Positions 1 to 64,000 of a DNA stretch of 64,000 nucleotides are shown one piece after another. The translations under genes and the position numbers were made by a program. The notes beneath the pieces were generated by a model. It saw only the letters and a list, made by a program, of their open reading frames with translations. It had not been told where the DNA came from and searched no databases. How positions within the stretch are numbered: position 1 is the stretch's first letter; each line of letters opens with the position of its first letter. The stretch is from Gemmatimonadota bacterium (GTDB lineage: Bacteria > Gemmatimonadota > Gemmatimonadetes > Gemmatimonadales > GWC2-71-9), in the NCBI GenBank assembly GCA_003221005.1, contig QHTZ01000067.1, forward strand, positions 38,116-102,115, read 5' to 3'.

Positions 1-968
1 CCGTAACGGGCGAAGCGGAGCGTGGCGCTGCCGCGCGAGCCATGCACGCCGAGCGCGGCCTCGCCGTTCACGGCTGCGAACCCCGTGTTGTCGAGCGCGC
101 CCGCGGGGGTGTGCAGGTCTCCGGCGCGCCGGCCGATCGCGAACACGCGCCCGCTCCAGTCGCCGCGCGCGGCGTCCAGCCGCACCGCCGTGCCGAGCTC
201 CGTGTTGTTCGTCGCCCCGTAGACCTCGACATCGGCGCGCCGCAGGCTCGATCCAGGGGGCGCGTCGGGGAGCGCGTGCGGAATCACATTCACCACGCCG
301 CCGATCGCGTCCGATCCGTAGAGCAGGCTCGCCGGCCCCCGGATCACCTCGACGCGCTCGGCCAAGCGGGCGTCCGCCGAAGGGCCGTCCTCGTCGCTCC
401 AGGAGTAGTCCTCGAGGCGGTGCCCGTCGTCGAGCACGAGGACGCGCGCGCCGCTCAAGCCCCGGACGACAGGCTTGCCGATCTGCGGCCCCGAGCTGAA
501 CGACCGCACGCCCGGCAGCTCCTCGAGCGCGCGGGCGAGCGAGACGGTCGATCCACGCCGCAGGGGCTCGTCGCCCAGGACGTCTGCCGGGAGGGGCGAG
601 GCGCGGCGATCGAGCGGGCTGCGTGTGGCCGTGACGGTGATCGGATCGACGAGCGTCGGCGCGGGGTGGAGCGCGACTTCGAGCGGCGCGCCCACGGGCA
701 CCACGACGGACGCGGACGCTGCCCCGTATCCCAGCCGCCGGACGGTCACCGTGTAGCGGCCGGGCGGCACGCTCGCGAAGACGAAGCGACCGTCCGCTCC
801 GCTCGCGGTCGCACGCGCTAGCTCCACGAGCGCCACCTGGGCCCCGGCTACCGGCCCCCCGCGGGGGTCACTGACGCGCCCGCTCAGCGTATCCGGCGGC
901 GCGGCGCGGCCCGGCGTCGCAGCGAGCAGGCAGAACAGCAGCGTGCGGAGCAGCGACGCGGCGCGCAT
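1..968 (-). CDS. TonB-dependent receptor, N-terminal part (signal peptide, CarboxypepD_reg-like domain, plug); continues beyond the window
   Basis: My own minus-strand translation from the ATG at 966-968 gives MRAASLLRTLLFCLLAATPG... It continues with LSGRVSDPRGGPVAGAQV...GRFVFASVPPGRYTV, then plug-like ITVTATR...LEELPGV...VIRGPASLLYGSDAIGGVVNV. It is absent from the ORF track because it has no stop inside the window. Confidence 0.8.
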   Translation of the reverse strand, partial: MRAASLLRTLLFCLLAATPGRAAPPDTLSGRVSDPRGGPVAGAQVALVELARATASGADGRFVFASVPPGRYTVTVRRLGYGAASASVVVPVGAPLEVALHPAPTLVDPITVTATRSPLDRRASPLPADVLGDEPLRRGSTVSLARALEELPGVRSFSSGPQIGKPVVRGLSGARVLVLDDGHRLEDYSWSDEDGPSADARLAERVEVIRGPASLLYGSDAIGGVVNVIPHALPDAPPGSSLRRADVEVYGATNNTELGTAVRLDAARGDWSGRVFAIGRRAGDLHTPAGALDNTGFAAVNGEAALGVHGSRGSATLRFARY

Positions 969-2199
969 GTTAAGGACCATGGCCACGGGCTCCGCTCCGC
1001 GGGACGACCACCGCGCCGCCGTCTTCGCGGGCTTCCTCGGCTGGACGCTCGACGCGTTCGATTTCTTCCTCGTCGTCATGACCCTGACGGCGATCGCCCA
1101 GGAGTTCCATCAGTCCGACGCCGCCATCGCGTTCTCCATCACGCTGACTCTCGCGTTCCGCCCCGTGGGCGCGTTCGTGTTCGGCCTGCTCGCCGATCGT
1201 TACGGCCGCCGCCTGCCCCTCATGCTCGACTTGGTATTCTACTCGACCGTAGAGGTGCTGTCCGGCCTGGCTCCAAACTACACGACGTTCCTCGTGCTGC
1301 GGGCGCTGTTCGGCATCGGGATGGGCGGAGAATGGGGCGTCGGCGCCTCACTCGTCATGGAGAAGGTCCCGCCGCGGCTGCGCGGGGCCTTCTCCGGGCT
1401 GCTGCAGCAGGGCTACGCCGCCGGCTATCTCCTTGCCGCCCTCTGCTACTACGCGGTGTTTCCCCACTGGGGCTGGCGCCCCCTGTTCTTCCTCGGCGGA
1501 CTGCCTGCGTTGCTCGCGCTGTACGTGCGCGCCAGAGTGAAGGAGTCGGAGGTCTGGGCGCGCACACGGCACGAGAACTGGGGCCAGCTCGGCCGCGCGA
1601 TCGCGTCGCACTGGAGGCTGTTCCTGTACCTCACGCTGTTTATGGCGATGATGAACTTCGTCTCCCATGGCACCCAGGACCTCTACCCGACATTCCTGCA
1701 GCGCGACTGGGGCTTCACTCCCGCGCAGCGCGCCGCGCTCACGGCCCTGTCCATGGTCGGCGCCCTGACGGGGGGCGTGATCTGCGGGCTCTGGTCCGAC
1801 CGCATCGGTCGCCGGCGCACGATCGTGGCCGCCCTCGTCTGCGCCGTGCTACTGATCCCGCTGTGGGCGTTCGCGCCGTCGGTGCCGCTGCTCGTGTGCG
1901 GGGCGTTCGCGATGCAGTTCATGGTGCAGGGCGCGTGGGGCGTGATCCCGGCGCACATCACCGAGCTCGCACCGGACGGCGTGCGGGGCTTCCTCCCTGG
2001 GTTCGCCTATCAGTGCGGTGTGCTCATCGCCGGCTCGGTCGCGACGATCGAAGCACTGCTGGCCGCTCGAGTCACCTACGCGTGGGCCATGGCGGTGACC
2101 GCGGTGACGGTCTTCACGCTCTGCGCCATCGTGGCCGCCCTTGGGCGGGAGCGCCGCGGGATCGTGTACGGCGCGTCGCCGGGGCCGGCTACGGGATGA
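967..2199 (+). CDS. MFS transporter
   Basis: ORF 943..2199 is hydrophobic with about 12 TM segments and MFS-like motifs (GLLADRYGRRLPL, GLWSDRIGRR). The start is uncertain: ATG at 967 or 979, since the GTG at 943 would overlap the divergent receptor gene. Confidence 0.8.
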   Translation: MLRTMATGSAPRDDHRAAVFAGFLGWTLDAFDFFLVVMTLTAIAQEFHQSDAAIAFSITLTLAFRPVGAFVFGLLADRYGRRLPLMLDLVFYSTVEVLSGLAPNYTTFLVLRALFGIGMGGEWGVGASLVMEKVPPRLRGAFSGLLQQGYAAGYLLAALCYYAVFPHWGWRPLFFLGGLPALLALYVRARVKESEVWARTRHENWGQLGRAIASHWRLFLYLTLFMAMMNFVSHGTQDLYPTFLQRDWGFTPAQRAALTALSMVGALTGGVICGLWSDRIGRRRTIVAALVCAVLLIPLWAFAPSVPLLVCGAFAMQFMVQGAWGVIPAHITELAPDGVRGFLPGFAYQCGVLIAGSVATIEALLAARVTYAWAMAVTAVTVFTLCAIVAALGRERRGIVYGASPGPATG

Positions 2200-3157
2200 G
2201 GAGCAGCTTGCCCGTGGTGCGGCGCGCTTCCAGCTGGCGGTGCACTTCGCCGGCCTGCGCGAGCGCAAACTCACCGCCGATTCGCAGCTTGAGCCGCCCG
2301 GCGCGCACCCACGTCATCACCTCGCCTGCCCGCGCAAGCAGCTCGGCTCGCGTCACGACGTAGTGGTGGAGCGTTGGCCGGGTGGCGAAGAGCGAGCCCT
2401 TCTGACTGAGGACCTGGAGATCGAGCGGCGCGACCGGACCGCTCGACTGGCCGTACAACACCATCATCCCGCGCCGGACGAGACAGTTGAGCCCTTTGGC
2501 GAACGTCGTCTGTCCCACCGAGTCGTAGACGACCTGCACGCCCGCGCCCCCGGTGAGGCGCTTCACTTCCTCCTCGAAGTCGCGCTCGGTGTAGAGTATG
2601 ACCTCGTCCGCCCCGGCCTCACGCGCGAGCTCCGCCTTTGCGGCCGTCGACACCGTCCCGATCACGCGGGCGCCGCGGAGCTTGGCGATCTGGCACAGCA
2701 GCAACCCGACGCCTCCCGCCGCCGCGTGGACAAGGCACGTGTCACCCGGCTGCAAGGGATAGGTGTTGGTGGCGAGGTAATGCGCGGTCATCCCCTGGAG
2801 CATCAGCGCAGCCGCCTGCCGCGCGCTGACGTCCTCGGGGAGCGGAACCAGACGGTCGGCCGGGACCACCGCGAGCTCGGCGTAAGCCCCGAGCACGCCG
2901 GTGTAGGCGACGCAATCGCCGAGCTTCACGTCGCCGGCGCCGGATCCCACCTGCGTCACGGTTCCGGCCGCTTCCTGCCCGGCGGTGAACGGCAACGGTA
3001 CCGGGTACAGCCCGCGGCGCTGATAGACGTCGACGAAGTTCACTCCCGCGGCGGCGATCTTCACGACCACTTGCCGGGCCCCAGGCTCGGGCGCTGGCAC
3101 GTCCTCGTACTGCAGCACCTCGGGACCGCCGGTGGTGTGAACGCGCACCGCCTTCAT
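2189..3157 (-). CDS. qor: NADPH:quinone oxidoreductase (zinc-type alcohol dehydrogenase superfamily)
   Basis: The C-terminal 322 aa of ORF 2189..3748 start at MKAVRVHTTGGPEVLQYEDVPAPEPG... and include AAAGGVGLLLCQIAK. The ATG at 3155-3157 overlaps the upstream stop (ATGA). Confidence 0.85.
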   Translation of the reverse strand: MKAVRVHTTGGPEVLQYEDVPAPEPGARQVVVKIAAAGVNFVDVYQRRGLYPVPLPFTAGQEAAGTVTQVGSGAGDVKLGDCVAYTGVLGAYAELAVVPADRLVPLPEDVSARQAAALMLQGMTAHYLATNTYPLQPGDTCLVHAAAGGVGLLLCQIAKLRGARVIGTVSTAAKAELAREAGADEVILYTERDFEEEVKRLTGGAGVQVVYDSVGQTTFAKGLNCLVRRGMMVLYGQSSGPVAPLDLQVLSQKGSLFATRPTLHHYVVTRAELLARAGEVMTWVRAGRLKLRIGGEFALAQAGEVHRQLEARRTTGKLLLIP

Positions 3158-4746
3158 CGCCGGCCGCCACCACCCCCGCCCGCGTCCGCCGCGGGCACGA
3201 AGCGCAGATCCTGATAGTCGAAGCTGAAGTCGGCGAGCGGGGACACGGCCGCCATCCGGAACTGCACGATGGAGCCGTCCGGGTTCAGGTCGAACGTGAC
3301 GAACGCGTCCGCGAGGTTGGGCGTGCGCCACCCGGTCCGGAACGTATCGTACTGCCAGTGCGCCAGGTCCCCGACGAACGCGGGCGAGCGGCTGAAACGG
3401 AGGACGAGCGTGCCCTGCTCGAGGGTGATCGTGGCGTCGCCGTACAGCGCGTCGGTGTAGCGCCCGGCATAGCGCGCCAGCGGGAGCGAGGGGCCCGCGG
3501 TCGAGTCCCGCGTGCGCCGTGCGACACGCAGCGCGGAGTCGACCTGGGACCGCGTCTGCTGCGACGCGTCGTCGAATGCCTTGATCCAATCGGTGGCGGG
3601 AGCGCCGAAGAAGTGGTCGAGCAGCTCGTACGTCAGCGCGTCGTGCGCGTCGTCGTTCTCGCCGTTCGTCAGGATGACGATTCCCAGCCGCTGATCGGGA
3701 ACGAGCGTGGTGCGGGACGCCATGCCCGCGAGGGCGCCCGTGTGCCACACGATCTTGTGACCGCGGTAGTCGCGCAGCCGCCAGCCGAGGCCGTAAGCCG
3801 CGAAGTTGGGGCGCAGGGCCGCGAGCGGCGGGTCAGGGTCGGCGATCGGGAGGATCGTCTGCGCGGACCACATCTCGCGCGTGCGGCGCGCGGTCCACAG
3901 CCGTGCGACACCGGCGCGCCCCGAGTCGAGCTGCACCAGGAGCCATCGGGACAGGTCCGTGACGCTCGAGATGAGTGCGGCCGCGGGCGCGATGTTGTCG
4001 ACCGTGTCGAGCGGCACGATCTGGAGCCGGCCGTCGAGCACCGCGTGCGGCGCGGCGAAGGGATCGCCCGGCCGCAGGTCGGCGACGCCGACGCGAGTCT
4101 CGGTCATGCCGAGCGGCGTGAGAATCCGGTCGCGCACGAACGTTTCCCACGTCTTGCCCGTGACGGCGGGCACGATCTCCCCCGCCGCGGCGTAGAGCAC
4201 GTTGTCGTACGCGTATTGGCTCCGGAAGCTCGAGACCGGGGGGGCCGCGCGCAGGCGACGGATGATCTCCGCGCGCCCGTAGGTCGAGTGGAGCCACAGC
4301 AGGTCGCCCGCCCCGAGACCGAGGCCGCTCCGGTGGGTCACCAGGTCCTCAATCGTGAACTCCCGCGTGACCCAGGGATCAGCGAGCTGGAAGTCCGGCA
4401 GGTACTTGGTCACCCGGTCGACCCAGGCGAGCTTCCCCGAGTCCGCCAGCAGCGCGAGGCACGCCGTGGCGAACGCCTTGGTGTTGGAGGCGATCTGGAA
4501 GAGGGTGTGCGCGTCCACCGGCGTCGGGTCGCCGAGCCGGCGAACGCCGTAGCCCTTCGCGAGCACCACGCGCCCGTCCTTCACGATCGCGATCGCCGCC
4601 CCCGGCACCTGGAACTCCCGCAGGGCCCGCGCCACGTCGGCGTCGAAGCGCCGGGGGAGTCGCGCCTGCGCCGCGGCGGGCGACGTGAGCAGCGGCGATC
4701 CGGCGAGAAGTAGAGTGAGGGTTGCCGAGGGCAGCCGATTTCCCAT
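3154..4746 (-). CDS. Secreted serine hydrolase (beta-lactamase / PBP family)
   Basis: Signal peptide MGNRLPSATLTLLLAGSPLLTSPAAAQA. SxxK motif in FQIASNTKAF. The 530-aa length fits a class-C-like beta-lactamase fold with a C-terminal extension. Confidence 0.85.
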   Translation of the reverse strand: MGNRLPSATLTLLLAGSPLLTSPAAAQARLPRRFDADVARALREFQVPGAAIAIVKDGRVVLAKGYGVRRLGDPTPVDAHTLFQIASNTKAFATACLALLADSGKLAWVDRVTKYLPDFQLADPWVTREFTIEDLVTHRSGLGLGAGDLLWLHSTYGRAEIIRRLRAAPPVSSFRSQYAYDNVLYAAAGEIVPAVTGKTWETFVRDRILTPLGMTETRVGVADLRPGDPFAAPHAVLDGRLQIVPLDTVDNIAPAAALISSVTDLSRWLLVQLDSGRAGVARLWTARRTREMWSAQTILPIADPDPPLAALRPNFAAYGLGWRLRDYRGHKIVWHTGALAGMASRTTLVPDQRLGIVILTNGENDDAHDALTYELLDHFFGAPATDWIKAFDDASQQTRSQVDSALRVARRTRDSTAGPSLPLARYAGRYTDALYGDATITLEQGTLVLRFSRSPAFVGDLAHWQYDTFRTGWRTPNLADAFVTFDLNPDGSIVQFRMAAVSPLADFSFDYQDLRFVPAADAGGGGGGRR

Positions 4747-4838
4747 AGCGGTGCGCGAAGCTTAACCGGACGCCCGCGGTCGCGGGTAGCCCCGCGACGC
4801 CGGGCGGCACCCGACGAGGCGCGCTATCTTGGAGCACG

Positions 4839-5792
4839 GTGACGCGGCGCGCGGGTGCCGGGTCCGTGGATAGTAAGGATTGTGAGGAGGGTCTCGTGTG
4901 GCTGCTGGCGACCGTACTGCTCGCCGACTCTGCGCATAGCATCCAAATTCCGCTCGCACCCGCTGAGACACTCCACGTCGAGACCAGCGGCGCGGGAGAG
5001 CCGGTCGTCCTCATCCCCGGCCTGTTCGGGTCGGCGTTCGGGTTCCGCGAGCTCGTCCCGCTGCTCACCGCCCGTGGCTACCGCACCATCGTCATCGAGC
5101 CCCTGGGGATCGGCGCGTCCGCCCGGCCCCCGCGCGCCGATTACTCCCTCACCGCGCAGGCCGATCGAATCGCGGCGGCCCTCGACACGCTGGGTGTGCG
5201 CCACGCCCTCGTGGTGGCCCACTCGGTCGGCGGCTCGGAAGCGTTCCGTCTCGCTTATCGCCGCCCCGACCTCGTGGAAGCGCTCGTCTCGATCGAGGGC
5301 GGACCCGCGGAGACCGCGGCCACGCCGGCGTTCAAGCGAGCGATGCGGTTCGCGCCGTGGATCAAGATCCTCGGCGGCGTGAAGCTCATCCGCTGGAAGA
5401 TCCGCAACATGCTGATCGCATCGTCGGGGGACGCGGGCTGGGTGACGGATTCGGTGGTCCGCGGCTACACGGCCGCAGCCGCCCGAGACCTGGACGGCAC
5501 CCTCAAGGCCTTTCTCGCCATCGCCGTTACGCGGGAACGCATCCGCCTCGAGCCGCACCTCGGCGAAATCCGCTGCCCGGTGCGTCTGCTGATCGGTGGG
5601 AGCCAGCACGAGGGCGACGTGGGTCGCGACGAGGTCGCGCTGTTGCGGCGCGCCCTGCCCCGCTTCGCGGTGGACTCGGTCCCCGGAGCCGGCCACTTCC
5701 TCTACGAGGAGCAGCCCATTGCCGTCGTGGCGGCGGTACAGCGTGCCGCGGCGGCGCTCGCCGCCCGCGCGCCGGACGTCGCCGACCCGTGA
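4839..5792 (+). CDS. Alpha/beta-fold hydrolase
   Basis: VVLIPGLFGSAFGF... and the nucleophile elbow VVAHSVGGSEAF. Its stop overlaps the next gene's GTG (GTGA at 5789-5792). The exact start is uncertain. Confidence 0.75.
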   Translation: MTRRAGAGSVDSKDCEEGLVWLLATVLLADSAHSIQIPLAPAETLHVETSGAGEPVVLIPGLFGSAFGFRELVPLLTARGYRTIVIEPLGIGASARPPRADYSLTAQADRIAAALDTLGVRHALVVAHSVGGSEAFRLAYRRPDLVEALVSIEGGPAETAATPAFKRAMRFAPWIKILGGVKLIRWKIRNMLIASSGDAGWVTDSVVRGYTAAAARDLDGTLKAFLAIAVTRERIRLEPHLGEIRCPVRLLIGGSQHEGDVGRDEVALLRRALPRFAVDSVPGAGHFLYEEQPIAVVAAVQRAAAALAARAPDVADP

Positions 5793-6916
5793 CGGCAGCT
5801 CGCGCAAGCCTGCGCATCGCCCTCGTCGCCGAGGACTACTACCCCCAACTGGGGGGCGTCCCGGAGCACGTGCATCATCTGGCCCTCGAGCTCAACCGCC
5901 GTGGCCACGCCGCCACCATCGTCACTTCGCGGATGCGCGGGCCGCAGCGCGATGCCTCGTTCGTGCGCCGCGTGGGCACGAGCGTCGTGCTCTACGCCAA
6001 CGGCGGCGTGTCGCGGATCACCGTCGGGTGGCGGCTCACGCGCCGGCTGACGGAGCTGTTCCAGGCGGGCCGGTTCGACGTCGTTCACATCCACGGCGGG
6101 CTCGCCCCGACCTTTGGCCTCCTCGCGCCGCTGGCCGCCTGGCGTGCCGGGATTCCGGTGGTCGCGACGTTCCATTCCTGGTTTCCGCGCTCCGCCGGCT
6201 ACCGTGTTCTCAAGCGGCCGCTGCAGCGGATGCTCGACCGTCACGCGGCGCTGATCGCCGTGAGCGAGCCCGTGGTCGCCGCGATGTCGCGTTACTTCCG
6301 CGGCGCCTGGGAGATCGTGCCGAACGGCGTGGACGTGGGATACTTCCAGCCCAACGGACGCCGGCCCGGCGATGCCCTCACGCGCGGTCCCCGGCTGCTG
6401 TTCCTGGCGAGACTCGAGCCGAGGAACGGGCTTTCAACCGTGCTCGACGCGATGCCGCGGATCCTCGAGCGCTTCCCGGCGGCCGAGCTGACCGTGGCCG
6501 GCGATGGACCGTGGCGCGGCTATTACGAGCGCCGCGCGCGCTCCCTCGGACCCCGCGTGCGCTTCCTCGGCCGGGTGTTCGGGGACCGCCCGCTGCACTA
6601 CGGCACCGCAGACCTCTATCTCTGTCCAACCACGCGGGCGTCGTTCGGCGTCACCCTGCTCGAGGCGATGGCCTGCGGCACACCGCTCGTCGTATCGGAC
6701 AACGTGGGCTTCCGCGCGGTGCTCGGCGACGGCACCGAGGCCGCCATCGTCCCGAACGACGACCCAGCCGTGTGGGCCGACACAACCATCGCCCTGATCG
6801 AGGATCCGGGGCGACGCGACGCGATGAGCCGGGCCGGACTCGCGAAGGCCGCACGGTTCGCCTGGCCACGGATCGCGGACCAGACGCTCGCCATCTATCA
6901 GCGGATCCTCGCGTGA
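5789..6916 (+). CDS. GT4-family glycosyltransferase (PimA-like)
   Basis: LRIALVAEDYYPQLGGVPEHVHHLALELNRRGH... and a C-terminal E-x7-E-type region (FGVTLLEAMACGTPLVVSD). I trimmed the 519-aa track ORF to the GTG overlapping the upstream stop. Confidence 0.85.
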   Translation: MTAARASLRIALVAEDYYPQLGGVPEHVHHLALELNRRGHAATIVTSRMRGPQRDASFVRRVGTSVVLYANGGVSRITVGWRLTRRLTELFQAGRFDVVHIHGGLAPTFGLLAPLAAWRAGIPVVATFHSWFPRSAGYRVLKRPLQRMLDRHAALIAVSEPVVAAMSRYFRGAWEIVPNGVDVGYFQPNGRRPGDALTRGPRLLFLARLEPRNGLSTVLDAMPRILERFPAAELTVAGDGPWRGYYERRARSLGPRVRFLGRVFGDRPLHYGTADLYLCPTTRASFGVTLLEAMACGTPLVVSDNVGFRAVLGDGTEAAIVPNDDPAVWADTTIALIEDPGRRDAMSRAGLAKAARFAWPRIADQTLAIYQRILA

Positions 6917-7614
6917 TTGCTGCTGCCGTCGCGGGGATCGGGGCGGCCGCCGCCGGCACGCTCGCGCTCGGCGCCTATGCTCCCAACAGCCGCGTGTTTG
7001 GGGACGTGATCGGGCGCGGTCCCCGGAGCTCCCGCACGCTCTACCTGACGTTCGACGACGGCCCGAACCCCACCGCGACGGCGAGCGTCCTGGAGACGCT
7101 CGCGCGAGAGCGCGTCGCCGCTGGGTTCTTCCTGGTCGGGGAGCACGTGCGCCGCTACCCGGAGCTCGCACGGCAGGTCGCCGCTGCCGCTCACGAGGTG
7201 GGAAATCACACGCAGCATCACGTGAAGCTCCATCTGCTCGGGCCGCGGCGCATCCGCCGGGAGCTAGAGGATGCCCACGGGGCGATCAGCGCCGCTGTGG
7301 GACGGTCACCCCGCGCGTTCCGGGCTCCGCACGGCTACCGCAACCCGTTCGTAACGGCGGCGGCGCGCCGCCTTGGCTACCGCGTCGTCGGCTGGACGTT
7401 CGGTGTGTGGGACTCGGACCGCCCGGGGGCGGAGGAGATCCGGCGCCGGGTCCGCGTCAAGGCCAGCCCGGGCGCCATCGTCCTGCTGCACGACGGCGAC
7501 GGCTACGATCCCGCCGGTGACCGCAGCCAGACCGCCGCCGCGCTCCCCGGGGTCATTCGCGACGCACGGGATGCAGGCTACTCATTCCGCCCGCTGGCGG
7601 AGCTGCTCGCGTGA
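6913..7614 (+). CDS. Polysaccharide deacetylase (NodB homology / CE4)
   Basis: LYLTFDDGPNP, HEVGNHTQHH and FRAPHGY are the NodB-domain motifs. The GTG at 6913 overlaps the GT4 stop (GTGA). Confidence 0.85.
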   Translation: MIAAAVAGIGAAAAGTLALGAYAPNSRVFGDVIGRGPRSSRTLYLTFDDGPNPTATASVLETLARERVAAGFFLVGEHVRRYPELARQVAAAAHEVGNHTQHHVKLHLLGPRRIRRELEDAHGAISAAVGRSPRAFRAPHGYRNPFVTAAARRLGYRVVGWTFGVWDSDRPGAEEIRRRVRVKASPGAIVLLHDGDGYDPAGDRSQTAAALPGVIRDARDAGYSFRPLAELLA

Positions 7615-8558
7615 GGCCAGGCGTGGCGCGCTGGGCGTGGGGCGTCGCTACCCTGGCGGGGTTGGTGGCGGTGTCGGTTCTGGTGCTGCGGTTTCCCTGG
7701 CAACACACGTTCCAGGTGCTCGCCGCCGTCAACGTGGGACTGCTCGCCACGGCGCTGCTCATCAACCTGCTCTCCCCCCTCGCCAAGGGCTGGGCGTGGC
7801 ATCTGCTGCTCCAGCCGGTCGCGGCGAACCGCTGGTGGGTCGCCGAGGAGGCGAACCTGATCGGCACGGCGGTGAACAGCATCGCGGCGGGAGTGAGCGG
7901 CGAGGCCGCTCGCATTTCGCTCATCATGCGGCGCGACACGGTGCCGCTGCGGCCGGCCGTGCTGTCGGTCGTGTGGTCACGCGGCGTGGAAGCGCTGGGT
8001 CTCGGGCTGTTCCTCGTGCTCGCCCCCCTCGTGCTCGAGCTCCCGGCGCCACTGCGGGGCCTGCAGATCGGCGCCGGTGCGGCGCTCGTCGCCGCGCTGG
8101 CGCTGACGCGGGTCCGCGGCCTCGGCGACCTGATCGCCAAGCTTCCCGCGAGCCTGCGCGCCGGCGCGGCAGAGCTTGCCGAAATGAGCTGGGGCGGCCG
8201 ACTGATCGCCCCCACGGCGCTCGCCCTCGTGAGCTGGGCCGCCGAATGGGCCACGTTTCACCTCACGCTCCGGGCCGTCCACATTCCCGCGTCCTACGCC
8301 GCCTCGTTCACGGCGCTGATCGCCGTGAACGTGGGCGGTCTCATCCGAGTCACCCCCGCCAACGTTGGCGTCATGCAGGCGGCGCTCGTGGGCGCCCTGG
8401 TGCCGTTCGGCGTCGCCGCCGACCAGGCCGTCGCGGGCGGACTGGCCCTCCAGGCGATCGAGGTCCTTCCCGTGCTCGCCCTCGCCTTCGCCGTTGCGGG
8501 CTGGACGGGGCTCGTGTCCCTGATGACCGCAGCCGCCGGGCCGCGCGAAGCAACCTGA
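7611..8558 (+). CDS. Flippase-like membrane protein (LPG_synthase_TM / UPF0104, MprF N-terminal type)
   Basis: A 315-aa polytopic membrane protein whose start overlaps the deacetylase stop (GTGA). The sequence pattern fits the UPF0104 family (family call made from memory). Confidence 0.65.
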   Translation: MRPGVARWAWGVATLAGLVAVSVLVLRFPWQHTFQVLAAVNVGLLATALLINLLSPLAKGWAWHLLLQPVAANRWWVAEEANLIGTAVNSIAAGVSGEAARISLIMRRDTVPLRPAVLSVVWSRGVEALGLGLFLVLAPLVLELPAPLRGLQIGAGAALVAALALTRVRGLGDLIAKLPASLRAGAAELAEMSWGGRLIAPTALALVSWAAEWATFHLTLRAVHIPASYAASFTALIAVNVGGLIRVTPANVGVMQAALVGALVPFGVAADQAVAGGLALQAIEVLPVLALAFAVAGWTGLVSLMTAAAGPREAT

Positions 8559-8677
8559 GCCGCTCGGACGGCGCGCCACTTCCGGACGCATGTAGTGTAG
8601 ATAGTGGACGGCCTGGACCCTCACTATTTTGAACGGTGCGTTCCCGCACCGCACCCTCCACCTCCTGGGAGTGAGCC

Positions 8678-10102
8678 ATGACGCTTGAGACTCGGACGCT
8701 GTCCGTCATCGCCTTCACCGGTCTCATTGCGGCGTGTGGCGGGGGCACCGTCGGCATACCGTTCATCGGCTCGGTGAACGGCGCGGCCTCGCCAGCAGGA
8801 GCCGTCGGCGCCCAAGTGATCATCTCGGGCGTCAGTTACGGGGACGTGCAGGGGAGCAGCCAGGTGTTGTTCACGAACTCACTCGGCGGCCTCAGCGTCG
8901 CCGCCCCGATCGCACAGGCGAGCGATTGGACCAATACGTACATCATCACCACGGTGCCGGCCGGGGCGTTCAGCGGCGCACTGGTCGTACAGACCGGCGG
9001 CGGCACGAGCGGCGGCTGGCCATTCACGGTCAGCCCGAGCGTACCGAACGTGCCCCTCACTCCCTCAGCGGTGTCCTGGACCGCGGGCAGCTCGCTCCCC
9101 GTCGCTGTGAGCGGGAATGCTGCTGTGTATGCCCGCGTCCGGACAACGTACGGGACCGACACGGGGTTCGTCTACTCAATCGGCGGCGCGGACAACACGG
9201 GCACGCCGACGACCGGTGTGTACTACGCCGGTATCGGCACGAACGGCTCGCTCGAAGCGTGGAAGGCGACCGCATCGCTGCCCACGGCGCTGGCGTTCCA
9301 CGCCGCCGTCGCCGCCACTCCCCGGAACTCCCCCGTCAACACCACCGGCTATCTCTACGTGCTCGGTGGCGCGACCAATTCGTCCGGCACGGTCTACCGC
9401 GCCGCGCTGAATGCGGACGGGACGGTCGGCGCCTGGACCTCAGTCGGCACCCTTCCCGCGCTCCATTCGTTCGGCGCCATCATCCACCTCGGCTCGCTAT
9501 ACGTCGTGGGAGGAGCCAACAACAGCGCGAACACCGCAGTAGCCACGGTGTACCGGAGGACGATCCAGGTGGACGGGTCCCTCACGACCCCCCCCGGAAC
9601 CCAAGGGCCCCTGCCAGCGCCCCGGGCTCGCTTGGGCATCGGTGCGTACGGGCTCTATATGTACGCCGTGGGCGGCGACACGGCGACGCTCGCCCCCAAC
9701 GACGCGACGCCACCGAACTCGGGGGTCGTCGCTGTGTTCTACGGCAAGCTCAACCCTAGCTCGCACGACATCGCGACGTGGACCGCGGCCGGACAGCTCG
9801 AAACGGCTCGCTCGGCGCACACGGCCGTCATCGCGGGAGGCAACATCCTCGTCACAGGCGGGCTCTACAGCGGAGCGGCGACCGGAACGAACGAGGACAG
9901 CTATGCCGCTATCGCCGCAGACGGCACCGTGGGGAGCTTCAGCCCGGCCTCGGGCGGGACCAAGCTCACGTCCAACCTGTTCAACCACGCCGCCATCGGA
10001 TACTTGAGCACCGGCAGCAATCCGACCTTCCACCTCGTGGTCGTGGGGGGGGACAACGTGAATGCCCCGGGAACCAAGAGTGCCCAGTCGTTCATCTACT
10101 GA
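8678..10102 (+). CDS. Lipoprotein with an IPT/TIG domain and Kelch-type beta-propeller repeats
   Basis: Lipobox LIAAC. IPT-like segment GAQVIISGVSYGDVQGSSQVLF...ITTVPAGAFSGALVV. Repeated motifs YLYVLGG, LYVVGG, MYAVGGD, ILVTGG, LVVVGGDN. Confidence 0.7.
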   Translation: MTLETRTLSVIAFTGLIAACGGGTVGIPFIGSVNGAASPAGAVGAQVIISGVSYGDVQGSSQVLFTNSLGGLSVAAPIAQASDWTNTYIITTVPAGAFSGALVVQTGGGTSGGWPFTVSPSVPNVPLTPSAVSWTAGSSLPVAVSGNAAVYARVRTTYGTDTGFVYSIGGADNTGTPTTGVYYAGIGTNGSLEAWKATASLPTALAFHAAVAATPRNSPVNTTGYLYVLGGATNSSGTVYRAALNADGTVGAWTSVGTLPALHSFGAIIHLGSLYVVGGANNSANTAVATVYRRTIQVDGSLTTPPGTQGPLPAPRARLGIGAYGLYMYAVGGDTATLAPNDATPPNSGVVAVFYGKLNPSSHDIATWTAAGQLETARSAHTAVIAGGNILVTGGLYSGAATGTNEDSYAAIAADGTVGSFSPASGGTKLTSNLFNHAAIGYLSTGSNPTFHLVVVGGDNVNAPGTKSAQSFIY

Positions 10103-10108
10103 GGCGTT

Positions 10109-11764
10109 CTAGCTCGTCGCTAGCTCCGCGCCCGGCAGAAACCGGGGTGGCCGGCGCGCCCGGGTCGCCTGCTCGAGCCCGTATGCCAGCTTGATGAGGA
10201 GCGGTTCGCTGTACGGCCGCCCGATGAACGACACACCGACGGGGAGCGCGAACACGTAGCCCATCGGAACGGTGATGCTCGGATACCCTGCCACGGCGGC
10301 CGGCGTCGAGCTGCCGCCCAGGAAGTGATCGCCGTTCACTAGGTCGATCGTCCAGGGCGGATTCCCCGTGGGGGCGACCACGGCGTCGAGCGCGAACTTC
10401 GCGAGCACAGCGTCGAGCCCCTGGTCCCGCGCGAGTAGCTGGTCCTTCGCCAGCGCCTTCAAATAAGCGTCCTCTGTCAGGGACCCCTTCGCCTCCGCCT
10501 TCTCGAAGAGGTCCTGATCGAAGTAGGTCAGCTCGTCGGCCTGATGCCGCTCGTTGAAATCGATCAACTCCTTGAGGGTGTGGACCGGCGCAGCGGCGCC
10601 AAGGTCGGCGAGGTAGCGGTTGAGGTCGGCCTTGAACTCGTACAGCAGGACCTCGAGCTCCGAGTCGTCGTACTCGCCGGCGTGGGGGATGTCCGCGGGG
10701 TCCACGATCACCGCGCCGAGGCGCCGCATCGTGTCCAACGCCTCCTCCACCAGGCGGTCGGTCGGGGGGTGATAGCCGAAGAACTTGGTGCGCGCGACTC
10801 CGATGCGGGCCCCCTTGAGCCCGTTCGGGTCGAGGAACGAGGCGTAGTCCGTAGAGCCCATAGCCTGGCTCCCCTGCGTGGCGGGATCGCGCGGATCGAC
10901 TCCCGCGAGCACGCTGAGCAGGACGGCGGCGTCGGCCACAGTGCGGGCCATGGGGCCCGCCGTGTCCTGGCTGTGGGCGATGGGGACGATCCCGGAGCGG
11001 CTGACGAGCCCCAGCGTCGGCTTGATGCCGACGAGGGAATGCGCCGCCGACGGGCAAACGATGGAGCCGTCCGTCTCCGTCCCGACCGCGACGGCGCAGC
11101 AGCTCGCGGCGACCGCGGCAGCCGACCCCGAGCTCGATCCGCAGGGGCTGCGATCGAGGGCGTAGGGATTGCGGCACTGACCGCCCCGCGCGCTCCAGCC
11201 GCTCGAGGAGTGGCTCGAGCGGAAGTTCGCCCATTCGCTCAGGTTGGTCTTCCCGAGGATGACCGCTCCAGCGGCTCGCAAGTGCTCAGCCACGAACGCG
11301 TCGCGTGGCGCCCGGGCCCCGACCAGGGCCAGCGACCCCGCGGTCGTTGCCATGCGGTCCGCCGTCGCGACGTTGTCCTTGATCATCACGGGGACGCCGT
11401 GGAGCGGGCCCCGCGGACCCTTGGCCCGGCGCTCGGCGTCGAGCGAATCTGCGATGGCGAGGGCGTCGGGGTTGGTCTCGAGCACCGCCCGGATCGCCGG
11501 CCCCCGGCGGTCCAGGGCGTCGATGCGCGAGAGATACTGCTCGCACAGCCCTCGTGCGGTGTAGCGGCCCGACCGCATCCCCTGCTGCAGCTCCGCGACC
11601 GTAGCTTCTGCGAGATCGAACAGCGCCGGCGCGATAGGCGGGCCCGAGGGCATCGGCGCGGTCATCCGAGCGGGGGTGCGGCGGTCGACAGCCGCGGCCG
11701 CCGCGGCGAGCGTGCCGTACCGCAGGAACTCGCGGCGATCGATCGCATCCTGACGAGCGTGCAT
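10109..11764 (-). CDS. Amidase (amidase-signature family), Tat-exported
   Basis: Twin-arginine leader DRREFLRYGTLAAAAAAV. AS signature GSSSGSAAAVAASCCAVAVGTETDGSIVCPSA. Confidence 0.9.
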   Translation of the reverse strand: MHARQDAIDRREFLRYGTLAAAAAAVDRRTPARMTAPMPSGPPIAPALFDLAEATVAELQQGMRSGRYTARGLCEQYLSRIDALDRRGPAIRAVLETNPDALAIADSLDAERRAKGPRGPLHGVPVMIKDNVATADRMATTAGSLALVGARAPRDAFVAEHLRAAGAVILGKTNLSEWANFRSSHSSSGWSARGGQCRNPYALDRSPCGSSSGSAAAVAASCCAVAVGTETDGSIVCPSAAHSLVGIKPTLGLVSRSGIVPIAHSQDTAGPMARTVADAAVLLSVLAGVDPRDPATQGSQAMGSTDYASFLDPNGLKGARIGVARTKFFGYHPPTDRLVEEALDTMRRLGAVIVDPADIPHAGEYDDSELEVLLYEFKADLNRYLADLGAAAPVHTLKELIDFNERHQADELTYFDQDLFEKAEAKGSLTEDAYLKALAKDQLLARDQGLDAVLAKFALDAVVAPTGNPPWTIDLVNGDHFLGGSSTPAAVAGYPSITVPMGYVFALPVGVSFIGRPYSEPLLIKLAYGLEQATRARRPPRFLPGAELATS

Positions 11765-11821
11765 GTGCGGTCTCCTCGCTTGGGCGGAGGCTGAACACCA
11801 TAGATACCTTAAGGAGGTCGA

Positions 11822-12232
11822 ATGAACGCGAGCAAGGGAGTACGGTGGGCCGTGATCGGCTTGTCGGCGCTCGTCGCCGGATGCCTCGTGGCGGCCGCCG
11901 GCGCCGGCGCGGGCGGCGGCATCTACTTCACGTCGCGCGGGGCGGAGGGAGTGGTGCCTGCGTCAGTCGAGCGGGCGGCTCACGCGACGGACCAGGCGTT
12001 CGATCACTTCAAGATCAGGAAGACGAAGGTCGCGGCAGAGCGGAGCGATGAGGGCCAGAAGCAGGAGATCTCAGGGACGGCGGCCGAGCGCAAGGAGGAG
12101 GTCACCGTCACACTCCGGGCTGAAGACCCCGGGTCCACTCGGATTCAGGTCGTGGCCCGGAAGAGCGCCGTGACGTGGGACAAGAGCTTCGCGCGCGCGG
12201 TGCTGGAGCAGATCGTCACGTCCGCGCGCTGA
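11822..12232 (+). CDS. Small lipoprotein (DUF3568-like)
   Basis: AAGGAGG RBS upstream of the ATG. Lipobox LVAGC. 136 aa. Confidence 0.6.
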   Translation: MNASKGVRWAVIGLSALVAGCLVAAAGAGAGGGIYFTSRGAEGVVPASVERAAHATDQAFDHFKIRKTKVAAERSDEGQKQEISGTAAERKEEVTVTLRAEDPGSTRIQVVARKSAVTWDKSFARAVLEQIVTSAR

Positions 12233-12266
12233 GGCGACCGGCGCCCCGATACCCTCACAGATCTCC

Positions 12267-12491
12267 CTACCGGGTGGGGCTGCACCTGGACGCCGCCGAC
12301 TGAATTCCCGTGGCGGACGTGCAGGAATTGATCCGGTCGCTCGTGGCTGCGCCGTTTGCTTGCGCGTGAAGCGCGGGGGCACGGTACATCATCGGGTCCA
12401 TGGGGTCCATCGTAGTGCCGCCCGTACCGCTGCCGTGGCAGGCGGCCAGGAGCAGAGTCGCGAACCCCAACAGGGACACTAAGCGCATCAT
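12267..12491 (-). CDS. Small Met-rich lipoprotein (about 74 aa)
   Basis: An internal start of ORF 12267..12569 is preceded by GGAGG. It encodes MMRLVSLLGFATLLLAACHGSG... with MDPMDPMM and two C-terminal Cys. It lies 78 bp downstream of a radical SAM gene on the same strand. Confidence 0.5.
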   Translation of the reverse strand: MMRLVSLLGFATLLLAACHGSGTGGTTMDPMDPMMYRAPALHAQANGAATSDRINSCTSATGIQSAASRCSPTR

Positions 12492-12568
12492 GGAACCTCC
12501 AGCGTGCGGACGAGGGCTCGTCATCGGCGACCGGGAATTGTATGTGAGCATCGTCCCTTTTTCAACCA

Positions 12569-13954
12569 TTACACCCCGCCGTTGTTCCCCGCGAGGGCGA
12601 GCAACGCCTCGCGCGCCTTGCGCGCCTCCTCCCGCGCCGTGGCGCCGTTCGTCGCGTCGAGGCGGTGCGACTCGACTTCGTGGCGCAGCCAGCGATCGGC
12701 GTACCGGTACAGCTCGCGCGGATACCGGCCGCGCACGTCATAGTCACGATCGGTGGCCGCGGCCCAATCGCGGGTTGCAACGACGCGGTCGCCCAGCTCC
12801 CGGAAGTACGCCGTGTTCTTGATCGGGTACGCGACCGTGGTGAGGAAAACGTCGGGATCGGCGCGCCTCACGAGCGCGACCGTCTCCGCGATGTCGTCCA
12901 CGGTCTCGCCCTCGTAGCCCCACATCAGGAACATGCCGACCCGAAGCCCATGGCGCTTGGCGGCCCGGGTGGCGAAGAGCACCTGCTCCACGGTGACGCC
13001 GCGCTCCATTGCGTCCAGGATCCGCTGGCTCCCGCTCTCCGCGCCGATCCAGATGCGCCAGCAGCCCATCTCGGCCAGCGTGCGCAGAACGTCCTCCTGC
13101 ATCATGCGGTCGGCCCGGGAGATCGTTTCGAAGGGCACGCGCAGGCGCCGACGTTGCAGCTCGGCGGCATAGTCGTACAGCCAGCGATGGTGAATCGTGA
13201 ACACGTCATCCGCATACCAGACGATGTCCGGCCGGTAGCGCTGCACCAGGAACTCGAGCTCGTCGGCGACGCCGGCGACGCTGCGGCGCCGATGGGTGTA
13301 GCCGAAAACGGCGTGCGAGCACCAGCGGCAGCGATAGGGACAGCCGCGCGCCGTGATCAGGTTCACACTCCCGGTTCCGTGATGCGTGCGCCACACATCC
13401 ACATACCGCTGGACGTCGATCGCGTCGCGATCAGGCCACGGGAGGGCATCGAGGTCGCGGATCTGGGGGCGGTCCGGATTGATGACAACGGTGCCGCTCT
13501 CGTCCCGAAAGGCCGCGCCAGCCATGCCGTGCAGCCGGTGCGGCCCGCGCGCGTCGAGAGCGGGGAGCAGCTCGACCATGGTCTCCTCGCCCTCGCCGAA
13601 CACCACGACGTCGGCACCGCGCGCCAAGTACTCTGCCGGGTAGTTGGCGGCCTCGGGGCCGCCGAGCACGACGGTCCAACCCTGTGACTTGGCCCGGGTG
13701 ACGAGGTCCAGCACCGACCCCCGCGTGATGAGATTCGTGTATACGCCGAGGACGCCGGCAGGCGCCGTTCCGAGCCGCGCGGCGAGCGCATCGCGGGTGG
13801 CAAAGGTGGTGTCGAACACCTCGACGCCCAGACCCGCGCGCCGCAGATACGCGGCGACGTAGAGCAGCCCGAGGGGCGGGTACGGCTTCATCACTTCCCG
13901 CTCCTTCGGGTCGTCGTCGAGGAAGTAGCCGTGGGTGAGGAGAATGTCGGTCAT
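12569..13954 (-). CDS. B12-binding-domain radical SAM enzyme (#1)
   Basis: N-terminal Rossmann-like region (PPLGLLYVAAYLRRAGLGVEVFD, VVFGEGEETMVELL) and the CxxxCxxC motif in ITARGCPYRCRWCSH. Start trimmed to MTDILLTHGY. Confidence 0.85.
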   Translation of the reverse strand: MTDILLTHGYFLDDDPKEREVMKPYPPLGLLYVAAYLRRAGLGVEVFDTTFATRDALAARLGTAPAGVLGVYTNLITRGSVLDLVTRAKSQGWTVVLGGPEAANYPAEYLARGADVVVFGEGEETMVELLPALDARGPHRLHGMAGAAFRDESGTVVINPDRPQIRDLDALPWPDRDAIDVQRYVDVWRTHHGTGSVNLITARGCPYRCRWCSHAVFGYTHRRRSVAGVADELEFLVQRYRPDIVWYADDVFTIHHRWLYDYAAELQRRRLRVPFETISRADRMMQEDVLRTLAEMGCWRIWIGAESGSQRILDAMERGVTVEQVLFATRAAKRHGLRVGMFLMWGYEGETVDDIAETVALVRRADPDVFLTTVAYPIKNTAYFRELGDRVVATRDWAAATDRDYDVRGRYPRELYRYADRWLRHEVESHRLDATNGATAREEARKAREALLALAGNNGGV

Positions 13955-13961
13955 GAACGGC

Positions 13962-14762
13962 TCAGCGCACAACCGTTTCCCAGACGTCGAAGCGGGACGG
14001 GGGGCGGCGGCCCAGCGCACGGGCGGCAAGCGGGCGAAGCTCGTACCAAAGGGGATAGCGCACGCGGTGACGGCGCCAAGAGAGGTGGAAGGGCGCCGAC
14101 GCGGCGGCGAGCCGATCCGCTGTGAGATACTCGATCATCCGCAGCGCGAGCAGGTCGGCGGCGCGATCCCCCCATTCCCGGCGTGCGGTCTCACGTTTTT
14201 CAGCGACCATCCGTTCTCCATCTACGGCACGCCCGTAGAACGGGCTGTCAAGGATAACGAGCCGGCCTCCGGGAAGGGTCGCGCGGACCGCCTCCCCGAT
14301 CGTCCCGTCGAGTGACGACGTGTAATGGATGGCGGCGTTAAAGACGACGAGATCGAACGCGCGCTTCACGGGAAGCGCGTCGAAGGACGCCGCCACGCGG
14401 GACAACGCCGGCGCGAGGTGAGCCCCGTACGCCGCGCCCGCGCCAAGGCCATCCACCGCGTCGCGCCGCCAATCGAGCGCGACGCACCGATGGCCCTGCA
14501 GCGCGAGCCGGTAGCAGAGCCAGCCGTTCCCCGCTCCCAGGTCCAGGACGTTGAGCGGTTGCGGAGCCCGGGCCCGCCTCAGTGGCGCCACCACCGCGCG
14601 CAGCAAGCACTCGTAGCTCCGGGCCCGCACGGCCCACTGACGCGCCAGCGGTCCTGTGCGGAGATACGGGAGAGCGAGGAGCTCTGCGACTCCCCTTGAA
14701 CCGCGGCCCTCGGCCTCCCGGTGCTTGGCGTAAGCCGTGCGGAATCGCGCCGACGTCGTCAT
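13962..14762 (-). CDS. Class I SAM-dependent methyltransferase (#1)
   Basis: Motif I VLDLGAGNGWLCYRLALQGHRCVALD. Confidence 0.8.
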   Translation of the reverse strand: MTTSARFRTAYAKHREAEGRGSRGVAELLALPYLRTGPLARQWAVRARSYECLLRAVVAPLRRARAPQPLNVLDLGAGNGWLCYRLALQGHRCVALDWRRDAVDGLGAGAAYGAHLAPALSRVAASFDALPVKRAFDLVVFNAAIHYTSSLDGTIGEAVRATLPGGRLVILDSPFYGRAVDGERMVAEKRETARREWGDRAADLLALRMIEYLTADRLAAASAPFHLSWRRHRVRYPLWYELRPLAARALGRRPPSRFDVWETVVR

Positions 14763-14823
14763 CGGTCGAAGGTTAGCGGGTCGCTATTGGACCCGCCAGT
14801 TCCTGGGTAGATTACCCGGTTCG

Positions 14824-15609
14824 ATGTCATCCGCCGTAGCTTTCGAGACGCTCGCGCCTGAGTACGACGCGCGCTTCACCCAGAGCATGATCGGGCGATT
14901 GCTGCGCCGAGCCGTGTGGCACTGGCTCGACCGTGCCTTCGCGCCCGGTGAACGCGTCCTCGAGCTCAACTGCGGGACCGGCGAGGACGCGATGCACCTG
15001 GCCGCTCGGGGCGTGCGCATCCTCGCAACCGACGCTTCCCCCGCGATGCTCGATCTCGCACGGGCCAAGGTCAGCGATGCGGGGCTCGGCGGCCTTATCG
15101 AAATGCGGCTGACGGCGATCGACCGTCTCGCCGACTTGCGGGGGGAACTCCGGGAGGCGCTGGACGGCGCCTGGTCGAGCTTCGGCGGCCTCAACTGCGT
15201 GGCCGACGTGCCCGGCGCAGCTCGGGGTCTCGCCCCGCTGCTCAGGCCGGGGGCGCGCGTCGTGCTGTGTGTGATGGGGCCCCTGGTGCCATGGGAATGG
15301 GCGTGGTTCCTGATGCGGGGACAGGTGCGCAGCGCCCTGCGTCGGCTCACACGGGGCGGCGTGCCGTGGCGAGGGGTGACGGTCCGGTACCCGTCCATTC
15401 GCGCGCTGCGGCGGGCGTTCGCCCCGGGTTTCGTCGTCCGGCGTGTAGGCGGGCTCGGCGTGCTCCTCCCGCCCACCTACGCGGAAGCGTGGGCGCGCCG
15501 CCATCCGCACCTGATCGCACGCCTCGACCGGTGGGAGCGCCGCATCGAGCGCTGGCCCATCGTGCCTTGGCTCGGCGATCACTGCCTGCTGGAGCTGGAG
15601 CGGCGATGA
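14824..15609 (+). CDS. Class I SAM-dependent methyltransferase (#2)
   Basis: Motif I VLELNCGTGEDAMHLAARGVRILATDASPAML. Start trimmed to the ATG (MSSAVAF). Confidence 0.8.
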   Translation: MSSAVAFETLAPEYDARFTQSMIGRLLRRAVWHWLDRAFAPGERVLELNCGTGEDAMHLAARGVRILATDASPAMLDLARAKVSDAGLGGLIEMRLTAIDRLADLRGELREALDGAWSSFGGLNCVADVPGAARGLAPLLRPGARVVLCVMGPLVPWEWAWFLMRGQVRSALRRLTRGGVPWRGVTVRYPSIRALRRAFAPGFVVRRVGGLGVLLPPTYAEAWARRHPHLIARLDRWERRIERWPIVPWLGDHCLLELERR

Positions 15610-17009
15610 AGCGGCGCGTCGTACTCTACAACCCAGTGGCCGCGTTCCACACCATGCCACTCGCGCTCGTCGCGATCGGCTCCCATCTCGACCGCGAGCG
15701 GTACGAGCCGCTGATCGTGGATGGGCGACTGGAGCCCGACGCAGTGGGTCGTGTGCTGCAAGCGGCTGAGGGTGCGTTGTGCGTCGGGGTCACGGTGCTC
15801 ACCGGGGAGCCGATTCGCGACGCGGTGAGGATCTCGCGCGCGGTCAAGGCACGATATCCTGATCTTCCCGTGGTCTGGGGCGGTTGGCACCCGTCGATGT
15901 TTGGCGTCCAATGCCTCGAGGAGCCAAGCGTCGACGTCACCGTGCAGGGCCAGGGCGAGGTCACGTTCCTCGAGATCGTGGATCGCCTGGCCCGCGGCGA
16001 TGCGCTCGACGGTTGTCTCGGTTGCTCCCATCGGGCGAACCACGGCGCCGTGACGCGAAACGCCTCCCGGCCGCTCGAGGACGTCAACGCCTTTCGCCCG
16101 CACGATTACACGCTGATCGACATCGAGCGGTATTACGGGCTCAAGGGCAAGAAGCAGCTCGACTACATCGCCTCCCAGGGGTGCCGCTTCCGCTGCGCGT
16201 TCTGCGCCGATCCGTTCGTCTACCAGCGCCGCTGGGTCGGGCTCGACCCCGCCCGCGTGGGCTTCGAGATCGAGCAGTGGTGGTTCCGCTACCGCTTCAC
16301 GGACGTCAACTTCCAGGACGAGACCTTCTTCACGTCGACGCCACGCGTGGTGGCAATCGCGGAGGAGTTCATCCGTCGGGGACTGCCCATCACTTGGGCC
16401 GCCACGATGCGCGCCGATCAATGTGTGCGCATGACCGATGACGCTTTCGAGGTGTGCAAACGCTCCGGACTGCGGCGGGTCCTCGTCGGCGTCGAATCTG
16501 GGTCACCAGAGATCCTCAAGCGCATCAAGAAGGACATCACGATCGAGCAGGTTCTGGAAACCGCGGCGCGCTGCCGGGCGCTGGGCCTCAGGGTGCAATT
16601 CCCGTTCATCGTTGGCTTCCCCGACGAGGACGAGGATAGCGTCTCGGCGACGCTCGCGCTTGCCAAGCGGCTGCGGGCCATGAGTCCCGACTTTGAGACG
16701 ATGATCTTCTACTTCAAGCCGTATCCCGGCTCCGCGCTGACCGAAGACGCGGTACGCCGCGGCTACGAACTGCCCCGCACGCTCGAGGCGTGGTCCACGT
16801 TCGACTACGTCGGTTCCGCGGGCCCCTGGGTCTCGCGTGAGAAGTACCGCCGCATGGAGCGATTCAAGTTCTACGAGCGGCTGGCCTGGGACCGGGTACC
16901 AGCGTGGAAGAAACCGCTCCAGAGGCTCGCGCGCTGGCGCTGCCGCCAGGATGCGTACGGGTTTCCCGTTGAGAAACTGGTACTAGGAGCGACCTCTGGA
17001 CTTCGCTGA
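15606..17009 (+). CDS. B12-binding-domain radical SAM enzyme (#2)
   Basis: MKRRVVLYNPVAAFHTMPLALVAIGSHL..., VQGQGEVTFLEIV and CxxxCxxC in ASQGCRFRCAFCAD. The ATG overlaps the upstream stop (ATGA). It looks paralogous to the 25596..27074 gene. Confidence 0.85.
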   Translation: MKRRVVLYNPVAAFHTMPLALVAIGSHLDRERYEPLIVDGRLEPDAVGRVLQAAEGALCVGVTVLTGEPIRDAVRISRAVKARYPDLPVVWGGWHPSMFGVQCLEEPSVDVTVQGQGEVTFLEIVDRLARGDALDGCLGCSHRANHGAVTRNASRPLEDVNAFRPHDYTLIDIERYYGLKGKKQLDYIASQGCRFRCAFCADPFVYQRRWVGLDPARVGFEIEQWWFRYRFTDVNFQDETFFTSTPRVVAIAEEFIRRGLPITWAATMRADQCVRMTDDAFEVCKRSGLRRVLVGVESGSPEILKRIKKDITIEQVLETAARCRALGLRVQFPFIVGFPDEDEDSVSATLALAKRLRAMSPDFETMIFYFKPYPGSALTEDAVRRGYELPRTLEAWSTFDYVGSAGPWVSREKYRRMERFKFYERLAWDRVPAWKKPLQRLARWRCRQDAYGFPVEKLVLGATSGLR

Positions 17010-17522
17010 CCACCCCCTCCCGGGGCCCACCTGAATAGAGGGTGTTCGCGTGACTCCGCGACCTACTACCATCCGCCCACACCCACCTCCCGCCCGCAGT
17101 CTTGTCGAAATCCATTCCGCAGACGCGAGTTCAGGGTGGGCTGCCTTGAAGCCCGTGTAGTAGGTGAATGCGGAATACAAGAGCCCCAGGGAACTGGTAA
17201 CCACCCAGCGCCGAGCGCAATTCCCGATCCAACCAAAGCTTCTGTTTGATCCCCAGCGGCCCGGCCGCTGCGAATTGGGAGAATCCGCGCGGCGCGACAC
17301 CGAGAAAGGTCTCTAGAATGCGATCGAACTTCAGGATCGGCTTTTTCGTACCGCCTCGCCCAGGCAGTACTCCACGGGGCGGGCGGGGAAGCCGGCGTCG
17401 CCCTTCTTACGGGTGAACCGCTGCTCCGACGCGGCGGCGACGATCTCGCCATCGGCCAGCAGCGCGGCGGCGCTGTCGTGATAGTACGCCGAAATCCCGA
17501 GGATTCGTACGGAGCGGGCCAA
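17010..17522 (-). pseudogene. Carbamoyltransferase (NodU/CmcH family) remnant: truncated and frameshifted
   Basis: The minus strand reads (L)ARSVRILGISAYYHDSAAALLADGEIVAAASEQRFTRKKGDAGFP...YCLGEA and then hits a stop. The family sequence resumes in another frame (KKPILKFDRILETFLGVAPRGF...) at an A5 run and dies after about 70 codons. Only about 0.5 kb remains of a gene that is normally about 1.7 kb. Confidence 0.7.
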
Positions 17523-17532
17523 CCGCAACCCC

Positions 17533-18753
17533 CTAATTGGACCGATGAAAGGGGGGGCGCTCGCGGAAGTGCGCAACCAGCACCCGCGCAAGCAACAGAG
17601 AGCCGTGATCGTTAAAGTGGACGTCGTCGTACAGCGCCGTCGTGTCAGCTGGAACCACTTTTGCCGCATCCACACAGTCGAGTCCTCGTTCGCGGCAGAC
17701 CTCGAGCAGGGTCCCGTTGTACCGCGCCATCGCGCGGCTCAGCGCGCGGGTCGTGAAGTACCGCGCAGACTGACGATCCTTGCCCAACCACCCGAACCAT
17801 AGCAGGCGCTCCTCCGCGTCGGACATACCGTCACGCCACGCGCTGGGCTGCGTGACGAACACGAGCCGCACGCGAGCTGCCGCCGCGAGGTCCGCCATCG
17901 CGTTGAGGTTCCGTCGGTACTCGATCAGGGGCCCCTCGAGCGGCGGGAGACTGTCGATCCACTCCTTGGTGTCGTGGCGACGGAGGCGTGCCCCCTGGAG
18001 GAAGCCCGGGCCGCCGCCCCGCCACGCGAGGCTCCGGTTCCGGGCCAACCTCACCCGTCGCGCGAGTTGCCACAGCACCGTCGCTTTGTACCAGGGAACG
18101 TTGAGAGTGCGAATCGCATCTTGAATTCCGCCGGGGACACGTGCGAACGCCCGTTTTAGCTGCTCGTTTTCCGCACCGGGCTCCGTCACGAGCGCAGGAA
18201 GGCGATATCCCCATCCTTGCTGCAGGGCGGACATCATGTCGTTTACCCCGACGAGGGAGACGACGACGTCGATATGGGGATACTGCGGCAGGAGGTACTT
18301 GAGGTGCAGCACATGATCCCGGGTATTCGCGCCGCTACGGCCGACGTTCCCGACCCACACCTGTCTCCCATCCGCCGTTCGGTCGAGATCCGTCTCGAGC
18401 AGGTGGGTCCAGACGTTGGTGTCATCCAGGACCCAACACTGCGTAGTGCTTCCCCCGACGGCGAGGATGCGGTATTCGGTGCGGTCGTCTCCGAAAGGCC
18501 GCCCCCGCACGCCGAAGCGATTGACTCGGACGTGCGACACACCTTCCACGCCGTGGATCACGTCGGGCGCCGCTGTCACCGTCCAGTCCGTGCCTGGCTC
18601 GAGCACGAAGTAGCCGCGGGAGGGCGGCAGCACCTCGCGCAGCACAAGCTCCGCCGCGGCTAGGGCCACGATGACCGACACGGCTGCCAGGGCGAGGTTG
18701 GAAAGAGCCCCAGCGATGCGAGCGCGCCAAGTCGCCGGGGAGCCTGGGAGCAC
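17533..18753 (-). CDS. Membrane-anchored SGNH/GDSL-type hydrolase (esterase or acyl-transfer family)
   Basis: N-terminal TM helix. SGNH blocks ILAVGGSTTQC, GNVGRSGANT, LVGVNDMM and DDVHFNDHG. Confidence 0.7.
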   Translation of the reverse strand: MLPGSPATWRARIAGALSNLALAAVSVIVALAAAELVLREVLPPSRGYFVLEPGTDWTVTAAPDVIHGVEGVSHVRVNRFGVRGRPFGDDRTEYRILAVGGSTTQCWVLDDTNVWTHLLETDLDRTADGRQVWVGNVGRSGANTRDHVLHLKYLLPQYPHIDVVVSLVGVNDMMSALQQGWGYRLPALVTEPGAENEQLKRAFARVPGGIQDAIRTLNVPWYKATVLWQLARRVRLARNRSLAWRGGGPGFLQGARLRRHDTKEWIDSLPPLEGPLIEYRRNLNAMADLAAAARVRLVFVTQPSAWRDGMSDAEERLLWFGWLGKDRQSARYFTTRALSRAMARYNGTLLEVCRERGLDCVDAAKVVPADTTALYDDVHFNDHGSLLLARVLVAHFRERPPFHRSN

Positions 18754-18779
18754 CGGAGCTCCGATCGTGCCGCCCAGTT

Positions 18780-20147
18780 CTACCCCACGGCCCGATTCAC
18801 CGGAAGCTGTTCCGCCGAACGGTGTCCCGCTTCACGGCGTTCGAGCCCGCTCCACAGAGCATCGAACTCGCTCACCCGCGGGCCGTCTCCCGTGCGCGCA
18901 CTCACTTCCTGGTGCAGCAGGTCGCGAATCTCGCGATAGAAGTCGGTGGAGTAAGTCCCGCGGAACATCATCGCGAGATCGTCCGAGTCGGCCCAATTTG
19001 CCTTGCCCCTGAGGTCCATCCGCACCCGCTCGTAGAACGGCGTCCCCGGCAACGGATAGGCGACTGACACCCCAATATCATCGGGCGCTTCGTCCCGGAT
19101 CAGATCGCGCGTCTGGAGGATCGCATTCCAATCCTCGCCGGGATACCCCAGCTGGACGAACCAGCAGGCCCGGATGCCGTGCTGCTTGAGACGTTGCGTC
19201 CCTTCGCGAATCTCGTCGACCGTGGTCCCCTTATCCATGGCCTCCAGTACATGCTGCGCCCCGGACTCGACGCCCAGCCACACCTCCTCGCAGCGCGCCT
19301 CGGCCAACGCCTCGACCGCGGTCGGCGTCATGAGGTTGACCCGGGACTGCATCGTGAACGGCAGCGCGGCGCTCCGGGACCGGACCTCTGCAGCGAACGC
19401 CTCGATCCACCGGGGCGTCAAGCCGAAGATATCGTCCGCGAACCACACGTGGTCGGGGGCCACGGCTCGCCGGAGCTGCGCGAGCTCTTCCGCCACGTTC
19501 GCCGCGCTCCGTTGCGTGTACCGCCGCCCGAAGACCGGTTTGGCACACCAGTTGCAGGCGTATGGACAGCCGCGAGACGTACAGACGTTCCAGGAGAGCC
19601 GGCCGTGCGCCGCCGTCCACGCGACGCGGTACTGCTCGACATCGATCAGATCCCACGCCGGGAACGGGAGGGCGTCCAACTCCGTGCTCGAACGACGTGC
19701 GGGCGTCCGGCGAATCGAAGACCGCGCGGCGGCGGACCCCGCAATCGCCAGTCCCGCAACCCGCGAGAGATCGGCATCGGGATCGTCGCTCCACCGGGTC
19801 GTGAGGTCGAGAAAGGTCTCCTCGGCCTCCCCCAGGATCACCGCGTCCGCGCCCACGTGCAGGTAGGCCGCCGTCTGATCGATGGCGTCCGAGCCGTTGA
19901 CCACGACCCGCGCGCCAGCCGACTTTGCCGCGCTGATCATCTCGAAGGCGGCTTCGCGCATCCGCGTCGTGCACATCTTGGTGAGGAAATTGAAATTGTC
20001 CTCGAGGATGCCGACGACCTTCGGGCGCGCGGCGTGCAACAGATCGCGGAATTCTTCCACCCCCTCCGACAGCATCGCGTCGAAGAACGTGAAGTGGCGG
20101 CGCTCGCGTCGCAGCAGCGCCGCCGCGATGAGCGTCGAAAGGCTCAC
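18780..20147 (-). CDS. B12-binding-domain radical SAM enzyme (#3)
   Basis: VVVNGSDAIDQ...VILGEAEETFLDL and CxxxCxxC in TSRGCPYACNWCAK. The start is set at the GTG at 20145-20147, which overlaps the upstream stop (GTGA). Confidence 0.8.
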   Translation of the reverse strand: MSLSTLIAAALLRRERRHFTFFDAMLSEGVEEFRDLLHAARPKVVGILEDNFNFLTKMCTTRMREAAFEMISAAKSAGARVVVNGSDAIDQTAAYLHVGADAVILGEAEETFLDLTTRWSDDPDADLSRVAGLAIAGSAAARSSIRRTPARRSSTELDALPFPAWDLIDVEQYRVAWTAAHGRLSWNVCTSRGCPYACNWCAKPVFGRRYTQRSAANVAEELAQLRRAVAPDHVWFADDIFGLTPRWIEAFAAEVRSRSAALPFTMQSRVNLMTPTAVEALAEARCEEVWLGVESGAQHVLEAMDKGTTVDEIREGTQRLKQHGIRACWFVQLGYPGEDWNAILQTRDLIRDEAPDDIGVSVAYPLPGTPFYERVRMDLRGKANWADSDDLAMMFRGTYSTDFYREIRDLLHQEVSARTGDGPRVSEFDALWSGLERREAGHRSAEQLPVNRAVG

Positions 20148-21292
20148 CTGGGCCTCGCGGCGCCGGGCCGGGACACCAGGTCCGTCAGCAACCCAACCGC
20201 ACCCGTGAGGTCCGCGGCGCCCGACAGACGGTAGCCACCGCTCCGGGACCAATGCGCGGCGATGTGGTCAGGCGTCCCGAACCGGTGCTCCTGCGGGATC
20301 GCACCGTGCCGGAAGTCTTCGAGGAACGTATCAGGGGCCAGGGGCTCGAGGCGCGCGCGGCTCCCATTTCGGGGACCCAGCAGCACGGTGGCGACGCGCC
20401 GGGCGCGGCGCACCGCGGGTGTGGACGAAGGGAAGAGATCGAGCCGATACTTAGCGTCCGCTCCACTGCCCGCCGCCGTGGCCGCGTCTTCGAGGGCGAG
20501 GAGTCGCGCTGCATCGGGGCGCAACGTCACGTCGCGTACGGCGGAAAGGATGTCGTCCGGGTCGCTCCGGGCAGCCAGCACGCTTTCGTCCCCCAGCACT
20601 CCCAGACCCGACCGATACGCGGCAGCGACCAGGGTGGACTTGCCCGCGCCGGCCGCACCTCGAATCACCACGGCTCCCACCGGCCCGCTCACCGCACCGG
20701 CATGCAGCACGCAGTACCCGCGCCGAGCGAGCAGGGCCGCCGCGGGTGTCTCCAAGAGCAACCGCGCGACGAGCGAGAACTCATGCGTCACCAGTCGTGC
20801 GGAGACTCGGCCGATCAAGTACCCAGCGGCGCAGTCGATGCGAGCCCACAGGTGGTCGCCGAGGGAGAGCTCTGCGTGGTCGGTGCCGACGCCCCACCGC
20901 TCCGTGAGGGCCGCTGAAGGGCGAGCGCCATCGCTCTCCCCCTGCACGTCGATCGCAAACGCGATCGGCACCTCCGTGCGCCCAGTTGACCGCAGGCCGG
21001 GCCGGACGCGATCCCAGAGACGATCCGCCAACTCAAGGATCCGGGCGTCATTGGTCCGGATCCGGATCGCGTCACGGGGAACCACGTACCATGCTTCGCG
21101 GCGCAATCCGCCGTTCCAGCGGGACGACGTGGCCAACCTCCATTCCGTGAGAAAGTCGAACGACGGGATGCTTCGGACCCACGAAAGACAGCAAGCTAAC
21201 GGACTCGCCAACGCCCCGACACCCCCCGGCCACGCGTCCTCCCGTCGCGCCCGATTGACCGCCGGATTGCAACGTGTCAGCGTTCTGCGCAT
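20144..21292 (-). CDS. HprK-related P-loop kinase-like protein
   Basis: LHAGAVSGPVGAVVIRGAAGAGKSTLVAAAY matches the HPr kinase C-terminal domain pattern. The 5' end is uncertain. The ATG at 21292 shares a CATG with the divergent GT4 start, so the true start is probably 100-200 nt further in. Confidence 0.6.
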   Translation of the reverse strand: MRRTLTRCNPAVNRARREDAWPGGVGALASPLACCLSWVRSIPSFDFLTEWRLATSSRWNGGLRREAWYVVPRDAIRIRTNDARILELADRLWDRVRPGLRSTGRTEVPIAFAIDVQGESDGARPSAALTERWGVGTDHAELSLGDHLWARIDCAAGYLIGRVSARLVTHEFSLVARLLLETPAAALLARRGYCVLHAGAVSGPVGAVVIRGAAGAGKSTLVAAAYRSGLGVLGDESVLAARSDPDDILSAVRDVTLRPDAARLLALEDAATAAGSGADAKYRLDLFPSSTPAVRRARRVATVLLGPRNGSRARLEPLAPDTFLEDFRHGAIPQEHRFGTPDHIAAHWSRSGGYRLSGAADLTGAVGLLTDLVSRPGAARPR

Positions 21293-22406
21293 GGTACTCG
21301 TCGATGGCCACGGGCCCCGGGTCGCTTGGGTGGGAGTACATCTCGATCCGCTGGGTCGCGGCGCCGACGCGCTGCTTGCGGGGGGCTGGCGCGGGTTCGG
21401 CCGCGCCGCGGCGGCGGCCCACCGCGCCGGGGCGCGCGTGGCGATCGTTCAGGCGGCCTGGGAGACTGCCGAACGGGAGATCGAAGGTGTGCCCTGTTAC
21501 TTCGTCCGCCCACGACGGCTGCTCGAGCGCGTCGCGGCCCACGCCCCCGACCTGATCCATTTTGAGGGGCTACGCTTTCCCCGCAAGCTGCGTGCGCTCG
21601 CCGCGGCGCTTCCAGGCGTCCCCATCCTCGCGCAGGACCACGGCACAACGTGCCCGCGGGGCTGGCGGCGCTGGTGGTACCGCTGGGGGTTCGCTCCGCT
21701 CGCCGGCGTCGCGTTCACAGCGCAGTCGCAAGCCGTGCCCTTCTTCTCCGCCAGCGTTCTTCGCGTGAATCTCCCGATCTTCGAGGTGATCGGGATATCG
21801 AGCCCGTTCACGCCCGGCGACCACGGGGCGGCTCGCGTGGAGGCGGGACTGGACGGCGACCCATGTCTCCTCTGCGCGGGGAACCTCGAGCCAAACAAGG
21901 ATCCGCTCACGGTGCTTGCCGCTGTGTCGCGTGCGGCGTCTGAGTTCCCTGGCCTGCGGCTGTACATGTGCTTCCGCAACGCGCCCCTGCTCGGCGCCGT
22001 CCAAGCACGCGTGGCGGGCGATCCGGCCCTCGCTGATCGGGTACGGTTACTGGGCGAGGTGCCCTACCCCGAGATCGAAACGTATTTCCGGGCCGCGGAC
22101 TTCCTCATTCAGGCGAGTCACATCGAAGCGAGCGGCGGAGCCGTCATCGAGGCGCTTGCCTGTGGGACGACACCGCTCGTCACCGATATCCCGTCATTCC
22201 GGCGGATCACCGGCGACGGGGAGTTCGGTGCACTCGTTCCCGTTGAGGACGCGGTGGCGTTCGCCGCCGCGATCCGCGACTGGAGCCGGAGGGACGGCGG
22301 CACGCTCCGCAGGCGGGCACGCGAGCACTTCGAGCGGGATTTGTCCTTCGACGCGATCGGGGGCCAGCTGCGCGCGGCCTATGAGGCGGTCCTCGCCCGA
22401 CGATGA
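21291..22406 (+). CDS. GT4-family glycosyltransferase
   Basis: C-terminal GT-B motifs (FLIQASHIEASGGAVIEALACGTTPLVTD). The 714-aa track ORF was trimmed to the ATG at 21291. Confidence 0.8.
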   Translation: MVLVDGHGPRVAWVGVHLDPLGRGADALLAGGWRGFGRAAAAAHRAGARVAIVQAAWETAEREIEGVPCYFVRPRRLLERVAAHAPDLIHFEGLRFPRKLRALAAALPGVPILAQDHGTTCPRGWRRWWYRWGFAPLAGVAFTAQSQAVPFFSASVLRVNLPIFEVIGISSPFTPGDHGAARVEAGLDGDPCLLCAGNLEPNKDPLTVLAAVSRAASEFPGLRLYMCFRNAPLLGAVQARVAGDPALADRVRLLGEVPYPEIETYFRAADFLIQASHIEASGGAVIEALACGTTPLVTDIPSFRRITGDGEFGALVPVEDAVAFAAAIRDWSRRDGGTLRRRAREHFERDLSFDAIGGQLRAAYEAVLARR

Positions 22407-23458
22407 ACGCGCCGACCTGGCATGTCCGGCCGTACCGGCTGGGAGATGAGCGTGCGCTCGTCGCGCTGTGGGCCGAGGCGTTCAACCGGCCGATGACCGA
22501 AGCGCACTGGCGCTGGAAGGTGAAGGGAAGGCCCACGCCGGTAGAAAACGTCGGTATCGCCGTCGCGGCCGACGACCGACCGATCTTTCAGTTCGTGGGG
22601 ATCCCCTGCCCCGCCGTCGTGCTAGGGGCGCCGCGCACGGTGATGGTCGGGGCGGACGTCGTGACCGCCCGGGAGTTCAGACGCCGCGGCGTGTTCACGA
22701 CCGCTGCGCACCGCTTGTTCGACAGCTGGCGCGAGGCGGGCATAGCGCTGGTCCTCGGCCTGGCGAACGATCGCTGGGGCTCGCGCGCCGAAGCACTCGG
22801 CTACGAGCGCTACTTCGAGTTGCGCTGGCGGATCCGGTTCTTGCGGCCGGAGCGCATACTGGCCCGCAAGGCCCACCTCCCGGCGCTCGCCCGCCTGCGC
22901 GGACTCGGCAATCTGTGGAACCGCGCGTGGGATCTGGTGCCGCCAGGCGCGGGCGGAATTACCGTCCGGCCCCTCGTCTCCGCGGCGCCCGACATCGACA
23001 CGATCTGGGAGCGCGGGGCGAGGCACGTGGCGACCTCCCTCGTGCGCGACCGCCCCTGGGTGGAGTGGCGCTACTGCAATCCGCCGGACGGCGACTACCG
23101 TCTCACGCTAGCAGAGCGCGCGGGCTCGCCCGTCGGGTATGCGGCCTGTCGCGTGGTACAGATGGACGGCCGAACTTCCGTCCGCCTGGCCGAGATCTTC
23201 GCGCCCGGCGACCCGATGGCGCTACGCGCGCTCGTGCGGGACGTGGTCACGCGCGCTGCGGTCGAGGACGCCGACGTCGTGGTCACCCTTGCCGTTCCTG
23301 GGAGCCACATGGATCGCGAGTTACGGCGCGCCGGGTTTCTCTTTTGTCCCGGCGCGTATCGGTTGGAGGCGATCCGGCTGGACCCCACCATCCCTCCGGC
23401 GCTGCTGCGGGACCCGCGGGGGTGGTGGCTCGCTGGCGGCGACTTTGATGTCGTTTAG
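22403..23458 (+). CDS. Large GNAT-family N-acyltransferase (two-lobed, MshD/Eis-like size)
   Basis: VRPYRLGDERALVALWAEAF... and VVTAREFRRRGVFTTAAHRLF (the acyl-CoA-binding R/Q-x-x-G-x-G/A region). ATGA overlap with the GT4 stop. Confidence 0.7.
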   Translation: MNAPTWHVRPYRLGDERALVALWAEAFNRPMTEAHWRWKVKGRPTPVENVGIAVAADDRPIFQFVGIPCPAVVLGAPRTVMVGADVVTAREFRRRGVFTTAAHRLFDSWREAGIALVLGLANDRWGSRAEALGYERYFELRWRIRFLRPERILARKAHLPALARLRGLGNLWNRAWDLVPPGAGGITVRPLVSAAPDIDTIWERGARHVATSLVRDRPWVEWRYCNPPDGDYRLTLAERAGSPVGYAACRVVQMDGRTSVRLAEIFAPGDPMALRALVRDVVTRAAVEDADVVVTLAVPGSHMDRELRRAGFLFCPGAYRLEAIRLDPTIPPALLRDPRGWWLAGGDFDVV

Positions 23459-24332
23459 GCTCAAGCGGGCCGTCCTGGCGAGCGCGACGGCGGTTTGGTC
23501 CGGCGCCGCGCGGGCGGCCGGGCTGTGCGCGAGCGGACGGCCGGACCTCTGGCACTCCCCCGGCGGACAACGGGTGCTGGTGGTGGCACCCCACCCCGAC
23601 GACGAGATCGCGTGTGCCGGCACCCTGCTCCTCCACCGACGGGCCGGCGACGTGCTGCATGTGGCACACGCCACCGACGGTTGCGCCGCTCGGGCCGGAG
23701 GTCTCACACGGGGCGAGATGCACGACCGCCGGCGAGAAGAGGCTCGGGTGGCCGCTGACTTGCTCGGTGTCGCCGGGGCGCACTGGCTCGGCCTGCGCGA
23801 GGGCGACTGGGAGGAGGCGGCGCTCGTGCCCGCACTGCGCGACCTGGTGCGGCAGACGGCACCGCACGTCCTCTACGCCCCCTCGCGCGTCGACTTCCAC
23901 CCCGAGCACGTCCGCGTCGCCAGGGGTCTCGCCGCCGCCCTGTCGGGCGACGGAGCGCTCGGGTGCACGATCCGCGTGTACGAGGTGCAGGTGCCGCTTA
24001 CGCCCGTGCTGGTCAACTTCGTGACGCCGATCGGCGCTGTGGTTGACGAGCTCATTGGGGCTATGGAGTGCTACCCGACCCAGCTCGGGAGCATCGAGCG
24101 GCTGCTGCGCATGAAGCGTTATGCCGCGTCGTTCTACGGGTTGTCGCAGCTGGCGGAGGAGTTCTGGCAGATGGATCCGGCGGCGTACCGGCGCGCGCAC
24201 GCGGCGCGGGCCGCGCCCGAGGCAGACGGCGCATTCCGGGGCGTGCGGGCGCGACCGTTCACCGATCCGCTCTCATATCTCCGAGGGCTGGGCGCGAGAC
24301 GGCAGCTGCGGGACGTGTCGCAGGGTCCGTGA
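23448..24332 (+). CDS. PIG-L/LmbE-family N-acetylglucosaminyl deacetylase
   Basis: VLVVAPHPDDEIACAGTLL and the HPEH motif. Start trimmed to MSFRLKRAV, giving an 11-nt overlap with the GNAT gene. Confidence 0.85.
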   Translation: MSFRLKRAVLASATAVWSGAARAAGLCASGRPDLWHSPGGQRVLVVAPHPDDEIACAGTLLLHRRAGDVLHVAHATDGCAARAGGLTRGEMHDRRREEARVAADLLGVAGAHWLGLREGDWEEAALVPALRDLVRQTAPHVLYAPSRVDFHPEHVRVARGLAAALSGDGALGCTIRVYEVQVPLTPVLVNFVTPIGAVVDELIGAMECYPTQLGSIERLLRMKRYAASFYGLSQLAEEFWQMDPAAYRRAHAARAAPEADGAFRGVRARPFTDPLSYLRGLGARRQLRDVSQGP

Positions 24333-25456
24333 AGCTCGGGCTCGTGGTCCCGGGTGGCGTGGCGCGCACGTCGGAGGACGGTCGGATCCCGTGCCTGCAC
24401 TGGCTCATCGAGCGGCTCGCACGGCGCCATGAGGTCCACGTCTACTCCCTCCGTGGCGCGCCGCGGCCAGACCGCTATTCCTTCCTTGGGGCGACCGTTC
24501 ATCACGCCGGTGTGCGCCCGCTGAGTCTGCGGACGCTCGCGGCGATCGTGGCGGAGCACGGCCGGAGGCCGTTCGACCTGCTGCACGCGTTCTGGGTCAC
24601 GCCGCCGGGAGTCATCGCCGCGTGGGCGGGCACGATGATTCGGCGCCCTGTGTTGCTCCACGTCGGGGGGAACGAGGTGGTCGCGCTGCCTGAGATTCGC
24701 TACGGCGGCCTGTCCACGCGGCGTGGCCGGTTCTGGGTTCGCGTCGGCCTAGCGGGCGCGACCCGGATCACGGCCGCGAGCCAGCCGATGCTCGACGTCA
24801 TCCGGGCGCGGGGGCACACGGCCGAGCGGGTGCCGCTGGGCGTCGCGCTCGAGCGGTGGTGCGTCGCGGCGCCGCGGCCGCGCCGTGCGGGAGCGACGGC
24901 GCGCCTCGTCCACGTGGCGGACCTCAATCTGGTGAAGGATCAAACCACGCTGCTCGAAGCGGCGCGACGCCTCGCCGAGCGCGGCGTCGTCTTCCAGCTT
25001 GACATCGCGGGCCGGGACACCCTTGGGGGCGCGGTCGCCAACCTCGCCCGGCAGTGTGGCGTTGGTGACCACGTACGCTTCCACGGGCATCTGCCGCACG
25101 AACGTCTTCACGCGCTCGTGACGGAAGCCGATCTGTTGTGGCTGTCGTCACGACACGAGGCGGGGCCGCTCGTGGTTCTCGAGGCGGCGGTTGTGGGCGT
25201 CCCTACGGTGGGGACAGCGGTGGGCCACGTGGCGGAGTGGGCGCCCGAGGCTGCAGTAGCAGTTCCCGTGTGTGATCCTGAGGCACTCGCCCGGGAGACG
25301 GTGAGACTGTTAGGAGACGAGGCGCGACGGCTGTCGCTGGCGCGCGAAGCCCAGCGCCGGGCGCTCGCGTGCGATGCCGATTGGACCGCCTGCCGCTTCG
25401 AGTCGCTGTACGACAAGATCGTCAACGGAGCCAGACCGAACGGTCGCGATCGATGA
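24329..25456 (+). CDS. GT4-family glycosyltransferase
   Basis: VKLGLVVPGGVARTSEDG... and LLWLSSRHEAGPLVVLEAAVVGVPTVGT. The GTG overlaps the deacetylase stop (GTGA). Confidence 0.8.
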   Translation: MKLGLVVPGGVARTSEDGRIPCLHWLIERLARRHEVHVYSLRGAPRPDRYSFLGATVHHAGVRPLSLRTLAAIVAEHGRRPFDLLHAFWVTPPGVIAAWAGTMIRRPVLLHVGGNEVVALPEIRYGGLSTRRGRFWVRVGLAGATRITAASQPMLDVIRARGHTAERVPLGVALERWCVAAPRPRRAGATARLVHVADLNLVKDQTTLLEAARRLAERGVVFQLDIAGRDTLGGAVANLARQCGVGDHVRFHGHLPHERLHALVTEADLLWLSSRHEAGPLVVLEAAVVGVPTVGTAVGHVAEWAPEAAVAVPVCDPEALARETVRLLGDEARRLSLAREAQRRALACDADWTACRFESLYDKIVNGARPNGRDR

Positions 25457-25595
25457 GATCGCCCGTGCGCAGGATTTCGTCTCGGTAGCAATCAGTCACC
25501 AGCCCTGGAGATGCCGCTGCAGATCGAAGGAGGACGACGTCGTGCCCGTGCTGGGAGCGCCGGCGATGATGAAGTTCGGAAGCCGCGCGGCGGGC

Positions 25596-27074
25596 TCAGA
25601 ACCCACTGGTCTCGGGTCGTTGATAGCGCACGAGTCGTTGCAGCGCTTGCAGTTCGAGCGGCAAACCGTAAAGGCGCGTCCGGTATCGCCACGCGCTCAC
25701 CCCGCGGAGCACCCTGCGCCACATGCCCGTCAGATGCGCGTCGGTGGACGTCGGATAGTACGCATTGAGCACGCGCTCAAAATCGCGGACTCGCTGCCGC
25801 AGGGCGCGATTGAGCCAGGGCACCACGTCGCTGTACCGTTGCGCAAACCGTTGCCAAGGGTCGCTGATCCATTCGTCGAGCGTTTTGGGAAAATGAAAGC
25901 CCTCCGCCTGCGCTGCGTCGTACAAGTCGCCTGCGAGCGGTACTGGCGTGTAGTTGTACATGATGATCTCGCTGCGCGAATTGATCACCTTGACGCGGCG
26001 GATGAACTCGATCGTGTGGCGCACGTCGCCTTCCGCGTCTGGCGGGTTCCCCAACACAAACGAAAATTCTGGCACGATGTCGTAGTCCTTCATCTTACCG
26101 GCTAACTCGAGCGTCTTGTCGGGCGACATCGTGCCGCCCTTGTCCATTCGCTGTAACGTCTCGAGCGATCCAGATTCCGCGCCCAGAAAAACCATCTTCA
26201 GACCCGAATCGCGCATCAGGCGCCACGTCTTCTCGGAGTACTTCAGCAGCGTGTCAATGCGCGCCTCGCCCCACCACGCCAGCCCGAGCGGCAGGATGCG
26301 TTCGGCGAATTCCGCAGTGCGCGCCTCGTGGGTGAAGAAATTGTTGTCGTAGAATTCGATCGCGTTGATGCGCCATTCGTTCACGTACATTTGCGCAATG
26401 TCGGCCACGCGCGCCGCGGCCTGAGGCAGCCAGCGCCCGTTCACCATGTTCACCACGGCGCAAAAATTACAAAAGAAGGGACAGCCGTAGCTCGAATGAT
26501 GTGGCAGAGTGCGCGACCCGAGGAAGGTCGGTCGGATGTAGCGCTGAATGTCAATCCGATGATAGGGGAACGGCGGGAGACGGTCGGGGTGCGGAATTGG
26601 CGCGAGTCCATTCTGCACTACCTGGCCGCTCGCATCCCGATATGCCAACCCTGCGATGCCACCATGATCGGAATTCTTCCCCAATGCATCCAGCAAATTC
26701 AGGAACACCGTCTCGCCGTGGCCGCGCACCGTGAAGTCGACCGCGGGGTCCTGGAGAATCACGTCTGAGTGCTGTGTCGGGAAATAGCCGCCCCACACGA
26801 TCTGCAGATGCGGAAATTCCCTCTTCAAGGCGCGCGAATGCGGCACCGCCCACGCCAGCTGCGGTCCGGGCATCACCGTGATCGCCAACAGATTCGCGCC
26901 CGCCGTGATTCGCGCTCGCAGCGTCGTCAGCGCGTCGCCTTCGCAATTCCCGTCCACCAGGGTGTACTCGTAGTTGCCTTCGAGCAGCGCGCCCAACGCG
27001 AGCAGCGACATAGGCAAGATCCGCTTACCCGAGCCGTTGCTCACGGGATTGTAGAACACAATGTTCGGCCTCAT
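25596..27074 (-). CDS. B12-binding-domain radical SAM enzyme (#4)
   Basis: MRPNIVFYNPVSNGSGKRILPMSLLALGALL, VRGHGETVFLNLL and CxxxCxxC in SSYGCPFFCNFCA. ATGA overlap with the upstream methyltransferase. Confidence 0.85.
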   Translation of the reverse strand: MRPNIVFYNPVSNGSGKRILPMSLLALGALLEGNYEYTLVDGNCEGDALTTLRARITAGANLLAITVMPGPQLAWAVPHSRALKREFPHLQIVWGGYFPTQHSDVILQDPAVDFTVRGHGETVFLNLLDALGKNSDHGGIAGLAYRDASGQVVQNGLAPIPHPDRLPPFPYHRIDIQRYIRPTFLGSRTLPHHSSYGCPFFCNFCAVVNMVNGRWLPQAAARVADIAQMYVNEWRINAIEFYDNNFFTHEARTAEFAERILPLGLAWWGEARIDTLLKYSEKTWRLMRDSGLKMVFLGAESGSLETLQRMDKGGTMSPDKTLELAGKMKDYDIVPEFSFVLGNPPDAEGDVRHTIEFIRRVKVINSRSEIIMYNYTPVPLAGDLYDAAQAEGFHFPKTLDEWISDPWQRFAQRYSDVVPWLNRALRQRVRDFERVLNAYYPTSTDAHLTGMWRRVLRGVSAWRYRTRLYGLPLELQALQRLVRYQRPETSGF

Positions 27075-27766
27075 GGAGCCACGCGAATCTCGTACACGGT
27101 CAATTTCTCGTTGATCAAGTCGCGTTCGCGTACGACACGCACGCTCAGATGGGTTGCCGACCACAGCGCCGTGGCGATGTCGCCATCACTCGAGAGCACG
27201 ACGAGAGCGCGCCCCCCGGGCGTCAGGTGTGCGGGGACCTCACGCAGAAAGCGATCGAAGACATCGAGGCTCCGCCATGCGGAGTCGGAGAGGTTCCGCG
27301 GCCGGCCGCGAAAGTACGGGGGGTTGAAGAGGATCACGTCAAAGCGCTCACCGTGCACCGGCTCGAACAAATCGCCCACGCGGATTTCAATCCGCCGTTC
27401 GAGGCCGTGCGCCAGGGCGTTGAGCTGGGCACAGCGTGCCGCTTGCGGGTTAATGTCCGTCGCAATCACTTGCGCGGCGTAGCGGGCGGCAAAAATCGCA
27501 CCCAGGCCAGAGCCAGTGCCGACGTCGAGCGCGCGCGCGTCGGGTGGACAGATGTTCACATTGAGCGTCTGTGCGAGAAAGGCGCCCGTCCGCAGCTGCG
27601 CGCCGTTGAAAACGCCAGGGAGCACGACGATCCGCACCCCGCTGACGGTGTCGACGCGCAGCTGTGTATCCTCCCGCAACCGCAGCCGTCGCCACAGGCG
27701 CCAAGACCAGCGAGATACCGCGCGGGCCCAGCCCTGGCTGCCCGCGCCCCATTGCCCCAGGTTCAT
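27071..27766 (-). CDS. NPPY-motif SAM methyltransferase (HemK/PrmC-like small-domain MTase)
   Basis: ALDVGTGSGLGAIFAA and DVILFNPPYF. GGAGG lies 6 nt upstream of the ATG at 27766. Confidence 0.75.
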   Translation of the reverse strand: MNLGQWGAGSQGWARAVSRWSWRLWRRLRLREDTQLRVDTVSGVRIVVLPGVFNGAQLRTGAFLAQTLNVNICPPDARALDVGTGSGLGAIFAARYAAQVIATDINPQAARCAQLNALAHGLERRIEIRVGDLFEPVHGERFDVILFNPPYFRGRPRNLSDSAWRSLDVFDRFLREVPAHLTPGGRALVVLSSDGDIATALWSATHLSVRVVRERDLINEKLTVYEIRVAP

Positions 27767-27785
27767 GCGCGACCTCCGGGGCTGT

Positions 27786-28859
27786 TCATAGCGCCGTCCG
27801 CACTCCGACCTGCAGTGTGCAGACGCAGCGGCGACAAGTCGCGTCTGCTGCAACATTCAATCCGCGCCGAAACGCGACCATCTCGTTCGCCAAGATCTCG
27901 CGCAAGCGCCTTTCGCGAATGTTGCCAACCACCGGGTGGAAATAGCACGGACGTACCGCGCCGTCGGCTTCGACCACGGCGCTTGCCCACGGCGCGTTGC
28001 ACCGTACCGAGGGAAAGTCAGCAAGCCCGCGCTGTGCGGCGTAGTACTTGGGCAACCGCCGCAACTTCTCCGGTGCCTCGGCAACAAACCGGGACTCGAA
28101 ATCCCTGGCGTGTGAGGCAATGGTGTCCTCAACCACCCGCGCGAATTCCTCGATCTCGTCCTTCTTCAGGAGCAGTCCTCGCATCGAGGACGCTGTCCGC
28201 AAGGTCCTCTCCGCTGCGGCGCCACCCGCCGTAGACGTTCGTCCGAACGCTTCGCTCGTCACGTCGGCGGCAAGAAACGAGATCCCATCGAGTCCCATGG
28301 CGTGCGCCTTGTCGATCAACTGGGACAGCTCCCCAAAGTTGTGACGATGGATGGTGCTGCGCGCCAGCACGGGCATCAGCGGCGACAAGGTCTTCAAGCG
28401 TTTCACGCCGCTCTCGATTACCCTGAGCCCGTCCACCCCGCGAATCTGGTGATACAGCGAGGCGGTGTGCCCGTCCAGGGAAATTGTCACCCGCTCAAAG
28501 TGCTCGACGACCGCCGCCGCATCACGTTCGAGAAACAAGCCGCTCGTCAGCAGATGCAATCTCACGCCGCGGGCTCGGAACAGCGCAGCAATCTGGTACA
28601 CGTCGCGCCGCAGCGTCGGCTCCCCGCCCGAGAACGTCACCAGCCGCGTCCTGAGGGCTGGCAGCTCGTCGGTCAACCCGCGAATCTCGTCGAGCGTCAA
28701 ATCGCCGGCACCATCCGCCTTCCACCAGTCGCACGACACGCAGCGGGAGTTGCAGCGCGCGGTCGGAAAAAAAATGAGGATCGGCAGGGCAAACGTGCGA
28801 TCGGTCGCGCGATTGAGCTGCACGAGCAAATTGCTCGTGACCTGCGGGAGCGTTAACAT
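27786..28859 (-). CDS. Radical SAM enzyme with a C-terminal SPASM-type Cys cluster
   Basis: CxxxCxxC in FPTARCNSRCVSCDWW. C-terminal Cys-rich region VRCNAPWASAVVEADGAVRPCYF...TCRRCVC. Confidence 0.8.
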   Translation of the reverse strand: MLTLPQVTSNLLVQLNRATDRTFALPILIFFPTARCNSRCVSCDWWKADGAGDLTLDEIRGLTDELPALRTRLVTFSGGEPTLRRDVYQIAALFRARGVRLHLLTSGLFLERDAAAVVEHFERVTISLDGHTASLYHQIRGVDGLRVIESGVKRLKTLSPLMPVLARSTIHRHNFGELSQLIDKAHAMGLDGISFLAADVTSEAFGRTSTAGGAAAERTLRTASSMRGLLLKKDEIEEFARVVEDTIASHARDFESRFVAEAPEKLRRLPKYYAAQRGLADFPSVRCNAPWASAVVEADGAVRPCYFHPVVGNIRERRLREILANEMVAFRRGLNVAADATCRRCVCTLQVGVRTAL

Positions 28860-29065
28860 GGCTTTGGAGAGAGTCTATAGTAGCGTGCCTACGGAATGTC
28901 CACACGTGGAGTGGCTCACCCTCGAGCAGCCGCACCCCAGCCCGGCGTCGCTTCCTGAGACGGCTTGCCTTTCATGAAGTCATTGCCGTTCTGGGCCTCG
29001 GGGCGCCAGTGCCGTCGGCACGTATGCGAACAGCATGAAGCCGCTGAGACAGGTATCGTTCCTCC

Positions 29066-30040
29066 GTGAACCCAGGCACGCTGATATCGATCATCATTCC
29101 CACGTACAACCGGGCCAGGCTCCTGCGTGAAGCGGTGGAGTCGGTCCTCGCTCAAACATATCACGACTGGGAGCTGCTCGTGATTGACGACGGCTCTACC
29201 GACGGCTCCCGCACGTACCTCGGGACGCTCGCCCACCGGCGCCTTCGCCCGGTCCTGTTGGAGCACTCCGGCAACGCAGCACGGGTTCGCAATGCGGGAC
29301 TTCGCGCAGCCCGTGGCTCATACATCGCGTTCCTGGATTCGGACGATCTCTGGCACCCGGAGAAACTCGCACTTCAGATCGAGGACATGCACGCGCATCC
29401 TGAATGTGGCTGGAGCTATACTGGTCTGGCGCTTGTGGACGAGCGGGGGCAAGAGATCCCGCCGGTTGGCGGCCGCCGTGTGCCAGCTCAGCGGGGCTGG
29501 ATTCTCGAGGCCTTGATCAAGGGACAGGCTATCGCCGCCACCTCAGCAGTGCTCGTGCGGCGACAACTGCTCCAGAGGGTGGGCGACTTCGATGAATCCC
29601 TGCCCGTTTGTGAGGAGATCGATCTCTTCTTCAGATTCGCCGAGGCGAGCCCGGCGACCGTCGTGTGCCGGCCGTTGGTGTCGTGCCGTCGCCACCCGGG
29701 AAATGGGCCCTGGCCCCCCCTCGACGTCCTCGAGTGCAGGAATCGGGTTTACGACGGCCTGCTGGCCCGCACGTCGTCGCGGCGGCTGCGGCGCATCTGT
29801 CGACGGAGCAAGCTACGATTCACCGTGGCCCATCTGGGCAGGCTGCGAAGGACCGGGCTGTACGCCGAAACTCGACAGGCGCTTTCAATGTCGTTCCCGT
29901 ATGCAGGATTGCACCCGGCGTGGTGGGTCGCGTGCCTCCAGACATGGCTGCGGCGTTCGCCGGGAGGTGGGCCAGCGTCCCTCCGGCCCCCCCAAGGCCG
30001 TGCTGATCCGCCGCCAGTGGCTCGCGGTTCTTCTTCCTGA
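29066..30040 (+). CDS. GT2-family glycosyltransferase
   Basis: ISIIIPTYNRARLLREAVESVLAQTY...LLVIDDGSTDGS and FLDSDD. Confidence 0.85.
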   Translation: MNPGTLISIIIPTYNRARLLREAVESVLAQTYHDWELLVIDDGSTDGSRTYLGTLAHRRLRPVLLEHSGNAARVRNAGLRAARGSYIAFLDSDDLWHPEKLALQIEDMHAHPECGWSYTGLALVDERGQEIPPVGGRRVPAQRGWILEALIKGQAIAATSAVLVRRQLLQRVGDFDESLPVCEEIDLFFRFAEASPATVVCRPLVSCRRHPGNGPWPPLDVLECRNRVYDGLLARTSSRRLRRICRRSKLRFTVAHLGRLRRTGLYAETRQALSMSFPYAGLHPAWWVACLQTWLRRSPGGGPASLRPPQGRADPPPVARGSSS

Positions 30041-30094
30041 CAGTCAGTCATTGCGCACGCCGCGATGACGCTCAAGACGAGCCGGACCGTCCAG

Positions 30095-31087
30095 TCAGCG
30101 GAGCCACGCCGAGAGGTCGCGGCCAATGAAGTCGGCTGTGCCCAAGATCTGTTCGCGGTAGTAGTCGATGACCATGGCGCGATCGGCGGGATCCATGGTC
30201 ACGGCGGTCCGCGGTCCGCGGTACAGGCGCACGAGGAGTCGGCGGGCCGGTTCAGGGAGCCGAGTCGTCAGGGCTACCTCGCCAAGCAACCGTCGGCGCA
30301 AGGCGTGCAGGCGCGGGAACCGCGGTACGACGGGCACATTGTGCCGGCGCGATAGGTCCACTGGCACGTCGGGATCGATCTCCAGGAACTCAAAGATGTC
30401 CCGCAACACCGACCGCGCGTCCGCGCAAAAATCCTCGTATAAGTAGACGCGGAGGTGCTTTCGGGGGAACAAGGCCGCGTAGCGCTGCAGGTGGGTCGCG
30501 TATCGCCCCACGAGCACCCTCAGACCCTTCCAGGGATCCGGTCGGTCCGCTGCCTCGAGAAACTGAGCGCGGAATGTCTGGAGGCGGGGACGACGCCACA
30601 GGTTCGCCGCATACTCTGAGAACAGTCGCTGAGCCGGGTCTCGCAGCACGAAAATTAGGCGCGCGTCCGGCACGTGCGCGTGAATCGCCTCAGCGGCGCT
30701 GGGTAACCAGACATGATCGACGCTCGCGTCACCGATGGCGGTCTCCTCGCGCACACGCTGGAAGAGCTCCAGATAGTCCTCCCACTTTGCGACGACCCAC
30801 CTTCTCCCAGATACGTACTCCCACTTCGCGACTGCCCACCGTCTCTCAGGCTCCACCAGGCCCTTCCAATGCGGGTGCAAGTCTTCGAGCTCCTGCATTG
30901 ACTGGCGCACGACGCGATCACCGTTCGCGTCAGACAGGATGTCGGCCGCTCCGAAGAACGTCGGCTCCTTTGGCCAGCACATGTAAACCTGGGGATGTTG
31001 TTGCAGGTAGGCGTACAGCGAGGAGGTGCCGGCTTTGGGCACGCCCGCGAGAAAGAACGTCGGGAGCTTGCCCGTACCAGGTGTCAT
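30095..31087 (-). CDS. PAPS-dependent sulfotransferase
   Basis: 5'-PSB loop FFLAGVPKAGTSSLYAYL. 3'-PB motif FVLRDPAQRLFSEY. Confidence 0.8.
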   Translation of the reverse strand: MTPGTGKLPTFFLAGVPKAGTSSLYAYLQQHPQVYMCWPKEPTFFGAADILSDANGDRVVRQSMQELEDLHPHWKGLVEPERRWAVAKWEYVSGRRWVVAKWEDYLELFQRVREETAIGDASVDHVWLPSAAEAIHAHVPDARLIFVLRDPAQRLFSEYAANLWRRPRLQTFRAQFLEAADRPDPWKGLRVLVGRYATHLQRYAALFPRKHLRVYLYEDFCADARSVLRDIFEFLEIDPDVPVDLSRRHNVPVVPRFPRLHALRRRLLGEVALTTRLPEPARRLLVRLYRGPRTAVTMDPADRAMVIDYYREQILGTADFIGRDLSAWLR

Positions 31088-31412
31088 CAGATGGAACGGT
31101 ACCGCCGGCGGACGCGCACCGTCAATTGGAAGCCCTTCGGGGGCTTCAAGTTCCGGATCGACCTCCCGTCACCGAGCCTGCTCGCGACGCTGTGATCATG
31201 AGCCACGTGGACCTCGTCATTCGAGCTGCGGACCTGCGGACAGTAGTGCAGGCGTCCCAGAGGGCGCACCGCCCCGTCCAGACCGGGATCGCGCACCTTC
31301 ACCGATAGACCTTGGAGAGTCGCTCCGCGACGATCACGGCGGCGTTCGCCATGGGCGAACCGTGCATCGGCCCACGCGTCCCCGGGAACCGCGGGGCGGC
31401 GGGAGGCAGCCG

Positions 31413-32394
31413 CTATTCCCGCTGCGCCGCGGTCTGGAACAGTGGCAGGTACTGCGCGTACCCCTCTTCCCCCAACCGCTCCACAGGCATGACCCGCAGC
31501 CGAGCGGACTTCGGTGCGGGTCATGAACAGGCTGCGATCCGTCTTCTCTTTCACGTTCGGCGCCTCGAGCGGCCGCGTGAAACTCGGCCATCCGGTGCCG
31601 GAGTCGAACTTGTCGAATGAGCTGAAGAGCGGCTCCCCCGAGACCACGTCCACGTAGATCCCCGGATGGTGGTTGTCCCAGAAGTCGTTGTGGAACGGCC
31701 GCTCGGTGGCCTCGTGCTGCGTGACCTCATACTGCAGCGGCGTGAGCGAGCCCTTGAGCTCGGCGTCGCCCGGCTTTCGAAACTGCATGGGATTCCATCC
31801 TTTCTGACTCGCCACTCTGGATGCGTCCGCGCCCCACACTTCGCGCAGCCGCCGGTCGCGACCGCAGCCCAGGCGGTAGGCCTTGTAATACGCGGAATTC
31901 TTCCGATAGAAGTGCTGATGACGTTCCTCCGCAGGGTAGAACGCGGCCGCCGGCGCGATCAGCGTCACGATCGGCTGCCGAAACCGCCCCTCGAGGCTCC
32001 GCTTCGATTGCTCCGCGAGCCGCTGCTGCGTCGAGTCGTGGTAGAAGATCGCCGTGTGGTACTGCGGCCCGTGGTCGCAGAACTGGCCGTCGGCCTGGAG
32101 CGGATCGATGTTGTGCCAGAACGCGTCGAGTAGCGTCTCGTACGTCACCTTCCGCGGATCGTAGACGACCCGGACCGACTCGAGGTGCCCGGTGCCGCCG
32201 CTCGAGACTTCCTCGTACGTCGGATTTGCCGTGCGACCTCCAGTGAAGCCCACGGTCACCGCAGTGACGCCGTCGAGCTGGTCGAAGGGATGCTCCATTG
32301 ACCAGAAGCAGCCGCCTGCGAAGATCGCCGTGGCGCTGTCGCTCGGCGCCGCACCGGCGAGGAGCAGGCTGAGGACCGTGGACATGAAGAGCAT
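31413..32394 (-). pseudogene. msrAB: msrA-msrB fusion; the MsrA part is intact, the MsrB catalytic core is deleted and frameshifted
   Basis: MsrA motif [11 protein letters not shown]. MsrB reads GWPSFTRPL...MTRTEVRS and then loses HLGHVF...RYCINS. The genuine C-terminus [21 protein letters not shown]... resumes in the +1 frame and ends at the TAG at 31413-31415. The track ORF continues to 31087 only as out-of-frame read-through. Confidence 0.7.
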
Positions 32395-32603
32395 CTGGCT
32401 GGCTCCGATCGGGTTGAGTCGCTTGGCGACGCTCTCAATCTCGCCACGCGAACCCGCGGAGTGAAGCACCAGGACCGTCGGTGAGAGAACTGTCATCCTT
32501 CACTCATTCGGGAGGCGCGCAGCAGGGCACCGAACATTAGAACGGTCTCATCGGACGTCGCCGCTCGTTGCCGGCCTGGCCGGCTCCCCCGTAGCTTAGC
32601 GGC

Positions 32604-33278
32604 GTGCAGATCCTCGTGGTAGAAGACGATCGCGACCTGCGACGCTTTCTGAGCAAGGCGTTCCGCGAGGAGGGCTATGGGGTGGCCGAGACCGACTCCG
32701 GTGACCGGGCCCTCGACCGCGCTCTCGACGGCAGCTACAGCTGCATCATCCTGGACGTGATGCTGCCGGGGCGGGACGGCTTTAGCGTCGTCGCGGAGCT
32801 GCGCCAGCGCGGGGTCTTCACCCCGGTGCTGATGCTCACTGCCAAGGACGAGCTCGACGCCCGAGTGCGGGGGCTCGAAGGCGGCGCGGACGACTATCTC
32901 ACCAAACCGTTCGACTTGTCTGAGCTGATCGCGCGGGTGCACGCCATGATTCGCCGTTCCGAACTGCGCCACAAGGATGCAACGCTGAAGGTGGGCAACA
33001 TCGTCCTCGACCCGCTGACCCGCCGGGTGACGCAGGACGGGCGCGTCGTGGATCTGAGCCCGCGGGAGTTTTCCCTGCTCGAGTTCCTCATGCGCAACGC
33101 CGGCCGCACCGTGTCCCGCTCGCGCATCGCCGAGGCGGTCTGGAACTACAAGTTCGACCCGGAGACCAACGTGGTCGACGTCTACGTCAACTACCTCCGG
33201 AAGAAGCTCAGTTTCGCGGGAGCCACGGCGCCGATCCGCACGGTGCGCGGCACGGGCTACCGGCTCGAGACGCCGTGA
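32604..33278 (+). CDS. OmpR-family response regulator
   Basis: ILVVEDD...ILDVMLPGRDG...LTAKD...KPF receiver domain, plus a winged-helix C-terminus (RTVRGTGYRL). Confidence 0.9.
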   Translation: MQILVVEDDRDLRRFLSKAFREEGYGVAETDSGDRALDRALDGSYSCIILDVMLPGRDGFSVVAELRQRGVFTPVLMLTAKDELDARVRGLEGGADDYLTKPFDLSELIARVHAMIRRSELRHKDATLKVGNIVLDPLTRRVTQDGRVVDLSPREFSLLEFLMRNAGRTVSRSRIAEAVWNYKFDPETNVVDVYVNYLRKKLSFAGATAPIRTVRGTGYRLETP

Positions 33279-34621
33279 CCGAGGGCCGGCTCAGCGCGAT
33301 CCTCACGCGGCGGTTCCGCCGCGTCGCTTGGACGGCGCTCACCGGCTACACGCTGCTCGTCGTGGCGGCGTTCGTCGTCGCGGGCGAAGCGGTGCTGCGC
33401 CGCTCCCTCGAGCACTCCGCCGACGTGATCCAATCGCTGCTGGGCGCGTACACCGACTCAACCGGGGGACCGGGGAGCGTGATGCCCGCGACGCTGGCCG
33501 AGCAGCTCGTCGGCATGGGCGGCCAGGTTGTCATCACCCGCACGCGGACCAACGCCGGCGGGATGCAGGAAGTGTACTTCCTTTCGCCGGGCATGCCCGC
33601 CAAGCGGCTCGAGGGCATCCCCGCGAGTGCCTCCCCGGAGGACGTGCGCCAGGTGTTGCTCGCGGCGATTGCGCAGCGCGCGCGCTGGCGCTACCGCGTG
33701 CTGCACCGCTCGATGGGCACCTTCGACATCTACATCGTCGCGAGCCGCGAGCCGTATCTCGTCGCGCTCGCCGCCGTGGCGGCTGCGGCCCTGCTGTTAT
33801 TGCCCGGCGCCGCGCTCAGCGCCGGACGCGGCGCAGGCCAGGCCGTCGCGGCGGCGCTCGATCCCCTCGAGCGCGTGGCCGCCGAGACGCGCGCCATCGG
33901 CCCCGCCGAGCTCGGCAAACGGCTCACCAGCCCCACCGGCCAGGCGGAGGTCACGGAGCTCGCCGACAGCATCAACCGTATGCTCGAGCGCGTGGACCGG
34001 GCACACCGTGCCCTCGAGGCGTTCACCGCCGACGCGAGTCACGAGCTGCGCACGCCGCTTACCCACCTGCGCGCGCAGGTGCAGTGGGCCCTCGCCGAGG
34101 GGCGCTCCGAGCCGGAAGTGCGCGACGCGCTGATGGCGCTGGAGCGCGAGCTCGAGCGCACGACAAAGCTAGTCGAAGAGCTGCTGCTGATCGCCCGCGG
34201 GGAGAACCGCCAGCTCGCGCTCGCACACGAATCATTCGATCTTGCGACCGTGGTGGACGAGGTGCGGGAGATCACCGAAGCGATGGCGGTCGGCCGGGAT
34301 CTCGTCGTACGCTCCGACGCCCTCGACCCGACGCTGGCGGTGGGCGACGCCGATCGCACCCGTCACATCCTCCTCAACCTCGCCTCCAACGCCGTGCGCT
34401 ACACGCCGCGCGGCGAGATCACCTTCTCGCTGCGGCGCAACGTCGACCGGTTCTTCCGGATTGATCAGTCCCGCAGCCGCGCGCTCGGTGGCACGGGCCT
34501 GGGCCTTGCGATCGCACGCCTGCTTGCCGAGCTCCAGGGGGGCGAGATCACAGTGGAAAGCACACTTGGCGCGGGGAGTACGTTCACGGCGTGGCTGCCG
34601 GCGGCGCGCCTCACCCCCTGA
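33275..34621 (+). CDS. Sensor histidine kinase (2 TM, HAMP, HisKA, HATPase_c lacking the G1 box)
   Basis: H-box SHELRTPLT, N-box LLNLASNAVRYTP, G2 box GGTGLGLAI. Only 'RRNV' lies between ITFSL and DRFFRID, where the DxGxG (G1) segment normally sits. GTGA overlap with the regulator gene. Confidence 0.8.
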   Translation: MTEGRLSAILTRRFRRVAWTALTGYTLLVVAAFVVAGEAVLRRSLEHSADVIQSLLGAYTDSTGGPGSVMPATLAEQLVGMGGQVVITRTRTNAGGMQEVYFLSPGMPAKRLEGIPASASPEDVRQVLLAAIAQRARWRYRVLHRSMGTFDIYIVASREPYLVALAAVAAAALLLLPGAALSAGRGAGQAVAAALDPLERVAAETRAIGPAELGKRLTSPTGQAEVTELADSINRMLERVDRAHRALEAFTADASHELRTPLTHLRAQVQWALAEGRSEPEVRDALMALERELERTTKLVEELLLIARGENRQLALAHESFDLATVVDEVREITEAMAVGRDLVVRSDALDPTLAVGDADRTRHILLNLASNAVRYTPRGEITFSLRRNVDRFFRIDQSRSRALGGTGLGLAIARLLAELQGGEITVESTLGAGSTFTAWLPAARLTP

Positions 34622-34658
34622 CCCCCTCTCCGCGAGGCGCAGGCCTCACCCCCTCTGG

Positions 34659-34683
34659 CCCCTCTCCGCAATGCGGAGAGGGG
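34659..34683. terminator. Perfect 11-bp GC-rich hairpin between convergent genes (putative bidirectional terminator, no U-tract)
   Basis: CCCCTCTCCGC-aat-GCGGAGAGGGG. A partial direct copy (CCCTCTCCGC) lies at 34624-34633. Confidence 0.45.
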
Positions 34684-34700
34684 GAACGAGAGTGAGATGT

Positions 34701-35861
34701 CTAGCGAGCCGCGAGCCCGGCGACTGAGCCGGGCATGTTCCCGACCACGCCCAACGTGGTGAGGTGGCCGTCAGACTCCACCCGCAGCGCCGTGATCGGG
34801 CCGCTGCCGCGCAGCTGGTACAGATAGCGTCCGTTCACGCTCAGCGCCAAATCGAGGTTGCCCGGGCCCACCGTAGCAGTGACGCCGCTCGCATCGAGCA
34901 GGCTGAGGGAGCCATCCGTGCCCACAGCGAACCCGGAGATCGTACCGCTGGCCGCGTTGGCCGAGTACGCGAAACGGCCGTTCTTGGTCACGCCCACCCA
35001 GCAGGGGGCGCCCTGGTGCGTGGCTACCGCGCCACTCACCAGTGTCACTCGGCCGCTCGAACCGAGGGTGTATGACGATGCACTGCCCGTGGCGGCTTCG
35101 GAGACGATCAGCTCGTTCCGCAACCCGAACGCGAACCCGAACGGCTTGATGCCGGCGCCGGCAGGCGCCTGGGGCGTGGGACCGCTCGCCACACCATCGG
35201 GGGTGACCGAGTACACGTCGATGCTATTCGTATTCTTCTCAGTCACGACCAGCCACCGGCCATCGGGGCCGAACGCTACCTGGGCGGGGTCCACCGCTGC
35301 GCCACCGAGCGGGCGCGTCGATCCCGGAATGGGCGCGAGCGCTCCGTCCGAGCCGACGGTGAACCCGCTGACGTTCCCGCTCCCACCGCCGTTGAGGACG
35401 TAAACGATGTTGTCATGAACCGTCAGGCTGATCGGCTTCGTTCCACCCGACAAATGGCGATCGGTGAGCGAAAGGCCCGCCGGGCTCACGCGGAACGCCG
35501 AGATGTCATTGCTGCCCGCGTTGACGGTGAACAACCAGCGCCCATCGTCGCTCAAAGCGAGCGCGCCCTGCGAGCCGAGGCTGCTCCCGGTCCCCGTGCC
35601 ACCGGTTGCGACCGTGCCCGCCGCGGTGAGCGTACCGGCGGCCGAGCGCTGGAAGATCGCAACGGCATTTCCCCCATTGGCCGCGACCTGGTTCATCAGC
35701 GTGTACACCGCGCCCGGAGTGTCCTCTGCATCTGCGGCGCTCGCGGCGCTGGCGCTGAGCTCACGCCGCAGCGGTGCGGCGGGGCCTGTAATCCCGCGAT
35801 CCCGCGAGCAGGCGGCGACACCGGCCACCGCCAGCGCAACGAGTGCGATTCTTTGTGCCAT
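34701..35861 (-). CDS. Lipoprotein, lactonase-type 7-bladed beta-propeller
   Basis: Lipobox VAAC. Repeats typical of the 6-phosphogluconolactonase-like fold (WLFTVNAGSNDISAFRV, IVYVLNGGGSGNVSGFTV, WLVVTEKNTNSIDVYSV, FAYSANAASGTISGFAV, YLYQLRGSGPITALRV). Confidence 0.75.
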   Translation of the reverse strand: MAQRIALVALAVAGVAACSRDRGITGPAAPLRRELSASAASAADAEDTPGAVYTLMNQVAANGGNAVAIFQRSAAGTLTAAGTVATGGTGTGSSLGSQGALALSDDGRWLFTVNAGSNDISAFRVSPAGLSLTDRHLSGGTKPISLTVHDNIVYVLNGGGSGNVSGFTVGSDGALAPIPGSTRPLGGAAVDPAQVAFGPDGRWLVVTEKNTNSIDVYSVTPDGVASGPTPQAPAGAGIKPFGFAFGLRNELIVSEAATGSASSYTLGSSGRVTLVSGAVATHQGAPCWVGVTKNGRFAYSANAASGTISGFAVGTDGSLSLLDASGVTATVGPGNLDLALSVNGRYLYQLRGSGPITALRVESDGHLTTLGVVGNMPGSVAGLAAR

Positions 35862-35990
35862 GGATCGAACCTCCCGAGAGAGTGTGATGCGTGCCTGCTA
35901 CGGTGCCGGAAGGTTCACTCGCGCGCCGCGTAGCGGAGCTACCCGGCGAGCGATATGAGAGGCTTCTCATGGTGTTCTCATCCACGTCGG

Positions 35991-36028
35991 AAAACGCAAC
36001 GAGGCGCGGCTTCACTCCGCCGCGCCTC
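35991..36028 (-). terminator. Rho-independent terminator after the small secreted-protein gene
   Basis: 10-bp perfect stem GAGGCGCGGC-ttcactcc-GCCGCGCCTC, followed on the minus strand by GTTGCGTTTTCC. Confidence 0.6.
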
Positions 36029-36059
36029 GGTCTCTCGGGCGCACCGACTGCTGGGCGCG

Positions 36060-36365
36060 TTAAGGCCGATGAATGTTCGACTGACCCAGATTTGCCGGCT
36101 TCCTCGAAGGTGAAGCGGGCACGGCGGGCGTTGCCGGCGTTGCTGGGCTAGCCGGAGCAGCCACGCCACCTACGCTCAGGGATGCAGGCGTGGCGCGCGT
36201 CGCCGGCACGGCCGCGGTCGCCGGCGTCACCGCCCGATTATCAAGCCCCACGACCTCACCCCGAAAGTGCGTCGCGCGGTGCGCGGCGACCTTCGAAACA
36301 TCCTGTGCTGCGAGCAGCGACGGAACGACCAGGCTCGCGGCGAGCAACACGACCTTGCGAAGCAT
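36060..36365 (-). CDS. Small secreted Ala/Pro/Thr-rich protein
   Basis: GGAGG lies 7 nt upstream of the ATG. Signal peptide MLRKVVLLAASLVVPSLLAAQ. Low-complexity PATPATPAVPASP tail. Confidence 0.55.
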   Translation of the reverse strand: MLRKVVLLAASLVVPSLLAAQDVSKVAAHRATHFRGEVVGLDNRAVTPATAAVPATRATPASLSVGGVAAPASPATPATPAVPASPSRKPANLGQSNIHRP

Positions 36366-36514
36366 GCGCTACCTCCAGCTTGGGGTGCTGCAACGGCCCC
36401 AGACGGGGGCCGCCCTGAAGACTCCCTGCAGGGCCGCCGAGTAACGCGGCGGCCCCACAAGTGGTTATTCTGACAGGAGATAGGCGCGAAAGCGCGCACG
36501 GCTTCAGCCCGCCC

Positions 36515-37756
36515 TCAGAGCTTGCCGAGGAACTTGAGCAACACCCCACGCTCCCCATCCGACAGCGCCAGGAAGCGGTCACGCGCGGCTGTGGCTTCTC
36601 CGGCGTGCAGCCTGATCGCCTCGTCGATCGTCGCCGCGCGGCCATCGTGCAGGAACGCAGTCACGAAGCGCAGTCCCATCAGTGGCTCGGTCCGGAACTC
36701 AGCAGGCTCCGCCTCGCCGAGACAGATGTCGGCGAGGTCCGGGCCCATGTCGTGTAGCAGCAGATCCGTGAACCCCGGCACGATCTTGTTGTTGAACGCT
36801 TGCACGGGATTGGGACCCGTCGTGAGCGCCGGAATGTGACATTCCGCGCACCCGATCCGCGAAAAGATTTTCCGGCCCGGCAACTGGCCGATCGCAAACG
36901 CCAGGGGCGTCGGAGCGTCGAGGAACCGCACGAACGCATCCGCGGCGTCGAGATCGTCTTGACTCAGCTCCGGATCGCGTGCCGGATCGACACCCGCGGG
37001 AAGCGGCTTCCCAGCGACCGTCAGCTCCGTGGGGAACGACGGGCTGGTGATCCCCATCTCCTGGATGAACGCCCCGGCCGTGAACTCGCTCAGCGTCGGG
37101 CTCTGCGCCTTGCGGCCGAAGCGACCCAGCCGCCCGTCGGGCGTCCGGTTGGGGCGCCCGGAGACGCCGTCGTGGCCACGAGCCTGGGCGTCCGCAAACC
37201 CCTGAATCTCGGCTTCGGGCACCGCGTCCAGCAGCCCGAACCCCAGGATGGAGGGCGAGGTGCGATGCGCCGTCGCCGTGAATCCCTCGGGCAGCGGCTC
37301 GGCGTCGATCCCCAGGGCGTCGTGCAGCGCCTGCGTCACGTGCTGCTGGACGACCGGCCCGCCCACGTCGCTCAAGTCGCTGCACGCCGGTTGGCCGCTC
37401 GGGTGGTAGGCCGTCGCGTGGACCTCCACTTCGTCGCCAGTGGCACCGACGACGGGATCTTCGTGGCATTCGGCGCAGCCGGTGGAGTTGAAGAGCGGCC
37501 CCAGCCCGGTCTCAGGAGTGAAGTCGGTCGTGAACACCACGCGGCCCCGCTTGAACTGCGCCTGCTGATGGGCGGTGAGGAACGACACCGGACGACCCAG
37601 GCTCGCCACACTCATTGCAGTAGCTCGGTCCGACAGGAACGAAGGCGCGTTGGGCGGTACCGCGTCGCAGGCTGCGACGGCGGCGAGCAGTACTGCGAAC
37701 GGAATGCGGGCGCGGCTGTGGTTGGACACGGCGTCCTCCCGGTTAGTAGCAGCCAT
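36515..37756 (-). CDS. Di-heme cytochrome c family protein (DUF1111, putative peroxidase / thiol oxidoreductase)
   Basis: Two CxxCH motifs (STGCAECHEDP and RIGCAECHIP) plus an N-terminal signal/lipobox. Confidence 0.8.
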   Translation of the reverse strand: MAATNREDAVSNHSRARIPFAVLLAAVAACDAVPPNAPSFLSDRATAMSVASLGRPVSFLTAHQQAQFKRGRVVFTTDFTPETGLGPLFNSTGCAECHEDPVVGATGDEVEVHATAYHPSGQPACSDLSDVGGPVVQQHVTQALHDALGIDAEPLPEGFTATAHRTSPSILGFGLLDAVPEAEIQGFADAQARGHDGVSGRPNRTPDGRLGRFGRKAQSPTLSEFTAGAFIQEMGITSPSFPTELTVAGKPLPAGVDPARDPELSQDDLDAADAFVRFLDAPTPLAFAIGQLPGRKIFSRIGCAECHIPALTTGPNPVQAFNNKIVPGFTDLLLHDMGPDLADICLGEAEPAEFRTEPLMGLRFVTAFLHDGRAATIDEAIRLHAGEATAARDRFLALSDGERGVLLKFLGKL

Positions 37757-37976
37757 GCACCACGATGTCGCGGTCTCGAATCGGGCGGGAAACGGACCCT
37801 AGGGCGGCGAGCGTGGGTCACGTGTGTTGGCCCATATCGCCGAGCACTTCAGGGGCGCGTCTCGTCTTCGGGAAGCACGATGGCGCCGGGGGCGGGCCGC
37901 AGGCCGTGACGGGGGCCACGTTGCCGCGGGCCGCGCGCCGGCGGCGGTCACAGGAAGGTGGGGCGCGTGCCTGTTG

Positions 37977-38378
37977 TTACCGGGAGGGTCGGCCGTCGCG
38001 GGCTCTGACCGCAGCGAGACGGGCCGGATCGGCCGCGTCGAGCGTGCCGATGTTCACGTGTGCCCAGATGACGCGGGAATAGCGGAACAGCAGGGGCACG
38101 CACGCAACGTGGACGACCACAGCGACGGCGATGGCGCCGACCAGGCCCAGGCGGGGCGCCAGCACGAACATCGCTACGAGCGCAAGCACGAACGCCTCGG
38201 CGATGCCAAGCGCGTAGCTCACGTACATCGCGCCTTGAAAAAAACCGGTCTCCCGCTCAAAGCGGTGCCCGCAGACGGGACACGCCGCGTTCATCGCGAA
38301 GACACCACGGAACATCCTGCCCTGGAGACACACCGGGCAACGTTGCCGCAGAACGGCTCGCAGACGCGCCGTGGTCAT
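37977..38378 (-). CDS. DUF983-type zinc-ribbon membrane protein
   Basis: MTTARLRAVLRQRCPVCLQGRMF...ACPVCGHRFE followed by two TM helices. Start trimmed to the ATG at 38378. Confidence 0.7.
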   Translation of the reverse strand: MTTARLRAVLRQRCPVCLQGRMFRGVFAMNAACPVCGHRFERETGFFQGAMYVSYALGIAEAFVLALVAMFVLAPRLGLVGAIAVAVVVHVACVPLLFRYSRVIWAHVNIGTLDAADPARLAAVRARDGRPSR

Positions 38379-38382
38379 CGGC

Positions 38383-38679
38383 TCAGGGAGTGTGCAGCAG
38401 GAGGTCCTGATACTCCGGGTGTCGACGGAGGTAGGCCGCGACGAAGGGACAGCGGGGCACGACCCTGAGGTGCTCTGCGCGCGCATACTCGAGCGCGGTG
38501 TGCGCCAGCTTGTCGGCGATGCCCCGGCCCCGCAGGGCGGCAGGCACTTCGGTGTGAACCAAGACGATCCTATCAGGGAAGCGCTCATACTGCAGCTCAG
38601 CCGTCTGCCCATCCACCCGCGCCACGAACCGGTTGGCCGCGGCGTCGTTCTCTACCGCGATATCGACGAGACCCGTCAC
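38383..38679 (-). CDS. Small GNAT-fold N-acetyltransferase (YjdJ-like)
   Basis: NRFVARVDGQTAELQYERFPDRIVLVHTEVPAALRGRGIADKL...VVPRCPFVAAYLRRHPEY. The GTG at 38677-38679 overlaps the dedA stop (GTGA). Confidence 0.75.
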   Translation of the reverse strand: MTGLVDIAVENDAAANRFVARVDGQTAELQYERFPDRIVLVHTEVPAALRGRGIADKLAHTALEYARAEHLRVVPRCPFVAAYLRRHPEYQDLLLHTP

Positions 38680-39365
38680 GTCGACCCTTGGAACGTGGAG
38701 GGGGTGTCCAACGCCTGGGGCCTGCGCACGGCGCCGTCCTTGCGATCGCCACAGGCGCTCTCGAACCGCGCCACCGCCGCGCGACGGAGCCAGGCCCACC
38801 ACGCCACGAGCCCGGCCATGGCGAGCACGATCACCACCGCCGCGAGACTGACGCGTGTCAGAGCTTGCTCGAGCTGCGGCAGATTATGACCGAACAGATA
38901 GCCGAGGGTGCCCGTGAGGACAGCCCAGCAGACAGCGCCGAGGGCGTTGTAGAGCATGAAGGTGCCGTAAGGCATGGAGGTCGTTCCCGCGAGCACGGCC
39001 GCCCAGGTGCGCAGCAGCGCGATGAAGCGGCCGAAGAAGACCGCCTTGGGTCCGTACCGCTCGAAAAAGCGGTGCCCGCGCTCGAGGTACGATTCGTTGA
39101 GATGGATGACGCGGCCATACCGGCGGACCAACGCGACGCCGCCGGTGCGCCCGATCCAGTAGCCGGCGTTGTCCCCCAGCACCGCCGCGGCCACGGCTAC
39201 CGCGACCACCGCCGTTATGGAGAAATGCCCGAGCGCGGCCCACGCCGCGGCTGCGAGCAGAGCCGTCTCGCCCGGCACCGGGACGCCCAGGCTCTCGAGC
39301 CCCACCAGGACGAAGAGCAGCGGGTAGCCCCAGCTATCGACGAGATCCTTGACGGCGTTGTCCAT
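38676..39365 (-). CDS. DedA-family membrane protein
   Basis: YPLLFVLVGLESLGVPVPGETALLAAA and FGRFIALLRTWAAVLAG. Confidence 0.85.
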   Translation of the reverse strand: MDNAVKDLVDSWGYPLLFVLVGLESLGVPVPGETALLAAAAWAALGHFSITAVVAVAVAAAVLGDNAGYWIGRTGGVALVRRYGRVIHLNESYLERGHRFFERYGPKAVFFGRFIALLRTWAAVLAGTTSMPYGTFMLYNALGAVCWAVLTGTLGYLFGHNLPQLEQALTRVSLAAVVIVLAMAGLVAWWAWLRRAAVARFESACGDRKDGAVRRPQALDTPSTFQGST

Positions 39366-39367
39366 GG

Positions 39368-39739
39368 CTACGCCGCGCCGTCCGGGCGCCGCGGATGACT
39401 CCGCAGACGGTGCGTCGCCTGGTCCACCCGGGCGATGTAGGCACGGATCGCTTCGCTGCGCTCGCGCCGCGGCAGCACGAAGTGCGGGTCATCGGGATCC
39501 CGGCTCTTCAGGTCGTCCACCATCAGGTCCCCGCCGTGGGACTCGACCGCCGCCTCGAAGCGCTCCACCGCGTCCAGCAGGCTCGCGAGGTCACCCGGAT
39601 CCTCGGCACCCGTGACGGTGACCCCGCGGTCCCGCAACCGGGCCGCCACTTCCGCGACCGCCGCATCGCGCTCCTCCTTGCGGTGCGGATCGAGCGCGCC
39701 CTCCAGCTCCTCGTAATCATCCCGTGATTCCGGTACCAT
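39368..39739 (-). CDS. Hypothetical acidic cytoplasmic protein
   Basis: A 123-aa ORF with coding-like composition, ending 2 nt before the dedA start. I recognised no family. Confidence 0.5.
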   Translation of the reverse strand: MVPESRDDYEELEGALDPHRKEERDAAVAEVAARLRDRGVTVTGAEDPGDLASLLDAVERFEAAVESHGGDLMVDDLKSRDPDDPHFVLPRRERSEAIRAYIARVDQATHRLRSHPRRPDGAA

Positions 39740-39788
39740 GACTACCTCCCGTGGTCAAGCGCCGCGGCCGCGCTGCTTGTTCCCCAGT

Positions 39789-41069
39789 CTAGCGCAGCAG
39801 CACCGAGACTGTGTGGATCAGCAGGCCGACCAGCCCCCCTACCAGCGTGCCGTTGATGCGGATGAACTGCAGGTCGCTCCCCACCGCGAGCTCGAGCCGC
39901 CGCACCGCGACCTGGGGATCCCAGGCGCTCACCGTGCGGGCGATCAGCTCGGCGATCTCGTGCCGGTGCTGCTCTACGGCGGACGCCACGATCCCCGTGA
40001 GAAAGTCGTCGAGATCGTTGAGCAGCGCCTCGTTGCCGAGCAGGGACTCCCCCGCCGCGGCGATCCCACGCTCGAGGGCTTCCTGAGAGGCGTCGTCGGG
40101 GTGCGTACGGTAGCGCACCGCGGCGCGCCGCACGGCATCCCAGAGCGAGGCCGCCAGCTCGTCCACCAGCGGGTGCGCCAGCACTTGCTCCTTCAAGGCC
40201 TCCGCCTTCGCCATCACATCCGGCGCATGCTGCAGCTTGTCGATGAACTGCTCCAGCGCCGCGTCGAACTTGCGCCGCACCGGATGACGCGGGTCGGCCC
40301 GCACGTCGAGCAGCAGCTCCTCGAGCGCGATGATGATCTTCTGGTAGATCACGTCGTCGATCACTCCGGGAACCCACCAGGGGCTGCCCTCGCGGATCTT
40401 GAGCCGAATGGCCTCCCGGTTGTCGTCGAGCGCCTGGGCGGCGAGGTTGAGCAGCGCGTTCAGGAGCTCGTGGTGGCGGTTGTCGCTCGTCACGAGCGCG
40501 AGGACGCCGCCAAGCACGGGCGCCACCCGCGTGGCCTGGAGACGGGCCACCGCGCTGTCGTGGATGAGCTCGCGGAACTCGGCCTCCGGGAGCGCCTCGA
40601 TCGTCTTCGCGACACCCGTCACCAGCTGCCTCGCCACGCGGCCGCTGTTCTCGGGGCGCGCCACCCAGCGCGCCGCCCGCTCGGACGGGCGCAGCACACG
40701 GACTTCGGCCGCGACGACCTCCCGCGAGAGGAAATGCTTCTGCACAAAGTTCCCGAGGATGCGGCCGATCCGGTCTTTCTGCGTCGCGACGATCGCCGTG
40801 TGGGGGATCGGGAGACCGAGGGGGCGCCGGAACAGTGCGGTGACGGCGAACCAGTCGGCGAGCCCGCCCACGAGCGAGGCCTCGGCCGTAGCCCGTACGA
40901 ATCCCAGCCAGGGATGAGTGCTCTCCAAGAAGCGGGCGACGGCGAACACGACCGCGGCGAGAACCAGGAGCCCCGTCGCCCGCCGTCGCATGGTGTCGAG
41001 CCGGGCCTGCCGCGCCGCGTCATCCGGGGCGGGCGGGGGGGACGGAGGGGGCGATGGCGACGCCGTCAT
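39789..41069 (-). CDS. DUF445-family membrane protein
   Basis: GGLADWFAVTALFRRPLGLPIPHTAIV and C-terminal IRINGTLVGGLVG. The ATG at 41067-41069 overlaps the uppP stop (ATGA). Confidence 0.75.
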   Translation of the reverse strand: MTASPSPPPSPPPAPDDAARQARLDTMRRRATGLLVLAAVVFAVARFLESTHPWLGFVRATAEASLVGGLADWFAVTALFRRPLGLPIPHTAIVATQKDRIGRILGNFVQKHFLSREVVAAEVRVLRPSERAARWVARPENSGRVARQLVTGVAKTIEALPEAEFRELIHDSAVARLQATRVAPVLGGVLALVTSDNRHHELLNALLNLAAQALDDNREAIRLKIREGSPWWVPGVIDDVIYQKIIIALEELLLDVRADPRHPVRRKFDAALEQFIDKLQHAPDVMAKAEALKEQVLAHPLVDELAASLWDAVRRAAVRYRTHPDDASQEALERGIAAAGESLLGNEALLNDLDDFLTGIVASAVEQHRHEIAELIARTVSAWDPQVAVRRLELAVGSDLQFIRINGTLVGGLVGLLIHTVSVLLR

Positions 41070-41926
41070 CGCACGAGCAGCACCAGGCTCGCCGAACCGG
41101 CCAGGGCACAGTAGACGGCGAACGGCACGAGCGTCTTCGTACGGAAGTATCGCGTCAGAAACTTCACGGACGCGTAGGCGGCGATCGCGGCGGCCACCGC
41201 GCCAAGCAGGGCGACGCTGATGGCTCCGCTCCCGCCCGAGAGCAACAACCTCGGAAGCTTCAGCGCGGCCGCCGCCCCGATGATCGGGGTCGCGAGCAGA
41301 AACGAGTAGCGCAGCGAGTCTTCGTGGGACAGACCGACCAGCAATCCCCCCGCGAGCGTCGATCCGGTCCGCGAGAATCCGGGGATCAAGGCGATGATCT
41401 GCAGCAGGCCTACCCTGATCGCGTGCGGCCACGTGAGCTCCGTGGCGATGCGCCGATCGGGGTCGAGAAGGTGGTCCGCCCGCTTCGCCTTCCGACGCAG
41501 CCGCTCGGCGCCGAACAGCAGGACGCCGTTCATGATCAGGAAGAACGCGGCGGAGCGCGGCGAGACGAAAAGACCTCTCACCTGCTTCTCGAACAGCAGC
41601 CCGACGATTCCGGCGGGGACGGTTCCCGCGACCAGTAGCCAGCCGAGCCTTGCGTCGAGATCACCCGGCCCGAGCGCACGGTCCCGCAGCGAGCGCCCCA
41701 GACCCGCCAGGATGCGCTTCCAGTCACTCCAGTACAGCACGAACAGCACGAGCGCGGTCGCGAAATGCGTGGCGACGAGGAACGTGAGGAATGCACCGGC
41801 ATCCTGATCCACACGCCACCGGAGCAGCCCCGGAAGCACCACGCTATGGCCGAGGCTCGATACGGGAAACAGCTCGGTCACCCCTTGGAGGAACCCGAGG
41901 GCAATCGCCTGGGAGACGGAGATCAT
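41066..41926 (-). CDS. uppP: Undecaprenyl-diphosphate phosphatase
   Basis: GFLQGVTELFPVSSLGHS and PGFSRTGSTL, the BacA/UppP signatures. Confidence 0.9.
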   Translation of the reverse strand: MISVSQAIALGFLQGVTELFPVSSLGHSVVLPGLLRWRVDQDAGAFLTFLVATHFATALVLFVLYWSDWKRILAGLGRSLRDRALGPGDLDARLGWLLVAGTVPAGIVGLLFEKQVRGLFVSPRSAAFFLIMNGVLLFGAERLRRKAKRADHLLDPDRRIATELTWPHAIRVGLLQIIALIPGFSRTGSTLAGGLLVGLSHEDSLRYSFLLATPIIGAAAALKLPRLLLSGGSGAISVALLGAVAAAIAAYASVKFLTRYFRTKTLVPFAVYCALAGSASLVLLVR

Positions 41927-41946
41927 GCCGCTAAACTTACGGTAGG

Positions 41947-42285
41947 ATGACCGGCGTGATTGTGGTGCTGGCCAGCGTCGCCGCCTTCCTCGCGGCGGCG
42001 AAGTCGCATGGCCGTCAGGTCAGGGTCGAGCGGGAGCTCGCCGGCTACTGGGAGTGGACGATCTGGCTCCCGGCCGTGGTGTGGGCGCCCATCGTCGCGT
42101 TCGTCGCGTTCGTCGCGCTCGGCGTGGCGAGCCTGCGGCGTTTCGGCGCGGCGCTGCGCCGCGGCACTCCCCCGGGGCGAGCCACCGACGCCGCCTGGCT
42201 CCGTCGCGCCCTCGCGGGGAGCGCGGCGTGGTGGCTCGTCACCTTCGGGCTGATCGCTGCTGCGGGCTGGGCCGCCTGGCCTTAG
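41947..42285 (+). CDS. Small membrane protein (hypothetical)
   Basis: 112 aa with 3 predicted TM helices, divergent from uppP. Confidence 0.45.
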   Translation: MTGVIVVLASVAAFLAAAKSHGRQVRVERELAGYWEWTIWLPAVVWAPIVAFVAFVALGVASLRRFGAALRRGTPPGRATDAAWLRRALAGSAAWWLVTFGLIAAAGWAAWP

Positions 42286-42878
42286 GGCTTCGGGCCCAGC
42301 GCCCTGACCTGCCCCCGGATCTCGCCGCCGGGGAAGTCTCCGGGACCGGTGTTCGTCCCGTCCACACCGTCGTTCGTGTGCACGTTCGCATACGCCGAGT
42401 CATGGCGAATCAACCTGAGTAGATCGCTCAGCGGATGCCCGGCGAGTGGCCCGATGAGATTGCCGGCGGTGATGATGCCAGACGCCAGCACGCCGTCCGT
42501 CCGGCCGCCTCCTGCGGGCACCAGCCCGTAGAGGAAGACGACGATGGGACCGTTGATGCCTGCCGGCGCGATGTGAATGTGAGACTGGACCACGTTGTAG
42601 ATGTTGCTCGAGATGATCTTGTACTCGAGCGTGTCGCCGGCGGCGTTCAGCTGCAGCTTGAGCTCGCCCTGTCCGCGCGTATCACGCGCCGGAACCTCAT
42701 CGTCGCCGCTAAGGTGCGCGTCGAAATTCTGCGCTGGGGGAGCGACCACGCTCGCGGACGGGACGGCTAGCGCCGTCGACCCGCGCAGCTCGGTGGGCAC
42801 GGCGCGATCCGCAGGATTGCAGGTCGCGAGCAAGGTCACAAGGAGAAGCAGGACGCCTGTGGTGGCGAGGGGACGCAC
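42282..42878 (-). CDS. CHRD-domain lipoprotein
   Basis: Lipobox LLATC. SHIHIAPAGINGPIVVFL and AYANVHTNDG...GEIRGQV are typical of CHRD. Confidence 0.75.
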   Translation of the reverse strand: MRPLATTGVLLLLVTLLATCNPADRAVPTELRGSTALAVPSASVVAPPAQNFDAHLSGDDEVPARDTRGQGELKLQLNAAGDTLEYKIISSNIYNVVQSHIHIAPAGINGPIVVFLYGLVPAGGGRTDGVLASGIITAGNLIGPLAGHPLSDLLRLIRHDSAYANVHTNDGVDGTNTGPGDFPGGEIRGQVRALGPKP

Positions 42879-42955
42879 AGGACCTCCAGCGAAGGGACGA
42901 GCGTCAACCTACCCCGCGGCAGGCGCGGCGCAAGCAGAGCTTCGAGCCGCTCGAC

Positions 42956-43942
42956 CTAGCGGTTGCGCGCGGGCCCGCGCGCGAACCCAGTGGCGCCCGT
43001 GACCGCCGTCGCCCCGACGGCGATCAGAGCCCCCTCGCGTGACAGCGACTGCACGCCGAGCACCGTCGTGATCGGCGGGTTCGCGCCGAAGTAGGCCGCC
43101 CCGGCGTCGCGGATCGCGGCGAGCTGGCTCGGTTTGTAGTCAGCGACGTAGATCGTGAGCGCGACGACGTCCGGCGGGGAGGCACCAGTCGCGCGCAGCA
43201 CTGCCCCGAGATTGGCAAACGCCCGCAGGGCCTGGGCAGCCAAATTCCCCGCACCCACGAGTGCGCCCGCGCTGTCGAGCGGTAGCTGGCTCGAGACGTA
43301 CACCGTGCGGCCGACGCGGACCGCCTGCGATCCCAGGTCCGGACGAGGCGTGCCGGGCGGGCTAGCGAGGAACGCCTTCTGTTCGGGGAGGGGCGCCATG
43401 CGCTCGCCGCCGAACGCCGCCTGCCGCCAGCGCAGCGCGTCCTCCCGCGCCTTCTCCTCGGCGGCGCGTTCCTGGTCCTCTTTCCAGCGGCGATAGCTCT
43501 TCGACTGATCGCCCGTCAGCAGGTGACGCAGCTGAACTTCGAATTTGTCCTGACGGTCTTTGAGGTACCTGCCGAGCTCCTGCAGGCGCTCGGCGTAGAA
43601 CAACGCAGCGGCGCGGTCACCCGAGTCGAGGCGGTCGTTCATCTTTTCGGTCACCGCGCGGGCGCTGTCGCGCTGGGGCCGGGTGGCGACCATGAAGGAA
43701 TCGTACGCCTGCCCGTACCGGGCGGCCTGCTGGTCGCTGAAATCGAGGAGCGTGCGTGCCATCGCCGAATCGGGCGGGCCGTCGAGCTCCGCCCCAGGGA
43801 GTCTCGGGGCCGCTGCCTCCCGACCGAATCCTCCGCCACCCATCCCCTGTCCGCGACCGCCGAAACCACCCCACTGCCCCCGGGCCTCGCGGGAGCTCAC
43901 CGCAAACACCAGCAGAGCCGCCGTCACGAGCGTGCGTCGCAT
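42956..43942 (-). CDS. Secreted fusion: Spy/CpxP-like helical domain + RidA (YjgF/L-PSP) domain
   Basis: Signal peptide MRRTLVTAALLVFAVSS and a Gly-rich linker. A helical region with LTGDQSKSY. The C-terminus RVGRTVYVSSQLPLD...NLGAVLRATGASPPDVVALTIYV...PPITTVLGVQSLSREGALIAV is RidA-like. Confidence 0.65.
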   Translation of the reverse strand: MRRTLVTAALLVFAVSSREARGQWGGFGGRGQGMGGGGFGREAAAPRLPGAELDGPPDSAMARTLLDFSDQQAARYGQAYDSFMVATRPQRDSARAVTEKMNDRLDSGDRAAALFYAERLQELGRYLKDRQDKFEVQLRHLLTGDQSKSYRRWKEDQERAAEEKAREDALRWRQAAFGGERMAPLPEQKAFLASPPGTPRPDLGSQAVRVGRTVYVSSQLPLDSAGALVGAGNLAAQALRAFANLGAVLRATGASPPDVVALTIYVADYKPSQLAAIRDAGAAYFGANPPITTVLGVQSLSREGALIAVGATAVTGATGFARGPARNR

Positions 43943-43989
43943 GGGCGTCTTCTCCTCGCAGGAAGATCTTGGTGCTACCCCCGCCGCTG

Positions 43990-44520
43990 TCAGCCGCTCC
44001 GGAACCGCGGCCGATGCCGACCCCACCATGGGCCGTCGCGCCAGGGACCCCCCTCACCAGGCCCAGCCCCACGCCCCCGCCCCATACGCGCGAAGTGCTG
44101 GCGCATCAGCGAGAGTCGCGCGCGTTGCAGCGGGGACAGATAGCCCGCCATCTCCCGGTTCTGATCCCGCCGCAACTGGGCCAGGGCAGCCTCGTTCTGT
44201 TCTTGCGCGTCCAACAGCTTCCGCAGGCTGTCCGCGTTCGCCGCGACACCCGGCTGCAGCTGACCCCGGAGAGCCCCCCCGAGCTGGTGCTGCCGTTCCA
44301 TAATGGCGCGGCGCTGGTCACCGAAGCGCTGCTGGGTGGCCTTGAGCTTGGCCGCCTGGTCGTCGGTGAGGCGGAGCGCCTCGCGCAGCCGGGCTTCGCG
44401 CTGGCGTTGGAACTCTTCGCGGTGCTGGCGCATCCGGCCAGCGCGCCCTGTGTCGGCGGGATTTTGCGCCGGGAGTACCGGAGCCGCCGCGAAGAACAAG
44501 AGCAACGCGATCCGTTTCAT
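43990..44520 (-). CDS. Periplasmic Spy/CpxP-family (LTxxQ) protein
   Basis: Signal peptide MKRIALLLFFAAAPVLPA. LTDDQAAKL and LSPLQRARL motifs. Gly/Arg-rich tail. Confidence 0.7.
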   Translation of the reverse strand: MKRIALLLFFAAAPVLPAQNPADTGRAGRMRQHREEFQRQREARLREALRLTDDQAAKLKATQQRFGDQRRAIMERQHQLGGALRGQLQPGVAANADSLRKLLDAQEQNEAALAQLRRDQNREMAGYLSPLQRARLSLMRQHFARMGRGRGAGPGEGGPWRDGPWWGRHRPRFRSG

Positions 44521-44639
44521 CTTCCCTCCAGAAGTGACGTGATAGGCGGCACACTCACACTTAAGGATAGAGTACGGAGACCTCCAAAGCGTCGCTGAAC
44601 GCGTGATAAGTTGGAGGCCATCCCCCTCCAGGAGCGCCC

Positions 44640-44798
44640 ATGGCCTGGCACCTCCTCGGTACCCGCGACGAGCTGCTCACTCGAGCCCTCGACTGCTGGA
44701 AGATTCTCGACCAGAACCGGGCGATGATGGACAAGCCGATGGAGCGCGCCGGCCGCAAGGGCAACCCGCTCGAGAACCCCGAGGAGGCGCTCGTATGA
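44640..44798 (+). CDS. Unannotated 52-aa ORF translationally coupled to the next gene
   Basis: AGGAG lies 6 nt upstream of the ATG. The ORF encodes MAWHLLGTRDELLTRALDCWKILDQNRAMMDKPMERAGRKGNPLENPEEALV with high GC3. Its TGA overlaps the downstream ATG (ATGA at 44795-44798). It is below the ORF-track size cutoff. Confidence 0.5.
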   Translation: MAWHLLGTRDELLTRALDCWKILDQNRAMMDKPMERAGRKGNPLENPEEALV

Positions 44799-45256
44799 GC
44801 AGGCGGATGGAGATCGCGCGGGCTTACGAGAAGGCGCTGTTCGCGGGCGACCGCGGCGGCGTCGGTCAGCGTTTCACGGACGACATCGTGTACTGGGTGG
44901 CGGGCGCAACCGGGCGCGCCGGGCGCCCGCCCATCGGCGGCGAGTGGAAGGGCCGGGAGCGGGTGCTGGACGCGCTCTGGAACCGCGAGGCCGGCCTGGG
45001 CGCGGCCGACTGGACCTCCGAGGACACGTGGCGGGAGTGGTACGAGGCGGACGACCGCGTGATCGTCGAGATCCGCGAACGCAGCTGGCTCAAGAGCGAC
45101 CTGCGCGACGTGATGGACCAGCGCACCTGCGTCGTGATCAGGTTCCGAGGCGACCGGATCTGCGAGATGCGGGAGTACACGGACAGCCACATCTACGAGG
45201 AGTTCTTGAAGCGGCACCGGAGCGAGCTGCCGAAATTCGCCGAGCGCAAGACGTAG
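44795..45256 (+). CDS. NTF2/SnoaL-like fold protein
   Basis: MSRRMEIARAYEKALFAGDRGGVGQRFTDDIVYWV...CVVIRFRGDRICEMREYTD. Confidence 0.6.
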   Translation: MSRRMEIARAYEKALFAGDRGGVGQRFTDDIVYWVAGATGRAGRPPIGGEWKGRERVLDALWNREAGLGAADWTSEDTWREWYEADDRVIVEIRERSWLKSDLRDVMDQRTCVVIRFRGDRICEMREYTDSHIYEEFLKRHRSELPKFAERKT

Positions 45257-45274
45257 GAGAGGAGCATGCTCCGT

Positions 45275-45297
45275 TCACACGCTGAAGCGTGTGATTT
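45275..45297 (+). terminator. Rho-independent terminator
   Basis: TCACACGC-tgaa-GCGTGTGA followed by TTT. Confidence 0.6.
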
Positions 45298-45327
45298 GGC
45301 AGCGCGAGGTACGGGTCCTGAGCCCCG

Positions 45328-46557
45328 TTACGGGTCGAACCGGTCCAGCTTCCGGTCCCGCCGCCGCGCGAGCCAGTAGAGCGGCACGCCCAGGATCAGC
45401 GTCGCCCCTGAGGCGACCCACGCCTCAGCGATCCCCCGTGTGCGCGCGAGCCATCCCCATCCCGTCTGCCCGGCCACGCCACCCACGTTCGCGAAGAATG
45501 AATCGAGCGAGATGATCGTGGCTCGCTGCTGCGACGGGATGTGGGCGTTGAGATAGCCCTGCTTCACCGGCATCCCCACGCCGAGTGCCATGCCATAGAC
45601 GAGGTACAGCCCCACCACCACGTAGAAGTCCCGCAGCAGGCCGCACAGGACTACCGTGACCACCTGCACGACCACTGACGCGATCAGCATTCCGGTGCGC
45701 GAGCGAACGACGCGCGACAGCGGCACGACAAGCGCATTGCCGGCGATCAGCGTGAGCGACGTGAGCGCGGCGATCACCCCCGACACCCACACCGCCTCCC
45801 GCCCCAGCAGGTCCAGGAAGTAGCGCTGCCAGCTGTAGAAGCCGAAGATCATAAAGCTCATCGAGACGAGCGACCCGAGCATCAGCGGCCGGACCACCGG
45901 GTGGTGCAAGCCGTAGCGCATGCCCTCCACGAACACGCGCCGCATCTCCGCCGGCACGCGCGACAACGCGAGCGCACGCGGGGTGTAGCCGAGCTCGCGC
46001 ATCCCGAACCAGGCCAGCGCGAACAACGGCACCACGATTCCCGCCCGCACGAGGTAGGGCACGGCGAGATCGATCTGACCCAGCAAGCCGCCGGCGAGGG
46101 TACCGACCAGCATCGCCGCGCCGAACGCCATCTGACCGCGCGCGAACACCGGCTCGAGCGGCGCGGTGTACCCCGTCGCCTTGAGAGCGTCGACCAGCCA
46201 TGCGTCCACCGCGCCGGTGTAGAACGTGTAGCCGAGTCCCAGAAACACCGACACGGCGGCGAACGGCCAGAAGCCCCACCCGAGCCGCGCGATCGCCACG
46301 TAGCAGAGTGTGGTGACGAACAAGGTGGCGAGGCACAACAGCAGCGAAATACGCCGCCCGAGGGTGTCGGCGACGACGCCGGTGGGGATCTCGAACAGGA
46401 CGTTGCCCAGCGTGAACGCGGCATTCGTGAGCATCACCTGGAAGATGTCCAACCCCGCGTGGAGCTTGAACAGCGTGTCGATGCCCCAGATCAGGGACAT
46501 CGCCAGGTTGAAGAGCCCGGTGATCAGCAGGTAGACGCGGATGATCTGTGCGCTCAC
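45328..46557 (-). CDS. MFS transporter
   Basis: 409 aa with 12 TM-like segments. GVVADTLGRRISL motif. The GTG overlaps the upstream stop (GTGA). Confidence 0.8.
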   Translation of the reverse strand: MSAQIIRVYLLITGLFNLAMSLIWGIDTLFKLHAGLDIFQVMLTNAAFTLGNVLFEIPTGVVADTLGRRISLLLCLATLFVTTLCYVAIARLGWGFWPFAAVSVFLGLGYTFYTGAVDAWLVDALKATGYTAPLEPVFARGQMAFGAAMLVGTLAGGLLGQIDLAVPYLVRAGIVVPLFALAWFGMRELGYTPRALALSRVPAEMRRVFVEGMRYGLHHPVVRPLMLGSLVSMSFMIFGFYSWQRYFLDLLGREAVWVSGVIAALTSLTLIAGNALVVPLSRVVRSRTGMLIASVVVQVVTVVLCGLLRDFYVVVGLYLVYGMALGVGMPVKQGYLNAHIPSQQRATIISLDSFFANVGGVAGQTGWGWLARTRGIAEAWVASGATLILGVPLYWLARRRDRKLDRFDP

Positions 46558-47423
46558 GGAACGTGCGCCTCGAGCCAGTCGTGCGCGATCGCCCGGATGT
46601 CCTGGTGCTGCACGTCGGCCAGCGCATTCAAGCGCCGCATCTCGTCGTCCGAGATCTTGCCGGTCAGCTCGCCGAGCGCGGCCGCCACCTCGGGATGGCG
46701 CCGCAACACCACTTCACGCGCGACGACCGCGGCTTCGTAGGGAGGGAAGTAATGCCGATCGTCTTCCAGGGCGACGAGATCGAGCGCGGCGATCTGACCG
46801 TCCGTCGAGTTGCCGGCGATCATGTCCACCTTTCCGTCGGCGAGCGCGCGGTAGGTGAGTCCCAAGTCCATCGCGGTCGGAGGCGCGCGGAAGGCAAGCC
46901 TGTACACCTGCGACAGCCCGGCGAATCCGTCTGCGCGCTCCAGGAACTCGTAACCGAACCCCGCCTTCCACCGCGGCGCGACGCGCGCCACGTCGGAGAT
47001 CCGCGTCAGGCCATATTGCCGCGCTTCCGTCCGGCGGATCAGAATCGCGAACGTGTTGTTGAAGCCGAACGGCGCGAGCCACCGCAGGCCGAAGCGTGCC
47101 GCATAGTCGCGCGCCACGACTCGCGCCACGCTGTCCCGATCGCTCACCGGGGGGTGCTTGAGCACCGCCGTGAACGCGGTGCCCGTGTACTCGGGATAGA
47201 GATCGATCTGTCCCGCGACGATCGCCTGATGACACACGAACGTGCCACCCAGGTGCAGGCGTCGCTCCACGGGCAGGTGCGCGCGCCGCTCGATCTGCTG
47301 CGCCACGAGCTCGGCGAGCAAGTCGGACTCCGTGAAGTTCTTGGCGCCCACGACGATCCGGTCGTGCCGGGCACACGAACTTGCTGCGGAGAGCGCGAGC
47401 ACCGCGGCGAGCAACGCGAGCAT
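46554..47423 (-). CDS. Quaternary-amine (glycine betaine/choline type, OpuAC-fold) ABC substrate-binding lipoprotein
   Basis: Lipobox LSAASSC. IVVGAKNFTESDLLAELVAQQIE...IDLYPEYTGT is typical of OpuBC/OsmX-type binding proteins. The start could be further upstream (up to 47525). Confidence 0.75.
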   Translation of the reverse strand: MLALLAAVLALSAASSCARHDRIVVGAKNFTESDLLAELVAQQIERRAHLPVERRLHLGGTFVCHQAIVAGQIDLYPEYTGTAFTAVLKHPPVSDRDSVARVVARDYAARFGLRWLAPFGFNNTFAILIRRTEARQYGLTRISDVARVAPRWKAGFGYEFLERADGFAGLSQVYRLAFRAPPTAMDLGLTYRALADGKVDMIAGNSTDGQIAALDLVALEDDRHYFPPYEAAVVAREVVLRRHPEVAAALGELTGKISDDEMRRLNALADVQHQDIRAIAHDWLEAHVP

Positions 47424-47550
47424 GCCGGCCCGGCGTTTCCCGTGCCCTGAAGGGCCGGCTCGGCGTAAACGCGCGTCTTTAAAGACGCGACCTCGGCCGA
47501 GCCGGCGTTTCAACGCACGGACCACACGTGAGGCCAGGTGGGAGTCCTGC

Positions 47551-48180
47551 TCACCTTGCCCGCCACACCAGCCGCCGCTCGAGCAGCGCGAACAGGCCGT
47601 CCGCCGCCAGCGCCATCAGCGCCGCCGGGATCGCGCCCGCGAGGATCAAGGTGTCGTCCACCACCGCCACGCCGCGGAAGACGTAGACGCCGAGCCCGCC
47701 CGCGCCGATCGCGGCGCCGATCGTAGCCACGCCCACGCTCACGACCGTCGCGACGCGCACACCCGCGAGAATGACCGCCGCAGCGAGGGGCAGCTCCACC
47801 AGCCGCAGCAGCTCGGCGTCCGTCATCCCCATGCCGCGACCGGCTTCGCGGATGGCTGGGTCCACGCCCGCGATTCCCGTGTAGGTGTTGCGCACGATGG
47901 GGAGTAGCGCGTACACGATCAGCGCGGTGATCGCCGTCCAGAACCCGATGCCGAAGATCGGAATGAGGATCCCGAAGAGCGCGAGGCTCGGGATCGTCTG
48001 GAACACCCCCGCGAGCCCGAGCACGGGGGGCCGCCACGCGGGTCGGCGGGTGAGCACCACGCCGAGGGGAATCCCCACGAGTGCCGCGGCACCGGTCGAG
48101 AGTACCACCAAGACGAGGTGCTGACCGACGAGACCGAGTGCCTCATGGGCGTTGCGCGCGAAGAACGCTACCAACCTCAT
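47551..48180 (-). CDS. ABC transporter permease (OpuBB-like)
   Basis: 209 aa, 5-6 TM, with an EAA-like loop IREAGRGMGMTDAELLRLVELP. Confidence 0.8.
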   Translation of the reverse strand: MRLVAFFARNAHEALGLVGQHLVLVVLSTGAAALVGIPLGVVLTRRPAWRPPVLGLAGVFQTIPSLALFGILIPIFGIGFWTAITALIVYALLPIVRNTYTGIAGVDPAIREAGRGMGMTDAELLRLVELPLAAAVILAGVRVATVVSVGVATIGAAIGAGGLGVYVFRGVAVVDDTLILAGAIPAALMALAADGLFALLERRLVWRAR

Positions 48181-48929
48181 GCCGCCTCCAGGAAGCGGCG
48201 GACCTCGGGGTGCTCGTTGCGACGGAATTCGTCGGGGGTACCGAGGAACAGCAGCCGTCCCGCATGCATCAACCCGATGCGCGTCCCCAGGAGCAGCCCC
48301 TCCCGCACGTCGTGGGTCACGAACACCATGCCCTTTCCCAGCCGCCCCTCGAGGGCGCGGAATTCCTGCTGCAGTTCGAAGCGCGTAATGGGATCGAGTG
48401 CGCCGAACGGCTCGTCCAGGAGCAGCAGCGGCGGGTCGGCAGCGAGCGCGCGCGCCACCCCGACCCGCTGCCGCTGACCGCCCGAGAGCTGGTGCGGATA
48501 GCGTCCACCGAACGCCTCCGGGTCGAGCCCCACGAGCGCGAGCAGCTCGCGCACCCGGGCCGCGATCCGCTCTGGAGGCCAGCGTTCGAGCCGCGGCACG
48601 AGTCCCGCGTTCTCGGCCACCGTGAAATGCGGCAGCAGACCCACCTCCTGAATCACGTAGCCGATCCGCCGCCGCAGCGACGTGGGCTCGAGCGCCGCGG
48701 TCCGCTGCCCCGCCACCAACACCTCCCCCACCGAAGGCTCGAGCAGACGGTTGATGAGCTTAAGTGTGGTCGTCTTCCCAGAGCCGCTGCGGCCGAGGAG
48801 CACGAGGGTCTCTCCTGCACCCACAGTGAAGGACACGTCCCGGACGATCGGCAGGACCCGTCCCTCCTCCCCCGTCCCTCTTCCCGGCAACGTATAGCCG
48901 AGTCCCCGGACCTCGAGCACGGCGCTCAT
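48177..48929 (-). CDS. ABC transporter ATP-binding protein
   Basis: Walker A GRSGSGKTT, signature LSGGQRQRV, Walker B LLLLDEP. The ATG at 48927-48929 overlaps the upstream stop (ATGA). Confidence 0.9.
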   Translation of the reverse strand: MSAVLEVRGLGYTLPGRGTGEEGRVLPIVRDVSFTVGAGETLVLLGRSGSGKTTTLKLINRLLEPSVGEVLVAGQRTAALEPTSLRRRIGYVIQEVGLLPHFTVAENAGLVPRLERWPPERIAARVRELLALVGLDPEAFGGRYPHQLSGGQRQRVGVARALAADPPLLLLDEPFGALDPITRFELQQEFRALEGRLGKGMVFVTHDVREGLLLGTRIGLMHAGRLLFLGTPDEFRRNEHPEVRRFLEAA

Positions 48930-49879
48930 TGCGCCCCCGCCCCCACCAGCACCATTTGAAAGCGGCCGTCTTCGCTCGTCCCGCGCCAGCGCTGCCCGAG
49001 GCCGGCATCTCGCAGGATTCGCAGGAACGTGTCGGCGTCGTACTTGTACGAGTGGTTCATTTCCAGCCGCTCGCCGGCACCGAGGGTCAGGGACTCTCCG
49101 CCGAGCCGGGCGGCGACGTCGCGGGTCGCCCGGAAGTGCTTGGTGAGGGGATGCAGCCCGGGGACGCGCGCGTCCTCGCGGTCCTCGAACACGAGCTCGC
49201 CGTCGGCCTCGGTGATCCCGACGGCGTGGAGCGGCGCCCACGCGAAGCGCCGGTTCAGGGGGTTGTCATAGCCAGCGACGGTGGCCTGGGCGGCGTAGAT
49301 CTCGCCGTCCACGAGGAGCAGGTCGTCCCCGCGGAGCAGTTTCCGCAGGGCCCGCGTCTCGACCAGCGGATCGAATGCGCCGAGGGTGTTGCCCAGGAGC
49401 AAAATCAGGCGCGGCGGCGTTTCGGGATTAGGCGCCAGTGCAGTGAGGTGGTCGGTCCGTGTGAAGTCGGCCTTGACGCCCTGGGCGGGGAGCCCCGCGG
49501 CGACGGCGCCCTGACACGCGAGCTCGAGCAACGCCTGGCTCGTGTCTACGGGCGTGTAGGAGACGCGGATCCCGTGGGGTCGCAGCGCTTCGATGAGAAG
49601 CAGGTCCTTGTCCCCCTGCCCCGAGCCCAGGCTCAGGACCTCGAGCGGGCCGGGGGGTATGTAGCCAGCGAGGTCGGCGGCGGACCGAGCGATGAGCGAG
49701 CGCGACCGCACGTAGTTCCGGTAGGCGCCGTCCGAGCAGAGGGCGAGCCAGGCTCGGACGGACAGCGGAAACCAATAGAAGAATTTCTCCGGGAGCCGAC
49801 GCGCGCGAAACGCGGCGACGAACTCGTCGGCGAGCGCGGTCTCGGTAAGTAGCGTGTGAGTGACGATCACGGAGTTCAA
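48926..49879 (-). CDS. Methyltransf_33 / EgtD-family SAM-dependent N-methyltransferase (divergent)
   Basis: LPEKFFYW..., LSLGSGQGDKDLLLIEAL, LLLGNTLGAFDP and ...LEMNHSYKYDADTFLRILRDAGL follow the layout of histidine N-alpha-methyltransferase-type enzymes. The His-binding N-terminal motifs are not well conserved. Confidence 0.55.
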   Translation of the reverse strand: MNSVIVTHTLLTETALADEFVAAFRARRLPEKFFYWFPLSVRAWLALCSDGAYRNYVRSRSLIARSAADLAGYIPPGPLEVLSLGSGQGDKDLLLIEALRPHGIRVSYTPVDTSQALLELACQGAVAAGLPAQGVKADFTRTDHLTALAPNPETPPRLILLLGNTLGAFDPLVETRALRKLLRGDDLLLVDGEIYAAQATVAGYDNPLNRRFAWAPLHAVGITEADGELVFEDREDARVPGLHPLTKHFRATRDVAARLGGESLTLGAGERLEMNHSYKYDADTFLRILRDAGLGQRWRGTSEDGRFQMVLVGAGAQ

Positions 49880-49889
49880 GAGTTACCGG

Positions 49890-49918
49890 TTGACGGGTCT
49901 GGCGGCAACCCGTATGCT
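49890..49918 (+). promoter_or_regulatory. Sigma70-like promoter for the peptide/AKR/DUF692 operon
   Basis: TTGACG, a 17-nt spacer, then TATGCT. It sits in a locally lower-GC divergent intergenic region. Confidence 0.45.
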
Positions 49919-49969
49919 ACGTTTCGTCTGCCGTCGTCTGATTTCCACGTAAAGACGGAGGATATTCGC

Positions 49970-50062
49970 ATGCAGATCGTCGAGACGCAGGAGCTCGTGC
50001 CCACCTGTCATCGGCCTGAGGTCGTGGAGACGAGCGAGCTGCAGCCAACCTGTCACTCCTGA
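49970..50062 (+). CDS. 30-aa candidate RiPP precursor with two tandem ETxELxPTCH units
   Basis: GGAGG lies 9 nt upstream of the ATG. The ORF encodes MQIVETQELVPTCHRPEVVETSELQPTCHS. It is first in an operon with a DUF692 enzyme and RRE-like domains. Confidence 0.6.
   Translation: MQIVETQELVPTCHRPEVVETSELQPTCHS
49982..50056 (+). repeat. Two 30-nt direct repeats (45-nt period) encoding the ETxELxPTCH units
   Basis: gagacgcaggagctcgtgcccacctgtcat and gagacgagcgagctgcagccaacctgtcac. Confidence 0.8.
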
Positions 50063-50076
50063 CGCAGGGCGGCTGG

Positions 50077-51201
50077 ATGCAAGAGGGGGCCCGGACCGAT
50101 TTCGGGCCCCTTTCGCGTTTCCTGGGCACGGAGGCGCGACTGGGGTTCGGGGGCTGGGCGGTGGGCGGCGCGGGCTGGGGGACGCCAGACGACACGCACG
50201 AGCGCGAGGCCGCGATCCGGCGCGCCGTCGAGCGGGGCGTCACGTTCTTCGACACCGCGCCGACGTACGGTGACGGCGAGTCCGAGCGACTGCTGGGCCG
50301 CGCGCTCGGAACCGTGCGCGAGCGGGTGGCGATCGCCACCAAGGTCGGCCCGCGCGACGATCCACGCGCCTCACTCGAAGCGTCGCTGCGCCGCCTCACC
50401 ACGGACTGCGTGGACCTGGTGCAGCTGCACGAAGCGCTCGAACGGTGGGAATGGCAACTCGAAGCGCTCTATCGGCTGCAGCTCGAGGGAAAGGCCCTCG
50501 CGATCGGGCTCTGCAACGCCACTCACCTGCAGGTCGCGCGGGCGCTGACCATCGCTCCCCTGGCGACGTATCAGGGCACCTACAACCTGTTCGATCGCGA
50601 CGTAGAAGAGCGCGAGCTGCCACTGTGCCGCGAACGTGGCCTCGCGTTCCTGGCATTCCGGCCGCTCGCCGCAGGCCTGCTCACCGGCAAGTACCGGGAG
50701 CCTCCCGCCTTCCCGGACGATGACCACCGCCGCAAGGTCTATTGGTTCAAGGGGAAGGAGTTCGAGCGCCGCCAGCGGACGATCGAGCGGCTGCGGCGCG
50801 TTGCGCGCCGGGAGGGCGTGTCGCTGCTCGAGCTCGCCCTGGGGTGGCTGCGCGCGCGGCCGGGGGTGAACATGGTCCTGGTGGGCGCGAGAAACCGGTC
50901 GCAGGTCGAGGAGGCGTTCGTCCCGGGCGTCGGGCCGCTGACAGCGGACACGGTGAACGAGATCGACCTCATAGTCCGCGAGGTCTTCCGCCCGGGCCGC
51001 GGCACGGCGCAACTCGAGCGGGCGGCCGCGACGTGGGGAGAGCGCGAGCGCTTCATCGCGGCGCGGCTCGACGGGAAGACTCGCTACGAAGCGATCGCCG
51101 CCGAGTGGACCGACCGCGGCGAACAGCCGATGATCGCGGCGCAGATCAAGGTGTTCGTGGACCAGTTGGCTGAGCAACGGTTGGTTGACGCCGACGGCTG
51201 A
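50077..51201 (+). CDS. Aldo/keto reductase with a C-terminal PqqD/RRE-like extension
   Basis: AKR core FFDTAPTYGDGESERLLG, IATKVG and VDLVQLHE (Asp/Tyr/Lys/His all present). An extra tail of about 55 aa reads ERERFIAARLDGKTRYEAIAAEWTDRGEQPMIAAQIKVFVDQLAEQRLV. Confidence 0.75.
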   Translation: MQEGARTDFGPLSRFLGTEARLGFGGWAVGGAGWGTPDDTHEREAAIRRAVERGVTFFDTAPTYGDGESERLLGRALGTVRERVAIATKVGPRDDPRASLEASLRRLTTDCVDLVQLHEALERWEWQLEALYRLQLEGKALAIGLCNATHLQVARALTIAPLATYQGTYNLFDRDVEERELPLCRERGLAFLAFRPLAAGLLTGKYREPPAFPDDDHRRKVYWFKGKEFERRQRTIERLRRVARREGVSLLELALGWLRARPGVNMVLVGARNRSQVEEAFVPGVGPLTADTVNEIDLIVREVFRPGRGTAQLERAAATWGERERFIAARLDGKTRYEAIAAEWTDRGEQPMIAAQIKVFVDQLAEQRLVDADG

Positions 51202-51207
51202 CCGCTG

Positions 51208-51993
51208 ATGGCTCTCATGGTCGGGGCGTTCTACAACCCTCAGCTCGGCGCTGAGCTCGCTGCGGCGAAGGGCATCGACCACCTCGCCATGGCCGACCCG
51301 CCGGCAGCACACGATGCGCACTGGCCCACCATCCGCGAGCGCTACACGCTGCTGCTCCACGACTACCTCGGCCAGCTCTCCGAGCCGCTCGATGAACGCT
51401 CGATCGAGCGTGCCCGCTCCCTCGCTACGTTGTACCGCACACCGTGGATCGCCGAGCATTTCCAGTGCCTGCACACGGAAGACGGGCGCTACAACATCAA
51501 CTACGTGTTCCCGCCGCTCTACACCGACGAGTTTCTGGAGCGTTTCGTCGCCAACGCACGCGCGCTCCAGGCGCGGCTCGAGCAGCCGCTCGTGATGGAG
51601 AACATCCCCGGCTTCTTCGACGTCAAGGCGAGCCAGCTCCCGGAGCCTGTCTGGCTCGCGCGTTTCTTCGACGCGACCGAGGTCGGCTTTCTGCTCGACC
51701 TGCCGCACGTTTGGCTCGAGGCCCACTACCGCGGCATGAAGCCTGAAGCGTGGCTCGCGCAATTCCCGCTCGAGCACGTAGTCGAGCTGCACGTGGCCGG
51801 CGTCGAGGAGGACGAGGACCTGCGAGGTCCCTGGATCGCGCCCACCGCCCCGTCGGAGGCCATGCTCGCGTTTCTGGCGCACGCCGTCACTCGCTGTCCC
51901 CGGGCCAAGGCTGTCACGTTCGACGCATTTTCGCCGTCGCTCACCGCCGACGTGCTGTTCCGGAGCGTTGAACGGATCCGGGGGGCGCTGTGA
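51208..51993 (+). CDS. DUF692-family TIM-barrel enzyme (MNIO; MbnB/TglH/ChrH/BufB family)
   Basis: LLLHDYLGQLSEPLD, TPWIAEHF, LVMENIPGFF and GFLLDLPHVWLEAHYRG...VVELHVAG follow the DUF692 motif order. Confidence 0.7.
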   Translation: MALMVGAFYNPQLGAELAAAKGIDHLAMADPPAAHDAHWPTIRERYTLLLHDYLGQLSEPLDERSIERARSLATLYRTPWIAEHFQCLHTEDGRYNINYVFPPLYTDEFLERFVANARALQARLEQPLVMENIPGFFDVKASQLPEPVWLARFFDATEVGFLLDLPHVWLEAHYRGMKPEAWLAQFPLEHVVELHVAGVEEDEDLRGPWIAPTAPSEAMLAFLAHAVTRCPRAKAVTFDAFSPSLTADVLFRSVERIRGAL

Positions 51994-52760
51994 CCGACCG
52001 GGCACTCCAGGACCTGGTGCTGCGCGCGCTGGCCGACGCCTCGTTCCGGGCGTCATCCGCCTGGCGGCAGCGTGCGCTCGCGGACCCCGCGAAGGTGGAG
52101 CGGTTCGCACGCTTCCTCGCGCGGCACTTCTACTACGAGCGGATCGTGCACTTCTTCAAGTACTCGGGGGCGCTGGCGCGTGTGACCGGCCGGCGACCAG
52201 AGGGGACGCTCCGCGGTGCCGAATTCGAAGCGCTGCTCCCCGTGGTCGTACTCGGCAGTCGGCAGACGGCTCGCGCGGTCGCCGATCTCGTCGTGCGCGA
52301 AGTGAAGGGCGGCGCCCCCGTGGCCTCGATCCCATATCGCGACGACTTGCTGCGCTACGAGGCGGCGATGATGGTCGCGGAGGCGGGGCCGAGGGTGTGG
52401 CGAGAGAACGGGAAGGGGGAAGAGGGAAGAGGAACGGGTGTCCCGGAAACCGCTGAAGGAACAGTGCTGCTGGATCTCGCCTACGACCTACCGGCGGTCC
52501 TGCCGCAGCTGCTCCAGCCGTGGACCGAGGTGCCGCAGGCGCCGCCGCGACCGGTGCGACTCCTCGTCGCGCGCTCGCCCCGCGGCCGGGTCGCGGTCGC
52601 TCGCACCGACAGCGCGGTGGCGCGCGTGGTCGAGCTCGCGGACGGCCGCCGCACCCTCGAAGAGCTCGCACGCGCGGCCGGGTTGCCGCGGAACGAGCTC
52701 GAGGCCACGCTCGCCGGGCTCACCGACCTCGGCGCCGTTCGCTTCGGGACGGGCAGCTGA
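51990..52760 (+). CDS. MNIO partner protein with a C-terminal PqqD/RRE-like winged helix
   Basis: The GTG overlaps the DUF692 stop (GTGA). The C-terminus reads VARVVELADGRRTLEELARAAGLPRNELEATLAGLTDLGAV. Confidence 0.6.
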   Translation: MTDRALQDLVLRALADASFRASSAWRQRALADPAKVERFARFLARHFYYERIVHFFKYSGALARVTGRRPEGTLRGAEFEALLPVVVLGSRQTARAVADLVVREVKGGAPVASIPYRDDLLRYEAAMMVAEAGPRVWRENGKGEEGRGTGVPETAEGTVLLDLAYDLPAVLPQLLQPWTEVPQAPPRPVRLLVARSPRGRVAVARTDSAVARVVELADGRRTLEELARAAGLPRNELEATLAGLTDLGAVRFGTGS

Positions 52761-52771
52761 GCGCCGTGGCG

Positions 52772-53593
52772 TTACGCGGGCTTTCGCGCGCGCACGAACG
52801 CGCCCATGATCCTGCCGCTCACCTCGCGCGCCAGGACATCGACGTCGAGCCCGGCCCCAGCCAGCACGGCCCGCGCATCCTCGAAGCTGTAGATCCGGGT
52901 CGGCTCGATCCCGACGTTTTCGAAGCCGTTCGCGCTAAGCAGCGCCTTGAACTCTTCCTCCTCGAGGGCGCCGGCCACGCATCCCACCCACAGCTCCATG
53001 CTGCGGCGCACCTCACGCGGGATCTCCCCCCGCACCACGACGTCGGAGACGGCGAACCGGCCACCGGGCTTGAGCACGCGAAACGCCTCGGCCAGCACCC
53101 GCCGCTTATCGGCGGCGAGGTTGATGACGCAGTTCGAGATGATGACGTCCACCGACGCGTCCGGAAGAGGAATGCGCTCGATGTCCCCTTTCAAGAACTC
53201 GACGTTCTCGACCCCGGCCTTCCGCTGGTTTTCGCGCGCCAGGGCGAGCATCTCGTCGGTCATGTCGAGCCCGTACGCCTTGCCGGTCGGCCCCACGCGC
53301 CGGGCGGAGAGCAGCACGTCGATGCCCCCGCCGGAGCCGAGGTCGAGCACCACTTCTCCCGGGAGCAGCTCGGCGAGCGCAGTTGGGTTGCCGCAGCCGA
53401 GCGAAGCGAGCACGGCTTGCTCGGGGAGGGACGCGGTCTCAGCAGCCTCGTACAGGTTGGATGTGACGGGATCGCAGCCGCCGCTCGCTGCGGCGCCGCC
53501 GCAACACGAGCTTCCCTGCCCGTGCAGCACGCGCAGCGCCGCCTCTCCGTACTTCGCCCGTACGGTGTCCTTGATCACGGTGTCGTCGGTCAT
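52772..53593 (-). CDS. arsM: Arsenite S-adenosylmethyltransferase-like methyltransferase
   Basis: N-terminal Cys pairs (GSSCCGG...GGCD) and motif I VVLDLGSGGGIDVLL. LKPGGRFAVSDVV is typical of ArsM. Confidence 0.8.
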   Translation of the reverse strand: MTDDTVIKDTVRAKYGEAALRVLHGQGSSCCGGAAASGGCDPVTSNLYEAAETASLPEQAVLASLGCGNPTALAELLPGEVVLDLGSGGGIDVLLSARRVGPTGKAYGLDMTDEMLALARENQRKAGVENVEFLKGDIERIPLPDASVDVIISNCVINLAADKRRVLAEAFRVLKPGGRFAVSDVVVRGEIPREVRRSMELWVGCVAGALEEEEFKALLSANGFENVGIEPTRIYSFEDARAVLAGAGLDVDVLAREVSGRIMGAFVRARKPA

Positions 53594-53630
53594 CTGTCCT
53601 CCTGAACAAACGTCAATGGGTCAACCACGG

Positions 53631-53659
53631 TTGACAAGAGGGGTACCCCTGGCGATACT
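53631..53659 (+). promoter_or_regulatory. Sigma70-like promoter upstream of rpsU
   Basis: TTGACA, a 17-nt spacer, then GATACT. Flanked by the palindromes TCAACCacGGTTGA and GGGGTACCCC. Confidence 0.5.
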
Positions 53660-53756
53660 GTGCGCGAGCGCAATGAACCAGAGACTGTTCCGAGGACCTG
53701 GGCTTCGCCCGTGGTCCTCGTTCGTTTCTGGAGGCTTTCACTGGAAGCGAGGCCGC

Positions 53757-53954
53757 ATGCAGGTGACGCTGGGCGAGAACGACCGACTGGACTTCGTCCT
53801 GAAGAAGTTTCGCCGTCAGATCGCCAAGGCCGGGCTGTTCCAGGACATGAAGCGCAAGCGCTTCTTCGAGGGCCCGCGCGCTCAGCGACGGCGGAAGGAC
53901 AAGGCAGCGGCCCGCCGCAAGGCGAAATCCGCGCACCGTCGCGAACACCAATAA
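53757..53954 (+). CDS. rpsU: 30S ribosomal protein S21
   Basis: [57 protein letters not shown]... Confidence 0.9.
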
Positions 53955-53971
53955 GTAAGGAGTGGCATCAG

Positions 53972-54181
53972 ATGGCACGCATCACCGGTACCGTGAAGTG
54001 GTTCAACGACGCGAAGGGCTTCGGCTTCATCACGCCCGAGAACGGCGAAAAGGACTGCTTCGTGCATCACACCGCGATCCAGGCGGAAGGTTTCAAGACA
54101 CTGGCTGAAGGTCAGCGCGTCGAGTTCGACGTCGTGCAGGGGCAAAAGGGCCCAGCGGCGCAGAACGTCGTCAAGCTCTAA
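53972..54181 (+). CDS. cspA: Cold-shock protein (CspA family)
   Basis: [45 protein letters not shown] (RNP1/RNP2 motifs). Confidence 0.95.
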
Positions 54182-54204
54182 GCCCGACCCGGTACCAGAA
54201 AACG

Positions 54205-54240
54205 AACGGCGCCATCCGTGAGGACGGCGCCGTTGGTGCT
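54205..54240. terminator. Rho-independent terminator between convergent genes
   Basis: 9-bp stem AACGGCGCC-(12 nt)-GGCGCCGTT followed by GGTGCTTT. Confidence 0.6.
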
Positions 54241-54254
54241 TTAGGGAACAACCC

Positions 54255-55886
54255 CTAGCTCACCATCTGCGCGGTGGCATGGGGGATGACCTTCAGGAAC
54301 GCCGCCACGACGCGTTCGGACCACCACGCCCGGCAGTTCATGATCTCCTCGAGCGCGCGCTCCGCGCTCACGGCCGCATGCTCCGTGCGCGAGTTTGTGA
54401 GCGAATCGTAGACATCCAGGATGCCGACGATCTGCGCGGACAGCGGGATCTCGTCTCCCTTGAGCCGATCGGGATACCCGCTCCCGTCGCAACGCTCATG
54501 ATGCCAGCGGATGATGGGCTTCAGGTCCCACGGAAACTCGACGTTCCCGAGCAGCTCGATCCCCCAGATAGGATGCATCTGCAAGAGTTCGCGCTCGGCG
54601 CGGGTGAGCGGCCCGGGCTTGTGGAGAATCTCGTGGGGGACGCGTACCTTGCCGACGTCATGGAGATAGGCGCCGAGCAGAATGGTCGTCTCCTCCTGGT
54701 CGTTTAGCCCGAGGGCCCGCGCCACGGCGACCGCGTTTTGCGCCACGCGCTCGCAATGACCGAACGTGCAGCCGTCGCTCGATTCGATCGACTGGCCCCA
54801 CGCGCGCACCACCGCCAGATACGTGGCTTCGAGCTCGGCCAACTTGCCGCCTACGTAGACCAGGTCCGCTCGGGCGTCCAGTTGGCGGAATAGGCCGTGG
54901 GCAACGTTGAGCACCCCGAGCGCGTCCTGGTTCCGGCCCATCGCCTGATGCAGGATGGCCAATTCGCGGGAGGCCTCCGCCTCGCCGAGGACGGAGCCCG
55001 CCGCGACGGCCAGCTCGATCGCCGCCAGGAACCGCGCCTCCGCGAGCGCCGGACGGCCCGTCTCGCGGTACACCATCCCGAGCACCCGATAAGCCCCGGC
55101 CTTGGGCCCACGCGCCCCGAGGTGATCGAACACGGCGAGCGCTTCCTCGGCCTTCTGGCGCGCGTCCTCGAACCGCTGGCGCATCACGTCCACCTCGGCG
55201 TGATTGACGAGACAGAGTCCGCGCAGATGGAGGTCGCCGACCCGCTCGGCGAGGGACCGGGCCTCGCGGAAATAGCAGTCTGCCGCATGGAACCGTCCCC
55301 GATCCGCGCTCACCATCCCCAGGTTGTGGTACGCGATCGCGCACCCCTGCGCGTCACCGGAGCCGCGGTACGCCTCGAGGGACCGCTCGTAGCGCGCGAT
55401 GGCCTCGCGCAGCTCGCCCTGGATGTTCGCGAGGATGCCGAGATTCTGCTCGACGCGAGCGCGCAGCTCCTTCCTCGATCCGCCGAGCTCGAGCGCCTCG
55501 AGAAACGTCAGCCGGGCGTCCTCGACCTTCCCGGCAGCCAGGTGGAGGCCGCCCAACGTATTCAACGCTTCCGCGGCAAGTAGCTCGTTGCCGATCTGCC
55601 GCGCGATCTCGTAGCTCCTGCGGCACAACGCGTGGGCCTGACCGGACTCATTCCCGTGGTGCCTGAGGATCGCAAGCCGCCGCAGCGCTTCGGCCAGCAC
55701 CGTGTGCTCCCCGGCCTGCTCCGCGGCGGCGATGGCGGATCCGAAGCGCGCAATCGCTTCGGGGATCCGTCCCGCGCGCTCCTGCTGCCGCGCCTCGTGC
55801 AGCAGGTCCGCGCTGCGACGCATCACGCCGAGGGAGCGGCGCGGGGTCGCCCGGTCGGACACCCAGCCCTCACCAGGCGATGGCAT
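54255..55886 (-). CDS. TPR-repeat protein with a C-terminal HD-GYP domain (c-di-GMP phosphodiesterase type)
   Basis: TPR-like repeats, then HCERVAQNAV...GAYLHDVGK...HHERCDGSGYP. The start is either 55886 or the ATG at 55823. Confidence 0.85.
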   Translation of the reverse strand: MPSPGEGWVSDRATPRRSLGVMRRSADLLHEARQQERAGRIPEAIARFGSAIAAAEQAGEHTVLAEALRRLAILRHHGNESGQAHALCRRSYEIARQIGNELLAAEALNTLGGLHLAAGKVEDARLTFLEALELGGSRKELRARVEQNLGILANIQGELREAIARYERSLEAYRGSGDAQGCAIAYHNLGMVSADRGRFHAADCYFREARSLAERVGDLHLRGLCLVNHAEVDVMRQRFEDARQKAEEALAVFDHLGARGPKAGAYRVLGMVYRETGRPALAEARFLAAIELAVAAGSVLGEAEASRELAILHQAMGRNQDALGVLNVAHGLFRQLDARADLVYVGGKLAELEATYLAVVRAWGQSIESSDGCTFGHCERVAQNAVAVARALGLNDQEETTILLGAYLHDVGKVRVPHEILHKPGPLTRAERELLQMHPIWGIELLGNVEFPWDLKPIIRWHHERCDGSGYPDRLKGDEIPLSAQIVGILDVYDSLTNSRTEHAAVSAERALEEIMNCRAWWSERVVAAFLKVIPHATAQMVS

Positions 55887-56406
55887 AGTCGGAAAAGTGA
55901 CTGAGGTTGGCGGTGACCGCCTGAGCCGACGGGTCGTCGACCGACGGTAGGTACTCCAGGATGGACCCGGAGGCGTTCAAGTAGGCGATCCGCTTCGCGG
56001 CGCTGATCGCGCTGCAGTTGGCGTAGCTCATGGTCAGCGACGCCGGCTGCTGGAACGTGAGGCCTTCAGGTTGGAAGACGACCCGGTTGAGGGTGTCCGA
56101 CGGCGCTACCGCCGTGATGCTTACGGAGTCGCTCAGGGCACCCGGCGGGACCGAGAGTGTCTGCCCCCCCACCACGAGCGCTCCGCCCGCGGGACCGATC
56201 GTCTGCGTGACCGAATCGGCGGCGATGGGGGAGCACCTGAGCAGGCCCGCGCTCTGCTGGGCGGTTTGCACCAGCGAGTCGAGGAGGTCTCCCTGTATCG
56301 TCGGCGCTCGGGCATTCACGCCGAGGGGCGAGCGATCTCCACAGCTCAGGACGAGCACGGTGGCACCGCCGAGCAGCGCGGAGCGCACGAAGGCAGGGAC
56401 GTTCAT
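55870..56406 (-). CDS. Lipoprotein with a ZU5-like domain
   Basis: Lipobox VLSCG. GGALVVGGQTLSVPPGALSDSVSITAV...FQPEGLTFQQPASLTMSY...ANLSHFSDYAIAW follows the ZU5 pattern, ending in HFS (family call made from memory). Confidence 0.5.
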   Translation of the reverse strand: MNVPAFVRSALLGGATVLVLSCGDRSPLGVNARAPTIQGDLLDSLVQTAQQSAGLLRCSPIAADSVTQTIGPAGGALVVGGQTLSVPPGALSDSVSITAVAPSDTLNRVVFQPEGLTFQQPASLTMSYANCSAISAAKRIAYLNASGSILEYLPSVDDPSAQAVTANLSHFSDYAIAW

Positions 56407-57359
56407 CGAATGGTTCTCCTGTTCTCAAGCACGAAGCCGGGCGGCGTGGTGCGCGGCACGGACGCGCCGTCACCCCCAGGCACCGCAGTCACCTCGAAGC
56501 GACGCACCCACGGGCAGTCCGGCTCCGCCTGGCCGACCCGCACGGCAGCCATCGCGCGAGCGAGCAGCTCGGCCGGATCAATCGGCGAATAGCCCAGGTT
56601 GCCGACCGCGTCGTAGCCGGCGCGCAGCGTTGCCCCGGGAATGAGGACCGCCCCGCCAACGGTGTGGCAAAGGACGGTGCCGACCCGCTGCGCGAGCTTC
56701 ACGGCACCAGCATGGTTGGTCGCGGGCGCGAGCAGTGCGAACTCGCTCGAGCTCATCACCCCGACCACGTCGGACAATCGTGCGGCGTAAGCCAGGAGGG
56801 ATCCGGCCTTGGGAACCGGGAGGTCGCTCGACAGCGCGAACACGACGCACGCCAGCGCCCCGTGCTCCCGGGCCATCAGCGCCCCGAGCTCCCGCGCCCG
56901 CCGGGCGAGCGCCGACCGACTGTGGAGGCCGGTCGCCGGGTCAACCAGACCTGCCGCCAACGCGACATCGACACTCCGCTTCGCCTGGACGTACGCTTCG
57001 AGATTGAGCGACAGCTCCCCGGCAGTGGGCGGAGCGCGGAGAAAGTCCCAGGCACCAGCGCGCAAGGCCGCCACGCGCTGCTCGGGTGTCGGTTTATCAG
57101 GAGCGACGATGAGGATCGGCACCGTTTGAGCCACTCGCGCATCGGCGTGCAGCAGCCGGCACGCGTCGATCCCCGACATATCAGGAAGCTCAGCCTCGAG
57201 CAGGATGGCGTCCGGGGCGAACTCACGCGCGCGCTCGAGTACCTCCGCGCCCGTGTGCACCTCAGTCACCGCGTACTCATTGCGGCCGAGCAGGGGCGCA
57301 AGAGAGTGCTCCGCGGCAGTCGCGATCAGGACGACGGGCGGTGCGCCGGTGGTGGCCAT
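56403..57359 (-). CDS. Pseudo-receiver + degenerate GGDEF domain protein (I-site retained)
   Basis: The receiver-like domain has Glu at the phospho-acceptor position (AILLEAELPDMSG) and lacks the N-terminal acidic pair. The GGDEF motif is replaced by SSSEF, while RLSD sits exactly 5 residues upstream. Start trimmed to MATTGAPPVV. ATGA overlap with the downstream gene. Confidence 0.7.
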   Translation of the reverse strand: MATTGAPPVVLIATAAEHSLAPLLGRNEYAVTEVHTGAEVLERAREFAPDAILLEAELPDMSGIDACRLLHADARVAQTVPILIVAPDKPTPEQRVAALRAGAWDFLRAPPTAGELSLNLEAYVQAKRSVDVALAAGLVDPATGLHSRSALARRARELGALMAREHGALACVVFALSSDLPVPKAGSLLAYAARLSDVVGVMSSSEFALLAPATNHAGAVKLAQRVGTVLCHTVGGAVLIPGATLRAGYDAVGNLGYSPIDPAELLARAMAAVRVGQAEPDCPWVRRFEVTAVPGGDGASVPRTTPPGFVLENRRTIR

Positions 57360-57531
57360 AGGATCGTGTGGCCTCCCTGCAACGAGCGCGCCGCGCGCGC
57401 ACAGCACGGGGAGCCTCAGGTTCGCGCGAGGGCGGCACCATTCTGAGGCCGGGGGTCGGTCGGCTTGCCTCAACTCGCGGCGCGCGGCGATTGCCGGGCG
57501 CTGCACGGTGTTGCGCGAGGGCCACAGCACG

Positions 57532-58038
57532 TCATGACTTCCGCCAAGGGTGCAATCTCGGAACCCAGCGCGGCACATTGGCGCAGAACGCGTCGTATTC
57601 GGCGCCGAACGTCGCGCGCAACGTCGGCTCCTCGTACAGCAGGACAAAGCCGTGAAACGCGAGCCAGAGCAGCGCTGCATACCCGAGCAGCGGAGCGCTG
57701 CCCAGCACCAGGCCCTGACCGACAATCAGCGCCACCAGAGCCACGTACATAGGGTTTCGGACGTAGCGATAGAAACCGCGGACGACCAGGTGGCGGGTGG
57801 GAAATACCGGTGCCGGCGTGCCGAGGCCTTCGAGCGCGAAGCGCCGGAATGCGTCCAGCAACACTGGAAGTCCGGCGGCGATTAGCGCGCCGCCGGCGAT
57901 CCGGATCGCGGGGACACCCAACAGCGGCGCCTGTACGCGCCATCCCGAGATCCACCACGGCACGAGTCCGGCGACCGTGCCGGGCGCGATCACCAGGAAC
58001 ACCGCGGATCCCAGCACCGCGAACACGCGCCGCGTCAT
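57532..58038 (-). CDS. Isoprenylcysteine carboxyl methyltransferase (ICMT/PEMT) family membrane protein
   Basis: LVVRGFYRYVRNPMYVALV...YEEPTLRATFGAEYDAF. Start trimmed to MTRRVFAVL. Confidence 0.8.
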   Translation of the reverse strand: MTRRVFAVLGSAVFLVIAPGTVAGLVPWWISGWRVQAPLLGVPAIRIAGGALIAAGLPVLLDAFRRFALEGLGTPAPVFPTRHLVVRGFYRYVRNPMYVALVALIVGQGLVLGSAPLLGYAALLWLAFHGFVLLYEEPTLRATFGAEYDAFCANVPRWVPRLHPWRKS

Positions 58039-58043
58039 CGTCA

Positions 58044-58436
58044 CTACAGCACGACGAGTTTCCCGCCGCCGGTGAGCAAGATCACGAGATTCATCACGAG
58101 CAGCATCAGGTCGTAATGCCAGCCGTACGCCCTGCCACCCCAGAACCCGGTCCTCCACACGAAGACCTTTTTCTGTATCGCCCCGAGCATGATGAGGATC
58201 AGCCCGATCGCCGCGAGCTGGGTCAAGATGCCGAGCGCCACACCGATACTTCCGAGCACTTCGGCCGATCCGAGGAAGACCGTGAATCCGGTGCTCGCCC
58301 CGATGCTGTGTGATCGTGCGGCCGGGTCCCTGAGATGACTCAGCCCGCTCGAGAAGAACACCGTCGCGACCATCAGTCTCAAGAGGAGCAGCCCGACGTC
58401 GCTGAACCGCAGCAGCGCCGGAAACAGGACGTGCAT
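58044..58436 (-). CDS. DoxX-family membrane protein
   Basis: LLLLRLMVATVFFSSGLSHL... with 4 TM. Start trimmed to MHVLFPALL. Confidence 0.75.
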   Translation of the reverse strand: MHVLFPALLRFSDVGLLLLRLMVATVFFSSGLSHLRDPAARSHSIGASTGFTVFLGSAEVLGSIGVALGILTQLAAIGLILIMLGAIQKKVFVWRTGFWGGRAYGWHYDLMLLVMNLVILLTGGGKLVVL

Positions 58437-58948
58437 CAGCCCCGCTCGTGCGCCGCCACCGCCCGGTCCGCGTGGGCTTCCACAAACCACAGCCACTTGT
58501 CGACCCCGCGGGAAATCTCGGTGCAGATGTCGGTCGCGTCCGCGTCCCCCAGATCGTCCGTCTCGTCGATGGTCCGGCGGATGCGCTCGCCGAAGCGGGC
58601 CAGGGCGTTGGACAACGCCCACACGTGTTGTTCGCCGCTCGACAGGTTGAGCGGGTACTGAGGGAGCTCGGAGCGCTCGGCGACGATCGCGCCAGTCCCT
58701 TCGGCCACGCCCCCGAGCTGGACGATGCGCTCCGCGAGGAGGTCAACGTAGTCCTCCACGGCTCCGTAGATCTCGTCGAACAGTTTATGAAGCGCGATGA
58801 ATTGCGGCCCCTTCACGTTCCAGTGCGCCTGTTTCGCCTGCAACTGGAGGTCGATAGCGTCGGCCAACCGTTGATTCAACAGGTCGATCACCTGAGCCCG
58901 GGTCGATTCCGGGATGTCGTTCAGTGTCTCGTGCGTAGCGCCAGCCAT
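58436..58948 (-). CDS. dps: Dps (DNA starvation/stationary-phase protection protein)
   Basis: LNQRLADAIDLQLQAKQAHWNVKGPQFIALHKLFDE...DLLAERIVQLGG. Confidence 0.9.
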   Translation of the reverse strand: MAGATHETLNDIPESTRAQVIDLLNQRLADAIDLQLQAKQAHWNVKGPQFIALHKLFDEIYGAVEDYVDLLAERIVQLGGVAEGTGAIVAERSELPQYPLNLSSGEQHVWALSNALARFGERIRRTIDETDDLGDADATDICTEISRGVDKWLWFVEAHADRAVAAHERG

Positions 58949-59149
58949 GGGCGAGCTCCAGTCTGTCGTGGAGTGAGTGGTGGAGTGGAATAGTAGCGTC
59001 GATTCCAGCGGCCTGGTCCGCCGGTACGACTCAGCAATCATCTGTCTCGAAGGAAAGTTCCCCGCCCAGGGCTCCGGGGCGGCGCCGCCGCGCGCTCGAG
59101 GCACGGCTCCCGCGCGAGCCCTTTCCGGTTTATCTTTGCGGTGGCGCGC

Positions 59150-59249
59150 GCGGCCTTCACCGCCCACGCCCCCTGTCGGGAGCGGTCCATCATCTCCGGT
59201 GGACCGAGGCGTTGCCCAAACGGCCCCCTGGCAGCGGTACCACACACCA
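59150..59249 (+). promoter_or_regulatory. Structured 5' leader of nadBAC with two similar tandem elements (possible NAD+ class I / nadA-motif-like riboswitch)
   Basis: GCCCACGCCCCCTGTCGGGAGCGGTCCA and GCCCAAACGGCCCCCTGGCAGCGGTACCA lie 54 nt apart. Each contains ACGNCCCC, close to the ACANCCCC bulge I recall for the nadA motif. The hairpin GGTCCA-N10-TGGACC lies between them. Confidence 0.3.
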
Positions 59250-60812
59250 ATGGGAGCGTCGCATGTCCTGCCAAGGCACCAAGGGCTCCGACACGCCGCT
59301 GTGAGCGCGGTGCACACCGCGCGCCCCGTCATCATCGGGTCCGGCCTCGCCGGCCTGTGGACCGCGTGGCGGATGGCGGTAGCGGGTCGCGCCTGTCTCC
59401 TCGTGACCAAGCGCAGCCTGGCTGACAGTGCCAGTGCCTGGGCGCAAGGCGGCATCGCGGCGGCTCTCGGCCCCGGAGACAGCCCGGCCCTGCACGCCGC
59501 CGACACGCTGGCGGCGAGCGACGGGCTCGCGGACCCCGAGGCGGTCCGCATCCTCACGAGCGAAGGGCCCGAGCGCATCCGGCAGCTGGTAGCGTTGGGC
59601 GCGACGTTCGATCGCGGGCCCGATGGGCGCCTCGCGTTCGGCCTCGAGGCCGCACACAGCCGGCCGCGGATCCTGCACGCCGGCGGCGACCGGACGGGGG
59701 CGATGCTGGTGCATTGCCTGGCTCGGATCGTGGCCGATCACCCCCAAATCGAGATTCGGGAGCACACGGAAGTCGCCCGCTTGTTGCTCGCCGATGGCCG
59801 CGTGGTGGGGGTGGTAGCGGTCGTGGCGGGCGGCGGCGTGCTGACGCTACCGGCTCCGGCGGTCGTTCTGGCGACGGGCGGCGTGGGACAGCTCTACGCC
59901 CTCACGACCAATCCTCTCGTGGCGACGGGCGATGGCTGGGCGCTGGCGCACCACGTGGGCGCCGAGCTGCGCGACATCGAGTTCCTGCAGTTCCATCCCA
60001 CCGCGCTCAAGCTCGCGGGCGTGAACCCCGCGCCCCTCATCTCGGAAGCGGTCCGGGGTGCGGGCGCGACCCTGGTGGACCAGCACGGTCGCCGGTTCTT
60101 GGTCGAGGTGGATCCCCGCGCGGAGCTGGCACCACGGCATGTCGTGGCGCGCGCCGTCGCCGCCGCCGACCGCGCGGGCGGAGCGTGGCTGGACGCGCGC
60201 CGCGTGAAGGGCTTCGCTGCGCACTTCCCCTCCATCAGGGCGATGCTCGCGGGCCACGGCCTCGATCCCGCGCGCGATCTCATCCCCGTGGCGCCAGCGA
60301 TGCACTACGCCATGGGCGGGATCGCGACCGATCTGGCCGGGCGCTCGAGCGTCCCCGGGCTCTGGGCCGTGGGCGAGGTGGCCTGCACCGGCGTCCACGG
60401 CGCGAACCGCCTGGCATCGAACTCGCTGCTCGAGGGGCTGGTGTTCGCCGATCGCGCGGGGCGCGCACTCGCCGCGCTGCCCGCACGGCGGCCGCCCGCG
60501 GCGTCGCCGGAAGCGTCCGGGTGGCCACCCGATCGCGACGCCGACGCGGAATGCGAGGCGCTGCGCCGCCAGCTGCGGCTGGTGATGACGGCCGACGTGG
60601 GAATCGAGCGCAGCGAGTCGTCGCTGCTGCGTGCTGCGCGCGCCTTGGCCGAGCTCCTCGCGGCGGCCCCGCCGTCGGCATGGCGTACGCGTAACCAGAT
60701 CACCGTAGCGCTGCTCATCACGGAGGCCGCGCGGCGACGGCGCGAGACGCGGGGCGGCCACGCCCGGCTCGACTACCCGCGGCGGGCCGGCGTGCCGGCG
60801 GTCGCATCATGA
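59250..60812 (+). CDS. nadB: L-aspartate oxidase
   Basis: PVIIGSGLAGLWTA, ASAWAQGGIAAA and EVACTGVHGANRLASNSLLEG. The start is either the ATG at 59250 or the GTG at 59301. Confidence 0.9.
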   Translation: MGASHVLPRHQGLRHAAVSAVHTARPVIIGSGLAGLWTAWRMAVAGRACLLVTKRSLADSASAWAQGGIAAALGPGDSPALHAADTLAASDGLADPEAVRILTSEGPERIRQLVALGATFDRGPDGRLAFGLEAAHSRPRILHAGGDRTGAMLVHCLARIVADHPQIEIREHTEVARLLLADGRVVGVVAVVAGGGVLTLPAPAVVLATGGVGQLYALTTNPLVATGDGWALAHHVGAELRDIEFLQFHPTALKLAGVNPAPLISEAVRGAGATLVDQHGRRFLVEVDPRAELAPRHVVARAVAAADRAGGAWLDARRVKGFAAHFPSIRAMLAGHGLDPARDLIPVAPAMHYAMGGIATDLAGRSSVPGLWAVGEVACTGVHGANRLASNSLLEGLVFADRAGRALAALPARRPPAASPEASGWPPDRDADAECEALRRQLRLVMTADVGIERSESSLLRAARALAELLAAAPPSAWRTRNQITVALLITEAARRRRETRGGHARLDYPRRAGVPAVAS

Positions 60813-61750
60813 CCGACTTAGTCACCGAGATCCGGGCGCTCAAGGTCGCGCGGCGCGCGGCGATCATCGCGCACAACTACCAGCGCCCCGAGATCCAGGA
60901 CCTGGCCGACGTAGTGGCCGACTCGCTCACCATGGCACGGCGCGCGATCGCCATCGACGCGTCCGTGATCGTCATTTGCGGGGTGCACTTCATGGCCGAG
61001 ACCGCCGCGATTGCAAACCCCGACAAGCGGGTGCTCATCCCGGACCCCGGTGCCGGGTGCTCCCTCGCGGCGACCATCCAGGCCGCAGACGTGCGCGCCT
61101 GGCGGGCCGCCCACCCCGATGGCGTCGTGGTCGCCTACGTGAACACGAGCGCGGCGGTGAAGGCGGAGGTCGACTACTGTTGCACTTCGGGGAACGCAGT
61201 CGCCGTGATTAACGCGCTCCCGCCCGACGTGCCGGTCCTGTTTCTTCCGGATTTCTTCCTCGGGAGCTACCTGCGGCGCGTGACCGGCCGGCCGCTCGAC
61301 GTCTGGATGGGGGAATGCCACGTACACGCGGCCTTGACGCCAGACGTACTCGAAGCAAAGCGCCGCGAGCATCCGGACGCGGAATTCCTGGTCCATCCCG
61401 AGTGCGGCTGCGTCACGAGCGCGATGTACTACGCCGAGGTGGATGGCGACGTCGCCGCCGGCCGGACGCGCATCGTTTCGACCGAGCAGATGATGCGGCG
61501 CGCGCGCGCCTCGAGCGCCAGGGAGTTCGTGGTGGCGACGGAAACGGGCGTGCTGCACCGCCTGCGGCGTGAGAACCCCGAGAAGCAGTTCTCCGCGCTC
61601 GCCGAGTCAGCGGAGTGCCGCTACATGAAGATGATCACGCTGGAGAACCTCCGGGACGCGCTCCGCGACCTGAAATACGAGGTGACGGTGCCGCCCGAGA
61701 CGGCGGCGCGGGCGCGGCGCGCCATCGAGCGGATGCTCGCGATTGGCTGA
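60809..61750 (+). CDS. nadA: Quinolinate synthase
   Basis: AAIIAHNYQRPEIQDLADVVADS, CGVHFMAET and VHPECG. ATGA overlap with nadB. Confidence 0.9.
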   Translation: MTDLVTEIRALKVARRAAIIAHNYQRPEIQDLADVVADSLTMARRAIAIDASVIVICGVHFMAETAAIANPDKRVLIPDPGAGCSLAATIQAADVRAWRAAHPDGVVVAYVNTSAAVKAEVDYCCTSGNAVAVINALPPDVPVLFLPDFFLGSYLRRVTGRPLDVWMGECHVHAALTPDVLEAKRREHPDAEFLVHPECGCVTSAMYYAEVDGDVAAGRTRIVSTEQMMRRARASSAREFVVATETGVLHRLRRENPEKQFSALAESAECRYMKMITLENLRDALRDLKYEVTVPPETAARARRAIERMLAIG

Positions 61751-62591
61751 CGCGCGCGGCCGGAACGAGGTGGGCCGGGCGCTGGCGGAGGACCGGGCGA
61801 CGCACGACGTGACCACCCAGCTCCTCGGACCCGCCGCGGAGCGCCCCGCCTACGCCGACTTCGTCGCCGAAGCGCGGTTCGTGCTCGCCGGGATCCCGGT
61901 CGTCGCTAGCGTCTTTGCGGAGCTCGAGCCGACGGCGCGGGTCGATGCGCGGTGCAAGGAGGGAGACTGGGTCGCGGCCGGCACAGTGCTCGCCCGCGTG
62001 CGAGCCCGCGCCGGCACGCTCCTCGCCGGCGAGCGCGTCGCACTGAATTTCCTGCAGCGGTTGTCGGGGGTCGCCACCCTGACGCGCCGGGCGGTGGACG
62101 CGGTGGCCGGGACCGGCGCACGGATCACACACACGCGCAAGACGACGCCCGGCCTCCGGGCGCTCGAGCGTTACGCCGTCACCGTGGGGGGTGGGGTTGC
62201 GAACCGGGGATCACTCGCCGAGGCGGTCTTCTGGAAGGACAACCACTGGGCGCTCCTCGGCGACCGCGACCTGGCCGCGACGCTGGCTGCCGCGCCCGCG
62301 GGGGCGCCCGTGGTCGTCGAGGTGGAGAACGACGCCCAGCTCGAGCAGGCGCTCGGCGCCGGCGTGAGGTACATCCTGGCCGATAACCAGTCGCCCGAGC
62401 GCGTGGCAGCGTGGGTGCGGCGCGTGGGTCCGGGCGTCGCCGTCCAGGCCTCGGGCGGCATCACGCCGGAGACGGCTCGGGCTTACGCGGAGGCGGGAGC
62501 GACGCTGATCTCGATCGGCGCGCTCACCCACTCGGCGCCCGCCGCGCCGATCCGGTGCGACATTGGAACGGTACCACCCTCTCCCAGTTGA
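61743..62591 (+). CDS. nadC: Nicotinate-nucleotide diphosphorylase (carboxylating)
   Basis: ITHTRKTTPGLRALERYAVTVGGGVANR, VEVENDAQLEQAL and ASGGITPE. Confidence 0.9.
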   Translation: MADARGRNEVGRALAEDRATHDVTTQLLGPAAERPAYADFVAEARFVLAGIPVVASVFAELEPTARVDARCKEGDWVAAGTVLARVRARAGTLLAGERVALNFLQRLSGVATLTRRAVDAVAGTGARITHTRKTTPGLRALERYAVTVGGGVANRGSLAEAVFWKDNHWALLGDRDLAATLAAAPAGAPVVVEVENDAQLEQALGAGVRYILADNQSPERVAAWVRRVGPGVAVQASGGITPETARAYAEAGATLISIGALTHSAPAAPIRCDIGTVPPSPS

Positions 62592-62633
62592 CTTCCAACG
62601 CATCCGGAACCCTGCGAGATTGTTTCGGGGTTC

Positions 62634-63803
62634 ATGAGCAAGTTCTCCTCGGGAGGGGCCGTGAAAATCCTTGACAGTCAGTGGCGAAGGAGGGTGCGCG
62701 TCGGCGCCACGGCGGCGCTCGCCCTGTTCTTGGGCGCGTGCGGCCGCAGGGGGCAAGCGCCGGCGTTCCCGCCTCCAGAAGTGGCGGTGGTGGTCGTACA
62801 GCCGAGCACGGTCCCCGAGTCCTACGAGTTCAGCGCCGAGGTGGCGCCGTACCGTCGTGTCGAGGTTCGCGCCCGGGTGGATGGCATCATCCAGGAGCGG
62901 GCCTTCACCGAGGGAGCCGTTGTCGAGCCGGGACAGGTGCTCTACCGCCTGGATCGCGTTCGCTACGACGCGTCATACCGAGCCGCGCTGGCACGGTTCG
63001 CGAACGCCAAGCGGACGCTCGAGCGGCTCGAGCCGCTGCTGGGGCAGCACGCGGTCGCGCAGCAGGACGTGGACAATGCACGGTCCGAGTACGAAGCGTC
63101 CCAGGCCGCCCTGGAGCAGGTGAAGAAGGACCTCGACGACACCGACGTGCGCGCCGAGATCCCGGGGCGTGTGGGGCGGACCGAGCTCGACGTCGGCGCC
63201 CGGGTGACCGGACCGGCCGACCTGCTGACGACGATCGACCGGCTGGATCCCGTCTACGTGTCCTTCCGGCCGTCTTCCGCGCAGCTCCTCGCCTGGCATC
63301 AGAACGTCCGAGCACGCGCCCTGATCCACCCGGGGAGTGCGCTCGCGGTGCAGGTCGAGTTACCCGACGGCTCGGTGCTGCCGCGGACCGGCCGGCTCGA
63401 CTTCGTCGCGCCGGCGCTCGACCCCGCCACGGGGACGCAGGAATTCCGGGCCCTCTTCTCGAACCCCGATCGGCTCCTCATGCCGGGGCAGTTCGTGCGG
63501 GCCGTGCTGGTGGGCTTCGCGCGGGAGAGCGCGCTCGCCGTGCCGCTGCGCGCGGTGCAATCGGGCCTCGGCCGGCAATTCGTGTACGTGGTGGGTGTGG
63601 GGGACACGGCCAAGATGCGAGACGTCCAGCCGGGGCCCTGGAGCGGGCGCCTCTGGATCATCGATCGGGGGTTGAACGCGGGCGATCGCGTGGTGGTCGA
63701 TGGCGTCCAGAAGGTGATCCCCGGGCGCCCGGTGCGGCCCGTGCCGCTCGCGGACTCGGCGTCAGCCGCATCGCGGGCGCAGCCCCCGGGGCCCGGGCGA
63801 TGA
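62634..63803 (+). CDS. RND efflux periplasmic adaptor (MFP/HlyD family)
   Basis: Lipobox FLGAC. A coiled-coil hairpin region. C-terminal [14 protein letters not shown]. Confidence 0.85.
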
Positions 63804-64000
63804 GCGCCGCGCCGCCGCCCGCCGGGCCGCCGCCCGAGATCCGGTACCTCTTCATCCGCCGGCCCGTGCTTGCCGGCGTGATCTCCATCGTCATCACGCT
63901 GCTCGGGGGCTTCGCGATCCGGCTCCTGCCCCTGTCGCGGTATCCGCAAATCGCGCCTCCCGCGGTCCAGGTCGCGGCGGCGTATCCGGGCGCGACGGCC
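63800..64000 (+). CDS. RND efflux permease (AcrB family), N-terminal fragment; continues beyond the window
   Basis: My own translation from the ATG at 63800 (ATGA overlap) gives ...[50 protein letters not shown]. Confidence 0.85.

What the first reader, a model, noticed from the sequence alone, without database searches (positions are those of the whole stretch)
12569..31087. An 18.5-kb accessory cluster with five radical SAM enzymes and glycan-decorating enzymes
Seventeen consecutive genes form this cluster. They include four B12-binding-domain radical SAM enzymes (two paralogous pairs), one radical SAM/SPASM enzyme and three SAM methyltransferases. Also present are an HprK-like P-loop kinase, an SGNH hydrolase and a GT4-GNAT-PIG-L-GT4 block. 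A GT2, a PAPS sulfotransferase and a decayed carbamoyltransferase complete the set. I saw no polymerase/flippase (Wzx/Wzy), no Wza/Wzc and no obvious precursor peptide. The enzyme set suggests a glucosamine-containing glycoconjugate that is de-N-acetylated, re-acylated, C- or O-methylated (cobalamin-dependent), sulfated and formerly carbamoylated. That list of decorations recalls Nod-factor tailoring (NodB/A/S/U/H logic), but it uses unrelated radical chemistry. I cannot match this combination to a described pathway.
Basis: partly seen in the sequence, partly recalled or inferred. Interest (0 to 1): 0.75.

Follow-up and report, generated by a model that had tools for sequence, protein, structure and literature searches.

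The report
Conserved radical-SAM and glycan-tailoring gene cluster
This is a real 17-gene cluster, conserved in uncultured soil bacteria, that joins sugar-adding and sugar-decorating enzymes to an uncharacterised module of radical-SAM enzymes, methyltransferases and a new kinase-like protein; its product is unknown but is most likely a decorated cell-envelope glycoconjugate.

Summary

The gene set is not a chance juxtaposition. I found the same genes in similar order in 13 further loci. Relatives are labelled Gemmatimonadales or Gemmatimonadetes, which suggests the window's phylum. A reduced version occurs in Thermoanaerobaculia and other Acidobacteriota. A sub-block occurs in Chloroflexi.

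The cluster is composite:
- A near-universal core: a PEPCK/HprK-fold P-loop protein next to a class-B radical SAM enzyme, plus methyltransferases, more class-B radical SAM enzymes and a SPASM enzyme.
- A Gemmatimonadota-type glycan block: GT4, tandem GNAT, PIG-L, GT4.
- Variable tailoring genes: 1-3 sulfotransferases, GT2, 1-3 SGNH proteins, and carbamoyltransferase-SxtJ-DUF5989. Two relatives keep that trio intact exactly where the window has the remnant.

No cluster protein reaches the cut-off of a function-specific NCBIfam model. No conserved precursor peptide, PqqD/RRE, Wzx/Wzy or priming transferase appears in the window or in the loci I examined.

My best reading (about 0.45) is a cell-envelope glycoconjugate carrying GlcNAc that is de-N-acetylated, re-N-acylated, methylated, sulfated and formerly carbamoylated. 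A protein or peptide modification system remains a serious rival. I rate it a new variant of a known kind, of moderate to high interest.

The parts
12267..12491 (-). Small Met-rich lipoprotein ORF (74 aa; signal peptide plus lipobox LLAAC). Belongs to the cluster only tentatively.
   Evidence: Homologous ORFs sit directly downstream of the rSAM1 orthologue region in L007 and L059. Absent after rSAM1 in L064 and from all reduced-type loci. No Pfam family.
12569..14029 (-). rSAM1, a class-B (B12-binding domain) radical SAM enzyme and paralogue of rSAM3.
   Evidence: PF02310 scores 64 bits and PF04055 79 bits. CX3CX2C lies at residue 230. It is 36% identical to rSAM3. Orthologues at 83-87% occur in L007, L059, L062, L064 and L065, and at 65% in L013. 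Best NCBIfam match is BchE at 141 bits against a cut-off of 481.
13962..14762 (-). MTb, a class I SAM methyltransferase.
   Evidence: Pfam Methyltransf_11/23/25/31. Orthologues at 52-75% occur in L062, L064, L008, L066, L011, L012, L060 and L061.
14737..15609 (+). MTa, a class I SAM methyltransferase found in every related locus that shows this region.
   Evidence: Pfam Methyltransf_25/12/11. Orthologues at 41-74% occur in all 12 compared loci. Best NCBIfam match is CpaM at 54.6 bits against a cut-off of 180.
15606..17009 (+). rSAM2, a class-B radical SAM enzyme and paralogue of rSAM4.
   Evidence: PF02310 and PF04055. CX3CX2C lies at residue 193. Best NCBIfam match is HpnJ at 121 bits against a cut-off of 578. 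Orthologues occur in the Gemmatimonadota loci (79-81%), L008 (58%) and Chloroflexi L068 (51%, beside GNAT-PIG-L).
17145..17504 (-). Carbamoyltransferase pseudogene (N-terminal about 190 codons, frameshifted and truncated).
   Evidence: PF02543 Carbam_trans_N at E=3.9e-12 on the translated fragment. tblastn with the intact 607-aa L065 protein matches residues 4-66, 61-118 and 174-193 in two frames. An intact gene plus SxtJ and DUF5989 sits at the same position in L062 and L065.
17533..18753 (-). SGNH/GDSL-family hydrolase or acyltransferase with an N-terminal membrane anchor.
   Evidence: PF13472 at 48.9 bits. One hydrophobic segment lies at residues about 11-43 with Arg residues before it, so the catalytic domain is probably periplasmic (inference). 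One to three paralogues occur in L062 and L065.
18780..20252 (-). rSAM3, a class-B-like radical SAM enzyme and the constant neighbour of the P-loop protein.
   Evidence: PF04055 scores 69.8 bits. PF02310 scores only 25 bits, below its cut-off of 32. CX3CX2C lies at residue 229. Orthologues at 57-84% lie adjacent to the P-loop gene in all 12 compared loci, downstream of it in 11 and divergent from it in L060. Closest solved structures are MgmA (9CCB, E=3e-21) and AprD4 (PMC11796369).
20144..21136 (-). PEPCK/HprK-fold P-loop protein, a putative kinase from a new subfamily.
   Evidence: Walker A GAGKST and a GDES motif are invariant. The AF2 model has pLDDT 90.7. All top 50 Foldseek PDB matches are PEP carboxykinases (E down to 5e-8, TMq 0.36-0.44). 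TIGR04352 scores 32.5 bits against a cut-off of 200. The tight subfamily has about 45 clusters at 50% identity, inside a superfamily of about 12,600.
21291..22406 (+). GT4a, a family 4 glycosyltransferase.
   Evidence: PF00534 and PF13692. Orthologues at 66-71% occur in L007, L059, L062, L064 and L065.
22403..23458 (+). Tandem-GNAT acyltransferase.
   Evidence: PF13527. No PDB or NCBIfam sequence match. The AF2 model has pLDDT 91.4. Its best Foldseek matches are N-myristoyltransferases (E=1e-17, TMq 0.64, about 350 aligned columns). It is always followed by PIG-L, also in L067 and Chloroflexi L068.
23448..24332 (+). PIG-L/LmbE-family de-N-acetylase.
   Evidence: PF02585 at 74 bits. The motifs APHPDDE and DFHPEH are present. 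Closest structures are TT1542, diacetylchitobiose deacetylase and BcZBP.
24329..25456 (+). GT4b, a family 4 glycosyltransferase.
   Evidence: PF00534, PF13692 and PF13579. Closest solved relatives include BshA and MshA. Homologues also occur in the reduced-type loci L060 (46%) and L061 (40%), and in L067 (37%).
25596..27074 (-). rSAM4, a class-B radical SAM enzyme.
   Evidence: PF02310 and PF04055. CX3CX2C lies at residue 198. It is 30% identical to rSAM2. Orthologues occur in L059 (82%) and at 37-43% in L008, L066, L011, L012, L060 and L061.
27071..27766 (-). HemK/MTS-type methyltransferase with an NPPY motif, probably an N-methyltransferase.
   Evidence: PF05175 at 70 bits. TIGR00537 (HemK2/MTQ2 family) scores 88 bits against a cut-off of 87. 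NPPY lies at residues 148-151. Orthologues occur in L007, L059 and L008.
27786..28859 (-). Radical SAM/SPASM enzyme without an N-terminal peptide-recognition domain.
   Evidence: PF04055 and PF13186. CX3CX2C starts at residue 36, which leaves no room for an RRE. Closest structures are BlsE (E=2.5e-9) and PqqE. Orthologues occur in L062, L065, L059 (split), L008, L066, L013, L060 and L068.
29066..30040 (+). GT2, a family 2 glycosyltransferase.
   Evidence: PF00535 at 108.8 bits, starting at residue 8 of the ORF that begins at 29066. Homologues at 44-54% occur in L007, L062 and L064.
30095..31087 (-). PAPS-type sulfotransferase.
   Evidence: PF13469 and PF00685. The PKAGTSS and RDPxxR motifs are present. 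Closest structures are 3rnl and heparan sulfate glucosamine 3-O-sulfotransferases. Relatives carry one to three paralogues.

Best explanation
The region is a composite biosynthetic cluster for a decorated glycoconjugate of the cell envelope. The acceptor is most likely a membrane glycolipid or an LPS-core-type oligosaccharide.

Inferred chemistry of the glycan block:
1. A GT4 transfers GlcNAc to an acceptor.
2. The PIG-L enzyme removes the N-acetyl group.
3. The tandem GNAT re-acylates the free amine. Its N-myristoyltransferase-like fold leaves open a long acyl chain.
4. The second GT4 and the GT2 extend the glycan.

Inferred tailoring:
- The NPPY methyltransferase N-methylates.
- The other two methyltransferases O- or N-methylate.
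- The sulfotransferase sulfates.
- The membrane-anchored SGNH protein (de)acylates on the periplasmic side.
- O-carbamoylation has been lost in this genome.

The conserved core is the PEPCK/HprK-fold P-loop protein with rSAM3, plus MTa/MTb, further class-B radical SAM enzymes and the SPASM enzyme. I infer that it makes or remodels an unusual moiety by ATP-dependent phosphorylation and radical C-H chemistry such as C-methylation, dehydration or ring rearrangement. That moiety could be a modified sugar or sugar phosphate that the glycosyltransferases then use or carry.

What is shown: gene content, intact catalytic motifs, folds and co-conservation. What is inferred: every substrate, the order of steps and the cellular location.
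For: Co-conservation:
- Synteny holds across 13 further loci.
- Start and stop codons overlap within GT4a-GNAT-PIG-L-GT4b, rSAM4-MTS and MTa-rSAM2.

Affinities to carbohydrate enzymes:
- GT4b is nearest BshA and MshA.
- PIG-L is nearest the chitobiose deacetylase/LmbE proteins and keeps its motifs.
- The sulfotransferase is nearest heparan sulfate glucosamine sulfotransferases.
- The SPASM enzyme is nearest the sugar-nucleoside decarboxylase BlsE and has no RRE.
- rSAM2 and rSAM3 match the aminoglycoside enzyme AprD4.

Links to the envelope or LPS in relatives:
- GT9 heptosyltransferase-like genes lie at or inside the cluster in L007, L059, L060 and L061. They belong to two distantly related GT9 lineages.
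- PagL is adjacent in L008.
- GT-C/PMT_2-like polytopic proteins sit at the cluster edge in L065, L066 and L067.
- An AlgX-type protein accompanies GNAT-PIG-L-GT2-GT4 in L067.
- The carbamoyltransferase comes with the membrane proteins SxtJ and DUF5989 in L062 and L065.
- The SGNH protein is membrane-anchored.

Link between radical SAM enzymes and the glucosamine pair:
- Orthologues of GNAT, PIG-L, SPASM and rSAM2 sit side by side in a Chloroflexi locus.

Against a peptide substrate:
- No conserved precursor ORF, PqqD/RRE, protease or exporter appears in any locus.
Against: - No acceptor, lipid carrier, priming phosphoglycosyltransferase, flippase or nucleotide-sugar gene is present in the window or in the loci I examined. 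The scaffold is therefore unknown.
- In the window itself no LPS gene lies nearby.
- The core exists without the glucosamine block in Acidobacteriota.
- The nearest characterised relatives of several core enzymes act on proteins: HprK-related kinases, MgmA, HemK2/MTQ2 and N-myristoyltransferase.
- All similarities to characterised enzymes are remote, and all but one fall below family cut-offs. TIGR00537 for the MTS methyltransferase is the exception.
- LPS or glycolipid tailoring by four class-B radical SAM enzymes has no precedent that I know of.
Confidence: 0.45

Rival explanations
1. The cluster is a protein or peptide post-translational modification system, either RiPP-like or aimed at a dedicated protein. 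In this reading the HprK-related P-loop protein phosphorylates a Ser or Thr. The MgmA-like class-B radical SAM enzymes C-methylate side chains, and the NPPY (HemK-like) methyltransferase N-methylates amides. The SPASM enzyme cross-links or epimerises. The N-myristoyltransferase-like GNAT acylates an amine. The glycosyltransferases and sulfotransferase decorate the product. The substrate would be encoded elsewhere, or would be the small Met-rich lipoprotein at 12267-12491.
For: - The nearest characterised relatives of core enzymes act on proteins. rSAM3 matches MgmA/TIGR04014.
- The MTS methyltransferase passes the HemK2/MTQ2 cut-off and has NPPY.
- More distant full-length relatives of the P-loop protein give weak hits to HprK-related kinases A and B, HPr kinase and ScmC.
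- The GNAT model is N-myristoyltransferase-like.
- NTP_transf_5 flanks the cluster in two loci. From my own knowledge, this family accompanies HPr-kinase-like enzymes in some lasso-peptide clusters.
- A small lipoprotein with a conserved PMM(Y/F) motif lies next to rSAM1 in three loci.
Against: - No small ORF is conserved across the 13 loci compared. The lipoprotein occurs in only three Gemmatimonadota loci and is absent after rSAM1 in L064.
- There is no PqqD/RRE gene, and the SPASM enzyme has no room for an N-terminal RRE.
- There is no leader peptidase or ABC exporter.
- The P-loop model matches PEP carboxykinase, a small-molecule enzyme, and no HPr kinase appears in the top 50.
- PIG-L, the sulfotransferase and the GT4s have carbohydrate-type nearest relatives.
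Confidence: 0.27
2. The cluster is a membrane-lipid remodelling pathway. In this reading the class-B radical SAM enzymes and methyltransferases modify hydrocarbon chains or polycyclic lipids by methylation, cyclisation or coupling. The glycan block builds a glucosamine-containing head group, as in GPI-type or GlcN-phosphatidylglycerol-type lipids.
For: - The radical SAM enzymes give sub-threshold matches to the lipid enzymes HpnJ, HpnR and the ladderane-lipid B12 radical SAM protein.
- Both GT4s give weak matches to the GlcNAc-phosphatidylglycerol synthase model.
- PIG-L is the family of the GPI GlcNAc-PI de-N-acetylase.
- A weakly CMAS-like methyltransferase lies beside a flavin-reductase-like protein in L061, and homologues of that pair occur in L064.
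- PagL is adjacent in L008.
- No exporter would be needed.
Against: - No lipid-synthesis gene (squalene-hopene cyclase, acyl or alkyl transferases, fatty acid synthesis genes) occurs in any locus.
- The matches to lipid radical SAM families are no better than those to BchE, ApyD, PhpK or MgmA, and lie 3-5 fold below the cut-offs.
- One to three sulfotransferases plus a carbamoyltransferase and one to three SGNH proteins point to a glycan rather than a lipid tail.
Confidence: 0.18
3. The genes do not form one pathway. Two or three unrelated operons (a radical SAM/methyltransferase operon, a glycan operon and tailoring genes) are merely adjacent in a variable genomic region.
For: - The modules occur separately. 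The core occurs without GNAT-PIG-L in Acidobacteriota. GNAT-PIG-L-GT occurs without the core in L067.
- Gene order and tailoring content vary between loci.
- The block 25.6-31.1 kb has lower GC (0.61-0.66) than the rest of the cluster.
Against: - The same combination recurs in seven Gemmatimonadota-type loci, although their flanking genes differ.
- GNAT-PIG-L rejoins SPASM and rSAM2 in a different phylum.
- GT4b homologues accompany the reduced core in L060 and L061.
- The divergent promoter region between the P-loop gene and GT4a is conserved in position.
Confidence: 0.1

Closest known systems
GlcNAc transfer, then de-N-acetylation, then N-acylation: Nod factor (NodC/NodB/NodA with NodS, NodU, NodH), lipid A (LpxA/LpxC/LpxD), teicoplanin (Gtf/Orf2*/Orf11*) and mycothiol (MshA/MshB/MshD). 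These pathways are cited from established knowledge.
   Same: A glycosyltransferase, a de-N-acetylase and an N-acyltransferase are encoded side by side. N-methyltransferase, sulfotransferase and (ancestrally) carbamoyltransferase tailoring parallels NodS, NodH and NodU. GT4, PIG-L and a tandem GNAT are the same three enzyme families as MshA, MshB and MshD. PIG-L is also the family of teicoplanin Orf2*.
   Different: None of the proteins reaches an orthologue threshold. MshA scores 51 bits against a cut-off of 462, and BshB1 scores 49 against 182. There is no NodC-type chitin synthase, no CE4 NodB, no NodA, no cysteine ligase and no NRPS. Five radical SAM enzymes and a PEPCK/HprK-fold protein have no counterpart in any of these pathways.
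LPS core oligosaccharide tailoring clusters, for example the Pseudomonas aeruginosa core with kinases, a carbamoyltransferase, GT4 and GT9 enzymes, and LPS sulfation in Sinorhizobium. Cited from established knowledge.
   Same: Assembly is cytoplasmic by GT4, GT2 and GT9-type enzymes without Wzx, Wzy or Wza. There is a kinase-like enzyme, carbamoylation and sulfation. Relatives carry GT9 heptosyltransferase-like genes, and one has PagL adjacent.
   Different: The window itself has no GT9 and no lipid A or Kdo genes. The GT9 proteins of the relatives score below the WaaC, WaaF and WaaQ cut-offs. Radical SAM enzymes are not known in LPS core synthesis.
Sugar-modifying class-B and SPASM/twitch radical SAM enzymes of antibiotic pathways: GenK and GenD1, MoeK5, AprD4, BlsE and BtrN. 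Cited from established knowledge and the review PMC12931638.
   Same: Class-B radical SAM enzymes sit beside glycosyltransferases, a de-N-acetylase and, ancestrally, a carbamoyltransferase. AprD4 and BlsE are among the closest solved relatives of rSAM2/rSAM3 and of the SPASM enzyme.
   Different: The similarities are remote (E from 1e-9 to 1e-15). There is no cyclitol or 2-deoxystreptamine synthase, no aminotransferase set and no resistance or export genes. The four radical SAM paralogues belong to uncharacterised subfamilies.
HprK-related kinases of peptide-modification cassettes: TIGR04352 and TIGR04355, ScmC of the SynChlorMet cassette, and lasso-peptide kinases.
   Same: They share the P-loop and GD(D/E) kinase motifs and a size of about 320 aa. 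They also share the neighbourhood of radical SAM/SPASM enzymes, and in two loci an NTP_transf_5 nucleotidyltransferase.
   Different: The score is 32.5 bits against a cut-off of 200. There is no PqqD, lasso cyclase or precursor. The AF2 model resembles PEP carboxykinase over both domains, not HPr kinase. The constant partner is a class-B radical SAM enzyme, which is not a feature of those cassettes.

Membership tests
Class B (cobalamin-dependent) radical SAM enzymes | Radical SAM core with a CX3CX2C cluster motif | tested here: met
   PF04055 matches all four enzymes. One CX3CX2C motif lies in each, at residues 230, 193, 229 and 198.
Class B (cobalamin-dependent) radical SAM enzymes | N-terminal B12-binding (Rossmann) domain above the family threshold | tested here: inconclusive
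   PF02310 scores 64 bits for rSAM1, 43 for rSAM2 and 36 for rSAM4, all above the cut-off of 32. rSAM3 scores only 25 bits, and its match is 'faint' or absent in orthologues. Cobalamin binding itself cannot be tested here.
Class B (cobalamin-dependent) radical SAM enzymes | Membership of a characterised subfamily (BchE, HpnJ, HpnR, PhpK, MgmA/QCMT, GenK-type and others) | tested here: not met
   The best scores (141, 121, 105 and 116 bits) lie 3-5 fold below the curated cut-offs.
Radical SAM/SPASM peptide maturases (RiPP type) | SPASM domain with auxiliary-cluster cysteines | tested here: met
   PF13186 scores 44 bits. Five Cys residues lie in the C-terminal region.
Radical SAM/SPASM peptide maturases (RiPP type) | RRE/PqqD domain, fused or adjacent, and an adjacent precursor peptide gene | tested here: not met
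   CX3CX2C starts at residue 36, so there is no N-terminal domain. No PqqD hit occurs in any locus. No small ORF is conserved across the 13 loci compared.
HPr kinase/phosphorylase and HprK-related kinases A/B | Score above the curated family cut-off | tested here: not met
   TIGR04352 scores 32.5 bits against a cut-off of 200. There is no hit to TIGR00679. A profile search against PDB finds only P-loop-level matches.
HPr kinase/phosphorylase and HprK-related kinases A/B | PEPCK/HprK-type P-loop kinase fold with Walker A and an acidic GD(D/E) motif | tested here: met
   GAGKST and GDES are invariant. The AF2 model has pLDDT 90.7. Foldseek matches PEP carboxykinases at E=5e-8 with probability 1.00.
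Mycothiol/bacillithiol-type pathway (MshA/BshA, MshB/BshB, MshD) | Orthologue-level matches to the GT4, deacetylase and GNAT, plus a cysteine ligase (MshC/BshC) | tested here: not met
   All matches are far below cut-off. MshA scores 51 against 462, BshA 53 against 274 and BshB1 49 against 182. No ligase gene is present in the cluster.
Wzx/Wzy- or ABC-dependent polysaccharide (capsule, O-antigen, EPS) loci | Priming phosphoglycosyltransferase, flippase/polymerase or ABC exporter, Wza/Wzc | tested here: not met
   No polytopic membrane protein lies in window 12.5-31.1 kb. None of these families appears in the Pfam results for the window or for the Pfam-annotated related loci.
LPS core biosynthesis cluster | GT9 heptosyltransferase, Kdo or lipid A genes within or beside the cluster | tested here: inconclusive
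   These genes are absent from the window. GT9-like genes occur in 4 of the 12 compared loci (L007, L059, L060, L061) and PagL in one, but all score below equivalog cut-offs.
NodU/CmcH-type O-carbamoyltransferase | Intact Carbam_trans_N and Carbam_trans_C domains | tested here: not met
   Only residues about 4-193 of 607 remain, and they are frameshifted. The gene is intact in L062 and L065.

The most novel reading that the evidence does not exclude
The near-universal core is the PEPCK/HprK-fold P-loop protein adjacent to a class-B-like radical SAM enzyme, plus two class I methyltransferases, a second class-B radical SAM enzyme and a SPASM enzyme. It could be a previously unrecognised biosynthetic module shared by Gemmatimonadota and Acidobacteriota. 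Such a module might make a new multiply methylated and phosphorylated building block, for example a branched or C-methylated sugar or another envelope constituent. Radical SAM chemistry would then be feeding LPS-core-like or glycolipid assembly. Alternatively it could be a new kind of protein modification system with no cis-encoded precursor.
Probability: 0.3. Interest if true: 0.8.

Novelty: new variant of a known kind. Interest (0 to 1): 0.6.

Why it matters
Gemmatimonadota and Thermoanaerobaculia are abundant soil lineages that are almost uncultured, and their envelope chemistry is essentially unknown. A conserved cluster that couples up to five radical SAM enzymes with a new kinase-like family and with glucosamine-type tailoring would define either a new class of envelope glycoconjugate or a new protein modification. 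It would also assign functions to several of the more than 220,000 uncharacterised B12-type radical SAM enzymes (PMC12931638). The comparative map gives testable units. These are a minimal five-to-eight-gene core in Acidobacteriota, a GNAT-PIG-L-SPASM-rSAM2 block in Chloroflexi, and the full set in the window. All three are small enough for heterologous expression.

Tried and rejected
- Precursor peptide search. I ran an all-against-all comparison of ORFs of at least 20-25 aa from 13 loci. Only the small lipoprotein and out-of-frame artefacts came up. The 88-aa ORF between SPASM and rSAM2 in Chloroflexi L068 has no homologue in any other locus, so I did not treat it as a precursor. From its sequence and my own knowledge it looks like a fragment of a transposase-associated domain; this was not tested with a tool.
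- Curated family assignment. NCBIfam on all cluster proteins gave nothing above cut-off except the generic HemK2/MTQ2 model.
- NagA-like deacetylase idea for the amidohydrolase of the reduced-type loci. I rejected it because the best matches are guanine, 8-oxoguanine and formimidoylglutamate deaminase-type enzymes. The enzyme might instead deaminate the SAM by-products 5'-deoxyadenosine or S-adenosylhomocysteine, which is speculation.
- GT9 in the window. tblastn was negative.
- Mobile-element signatures. No flanking direct repeats and no integrase or transposase were seen. Only a tRNA-Pro lies 3.6 kb to the right.
- Collection scans. The metagenome scan with the single protein gave only 2 loci. 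The genome scan was swamped by the generic P-loop pattern and returned only Acidobacteriota-type relatives plus distant kinases.
- Literature. Searches for the gene combination, for 'HprK-like' and for brGDGT-related radical SAM genes found no description of this cluster.
- PDB sequence searches for the methyltransferases were uninformative.

Full report
**1. What is in the window**

The window has about 69% G+C, so I picked genes by third-position GC and checked them with Pfam. A sister contig of the same population, an ENA soil-metagenome assembly, gave independent gene calls.

From 12569 to 31087 the genes are:

| Gene | Coordinates | Identity |
|---|---|---|
| rSAM1 | 12569-14029(-) | B12-binding + Radical_SAM |
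| MTb | 13962-14762(-) | class I methyltransferase |
| MTa | 14737-15609(+) | class I methyltransferase |
| rSAM2 | 15606-17009(+) | B12-binding + Radical_SAM |
| remnant | about 17145-17504(-) | carbamoyltransferase pseudogene |
| SGNH | 17533-18753(-) | SGNH protein with an N-terminal membrane anchor |
| rSAM3 | 18780-20252(-) | class-B-like radical SAM |
| P-loop | 20144-21136(-) | PEPCK/HprK-fold protein |
| GT4a | 21291-22406(+) | glycosyltransferase family 4 |
| GNAT | 22403-23458(+) | tandem GNAT |
| PIG-L | 23448-24332(+) | de-N-acetylase |
| GT4b | 24329-25456(+) | glycosyltransferase family 4 |
| rSAM4 | 25596-27074(-) | B12-binding + Radical_SAM |
| MTS | 27071-27766(-) | MTS/HemK-type methyltransferase |
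| SPASM | 27786-28859(-) | Radical_SAM + SPASM |
| GT2 | 29066-30040(+) | glycosyltransferase family 2 |
| ST | 30095-31087(-) | sulfotransferase |

- All five radical SAM proteins keep one CX3CX2C motif.
- The four B12-type enzymes fall into two paralogous pairs. rSAM1/rSAM3 are 36% identical and rSAM2/rSAM4 are 30% identical.
- The carbamoyltransferase fragment matches Carbam_trans_N at E=3.9e-12. It aligns to residues 4-193 of an intact 607-aa homologue, in two reading frames.
- Active-site motifs are present in PIG-L (APHPDDE, DFHPEH), in the sulfotransferase (PKAGTSS, RDPxxR), in SGNH (GGSTT...DxxH) and in the MTS methyltransferase (NPPY).
- Genes within blocks overlap by 4-11 bases, which suggests operons.

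The one omission is a 74-aa lipoprotein ORF at 12267-12491(-), just outside the stated start.

**2. Is it a unit?**

I used the P-loop protein as an anchor. It has 211 relatives in the large protein collection. The sources name them only as hypothetical proteins of Gemmatimonadales, Gemmatimonadetes and Thermoanaerobaculia MAGs. The window is therefore probably from Gemmatimonadota, by inference.

I recovered the surroundings of eleven relatives and two further loci. I then mapped all cluster proteins onto them. Two architectures emerge.

Gemmatimonadota type (window, L007, L059, L062, L064, L065 and one locus without DNA):
- GT4b-PIG-L-GNAT-GT4a is transcribed divergently from the P-loop gene and rSAM3.
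- After rSAM3 come zero to three SGNH genes and, in L062 and L065, an intact carbamoyltransferase-SxtJ-DUF5989 trio.
- Then come rSAM2-MTa, transcribed convergently, and (MTb)-rSAM1.
- Variable extras surround this. They include one to three sulfotransferases, GT2, SPASM, the MTS methyltransferase and rSAM4. Some loci also carry a methyltransferase plus flavin-reductase-like pair, a GT9 gene or a PMT_2-type membrane protein.

Reduced type (Thermoanaerobaculia/Acidobacteriota L008, L011, L012, L013; also L060, L061 and L066, whose taxon was not established):
- The order is P-loop-rSAM3-MTa-MTb-rSAM4-type-MTd-SPASM-amidohydrolase.
- There is no GNAT-PIG-L.
- GT9 and GT4b homologues are present in L060 and L061.

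The window's remnant lies exactly where L062 and L065 have the intact carbamoyltransferase trio.

A search with the GNAT gave two more informative loci:
- Chloroflexi L068 has GNAT-PIG-L next to orthologues of SPASM (42%) and rSAM2 (51%) and two methyltransferases. It has no P-loop protein.
- L067 has AlgX-MT-GNAT-PIG-L-(PMT_2-like)-GT2-GT4 without any radical SAM gene.

The cluster is therefore built from modules that recombine, but the combinations recur across phyla. This excludes chance juxtaposition.

The flanks differ between loci. In the window they are unrelated genes: an amidase and a DUF3568 lipoprotein on the left, MsrAB and a two-component system on the right. Cluster genes have lower third-position GC (0.74-0.88) than the flanks (0.88-0.89). 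That fits an accessory, possibly transferred region. I found no mobility genes or flanking repeats.

**3. The individual proteins**

No cluster protein reaches the cut-off of a function-specific NCBIfam model. The only pass is the MTS methyltransferase on the generic HemK2/MTQ2 model, at 88 bits against a cut-off of 87.

*P-loop protein*
- It has no Pfam family of its own.
- Its AF2 model is confident (pLDDT 90.7, pTM 0.89).
- All top 50 Foldseek PDB matches are PEP carboxykinases aligned over both domains. E-values reach 5e-8 and TMq is 0.36-0.44.
- Walker A (GAGKST) and GDES correspond to the kinase-1a and kinase-2 motifs of PEPCK and HprK. Many arginines are invariant.
- An exhaustive profile search finds about 45 clusters (50% identity) in the tight subfamily. 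These sit within about 12,600 more distant proteins of about 320 aa.
- Sampled members of the distant set hit the HprK-related kinase A/B, HPr kinase and ScmC models only weakly.
- 'HprK-like' is thus right at superfamily level. The protein is a new branch, and its fold leaves a small anionic substrate as likely as a protein.

*rSAM3 and rSAM2*
- rSAM3 is always adjacent to the P-loop gene. It has only a sub-threshold B12-domain match.
- Its closest solved relatives are MgmA, the MCR glutamine C-methylase (PDB 9CCB, PMC11796369), and the aminoglycoside diol-dehydratase AprD4.
- rSAM2 scores best against HpnJ, far below cut-off, and against AprD4.

*SPASM enzyme*
- It has no room for an N-terminal peptide-recognition domain.
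- It is nearest to BlsE, a sugar-nucleoside decarboxylase, and then to PqqE.

*GNAT*
- It has no sequence match in PDB.
- Its model (pLDDT 91.4) is a tandem GNAT. The best matches are N-myristoyltransferases (E=1e-17, TMq 0.64).

*Glycan enzymes*
- GT4b is nearest BshA and MshA.
- PIG-L is nearest the LmbE and chitobiose-deacetylase proteins.
- The sulfotransferase is nearest a bacterial enzyme (3rnl) and the heparan sulfate glucosamine 3-O-sulfotransferases.

**4. Explanation**

The glycan block encodes a well-precedented logic: transfer GlcNAc, remove the acetyl group, re-acylate the amine, then extend. The same logic is known from Nod factors, lipid A, teicoplanin and mycothiol.

The tailoring genes are typical of glycans: sulfotransferases, an NPPY N-methyltransferase, SGNH proteins and a carbamoyltransferase with its two membrane partners.

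Several observations point to an envelope-bound product:
- The SGNH protein is membrane-anchored.
- GT-C/PMT_2-like proteins, an AlgX protein and PagL occur in relatives.
- GT9 heptosyltransferase-like genes lie at or inside the cluster in four loci, from two distantly related GT9 lineages.

Two gaps fit assembly on an endogenous acceptor, such as a lipid or an LPS core that general machinery exports:
- no priming transferase, flippase or polymerase is present in the window or in the loci I examined;
- no precursor peptide, RRE, protease or exporter is present.

The core's role is the least certain. I infer that it makes or remodels an unusual building block by phosphorylation plus radical chemistry.

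I give the glycoconjugate reading 0.45. A separate lipid-tail variant gets 0.18. A protein or peptide modification system gets 0.27, because the nearest characterised relatives of the kinase-like protein, rSAM3, the NPPY methyltransferase and the GNAT all act on proteins. 'Not one pathway' gets 0.10.

**5. Comparison and novelty**

The glycan half is a new combination of known enzyme families. The core half belongs to no described system. It fails the membership tests for RiPP SPASM maturases (no RRE, no precursor), for HprK-related kinases (score), for characterised class-B subfamilies (score) and for mycothiol-type pathways (score, no ligase).

Literature searches found no description of the cluster.

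Uncharacterised class-B radical SAM enzymes and orphan metagenomic clusters are very common (PMC12931638), and no product is known here. I therefore rate this a new variant of a known kind, with interest 0.6.

Noticed in passing
window 12267-12491 (-): A 74-aa ORF encodes a small lipoprotein. It has the signal peptide MMRLVSLLGFATLLLAAC, a Met-rich MDPMDPMMYRAP motif and two C-terminal Cys residues. Homologues lie downstream of the rSAM1 orthologue region in L007 and L059, but not in L064 or the Acidobacteriota-type loci. It could be a substrate, a metal- or oxidant-related passenger, or an accessory protein.
   Followed up: partly
window 11822-12232 (+): A DUF3568 lipoprotein (PF12092, E=7e-6; lipobox LVAGC) lies convergent with the small lipoprotein at the left edge of the cluster.
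   Followed up: no
window 31087-32496 (-): An MsrA-MsrB fusion ORF of 469 aa abuts the sulfotransferase start. Its SelR match stops at model position 86 of 116. The sister contig's gene call is 354 aa in another frame. This suggests a frameshift or an indel difference between assemblies.
   Followed up: no
window 34706-34788 (-): tRNA-Pro(tgg) lies 3.6 kb to the right of the cluster, beyond a two-component system. It is the only tRNA in the window. No integrase or flanking repeats were found.
   Followed up: partly
window 25596-31087: The rSAM4-MTS-SPASM-GT2-sulfotransferase block has clearly lower G+C (0.61-0.66) than the rest of the cluster (0.66-0.73) and the flanks (about 0.70). It may have a separate, more recent origin.
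   Followed up: partly
window 48926-49879 (-); L008 6948-9315: An EgtD-like histidine methyltransferase (PF10017) lies in the window 18 kb from the cluster. EgtD and EgtB genes sit directly next to the reduced cluster in Thermoanaerobaculia L008. This is probably coincidence but was not tested.
   Followed up: no
L068 7072-13587 (Chloroflexi MAG GCA_973789855.1): A compact block holds rSAM2 (51% identity), an 88-aa ORF, SPASM (42%), GNAT (44%), PIG-L (48%) and two methyltransferases. It has no P-loop protein and no GT4, and lies next to LVIVD-repeat proteins and an RHS toxin. It is a possible minimal system for experiments.
   Followed up: partly
L013 17548-18867; the locus without DNA (2581-3816): An NTP_transf_5 nucleotidyltransferase (PF14907) flanks the cluster in two unrelated loci. 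From my own knowledge, this family accompanies HPr-kinase-like enzymes in some lasso-peptide clusters. Together with the P-loop protein it could activate a phosphorylated intermediate.
   Followed up: no
L060 15920-17137; L066 17239-18399; L061 16276-17355; L013 16220-17326: The reduced-type loci carry an amidohydrolase that is closest to guanine, 8-oxoguanine and formimidoylglutamate deaminases, far below cut-offs. It might remove the SAM by-products 5'-deoxyadenosine or S-adenosylhomocysteine, or act on the product itself.
   Followed up: partly
window 7611-8558 (+): A protein with the LPG_synthase_TM domain (PF03706) lies 4 kb to the left of the cluster. This domain is often paired with lipid glycosylation or aminoacylation enzymes. 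No link to the cluster was seen in relatives.
   Followed up: no

What the first reader, a model, noticed from the sequence alone, without database searches (positions are those of the whole stretch)
49890..52760. Candidate undescribed RiPP-type cassette: tandem Cys-His peptide, AKR-RRE fusion, DUF692/MNIO oxidase and RRE partner
The operon follows a TTGACG-17-TATGCT promoter and a GGAGG RBS. Its first gene is a 30-codon ORF (MQIVETQELVPTCHRPEVVETSELQPTCHS). Three more genes follow on the same strand. The first is an aldo/keto reductase with a C-terminal PqqD-like winged helix. The second is a DUF692 TIM-barrel protein. DUF692 is the family of multinuclear non-heme iron oxidases (MbnB, TglH, ChrH, BufB) that chemically rewrite Cys residues in ribosomal peptides. 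The third overlaps it by GTGA and is a partner protein whose C-terminus also looks like a RiPP recognition element. Short Cys peptide + MNIO + RRE partner is the signature of methanobactin, 3-thiaglutamate, chryseobasin and bufferin pathways. Here, however, the substrate has one Cys flanked by Thr and His, repeated twice, with almost no leader. The AKR-RRE tailoring enzyme also fits none of those families as far as I know. The Cys-His pairs suggest a metal-binding (chalkophore-like) product or a Cys-His-derived small molecule. This is my best candidate for the new system in the window.
Basis: partly seen in the sequence, partly recalled or inferred. Interest (0 to 1): 0.9.

Follow-up and report, generated by a model that had tools for sequence, protein, structure and literature searches.

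The report
Repeat Cys-His peptide with iron oxidase
A soil Gemmatimonadales bacterium carries a conserved, undescribed gene set in which a tiny peptide made of repeated "Pro-Thr-Cys-His" units sits beside an iron-dependent peptide-modifying oxidase, its helper protein and a relative of the ergothioneine methyltransferase, which points to a new sulfur- and histidine-based natural product.

Summary
A 30-codon ORF (49970-50062, one base off my first reading) follows the only sigma-70-like promoter in the region and a GGAGG site. It is followed by an aldo/keto reductase, a PF05114 (MNIO/DUF692) oxidase and a partner protein. The AlphaFold model of the partner best matches TglI and NGO1945. In 80 related loci from Gemmatimonadota, Acidobacteriota and two "Actinomycetota" bins, the peptide is always present. 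It consists of 2-4 tandem units, [IVL]-V-E-x-x-E-[LV]-x-P-[TS]-C-H, with no leader, and it is under purifying selection (pN/pS 0.23).

A divergently transcribed EgtD-like methyltransferase (48926-49879, minus strand) is present in 66 of 66 loci. In Gemmatimonadales it is translationally coupled to an OpuC/EgtU-class quaternary-amine ABC transporter and an MFS. The reductase is accessory (59 of 66 loci, absent from Acidobacteriota). Its tail is only weakly PqqD-like.

The oxidase fits no characterised MNIO family and forms an isolated clade closest to TglH. I found no literature or curated model for this system.

Verdict: a new variant of MNIO peptide-maturation systems. The chemistry is unknown. 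The most attractive reading is a peptide-scaffolded, N-methylated thiol-histidine product.

The parts
49883..49920 (+). Promoter with candidate operator: TTACCGGTTGACG-N-GCAACCCGTATGCT. The -35 is at 49890-49895 and the -10 at 49913-49918. An imperfect inverted repeat (TACGGGTTG / CAACCCGTA in relatives) spans both hexamers. It lies in the 90-nt divergent gap shared with the EgtD-like gene.
   Evidence: This is the only promoter-like site in 49700-53000 (0.1 expected). The element is conserved in 59 of 84 loci. The repeat is imperfect in the window itself: the repeat finder found none with a 6-nt seed.
49957..49961 (+). GGAGG ribosome-binding site, 8 nt upstream of the peptide ATG.
   Evidence: Read directly from the sequence. 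Conserved upstream of the ORF in related loci.
49970..50062 (+). Precursor or scaffold peptide of 30 aa, made of two tandem units (IVETQELVPTCH, VVETSELQPTCH) with no leader.
   Evidence: Homologues with 2, 3 or 4 units are present in 66/66 loci. pN/pS is 0.23 and variation is concentrated at third codon positions. No Pfam or NCBIfam model matches.
50077..51201 (+). Aldo/keto reductase (residues 21-299, tetrad D59 Y64 K89 H118) with a ~75-aa helical, weakly PqqD-like tail. Accessory tailoring enzyme.
   Evidence: PF00248 E 1.2e-59. The tail hits PF05402 in 15/18 orthologues, best E 3.4e-5, window 0.013. The gene is present in 59/66 loci and absent from Terriglobales. It starts 14 nt after the peptide stop.
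51208..51993 (+). MNIO (DUF692) oxidase of 261 aa, an isolated clade closest to TglH.
   Evidence: PF05114, 94.3 bits. Profile against PDB: TglH 68.8 bits, 3BWW 63.7, MbnB 24.1. Candidate metal ligands H51, H84, E131, D164, H195, D202/D204 and D239 are invariant across phyla. In 1.84 billion representatives there are only three full-length 50%-identity clusters, then a drop to 34% identity.
51990..52760 (+). MNIO partner protein of 256 aa: an N-terminal helical domain plus a C-terminal strand and three-helix (RRE-type) domain. Its start overlaps the MNIO stop (GTGA).
   Evidence: AlphaFold2 model with pLDDT 86.3. Foldseek top hits are TglI 8hi7_A (E 1e-5), 8hci_A, and NGO1945 3dee (E 1.1e-4). 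NCBIfam ApyI E 7.2e-6 and PF22106 NGO1945_C E 1.4e-3. Present in 61/61 loci.
48926..49879 (-). EgtD-like SAM methyltransferase (Methyltransf_33), divergently transcribed. This is the fourth core gene.
   Evidence: PF10017 E 4.2e-24. TIGR03438 scores 61.6 bits against a cut-off of 290.9. Present in 66/66 loci and also next to the more distant MNIOs in L085, L086 and L089. The SAM motif and the carboxylate binders Y206/S284 are kept. N166 is A/G, E282 is N/S, T213 is R and M252 is K in all 23 sequences examined.
45328..48929 (-). Operon downstream of the methyltransferase: ABC ATPase (48177-48929), permease (47551-48180), OpuC/EgtU-class substrate-binding protein (46554-47525) and an MFS transporter (45328-46557). 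Linked in Gemmatimonadota only.
   Evidence: Start/stop overlaps ATGA, ATGA and GTGA. ProV, permease and OsmF-type hits. The SBP matches OpuBC/OpuCC/EgtU structures at 160-197 bits. Present in 45/50 loci with enough flank.

Best explanation
This is a four-gene, peptide-based biosynthetic system. Its core is an EgtD-like methyltransferase, a tandem-repeat Cys-His peptide, a TglH-like MNIO and a TglI-like partner.

The peptide is a leaderless scaffold. Each 12-13-residue unit carries its own recognition segment ([IVL]-V-E-x-x-E-[LV]) and an invariant P-[TS]-C-H site.

Inferred steps:
1. The partner's C-terminal RRE-type domain docks each unit.
2. The MNIO uses its iron cluster and O2 to oxidise the Cys of each unit, with the neighbouring His as co-ligand or reaction partner.
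3. The EgtD-like enzyme keeps the residues that hold a free alpha-carboxylate but has a remodelled, more basic pocket. It methylates a nitrogen of the resulting His-containing product.
4. In Gemmatimonadota an AKR with a PqqD-like tail additionally reduces a carbonyl on the intermediate.
5. In the same phylum the methyltransferase is co-translated with a quaternary-amine-type ABC importer and small-molecule exporters (MFS, EamA).

I therefore favour a small, N-methylated (betaine-like) sulfur-histidine compound released from every repeat. This would be analogous to 3-thiaglutamate, PQQ or mycofactocin being built on peptides.

What is shown: the genes, their families, their conservation and their linkage.
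What is inferred: every chemical step, the release of the product, and the small-molecule nature of the product.

The confidence of 0.6 refers to the general scheme, in which the MNIO and partner modify Cys in each repeat and the methyltransferase belongs to the pathway. For the small thiol-histidine betaine product specifically I would give about 0.35.
For: Gene families.

Partner fold: matches TglI and NGO1945.

MNIO placement: closest to TglH among solved structures. TglH makes a small thiol amino acid on a peptide scaffold (PMC12452194 table; PMC9016710 abstract).

Peptide: conserved as 2-4 self-contained units. In one bin there is no spacer between units. Only VExxE[LV]xP[TS]CH is constrained.

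Co-occurrence: methyltransferase 66/66, peptide 66/66, partner 61/61 across phyla. The methyltransferase also sits next to MNIOs of 56% and 34% identity.

Methyltransferase pocket: it retains the SAM motif, T163, Y206, S284 and K286, but replaces N166, E282, T213 and M252 in every member.

Transport: the methyltransferase is translationally coupled to the ABC transporter and MFS. The SBP falls in the OpuBC/OpuCC/EgtU class. An EamA exporter is present in 24 loci.

Operon structure: the peptide, AKR, MNIO and partner genes are separated by 14 nt, 6 nt and a 4-nt overlap, behind a conserved promoter.
Against: - No protease, C-S lyase or peptide exporter is consistently linked, so release of a small molecule is unexplained. 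A beta-lactamase-fold, D-aminopeptidase-like gene is nearby in only about 10 Gemmatimonadales loci and one Terriglobales locus.
- The methyltransferase lacks Asn166, which in EgtD holds the alpha-amino group. Its acceptor atom is therefore uncertain.
- The ABC transporter and exporters are absent from the Acidobacteriota loci.
- The SBP match is not specific for any one betaine.
- Most Cys-directed MNIOs characterised so far leave the product in the peptide, as a thiooxazole or an oxazolone-thioamide.
- There are no expression or chemical data.
Confidence: 0.6

Rival explanations
1. A peptide metallophore of the bufferin, oxazolin or methanobactin type. The MNIO converts each Cys to a 5-thiooxazole or an oxazolone-thioamide. 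Together with the adjacent His imidazole this forms Cu(I)- or soft-metal-binding sites, one per repeat. The modified peptide itself is the product, and the methyltransferase and AKR are decorations.
For: - This is the commonest outcome for Cys-targeting MNIOs, and repeated Cys motifs are known in oxazolins (PMC12452194).
- BufB is the second-best NCBIfam hit (86 bits).
- A TonB-dependent receptor and an Fe/Mn superoxide dismutase flank the core in L086/L087.
- An ABC importer is linked in Gemmatimonadota.
- Cys-His pairs are good metal ligands (general chemistry).
Against: - The MNIO is far below the BufB, HvfB and MbnB thresholds. Its profile scores MbnB at only 24 bits, against 69 for TglH.
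- The partner is TglI-like, with no DUF2063 or MbnC signature.
- The peptide has no signal peptide, and no peptide exporter or protease is linked.
- An EgtD-family enzyme with retained alpha-carboxylate binders has no obvious role on an internal residue.
- The linked importer belongs to the small quaternary-amine class.
Confidence: 0.27
2. The MNIO acts on the peptide but not on Cys in a family-typical way. Examples would be a Cys-His cross-link kept in the peptide, backbone cleavage, or modification of His or Thr. The product is a peptide of another kind, such as a signal or antibiotic.
For: - MNIO chemistry is very diverse: Asp, Asn, Phe and homocitrulline substrates are reported.
- The clade is isolated, so extrapolation is weak.
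- P, T/S, C and H are all constrained.
Against: - There are no immunity, export or protease genes.
- Cys and His are the two strictly invariant residues.
- The methyltransferase and transporter context points to an amino-acid-like molecule.
Confidence: 0.08
3. The small ORF is not a substrate. It is either a regulatory leader peptide (Cys/His-sensing uORF) or an unmodified metal-binding micro-protein, and the MNIO and partner act on something encoded elsewhere.
For: - The ORF is very short and lies between the promoter and the first enzyme gene.
- In the 34%-identity sister clade (L085, L089) no CH peptide is visible next to the MNIO-like gene.
Against: - The copy number of a self-contained unit varies from 2 to 4, while P[TS]CH stays invariant across phyla.
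- Co-occurrence with an RRE-bearing partner is strict.
- The gap to the next gene is only 14 nt and no terminator-like structure is present.
- There are only two Cys/His codons per unit, unlike attenuator leaders.
Confidence: 0.05

Closest known systems
TglHI / pearlin pathway (3-thiaglutamate, Pseudomonas syringae)
   Same: - TglH is the closest solved MNIO (68.8 bits).
- TglI is the closest structural match of the partner (E 1e-5, TM 0.53).
- Both act on a Cys-containing, signal-peptide-less peptide.
- TglHI is the precedent for an MNIO making a small thiol amino acid on a peptide scaffold.
   Different: - No PEARL (TglB-type) tRNA-dependent Cys ligase and no dedicated release protease are present.
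- Here Cys is genetically encoded, internal, and always followed by His, rather than appended at the C-terminus.
- The scaffold is a leaderless tandem repeat, not a 50-residue peptide.
- Sequence identity to TglH is low.
- An EgtD-like methyltransferase and an AKR are present here.
ApyHI (aminopyruvatide)
   Same: ApyH and ApyI are the best NCBIfam hits for both the MNIO (105 bits) and the partner (25.5 bits). Both partners would fall in the 'PME-type 2' class of PMC12452194.
   Different: - Scores are far below the equivalog cut-offs of 400 and 200.
- ApyH acts on a C-terminal Asp.
- The apy clusters contain a B12-radical-SAM enzyme and a P450 (PMC11117315 abstract). None is present here.
Bufferins / oxazolins (BufBC, HvfBC)
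   Same: Cys-targeting MNIOs. Oxazolin precursors also carry repeated Cys motifs. The products are metal-binding.
   Different: - Those precursors have Sec signal peptides and DUF2063-type (PME-type 1) partners. Here there is no signal peptide and no DUF2063 hit.
- BufB scores 86/310 and HvfB 51/360.
EgtD (ergothioneine L-histidine N-alpha-methyltransferase) and the Methyltransf_33 family
   Same: Same fold family (PF10017 E 4e-24). The SAM motif, T163, and the carboxylate-binding Y206 and S284 are conserved. There is operon linkage to an SBP of the class that includes the ergothioneine transporter EgtU.
   Different: - TIGR03438 scores 61.6 against a cut-off of 290.9.
- Asn166 (alpha-amine), Glu282 and Thr213 (imidazole side) and Met252 are replaced by A/G, N/S, R and K.
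- No EgtB, EgtC or EgtE genes are present in the locus.
- From my own recollection (not checked here), fungal dikaritin RiPP pathways with repeat precursors also use an N-methyltransferase of this general kind. That would be a functional parallel.
PqqD / RRE-fused tailoring enzymes
   Same: The AKR tail gives recurrent PF05402 hits in orthologues (15/18). It aligns with the helical part of the partner's C-terminal domain (hhalign E 0.0023).
   Different: - Only the helical two-thirds of the PqqD profile is matched.
- The window protein is below the Pfam threshold.
- The only model (single sequence, pLDDT 53) is unusable and shows no strands.

Membership tests
MNIO (DUF692, PF05114) peptide-maturation system | Catalytic MNIO domain above the Pfam gathering score | tested here: met
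   PF05114, 94.3 bits against a cut-off of 25, E 1e-26.
MNIO (DUF692, PF05114) peptide-maturation system | Conserved His/Asp/Glu metal ligands | tested here: inconclusive
   H51, H84, E131, D164 and H195 align with conserved positions of 3BWW and TglH and are invariant in 20 sequences from three phyla. The third-site ligands cannot be assigned by sequence, and no metal analysis is possible.
MNIO (DUF692, PF05114) peptide-maturation system | Adjacent partner protein of the TglI / NGO1945 / MbnC kind | tested here: met
   Model pLDDT 86. Foldseek hits TglI at E 1e-5 and NGO1945 at E 1.1e-4. ApyI HMM E 7.2e-6. Present in 61/61 loci.
MNIO (DUF692, PF05114) peptide-maturation system | Adjacent conserved short precursor gene | tested here: met
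   66/66 loci. pN/pS 0.23. RBS conserved.
MNIO (DUF692, PF05114) peptide-maturation system | Peptide is actually modified by the enzyme | not testable with these tools
   Needs co-expression and mass spectrometry.
Pearlin / TglHI | PEARL ligase adds Cys to the scaffold C-terminus, and the MNIO acts on that C-terminal Cys | tested here: not met
   No such gene appears among the conserved neighbours. Cys is encoded, is internal or penultimate, and is always followed by His.
Aminopyruvatide ApyHI | ApyH and ApyI equivalog scores, and a C-terminal Asp substrate | tested here: not met
   105 bits against 400 and 25.5 bits against 200. The peptides end in CH or CH-x, never Asp.
Bufferin / oxazolin | BufB or HvfB equivalog, DUF2063 partner, and a precursor with a Sec signal peptide | tested here: not met
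   86/310 and 51/360. No DUF2063 Pfam hit on the partner. The 30-aa peptide starts directly with the first repeat.
Methanobactin MbnABC | MbnB-type MNIO with an MbnC partner | tested here: not met
   The family profile scores MbnB (7dz9) at only 24 bits, E 2.4e-4, over 90 residues. There is no MbnC-type hit on the partner.
EgtD, L-histidine N-alpha-methyltransferase | TIGR03438 equivalog score | tested here: not met
   61.6 bits against a cut-off of 290.9.
EgtD, L-histidine N-alpha-methyltransferase | Substrate-binding residues Asn166, Glu282, Tyr206 and Ser284 (from PMC8593015) | tested here: not met
   Tyr206 and Ser284 are kept. Asn166 is Ala/Gly and Glu282 is Asn/Ser in all 23 members. Tyr39, Phe47 and Tyr56 were not aligned reliably.
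Methyltransf_33 (PF10017) superfamily | Domain above the Pfam gathering score with an intact SAM motif | tested here: met
   85.6 bits against a cut-off of 23. G86, G88 and D141 equivalents are invariant.
PqqD-type RiPP recognition element (AKR tail) | PF05402 above threshold, and a three-strand plus three-helix fold | tested here: inconclusive
   The window tail scores 16.3 bits against 23.4. 15 of 18 orthologues hit, best E 3.4e-5, on profile positions 21-67 only. The profile finds nothing in PDB. The single-sequence model has pLDDT 53.

The most novel reading that the evidence does not exclude
A ribosomal route to a thiohistidine-type betaine. In this reading the Cys-His dipeptide in each repeat is the true substrate. 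The MNIO moves or couples the Cys sulfur to the neighbouring His. The unit is cut out and the EgtD-like enzyme N-methylates it. The result would be an ergothioneine- or ovothiol-like compound, or a new Cys-His-derived heterocyclic betaine. It would be made from a multi-copy peptide scaffold and recaptured by an EgtU-class ABC transporter.

One relative (L084) has TGA exactly where the Cys codon lies, followed by His and a stop. If that TGA is read as selenocysteine, it would imply a selenium analogue (selenoneine-like).
Probability: 0.15. Interest if true: 0.95.

Novelty: new variant of a known kind. Interest (0 to 1): 0.74.

Why it matters
MNIO enzymes are a fast-growing source of unprecedented peptide chemistry. 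Every new clade characterised so far has yielded a new reaction.

- **Abundance and distinctness.** This clade is abundant in soil Gemmatimonadales: 855 clusters at 90% identity with E <= 1e-5. It is sharply separated from all characterised MNIOs. Because it occurs almost only in uncultured lineages, RefSeq-based surveys would have missed it.
- **New logic.** The substrate logic is unlike known MNIO systems. The scaffold has no leader, its repeats each carry their own recognition segment, and the Cys-His core is invariant. The obligatory pairing with an EgtD-family methyltransferase has not been described.
- **If the product is a small sulfur-histidine betaine.** This would be a fourth, ribosomal way to make thiohistidine-type antioxidants or metal ligands. 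It would also give a function to a conserved gene set in a dominant but poorly understood soil phylum.
- **If the product is a metallophore.** It would extend chalkophore-like chemistry to Gemmatimonadota and Acidobacteriota.

Either outcome is directly testable with four small genes.

Tried and rejected
1. **Wrong-frame scan.** My first Pfam/NCBIfam scan of the peptide used 49971-50060, one base out of frame. I repeated it with the true peptide and three homologues and found no family.

2. **Rfam.** No family matched anywhere in the window at gathering threshold. There is therefore no riboswitch or leader RNA explanation.

3. **AKR tail.**
   - A profile search against PDB found nothing.
   - hhalign against the partner C-terminus was weak (probability 12%, E 0.0023).
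   - The single-sequence model had pLDDT 53 and is unusable.

4. **Arsenic link.**
   - ArsM is convergent in the window and sits next to the methyltransferase in 3 Terriglobales loci.
   - An ArsC-family gene follows the partner in at least 15 loci.
   - However, ArsM is absent from the other Gemmatimonadales loci, and the ArsC-like protein has no cysteine at all.
   - I do not count either gene as part of the system.

5. **Selenocysteine variant.** Two metagenome scans, one with a narrow and one with a broad DNA pattern, found no second case. All 45 hits of the broad pattern lacked an MNIO, and the two best-looking ones were chance matches. A protein search with the L084 fusion enzyme found no usable relatives.

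6. **Variable inserted genes.** These include an LssY_C protein between the MNIO and partner in 19 loci, an alpha/beta hydrolase or beta-propeller protein in others, DUF4760 and DUF1800. They are lineage-specific and I rejected them as core components.

7. **Literature.** Ten full-text searches and two MNIO survey papers found no description of this system.

Full report
**1. The observation**

- TTGACG, a 17-nt spacer and TATGCT (49890-49918) form the only sigma-70-like site found in 49700-53000. Shuffled sequence predicts 0.1.
- GGAGG lies 8 nt upstream of an ATG at 49970.
- The ORF 49970-50062 encodes MQIVETQELVPTCHRPEVVETSELQPTCHS.

I first scanned this peptide one base out of frame. I repeated the scan correctly later. 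Neither Pfam nor NCBIfam has a model for it or for three longer homologues.

Three genes follow on the same strand, with gaps of 14 nt, 6 nt and a GTGA overlap:
- An aldo/keto reductase (PF00248, E 1.2e-59) with the catalytic tetrad D59/Y64/K89/H118.
- A PF05114 MNIO (94.3 bits against a cut-off of 25).
- A 256-residue protein with weak ApyI (E 7.2e-6) and NGO1945_C (E 1.4e-3) matches.

The motif P[TSA]CH occurs only twice in the six-frame translation of all 64 kb, and both occurrences are in this ORF.

**2. The ORF is a real, conserved gene with a repeat architecture**

A scan of one genome per species returned 80 loci encoding a relative of the MNIO. Most are Gemmatimonadales MAGs. Four are Gemmatimonadaceae, two are bins labelled Actinomycetota, and six are Terriglobales or Acidobacteriales.

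- Every locus with at least 2.6 kb upstream (66/66) carries a homologous small ORF just upstream.
- Gemmatimonadales have two units. The Actinomycetota-labelled bins have 3-4 and the Gemmatimonadaceae have 4. Terriglobales have 3, and there the peptide ends exactly at ...PTCH.
- The unit is [IVL]-V-E-x-x-E-[LVI]-x-P-[TS]-C-H. In L068 the units abut with no spacer (VVEADTLEPTCH VVEAEELEPTCH).
- The first unit begins at residue 3, so there is no leader.
- Among 52 distinct alleles of the 2-unit form, variable sites fall 13/8/25 on codon positions 1/2/3, and pN/pS is 0.23. Cys, His, Pro and the two Glu are invariant, while their codons vary synonymously.

This pattern rules out a chance ORF. Varying copy number of a self-contained unit is also hard to reconcile with an attenuator-type leader peptide.

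**3. What the neighbours are**

*Partner.*
- An AlphaFold2 model built on 40 homologues has mean pLDDT 86. It shows an N-terminal helical domain and a C-terminal domain of strands plus three helices.
- Its best PDB matches are TglI in the TglHI holoenzyme (8hi7_A, E 1e-5; 8hci_A) and NGO1945 (3dee, E 1.1e-4). These are the reference MNIO partner proteins discussed in PMC12452194.
- There is no DUF2063 or MbnC signature. It therefore corresponds to the 'PME-type 2' partners that accompany precursors without signal peptides.

*MNIO.*
- NCBIfam equivalog scores are all far below cut-off: ApyH 105/400, BufB 86/310, HvfB 51/360, ChrH 17/600.
- A family profile ranks solved structures as TglH 68.8 bits, 3BWW 63.7, MbnB 24.1.
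- An exhaustive HMMER search of 1.84 billion representatives shows an isolated clade. There are three full-length 50%-identity clusters (74, 56 and 47% identity to the query), then a drop to 34%.
- Candidate metal ligands (H51, H84, E131, D164, H195, D202/D204, D239) are invariant across phyla.

*AKR tail.*
- Residues ~300-374 are outside the AKR domain.
- Fifteen of 18 orthologous tails hit Pfam PqqD individually (best E 3.4e-5). The window's own tail scores E 0.013, below threshold, and only the helical part of the profile is matched.
- The profile finds nothing in PDB.
- The comparison with the partner C-terminus is weak but in register.
- The only structure I could obtain is unusable.
- The 'RRE' label is therefore plausible but not demonstrated.

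**4.

The gene transcribed divergently from the same 90-nt gap (48926-49879, minus strand) is a Methyltransf_33 protein (PF10017, E 4.2e-24). This is the family of EgtD, the histidine N-alpha-methyltransferase of ergothioneine synthesis. It scores only 61.6 bits against EgtD's cut-off of 290.9.

It is the most faithful companion of the MNIO:
- Present in 66/66 loci, including all Terriglobales (41-43% identity).
- Present next to the 56%-identity MNIO in L086/L087.
- Present even next to the 34%-identity MNIO-like genes in L085 and L089.

The AKR, by contrast, is present in 59/66 loci. It is absent from all six Terriglobales loci, from the related acidobacterial-type loci L086/L087, and from L047. 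L047 and L012 (which also lacks an AKR hit) retain only its first codons.

The core is therefore four genes: methyltransferase, peptide, MNIO and partner. The AKR is a lineage-specific tailoring enzyme.

I aligned the methyltransferase with M. tuberculosis EgtD and used the residue roles given in PMC8593015. In all 23 members examined:
- The SAM motif is conserved, as are T163, the carboxylate binders Y206 and S284, and K286.
- Asn166, which holds the alpha-amino group, is Ala or Gly.
- Glu282 is Asn or Ser.
- Thr213 is Arg.
- Met252 is Lys.

The substrate thus probably still has a free alpha-carboxylate. It is not plain histidine, and the extra basic residues suggest an additional anionic group.

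**5. Wider context**

In the window the methyltransferase stop overlaps the start of an ABC ATPase (ATGA). That gene overlaps a permease (ATGA). A substrate-binding protein and an MFS follow, the last joined by GTGA. This forms one operon, and it is conserved in 45/50 Gemmatimonadota loci.

- The SBP belongs to the OpuBC/OpuCC/EgtU class of quaternary-amine binders. PDB hits score 160-197 bits and include the ergothioneine transporter domains. The match does not single out a ligand.
- An EamA exporter, weakly YddG-like, is inserted in 24 loci.
- Other recurrent but non-universal neighbours are a Cys-less ArsC/Spx-family protein directly after the partner, a D-aminopeptidase-like beta-lactamase-fold protein, and an LssY_C protein between the MNIO and partner.
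- In Acidobacteriota the four core genes stand alone among unrelated genes. ArsM is nearby in three loci. A TonB-dependent receptor and an Fe/Mn SOD are nearby in L086/L087.

The promoter region carries a conserved element, TTACGGGTTGAC-N10-GCAACCCGTA. Its arms are inverted repeats overlapping -35 and -10 in 59 loci. This is a likely operator for an unidentified repressor controlling both divergent operons.

**6. How it most likely works**

*Shown.* A TglH-like MNIO with a TglI-like partner is strictly linked to a repeat Cys-His peptide and an EgtD-like methyltransferase. In one phylum an AKR and small-molecule transporters are added.

*Inferred.*
- The partner docks each unit through its VExxEL segment.
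- The MNIO oxidises each Cys next to His.
- The methyltransferase acts on a His-containing product with a free carboxylate.

I favour release of a small N-methylated sulfur-histidine compound from each unit, for five reasons:
1. Each unit is self-sufficient and copy number varies, as in multi-core scaffolds.
2. The nearest characterised holoenzyme, TglHI, builds a small thiol amino acid on a peptide.
3. EgtD-family enzymes, as far as I know, methylate alpha-amines of aromatic amino acids, and this one keeps the carboxylate site.
4. The linked transporters are of small-molecule or betaine type. No peptide exporter is present.
5. In Terriglobales the terminal His already has a free carboxylate.

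*Against.*
- There is no conserved protease or C-S lyase.
- Asn166 is missing.
- The transporters are absent outside Gemmatimonadota.
- Family precedent favours in-peptide thiooxazole or thioamide metal-binding sites, which together with His would make a credible chalkophore.

I give the general scheme 0.6, the small-molecule version about 0.35 and the metallophore version about 0.27.

**7. An unreplicated lead**

In L084 a 47%-identity MNIO is fused to its partner. The upstream ORF reads MQNAKLEVETVETEQIRPQ-TGA-CAC-TGA, so a TGA sits exactly at the Cys position, followed by His and a stop.

- A 16-bp hairpin with a GU-containing loop starts 1 nt after the TGA (-19.6 kcal/mol, z -2.0). This is compatible with, but does not prove, a bacterial SECIS.
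- Rfam gives nothing.
- Two metagenome scans and a protein search found no second example.

It may be selenocysteine, a nonsense mutation or an assembly error.

**8. Comparison and novelty**

The system works like an MNIO-partner RiPP or pearlin-type pathway and passes the generic membership tests: domain, partner fold and adjacent precursor. It fails the defining tests of every named family (TglHI/pearlin, ApyHI, bufferin/oxazolin, methanobactin). Its methyltransferase fails those of EgtD.

None of the following mentions an MNIO linked to Methyltransf_33, an AKR, Gemmatimonadota, ergothioneine or such a peptide:
- ten full-text literature searches;
- the 2025 MNIO landscape survey, which was built on the NCBI protein database and fully assembled genomes;
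- the 2025 sequence-similarity-network study.

I classify it as a new variant of a known kind. It has a realistic chance of new chemistry and a smaller chance of a categorically new route to thiohistidine-type compounds.

Noticed in passing
L084:217-279 (Logan ERR14790938 contig); aligns with window 49970-50062: A relative has its MNIO fused to the partner (550 aa, 47% identity). Its precursor ORF has TGA exactly at the Cys codon, followed by CAC (His) and a stop: ...VETEQIRPQ-TGA-H-stop. A stable hairpin with a GU loop follows (z -2.0). This could be a selenocysteine-His version, a nonsense mutation or an assembly error.
   Followed up: partly
window 49883-49920; same element in 59 of 84 loci: A conserved inverted repeat (TACGGGTTG ... 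CAACCCGTA, about 13 nt apart) overlaps the -35 and -10 of the peptide promoter, in the gap shared with the divergent methyltransferase gene. It looks like an operator for an unidentified dimeric regulator. In the window the left arm has a mismatch.
   Followed up: partly
L085:112-2663 and L089:1502-4085: A sister clade at 34% identity keeps the trio of Methyltransf_33, MNIO-like gene and partner. Several conserved His/Asp positions in the MNIO-like protein are replaced (for example H51Q and H195Q in L085). No Cys-His peptide is visible in the short gap. It may be a catalytically different or inactive paralogous system.
   Followed up: partly
window 52772-53593 (-); L075:2118-2774, L077:644-1291, L079:4772-5425: An arsenite methyltransferase (NF008823, 366 bits against a cut-off of 263) lies convergent to the partner gene in the window. 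An ArsM of the same subfamily sits beside the EgtD-like gene in three Terriglobales loci. It is absent from the other Gemmatimonadales loci, so the recurrence may be coincidence.
   Followed up: partly
L081:11542-11886, L022:9759-10121 and about 15 other loci, directly after the partner gene: A 115-120-aa ArsC/Spx-family (PF03960) protein that contains no cysteine at all. It cannot be a conventional arsenate reductase or a Spx-type redox switch. Its function is unknown.
   Followed up: partly
L047:~6870-7000 and L012:~1100-1260: Two Gemmatimonadales loci have lost the AKR gene but keep its first codons (MHEGARTD...) after the peptide stop. The AKR is therefore dispensable and its loss is secondary.
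   Followed up: partly
L010:3111-4313 and 18 other loci; L049:5825-6976; L058:7783-8730: Different genes have been inserted inside the operon in different lineages. A 400-aa LssY_C protein sits between the MNIO and partner. A secreted alpha/beta hydrolase sits between the AKR and MNIO. A beta-propeller-like protein occurs in others. The operon tolerates insertions between the MNIO and its partner.
   Followed up: partly
L086:2362-4551 and 7777-8379 (also L087): In an acidobacterial-type locus the four-gene core is flanked by a TonB-dependent receptor and an Fe/Mn superoxide dismutase. This is mildly suggestive of metal or oxidative-stress biology.
   Followed up: no
window 53740-54181 (+) and 54255-55886 (-): Downstream of ArsM lie ORFs whose translations look like ribosomal protein S21 and a CspA-type cold-shock protein. 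They are followed by a large TPR-like protein with an HD-type C-terminus. I judged these by eye from the translations and did not run family searches on them.
   Followed up: no
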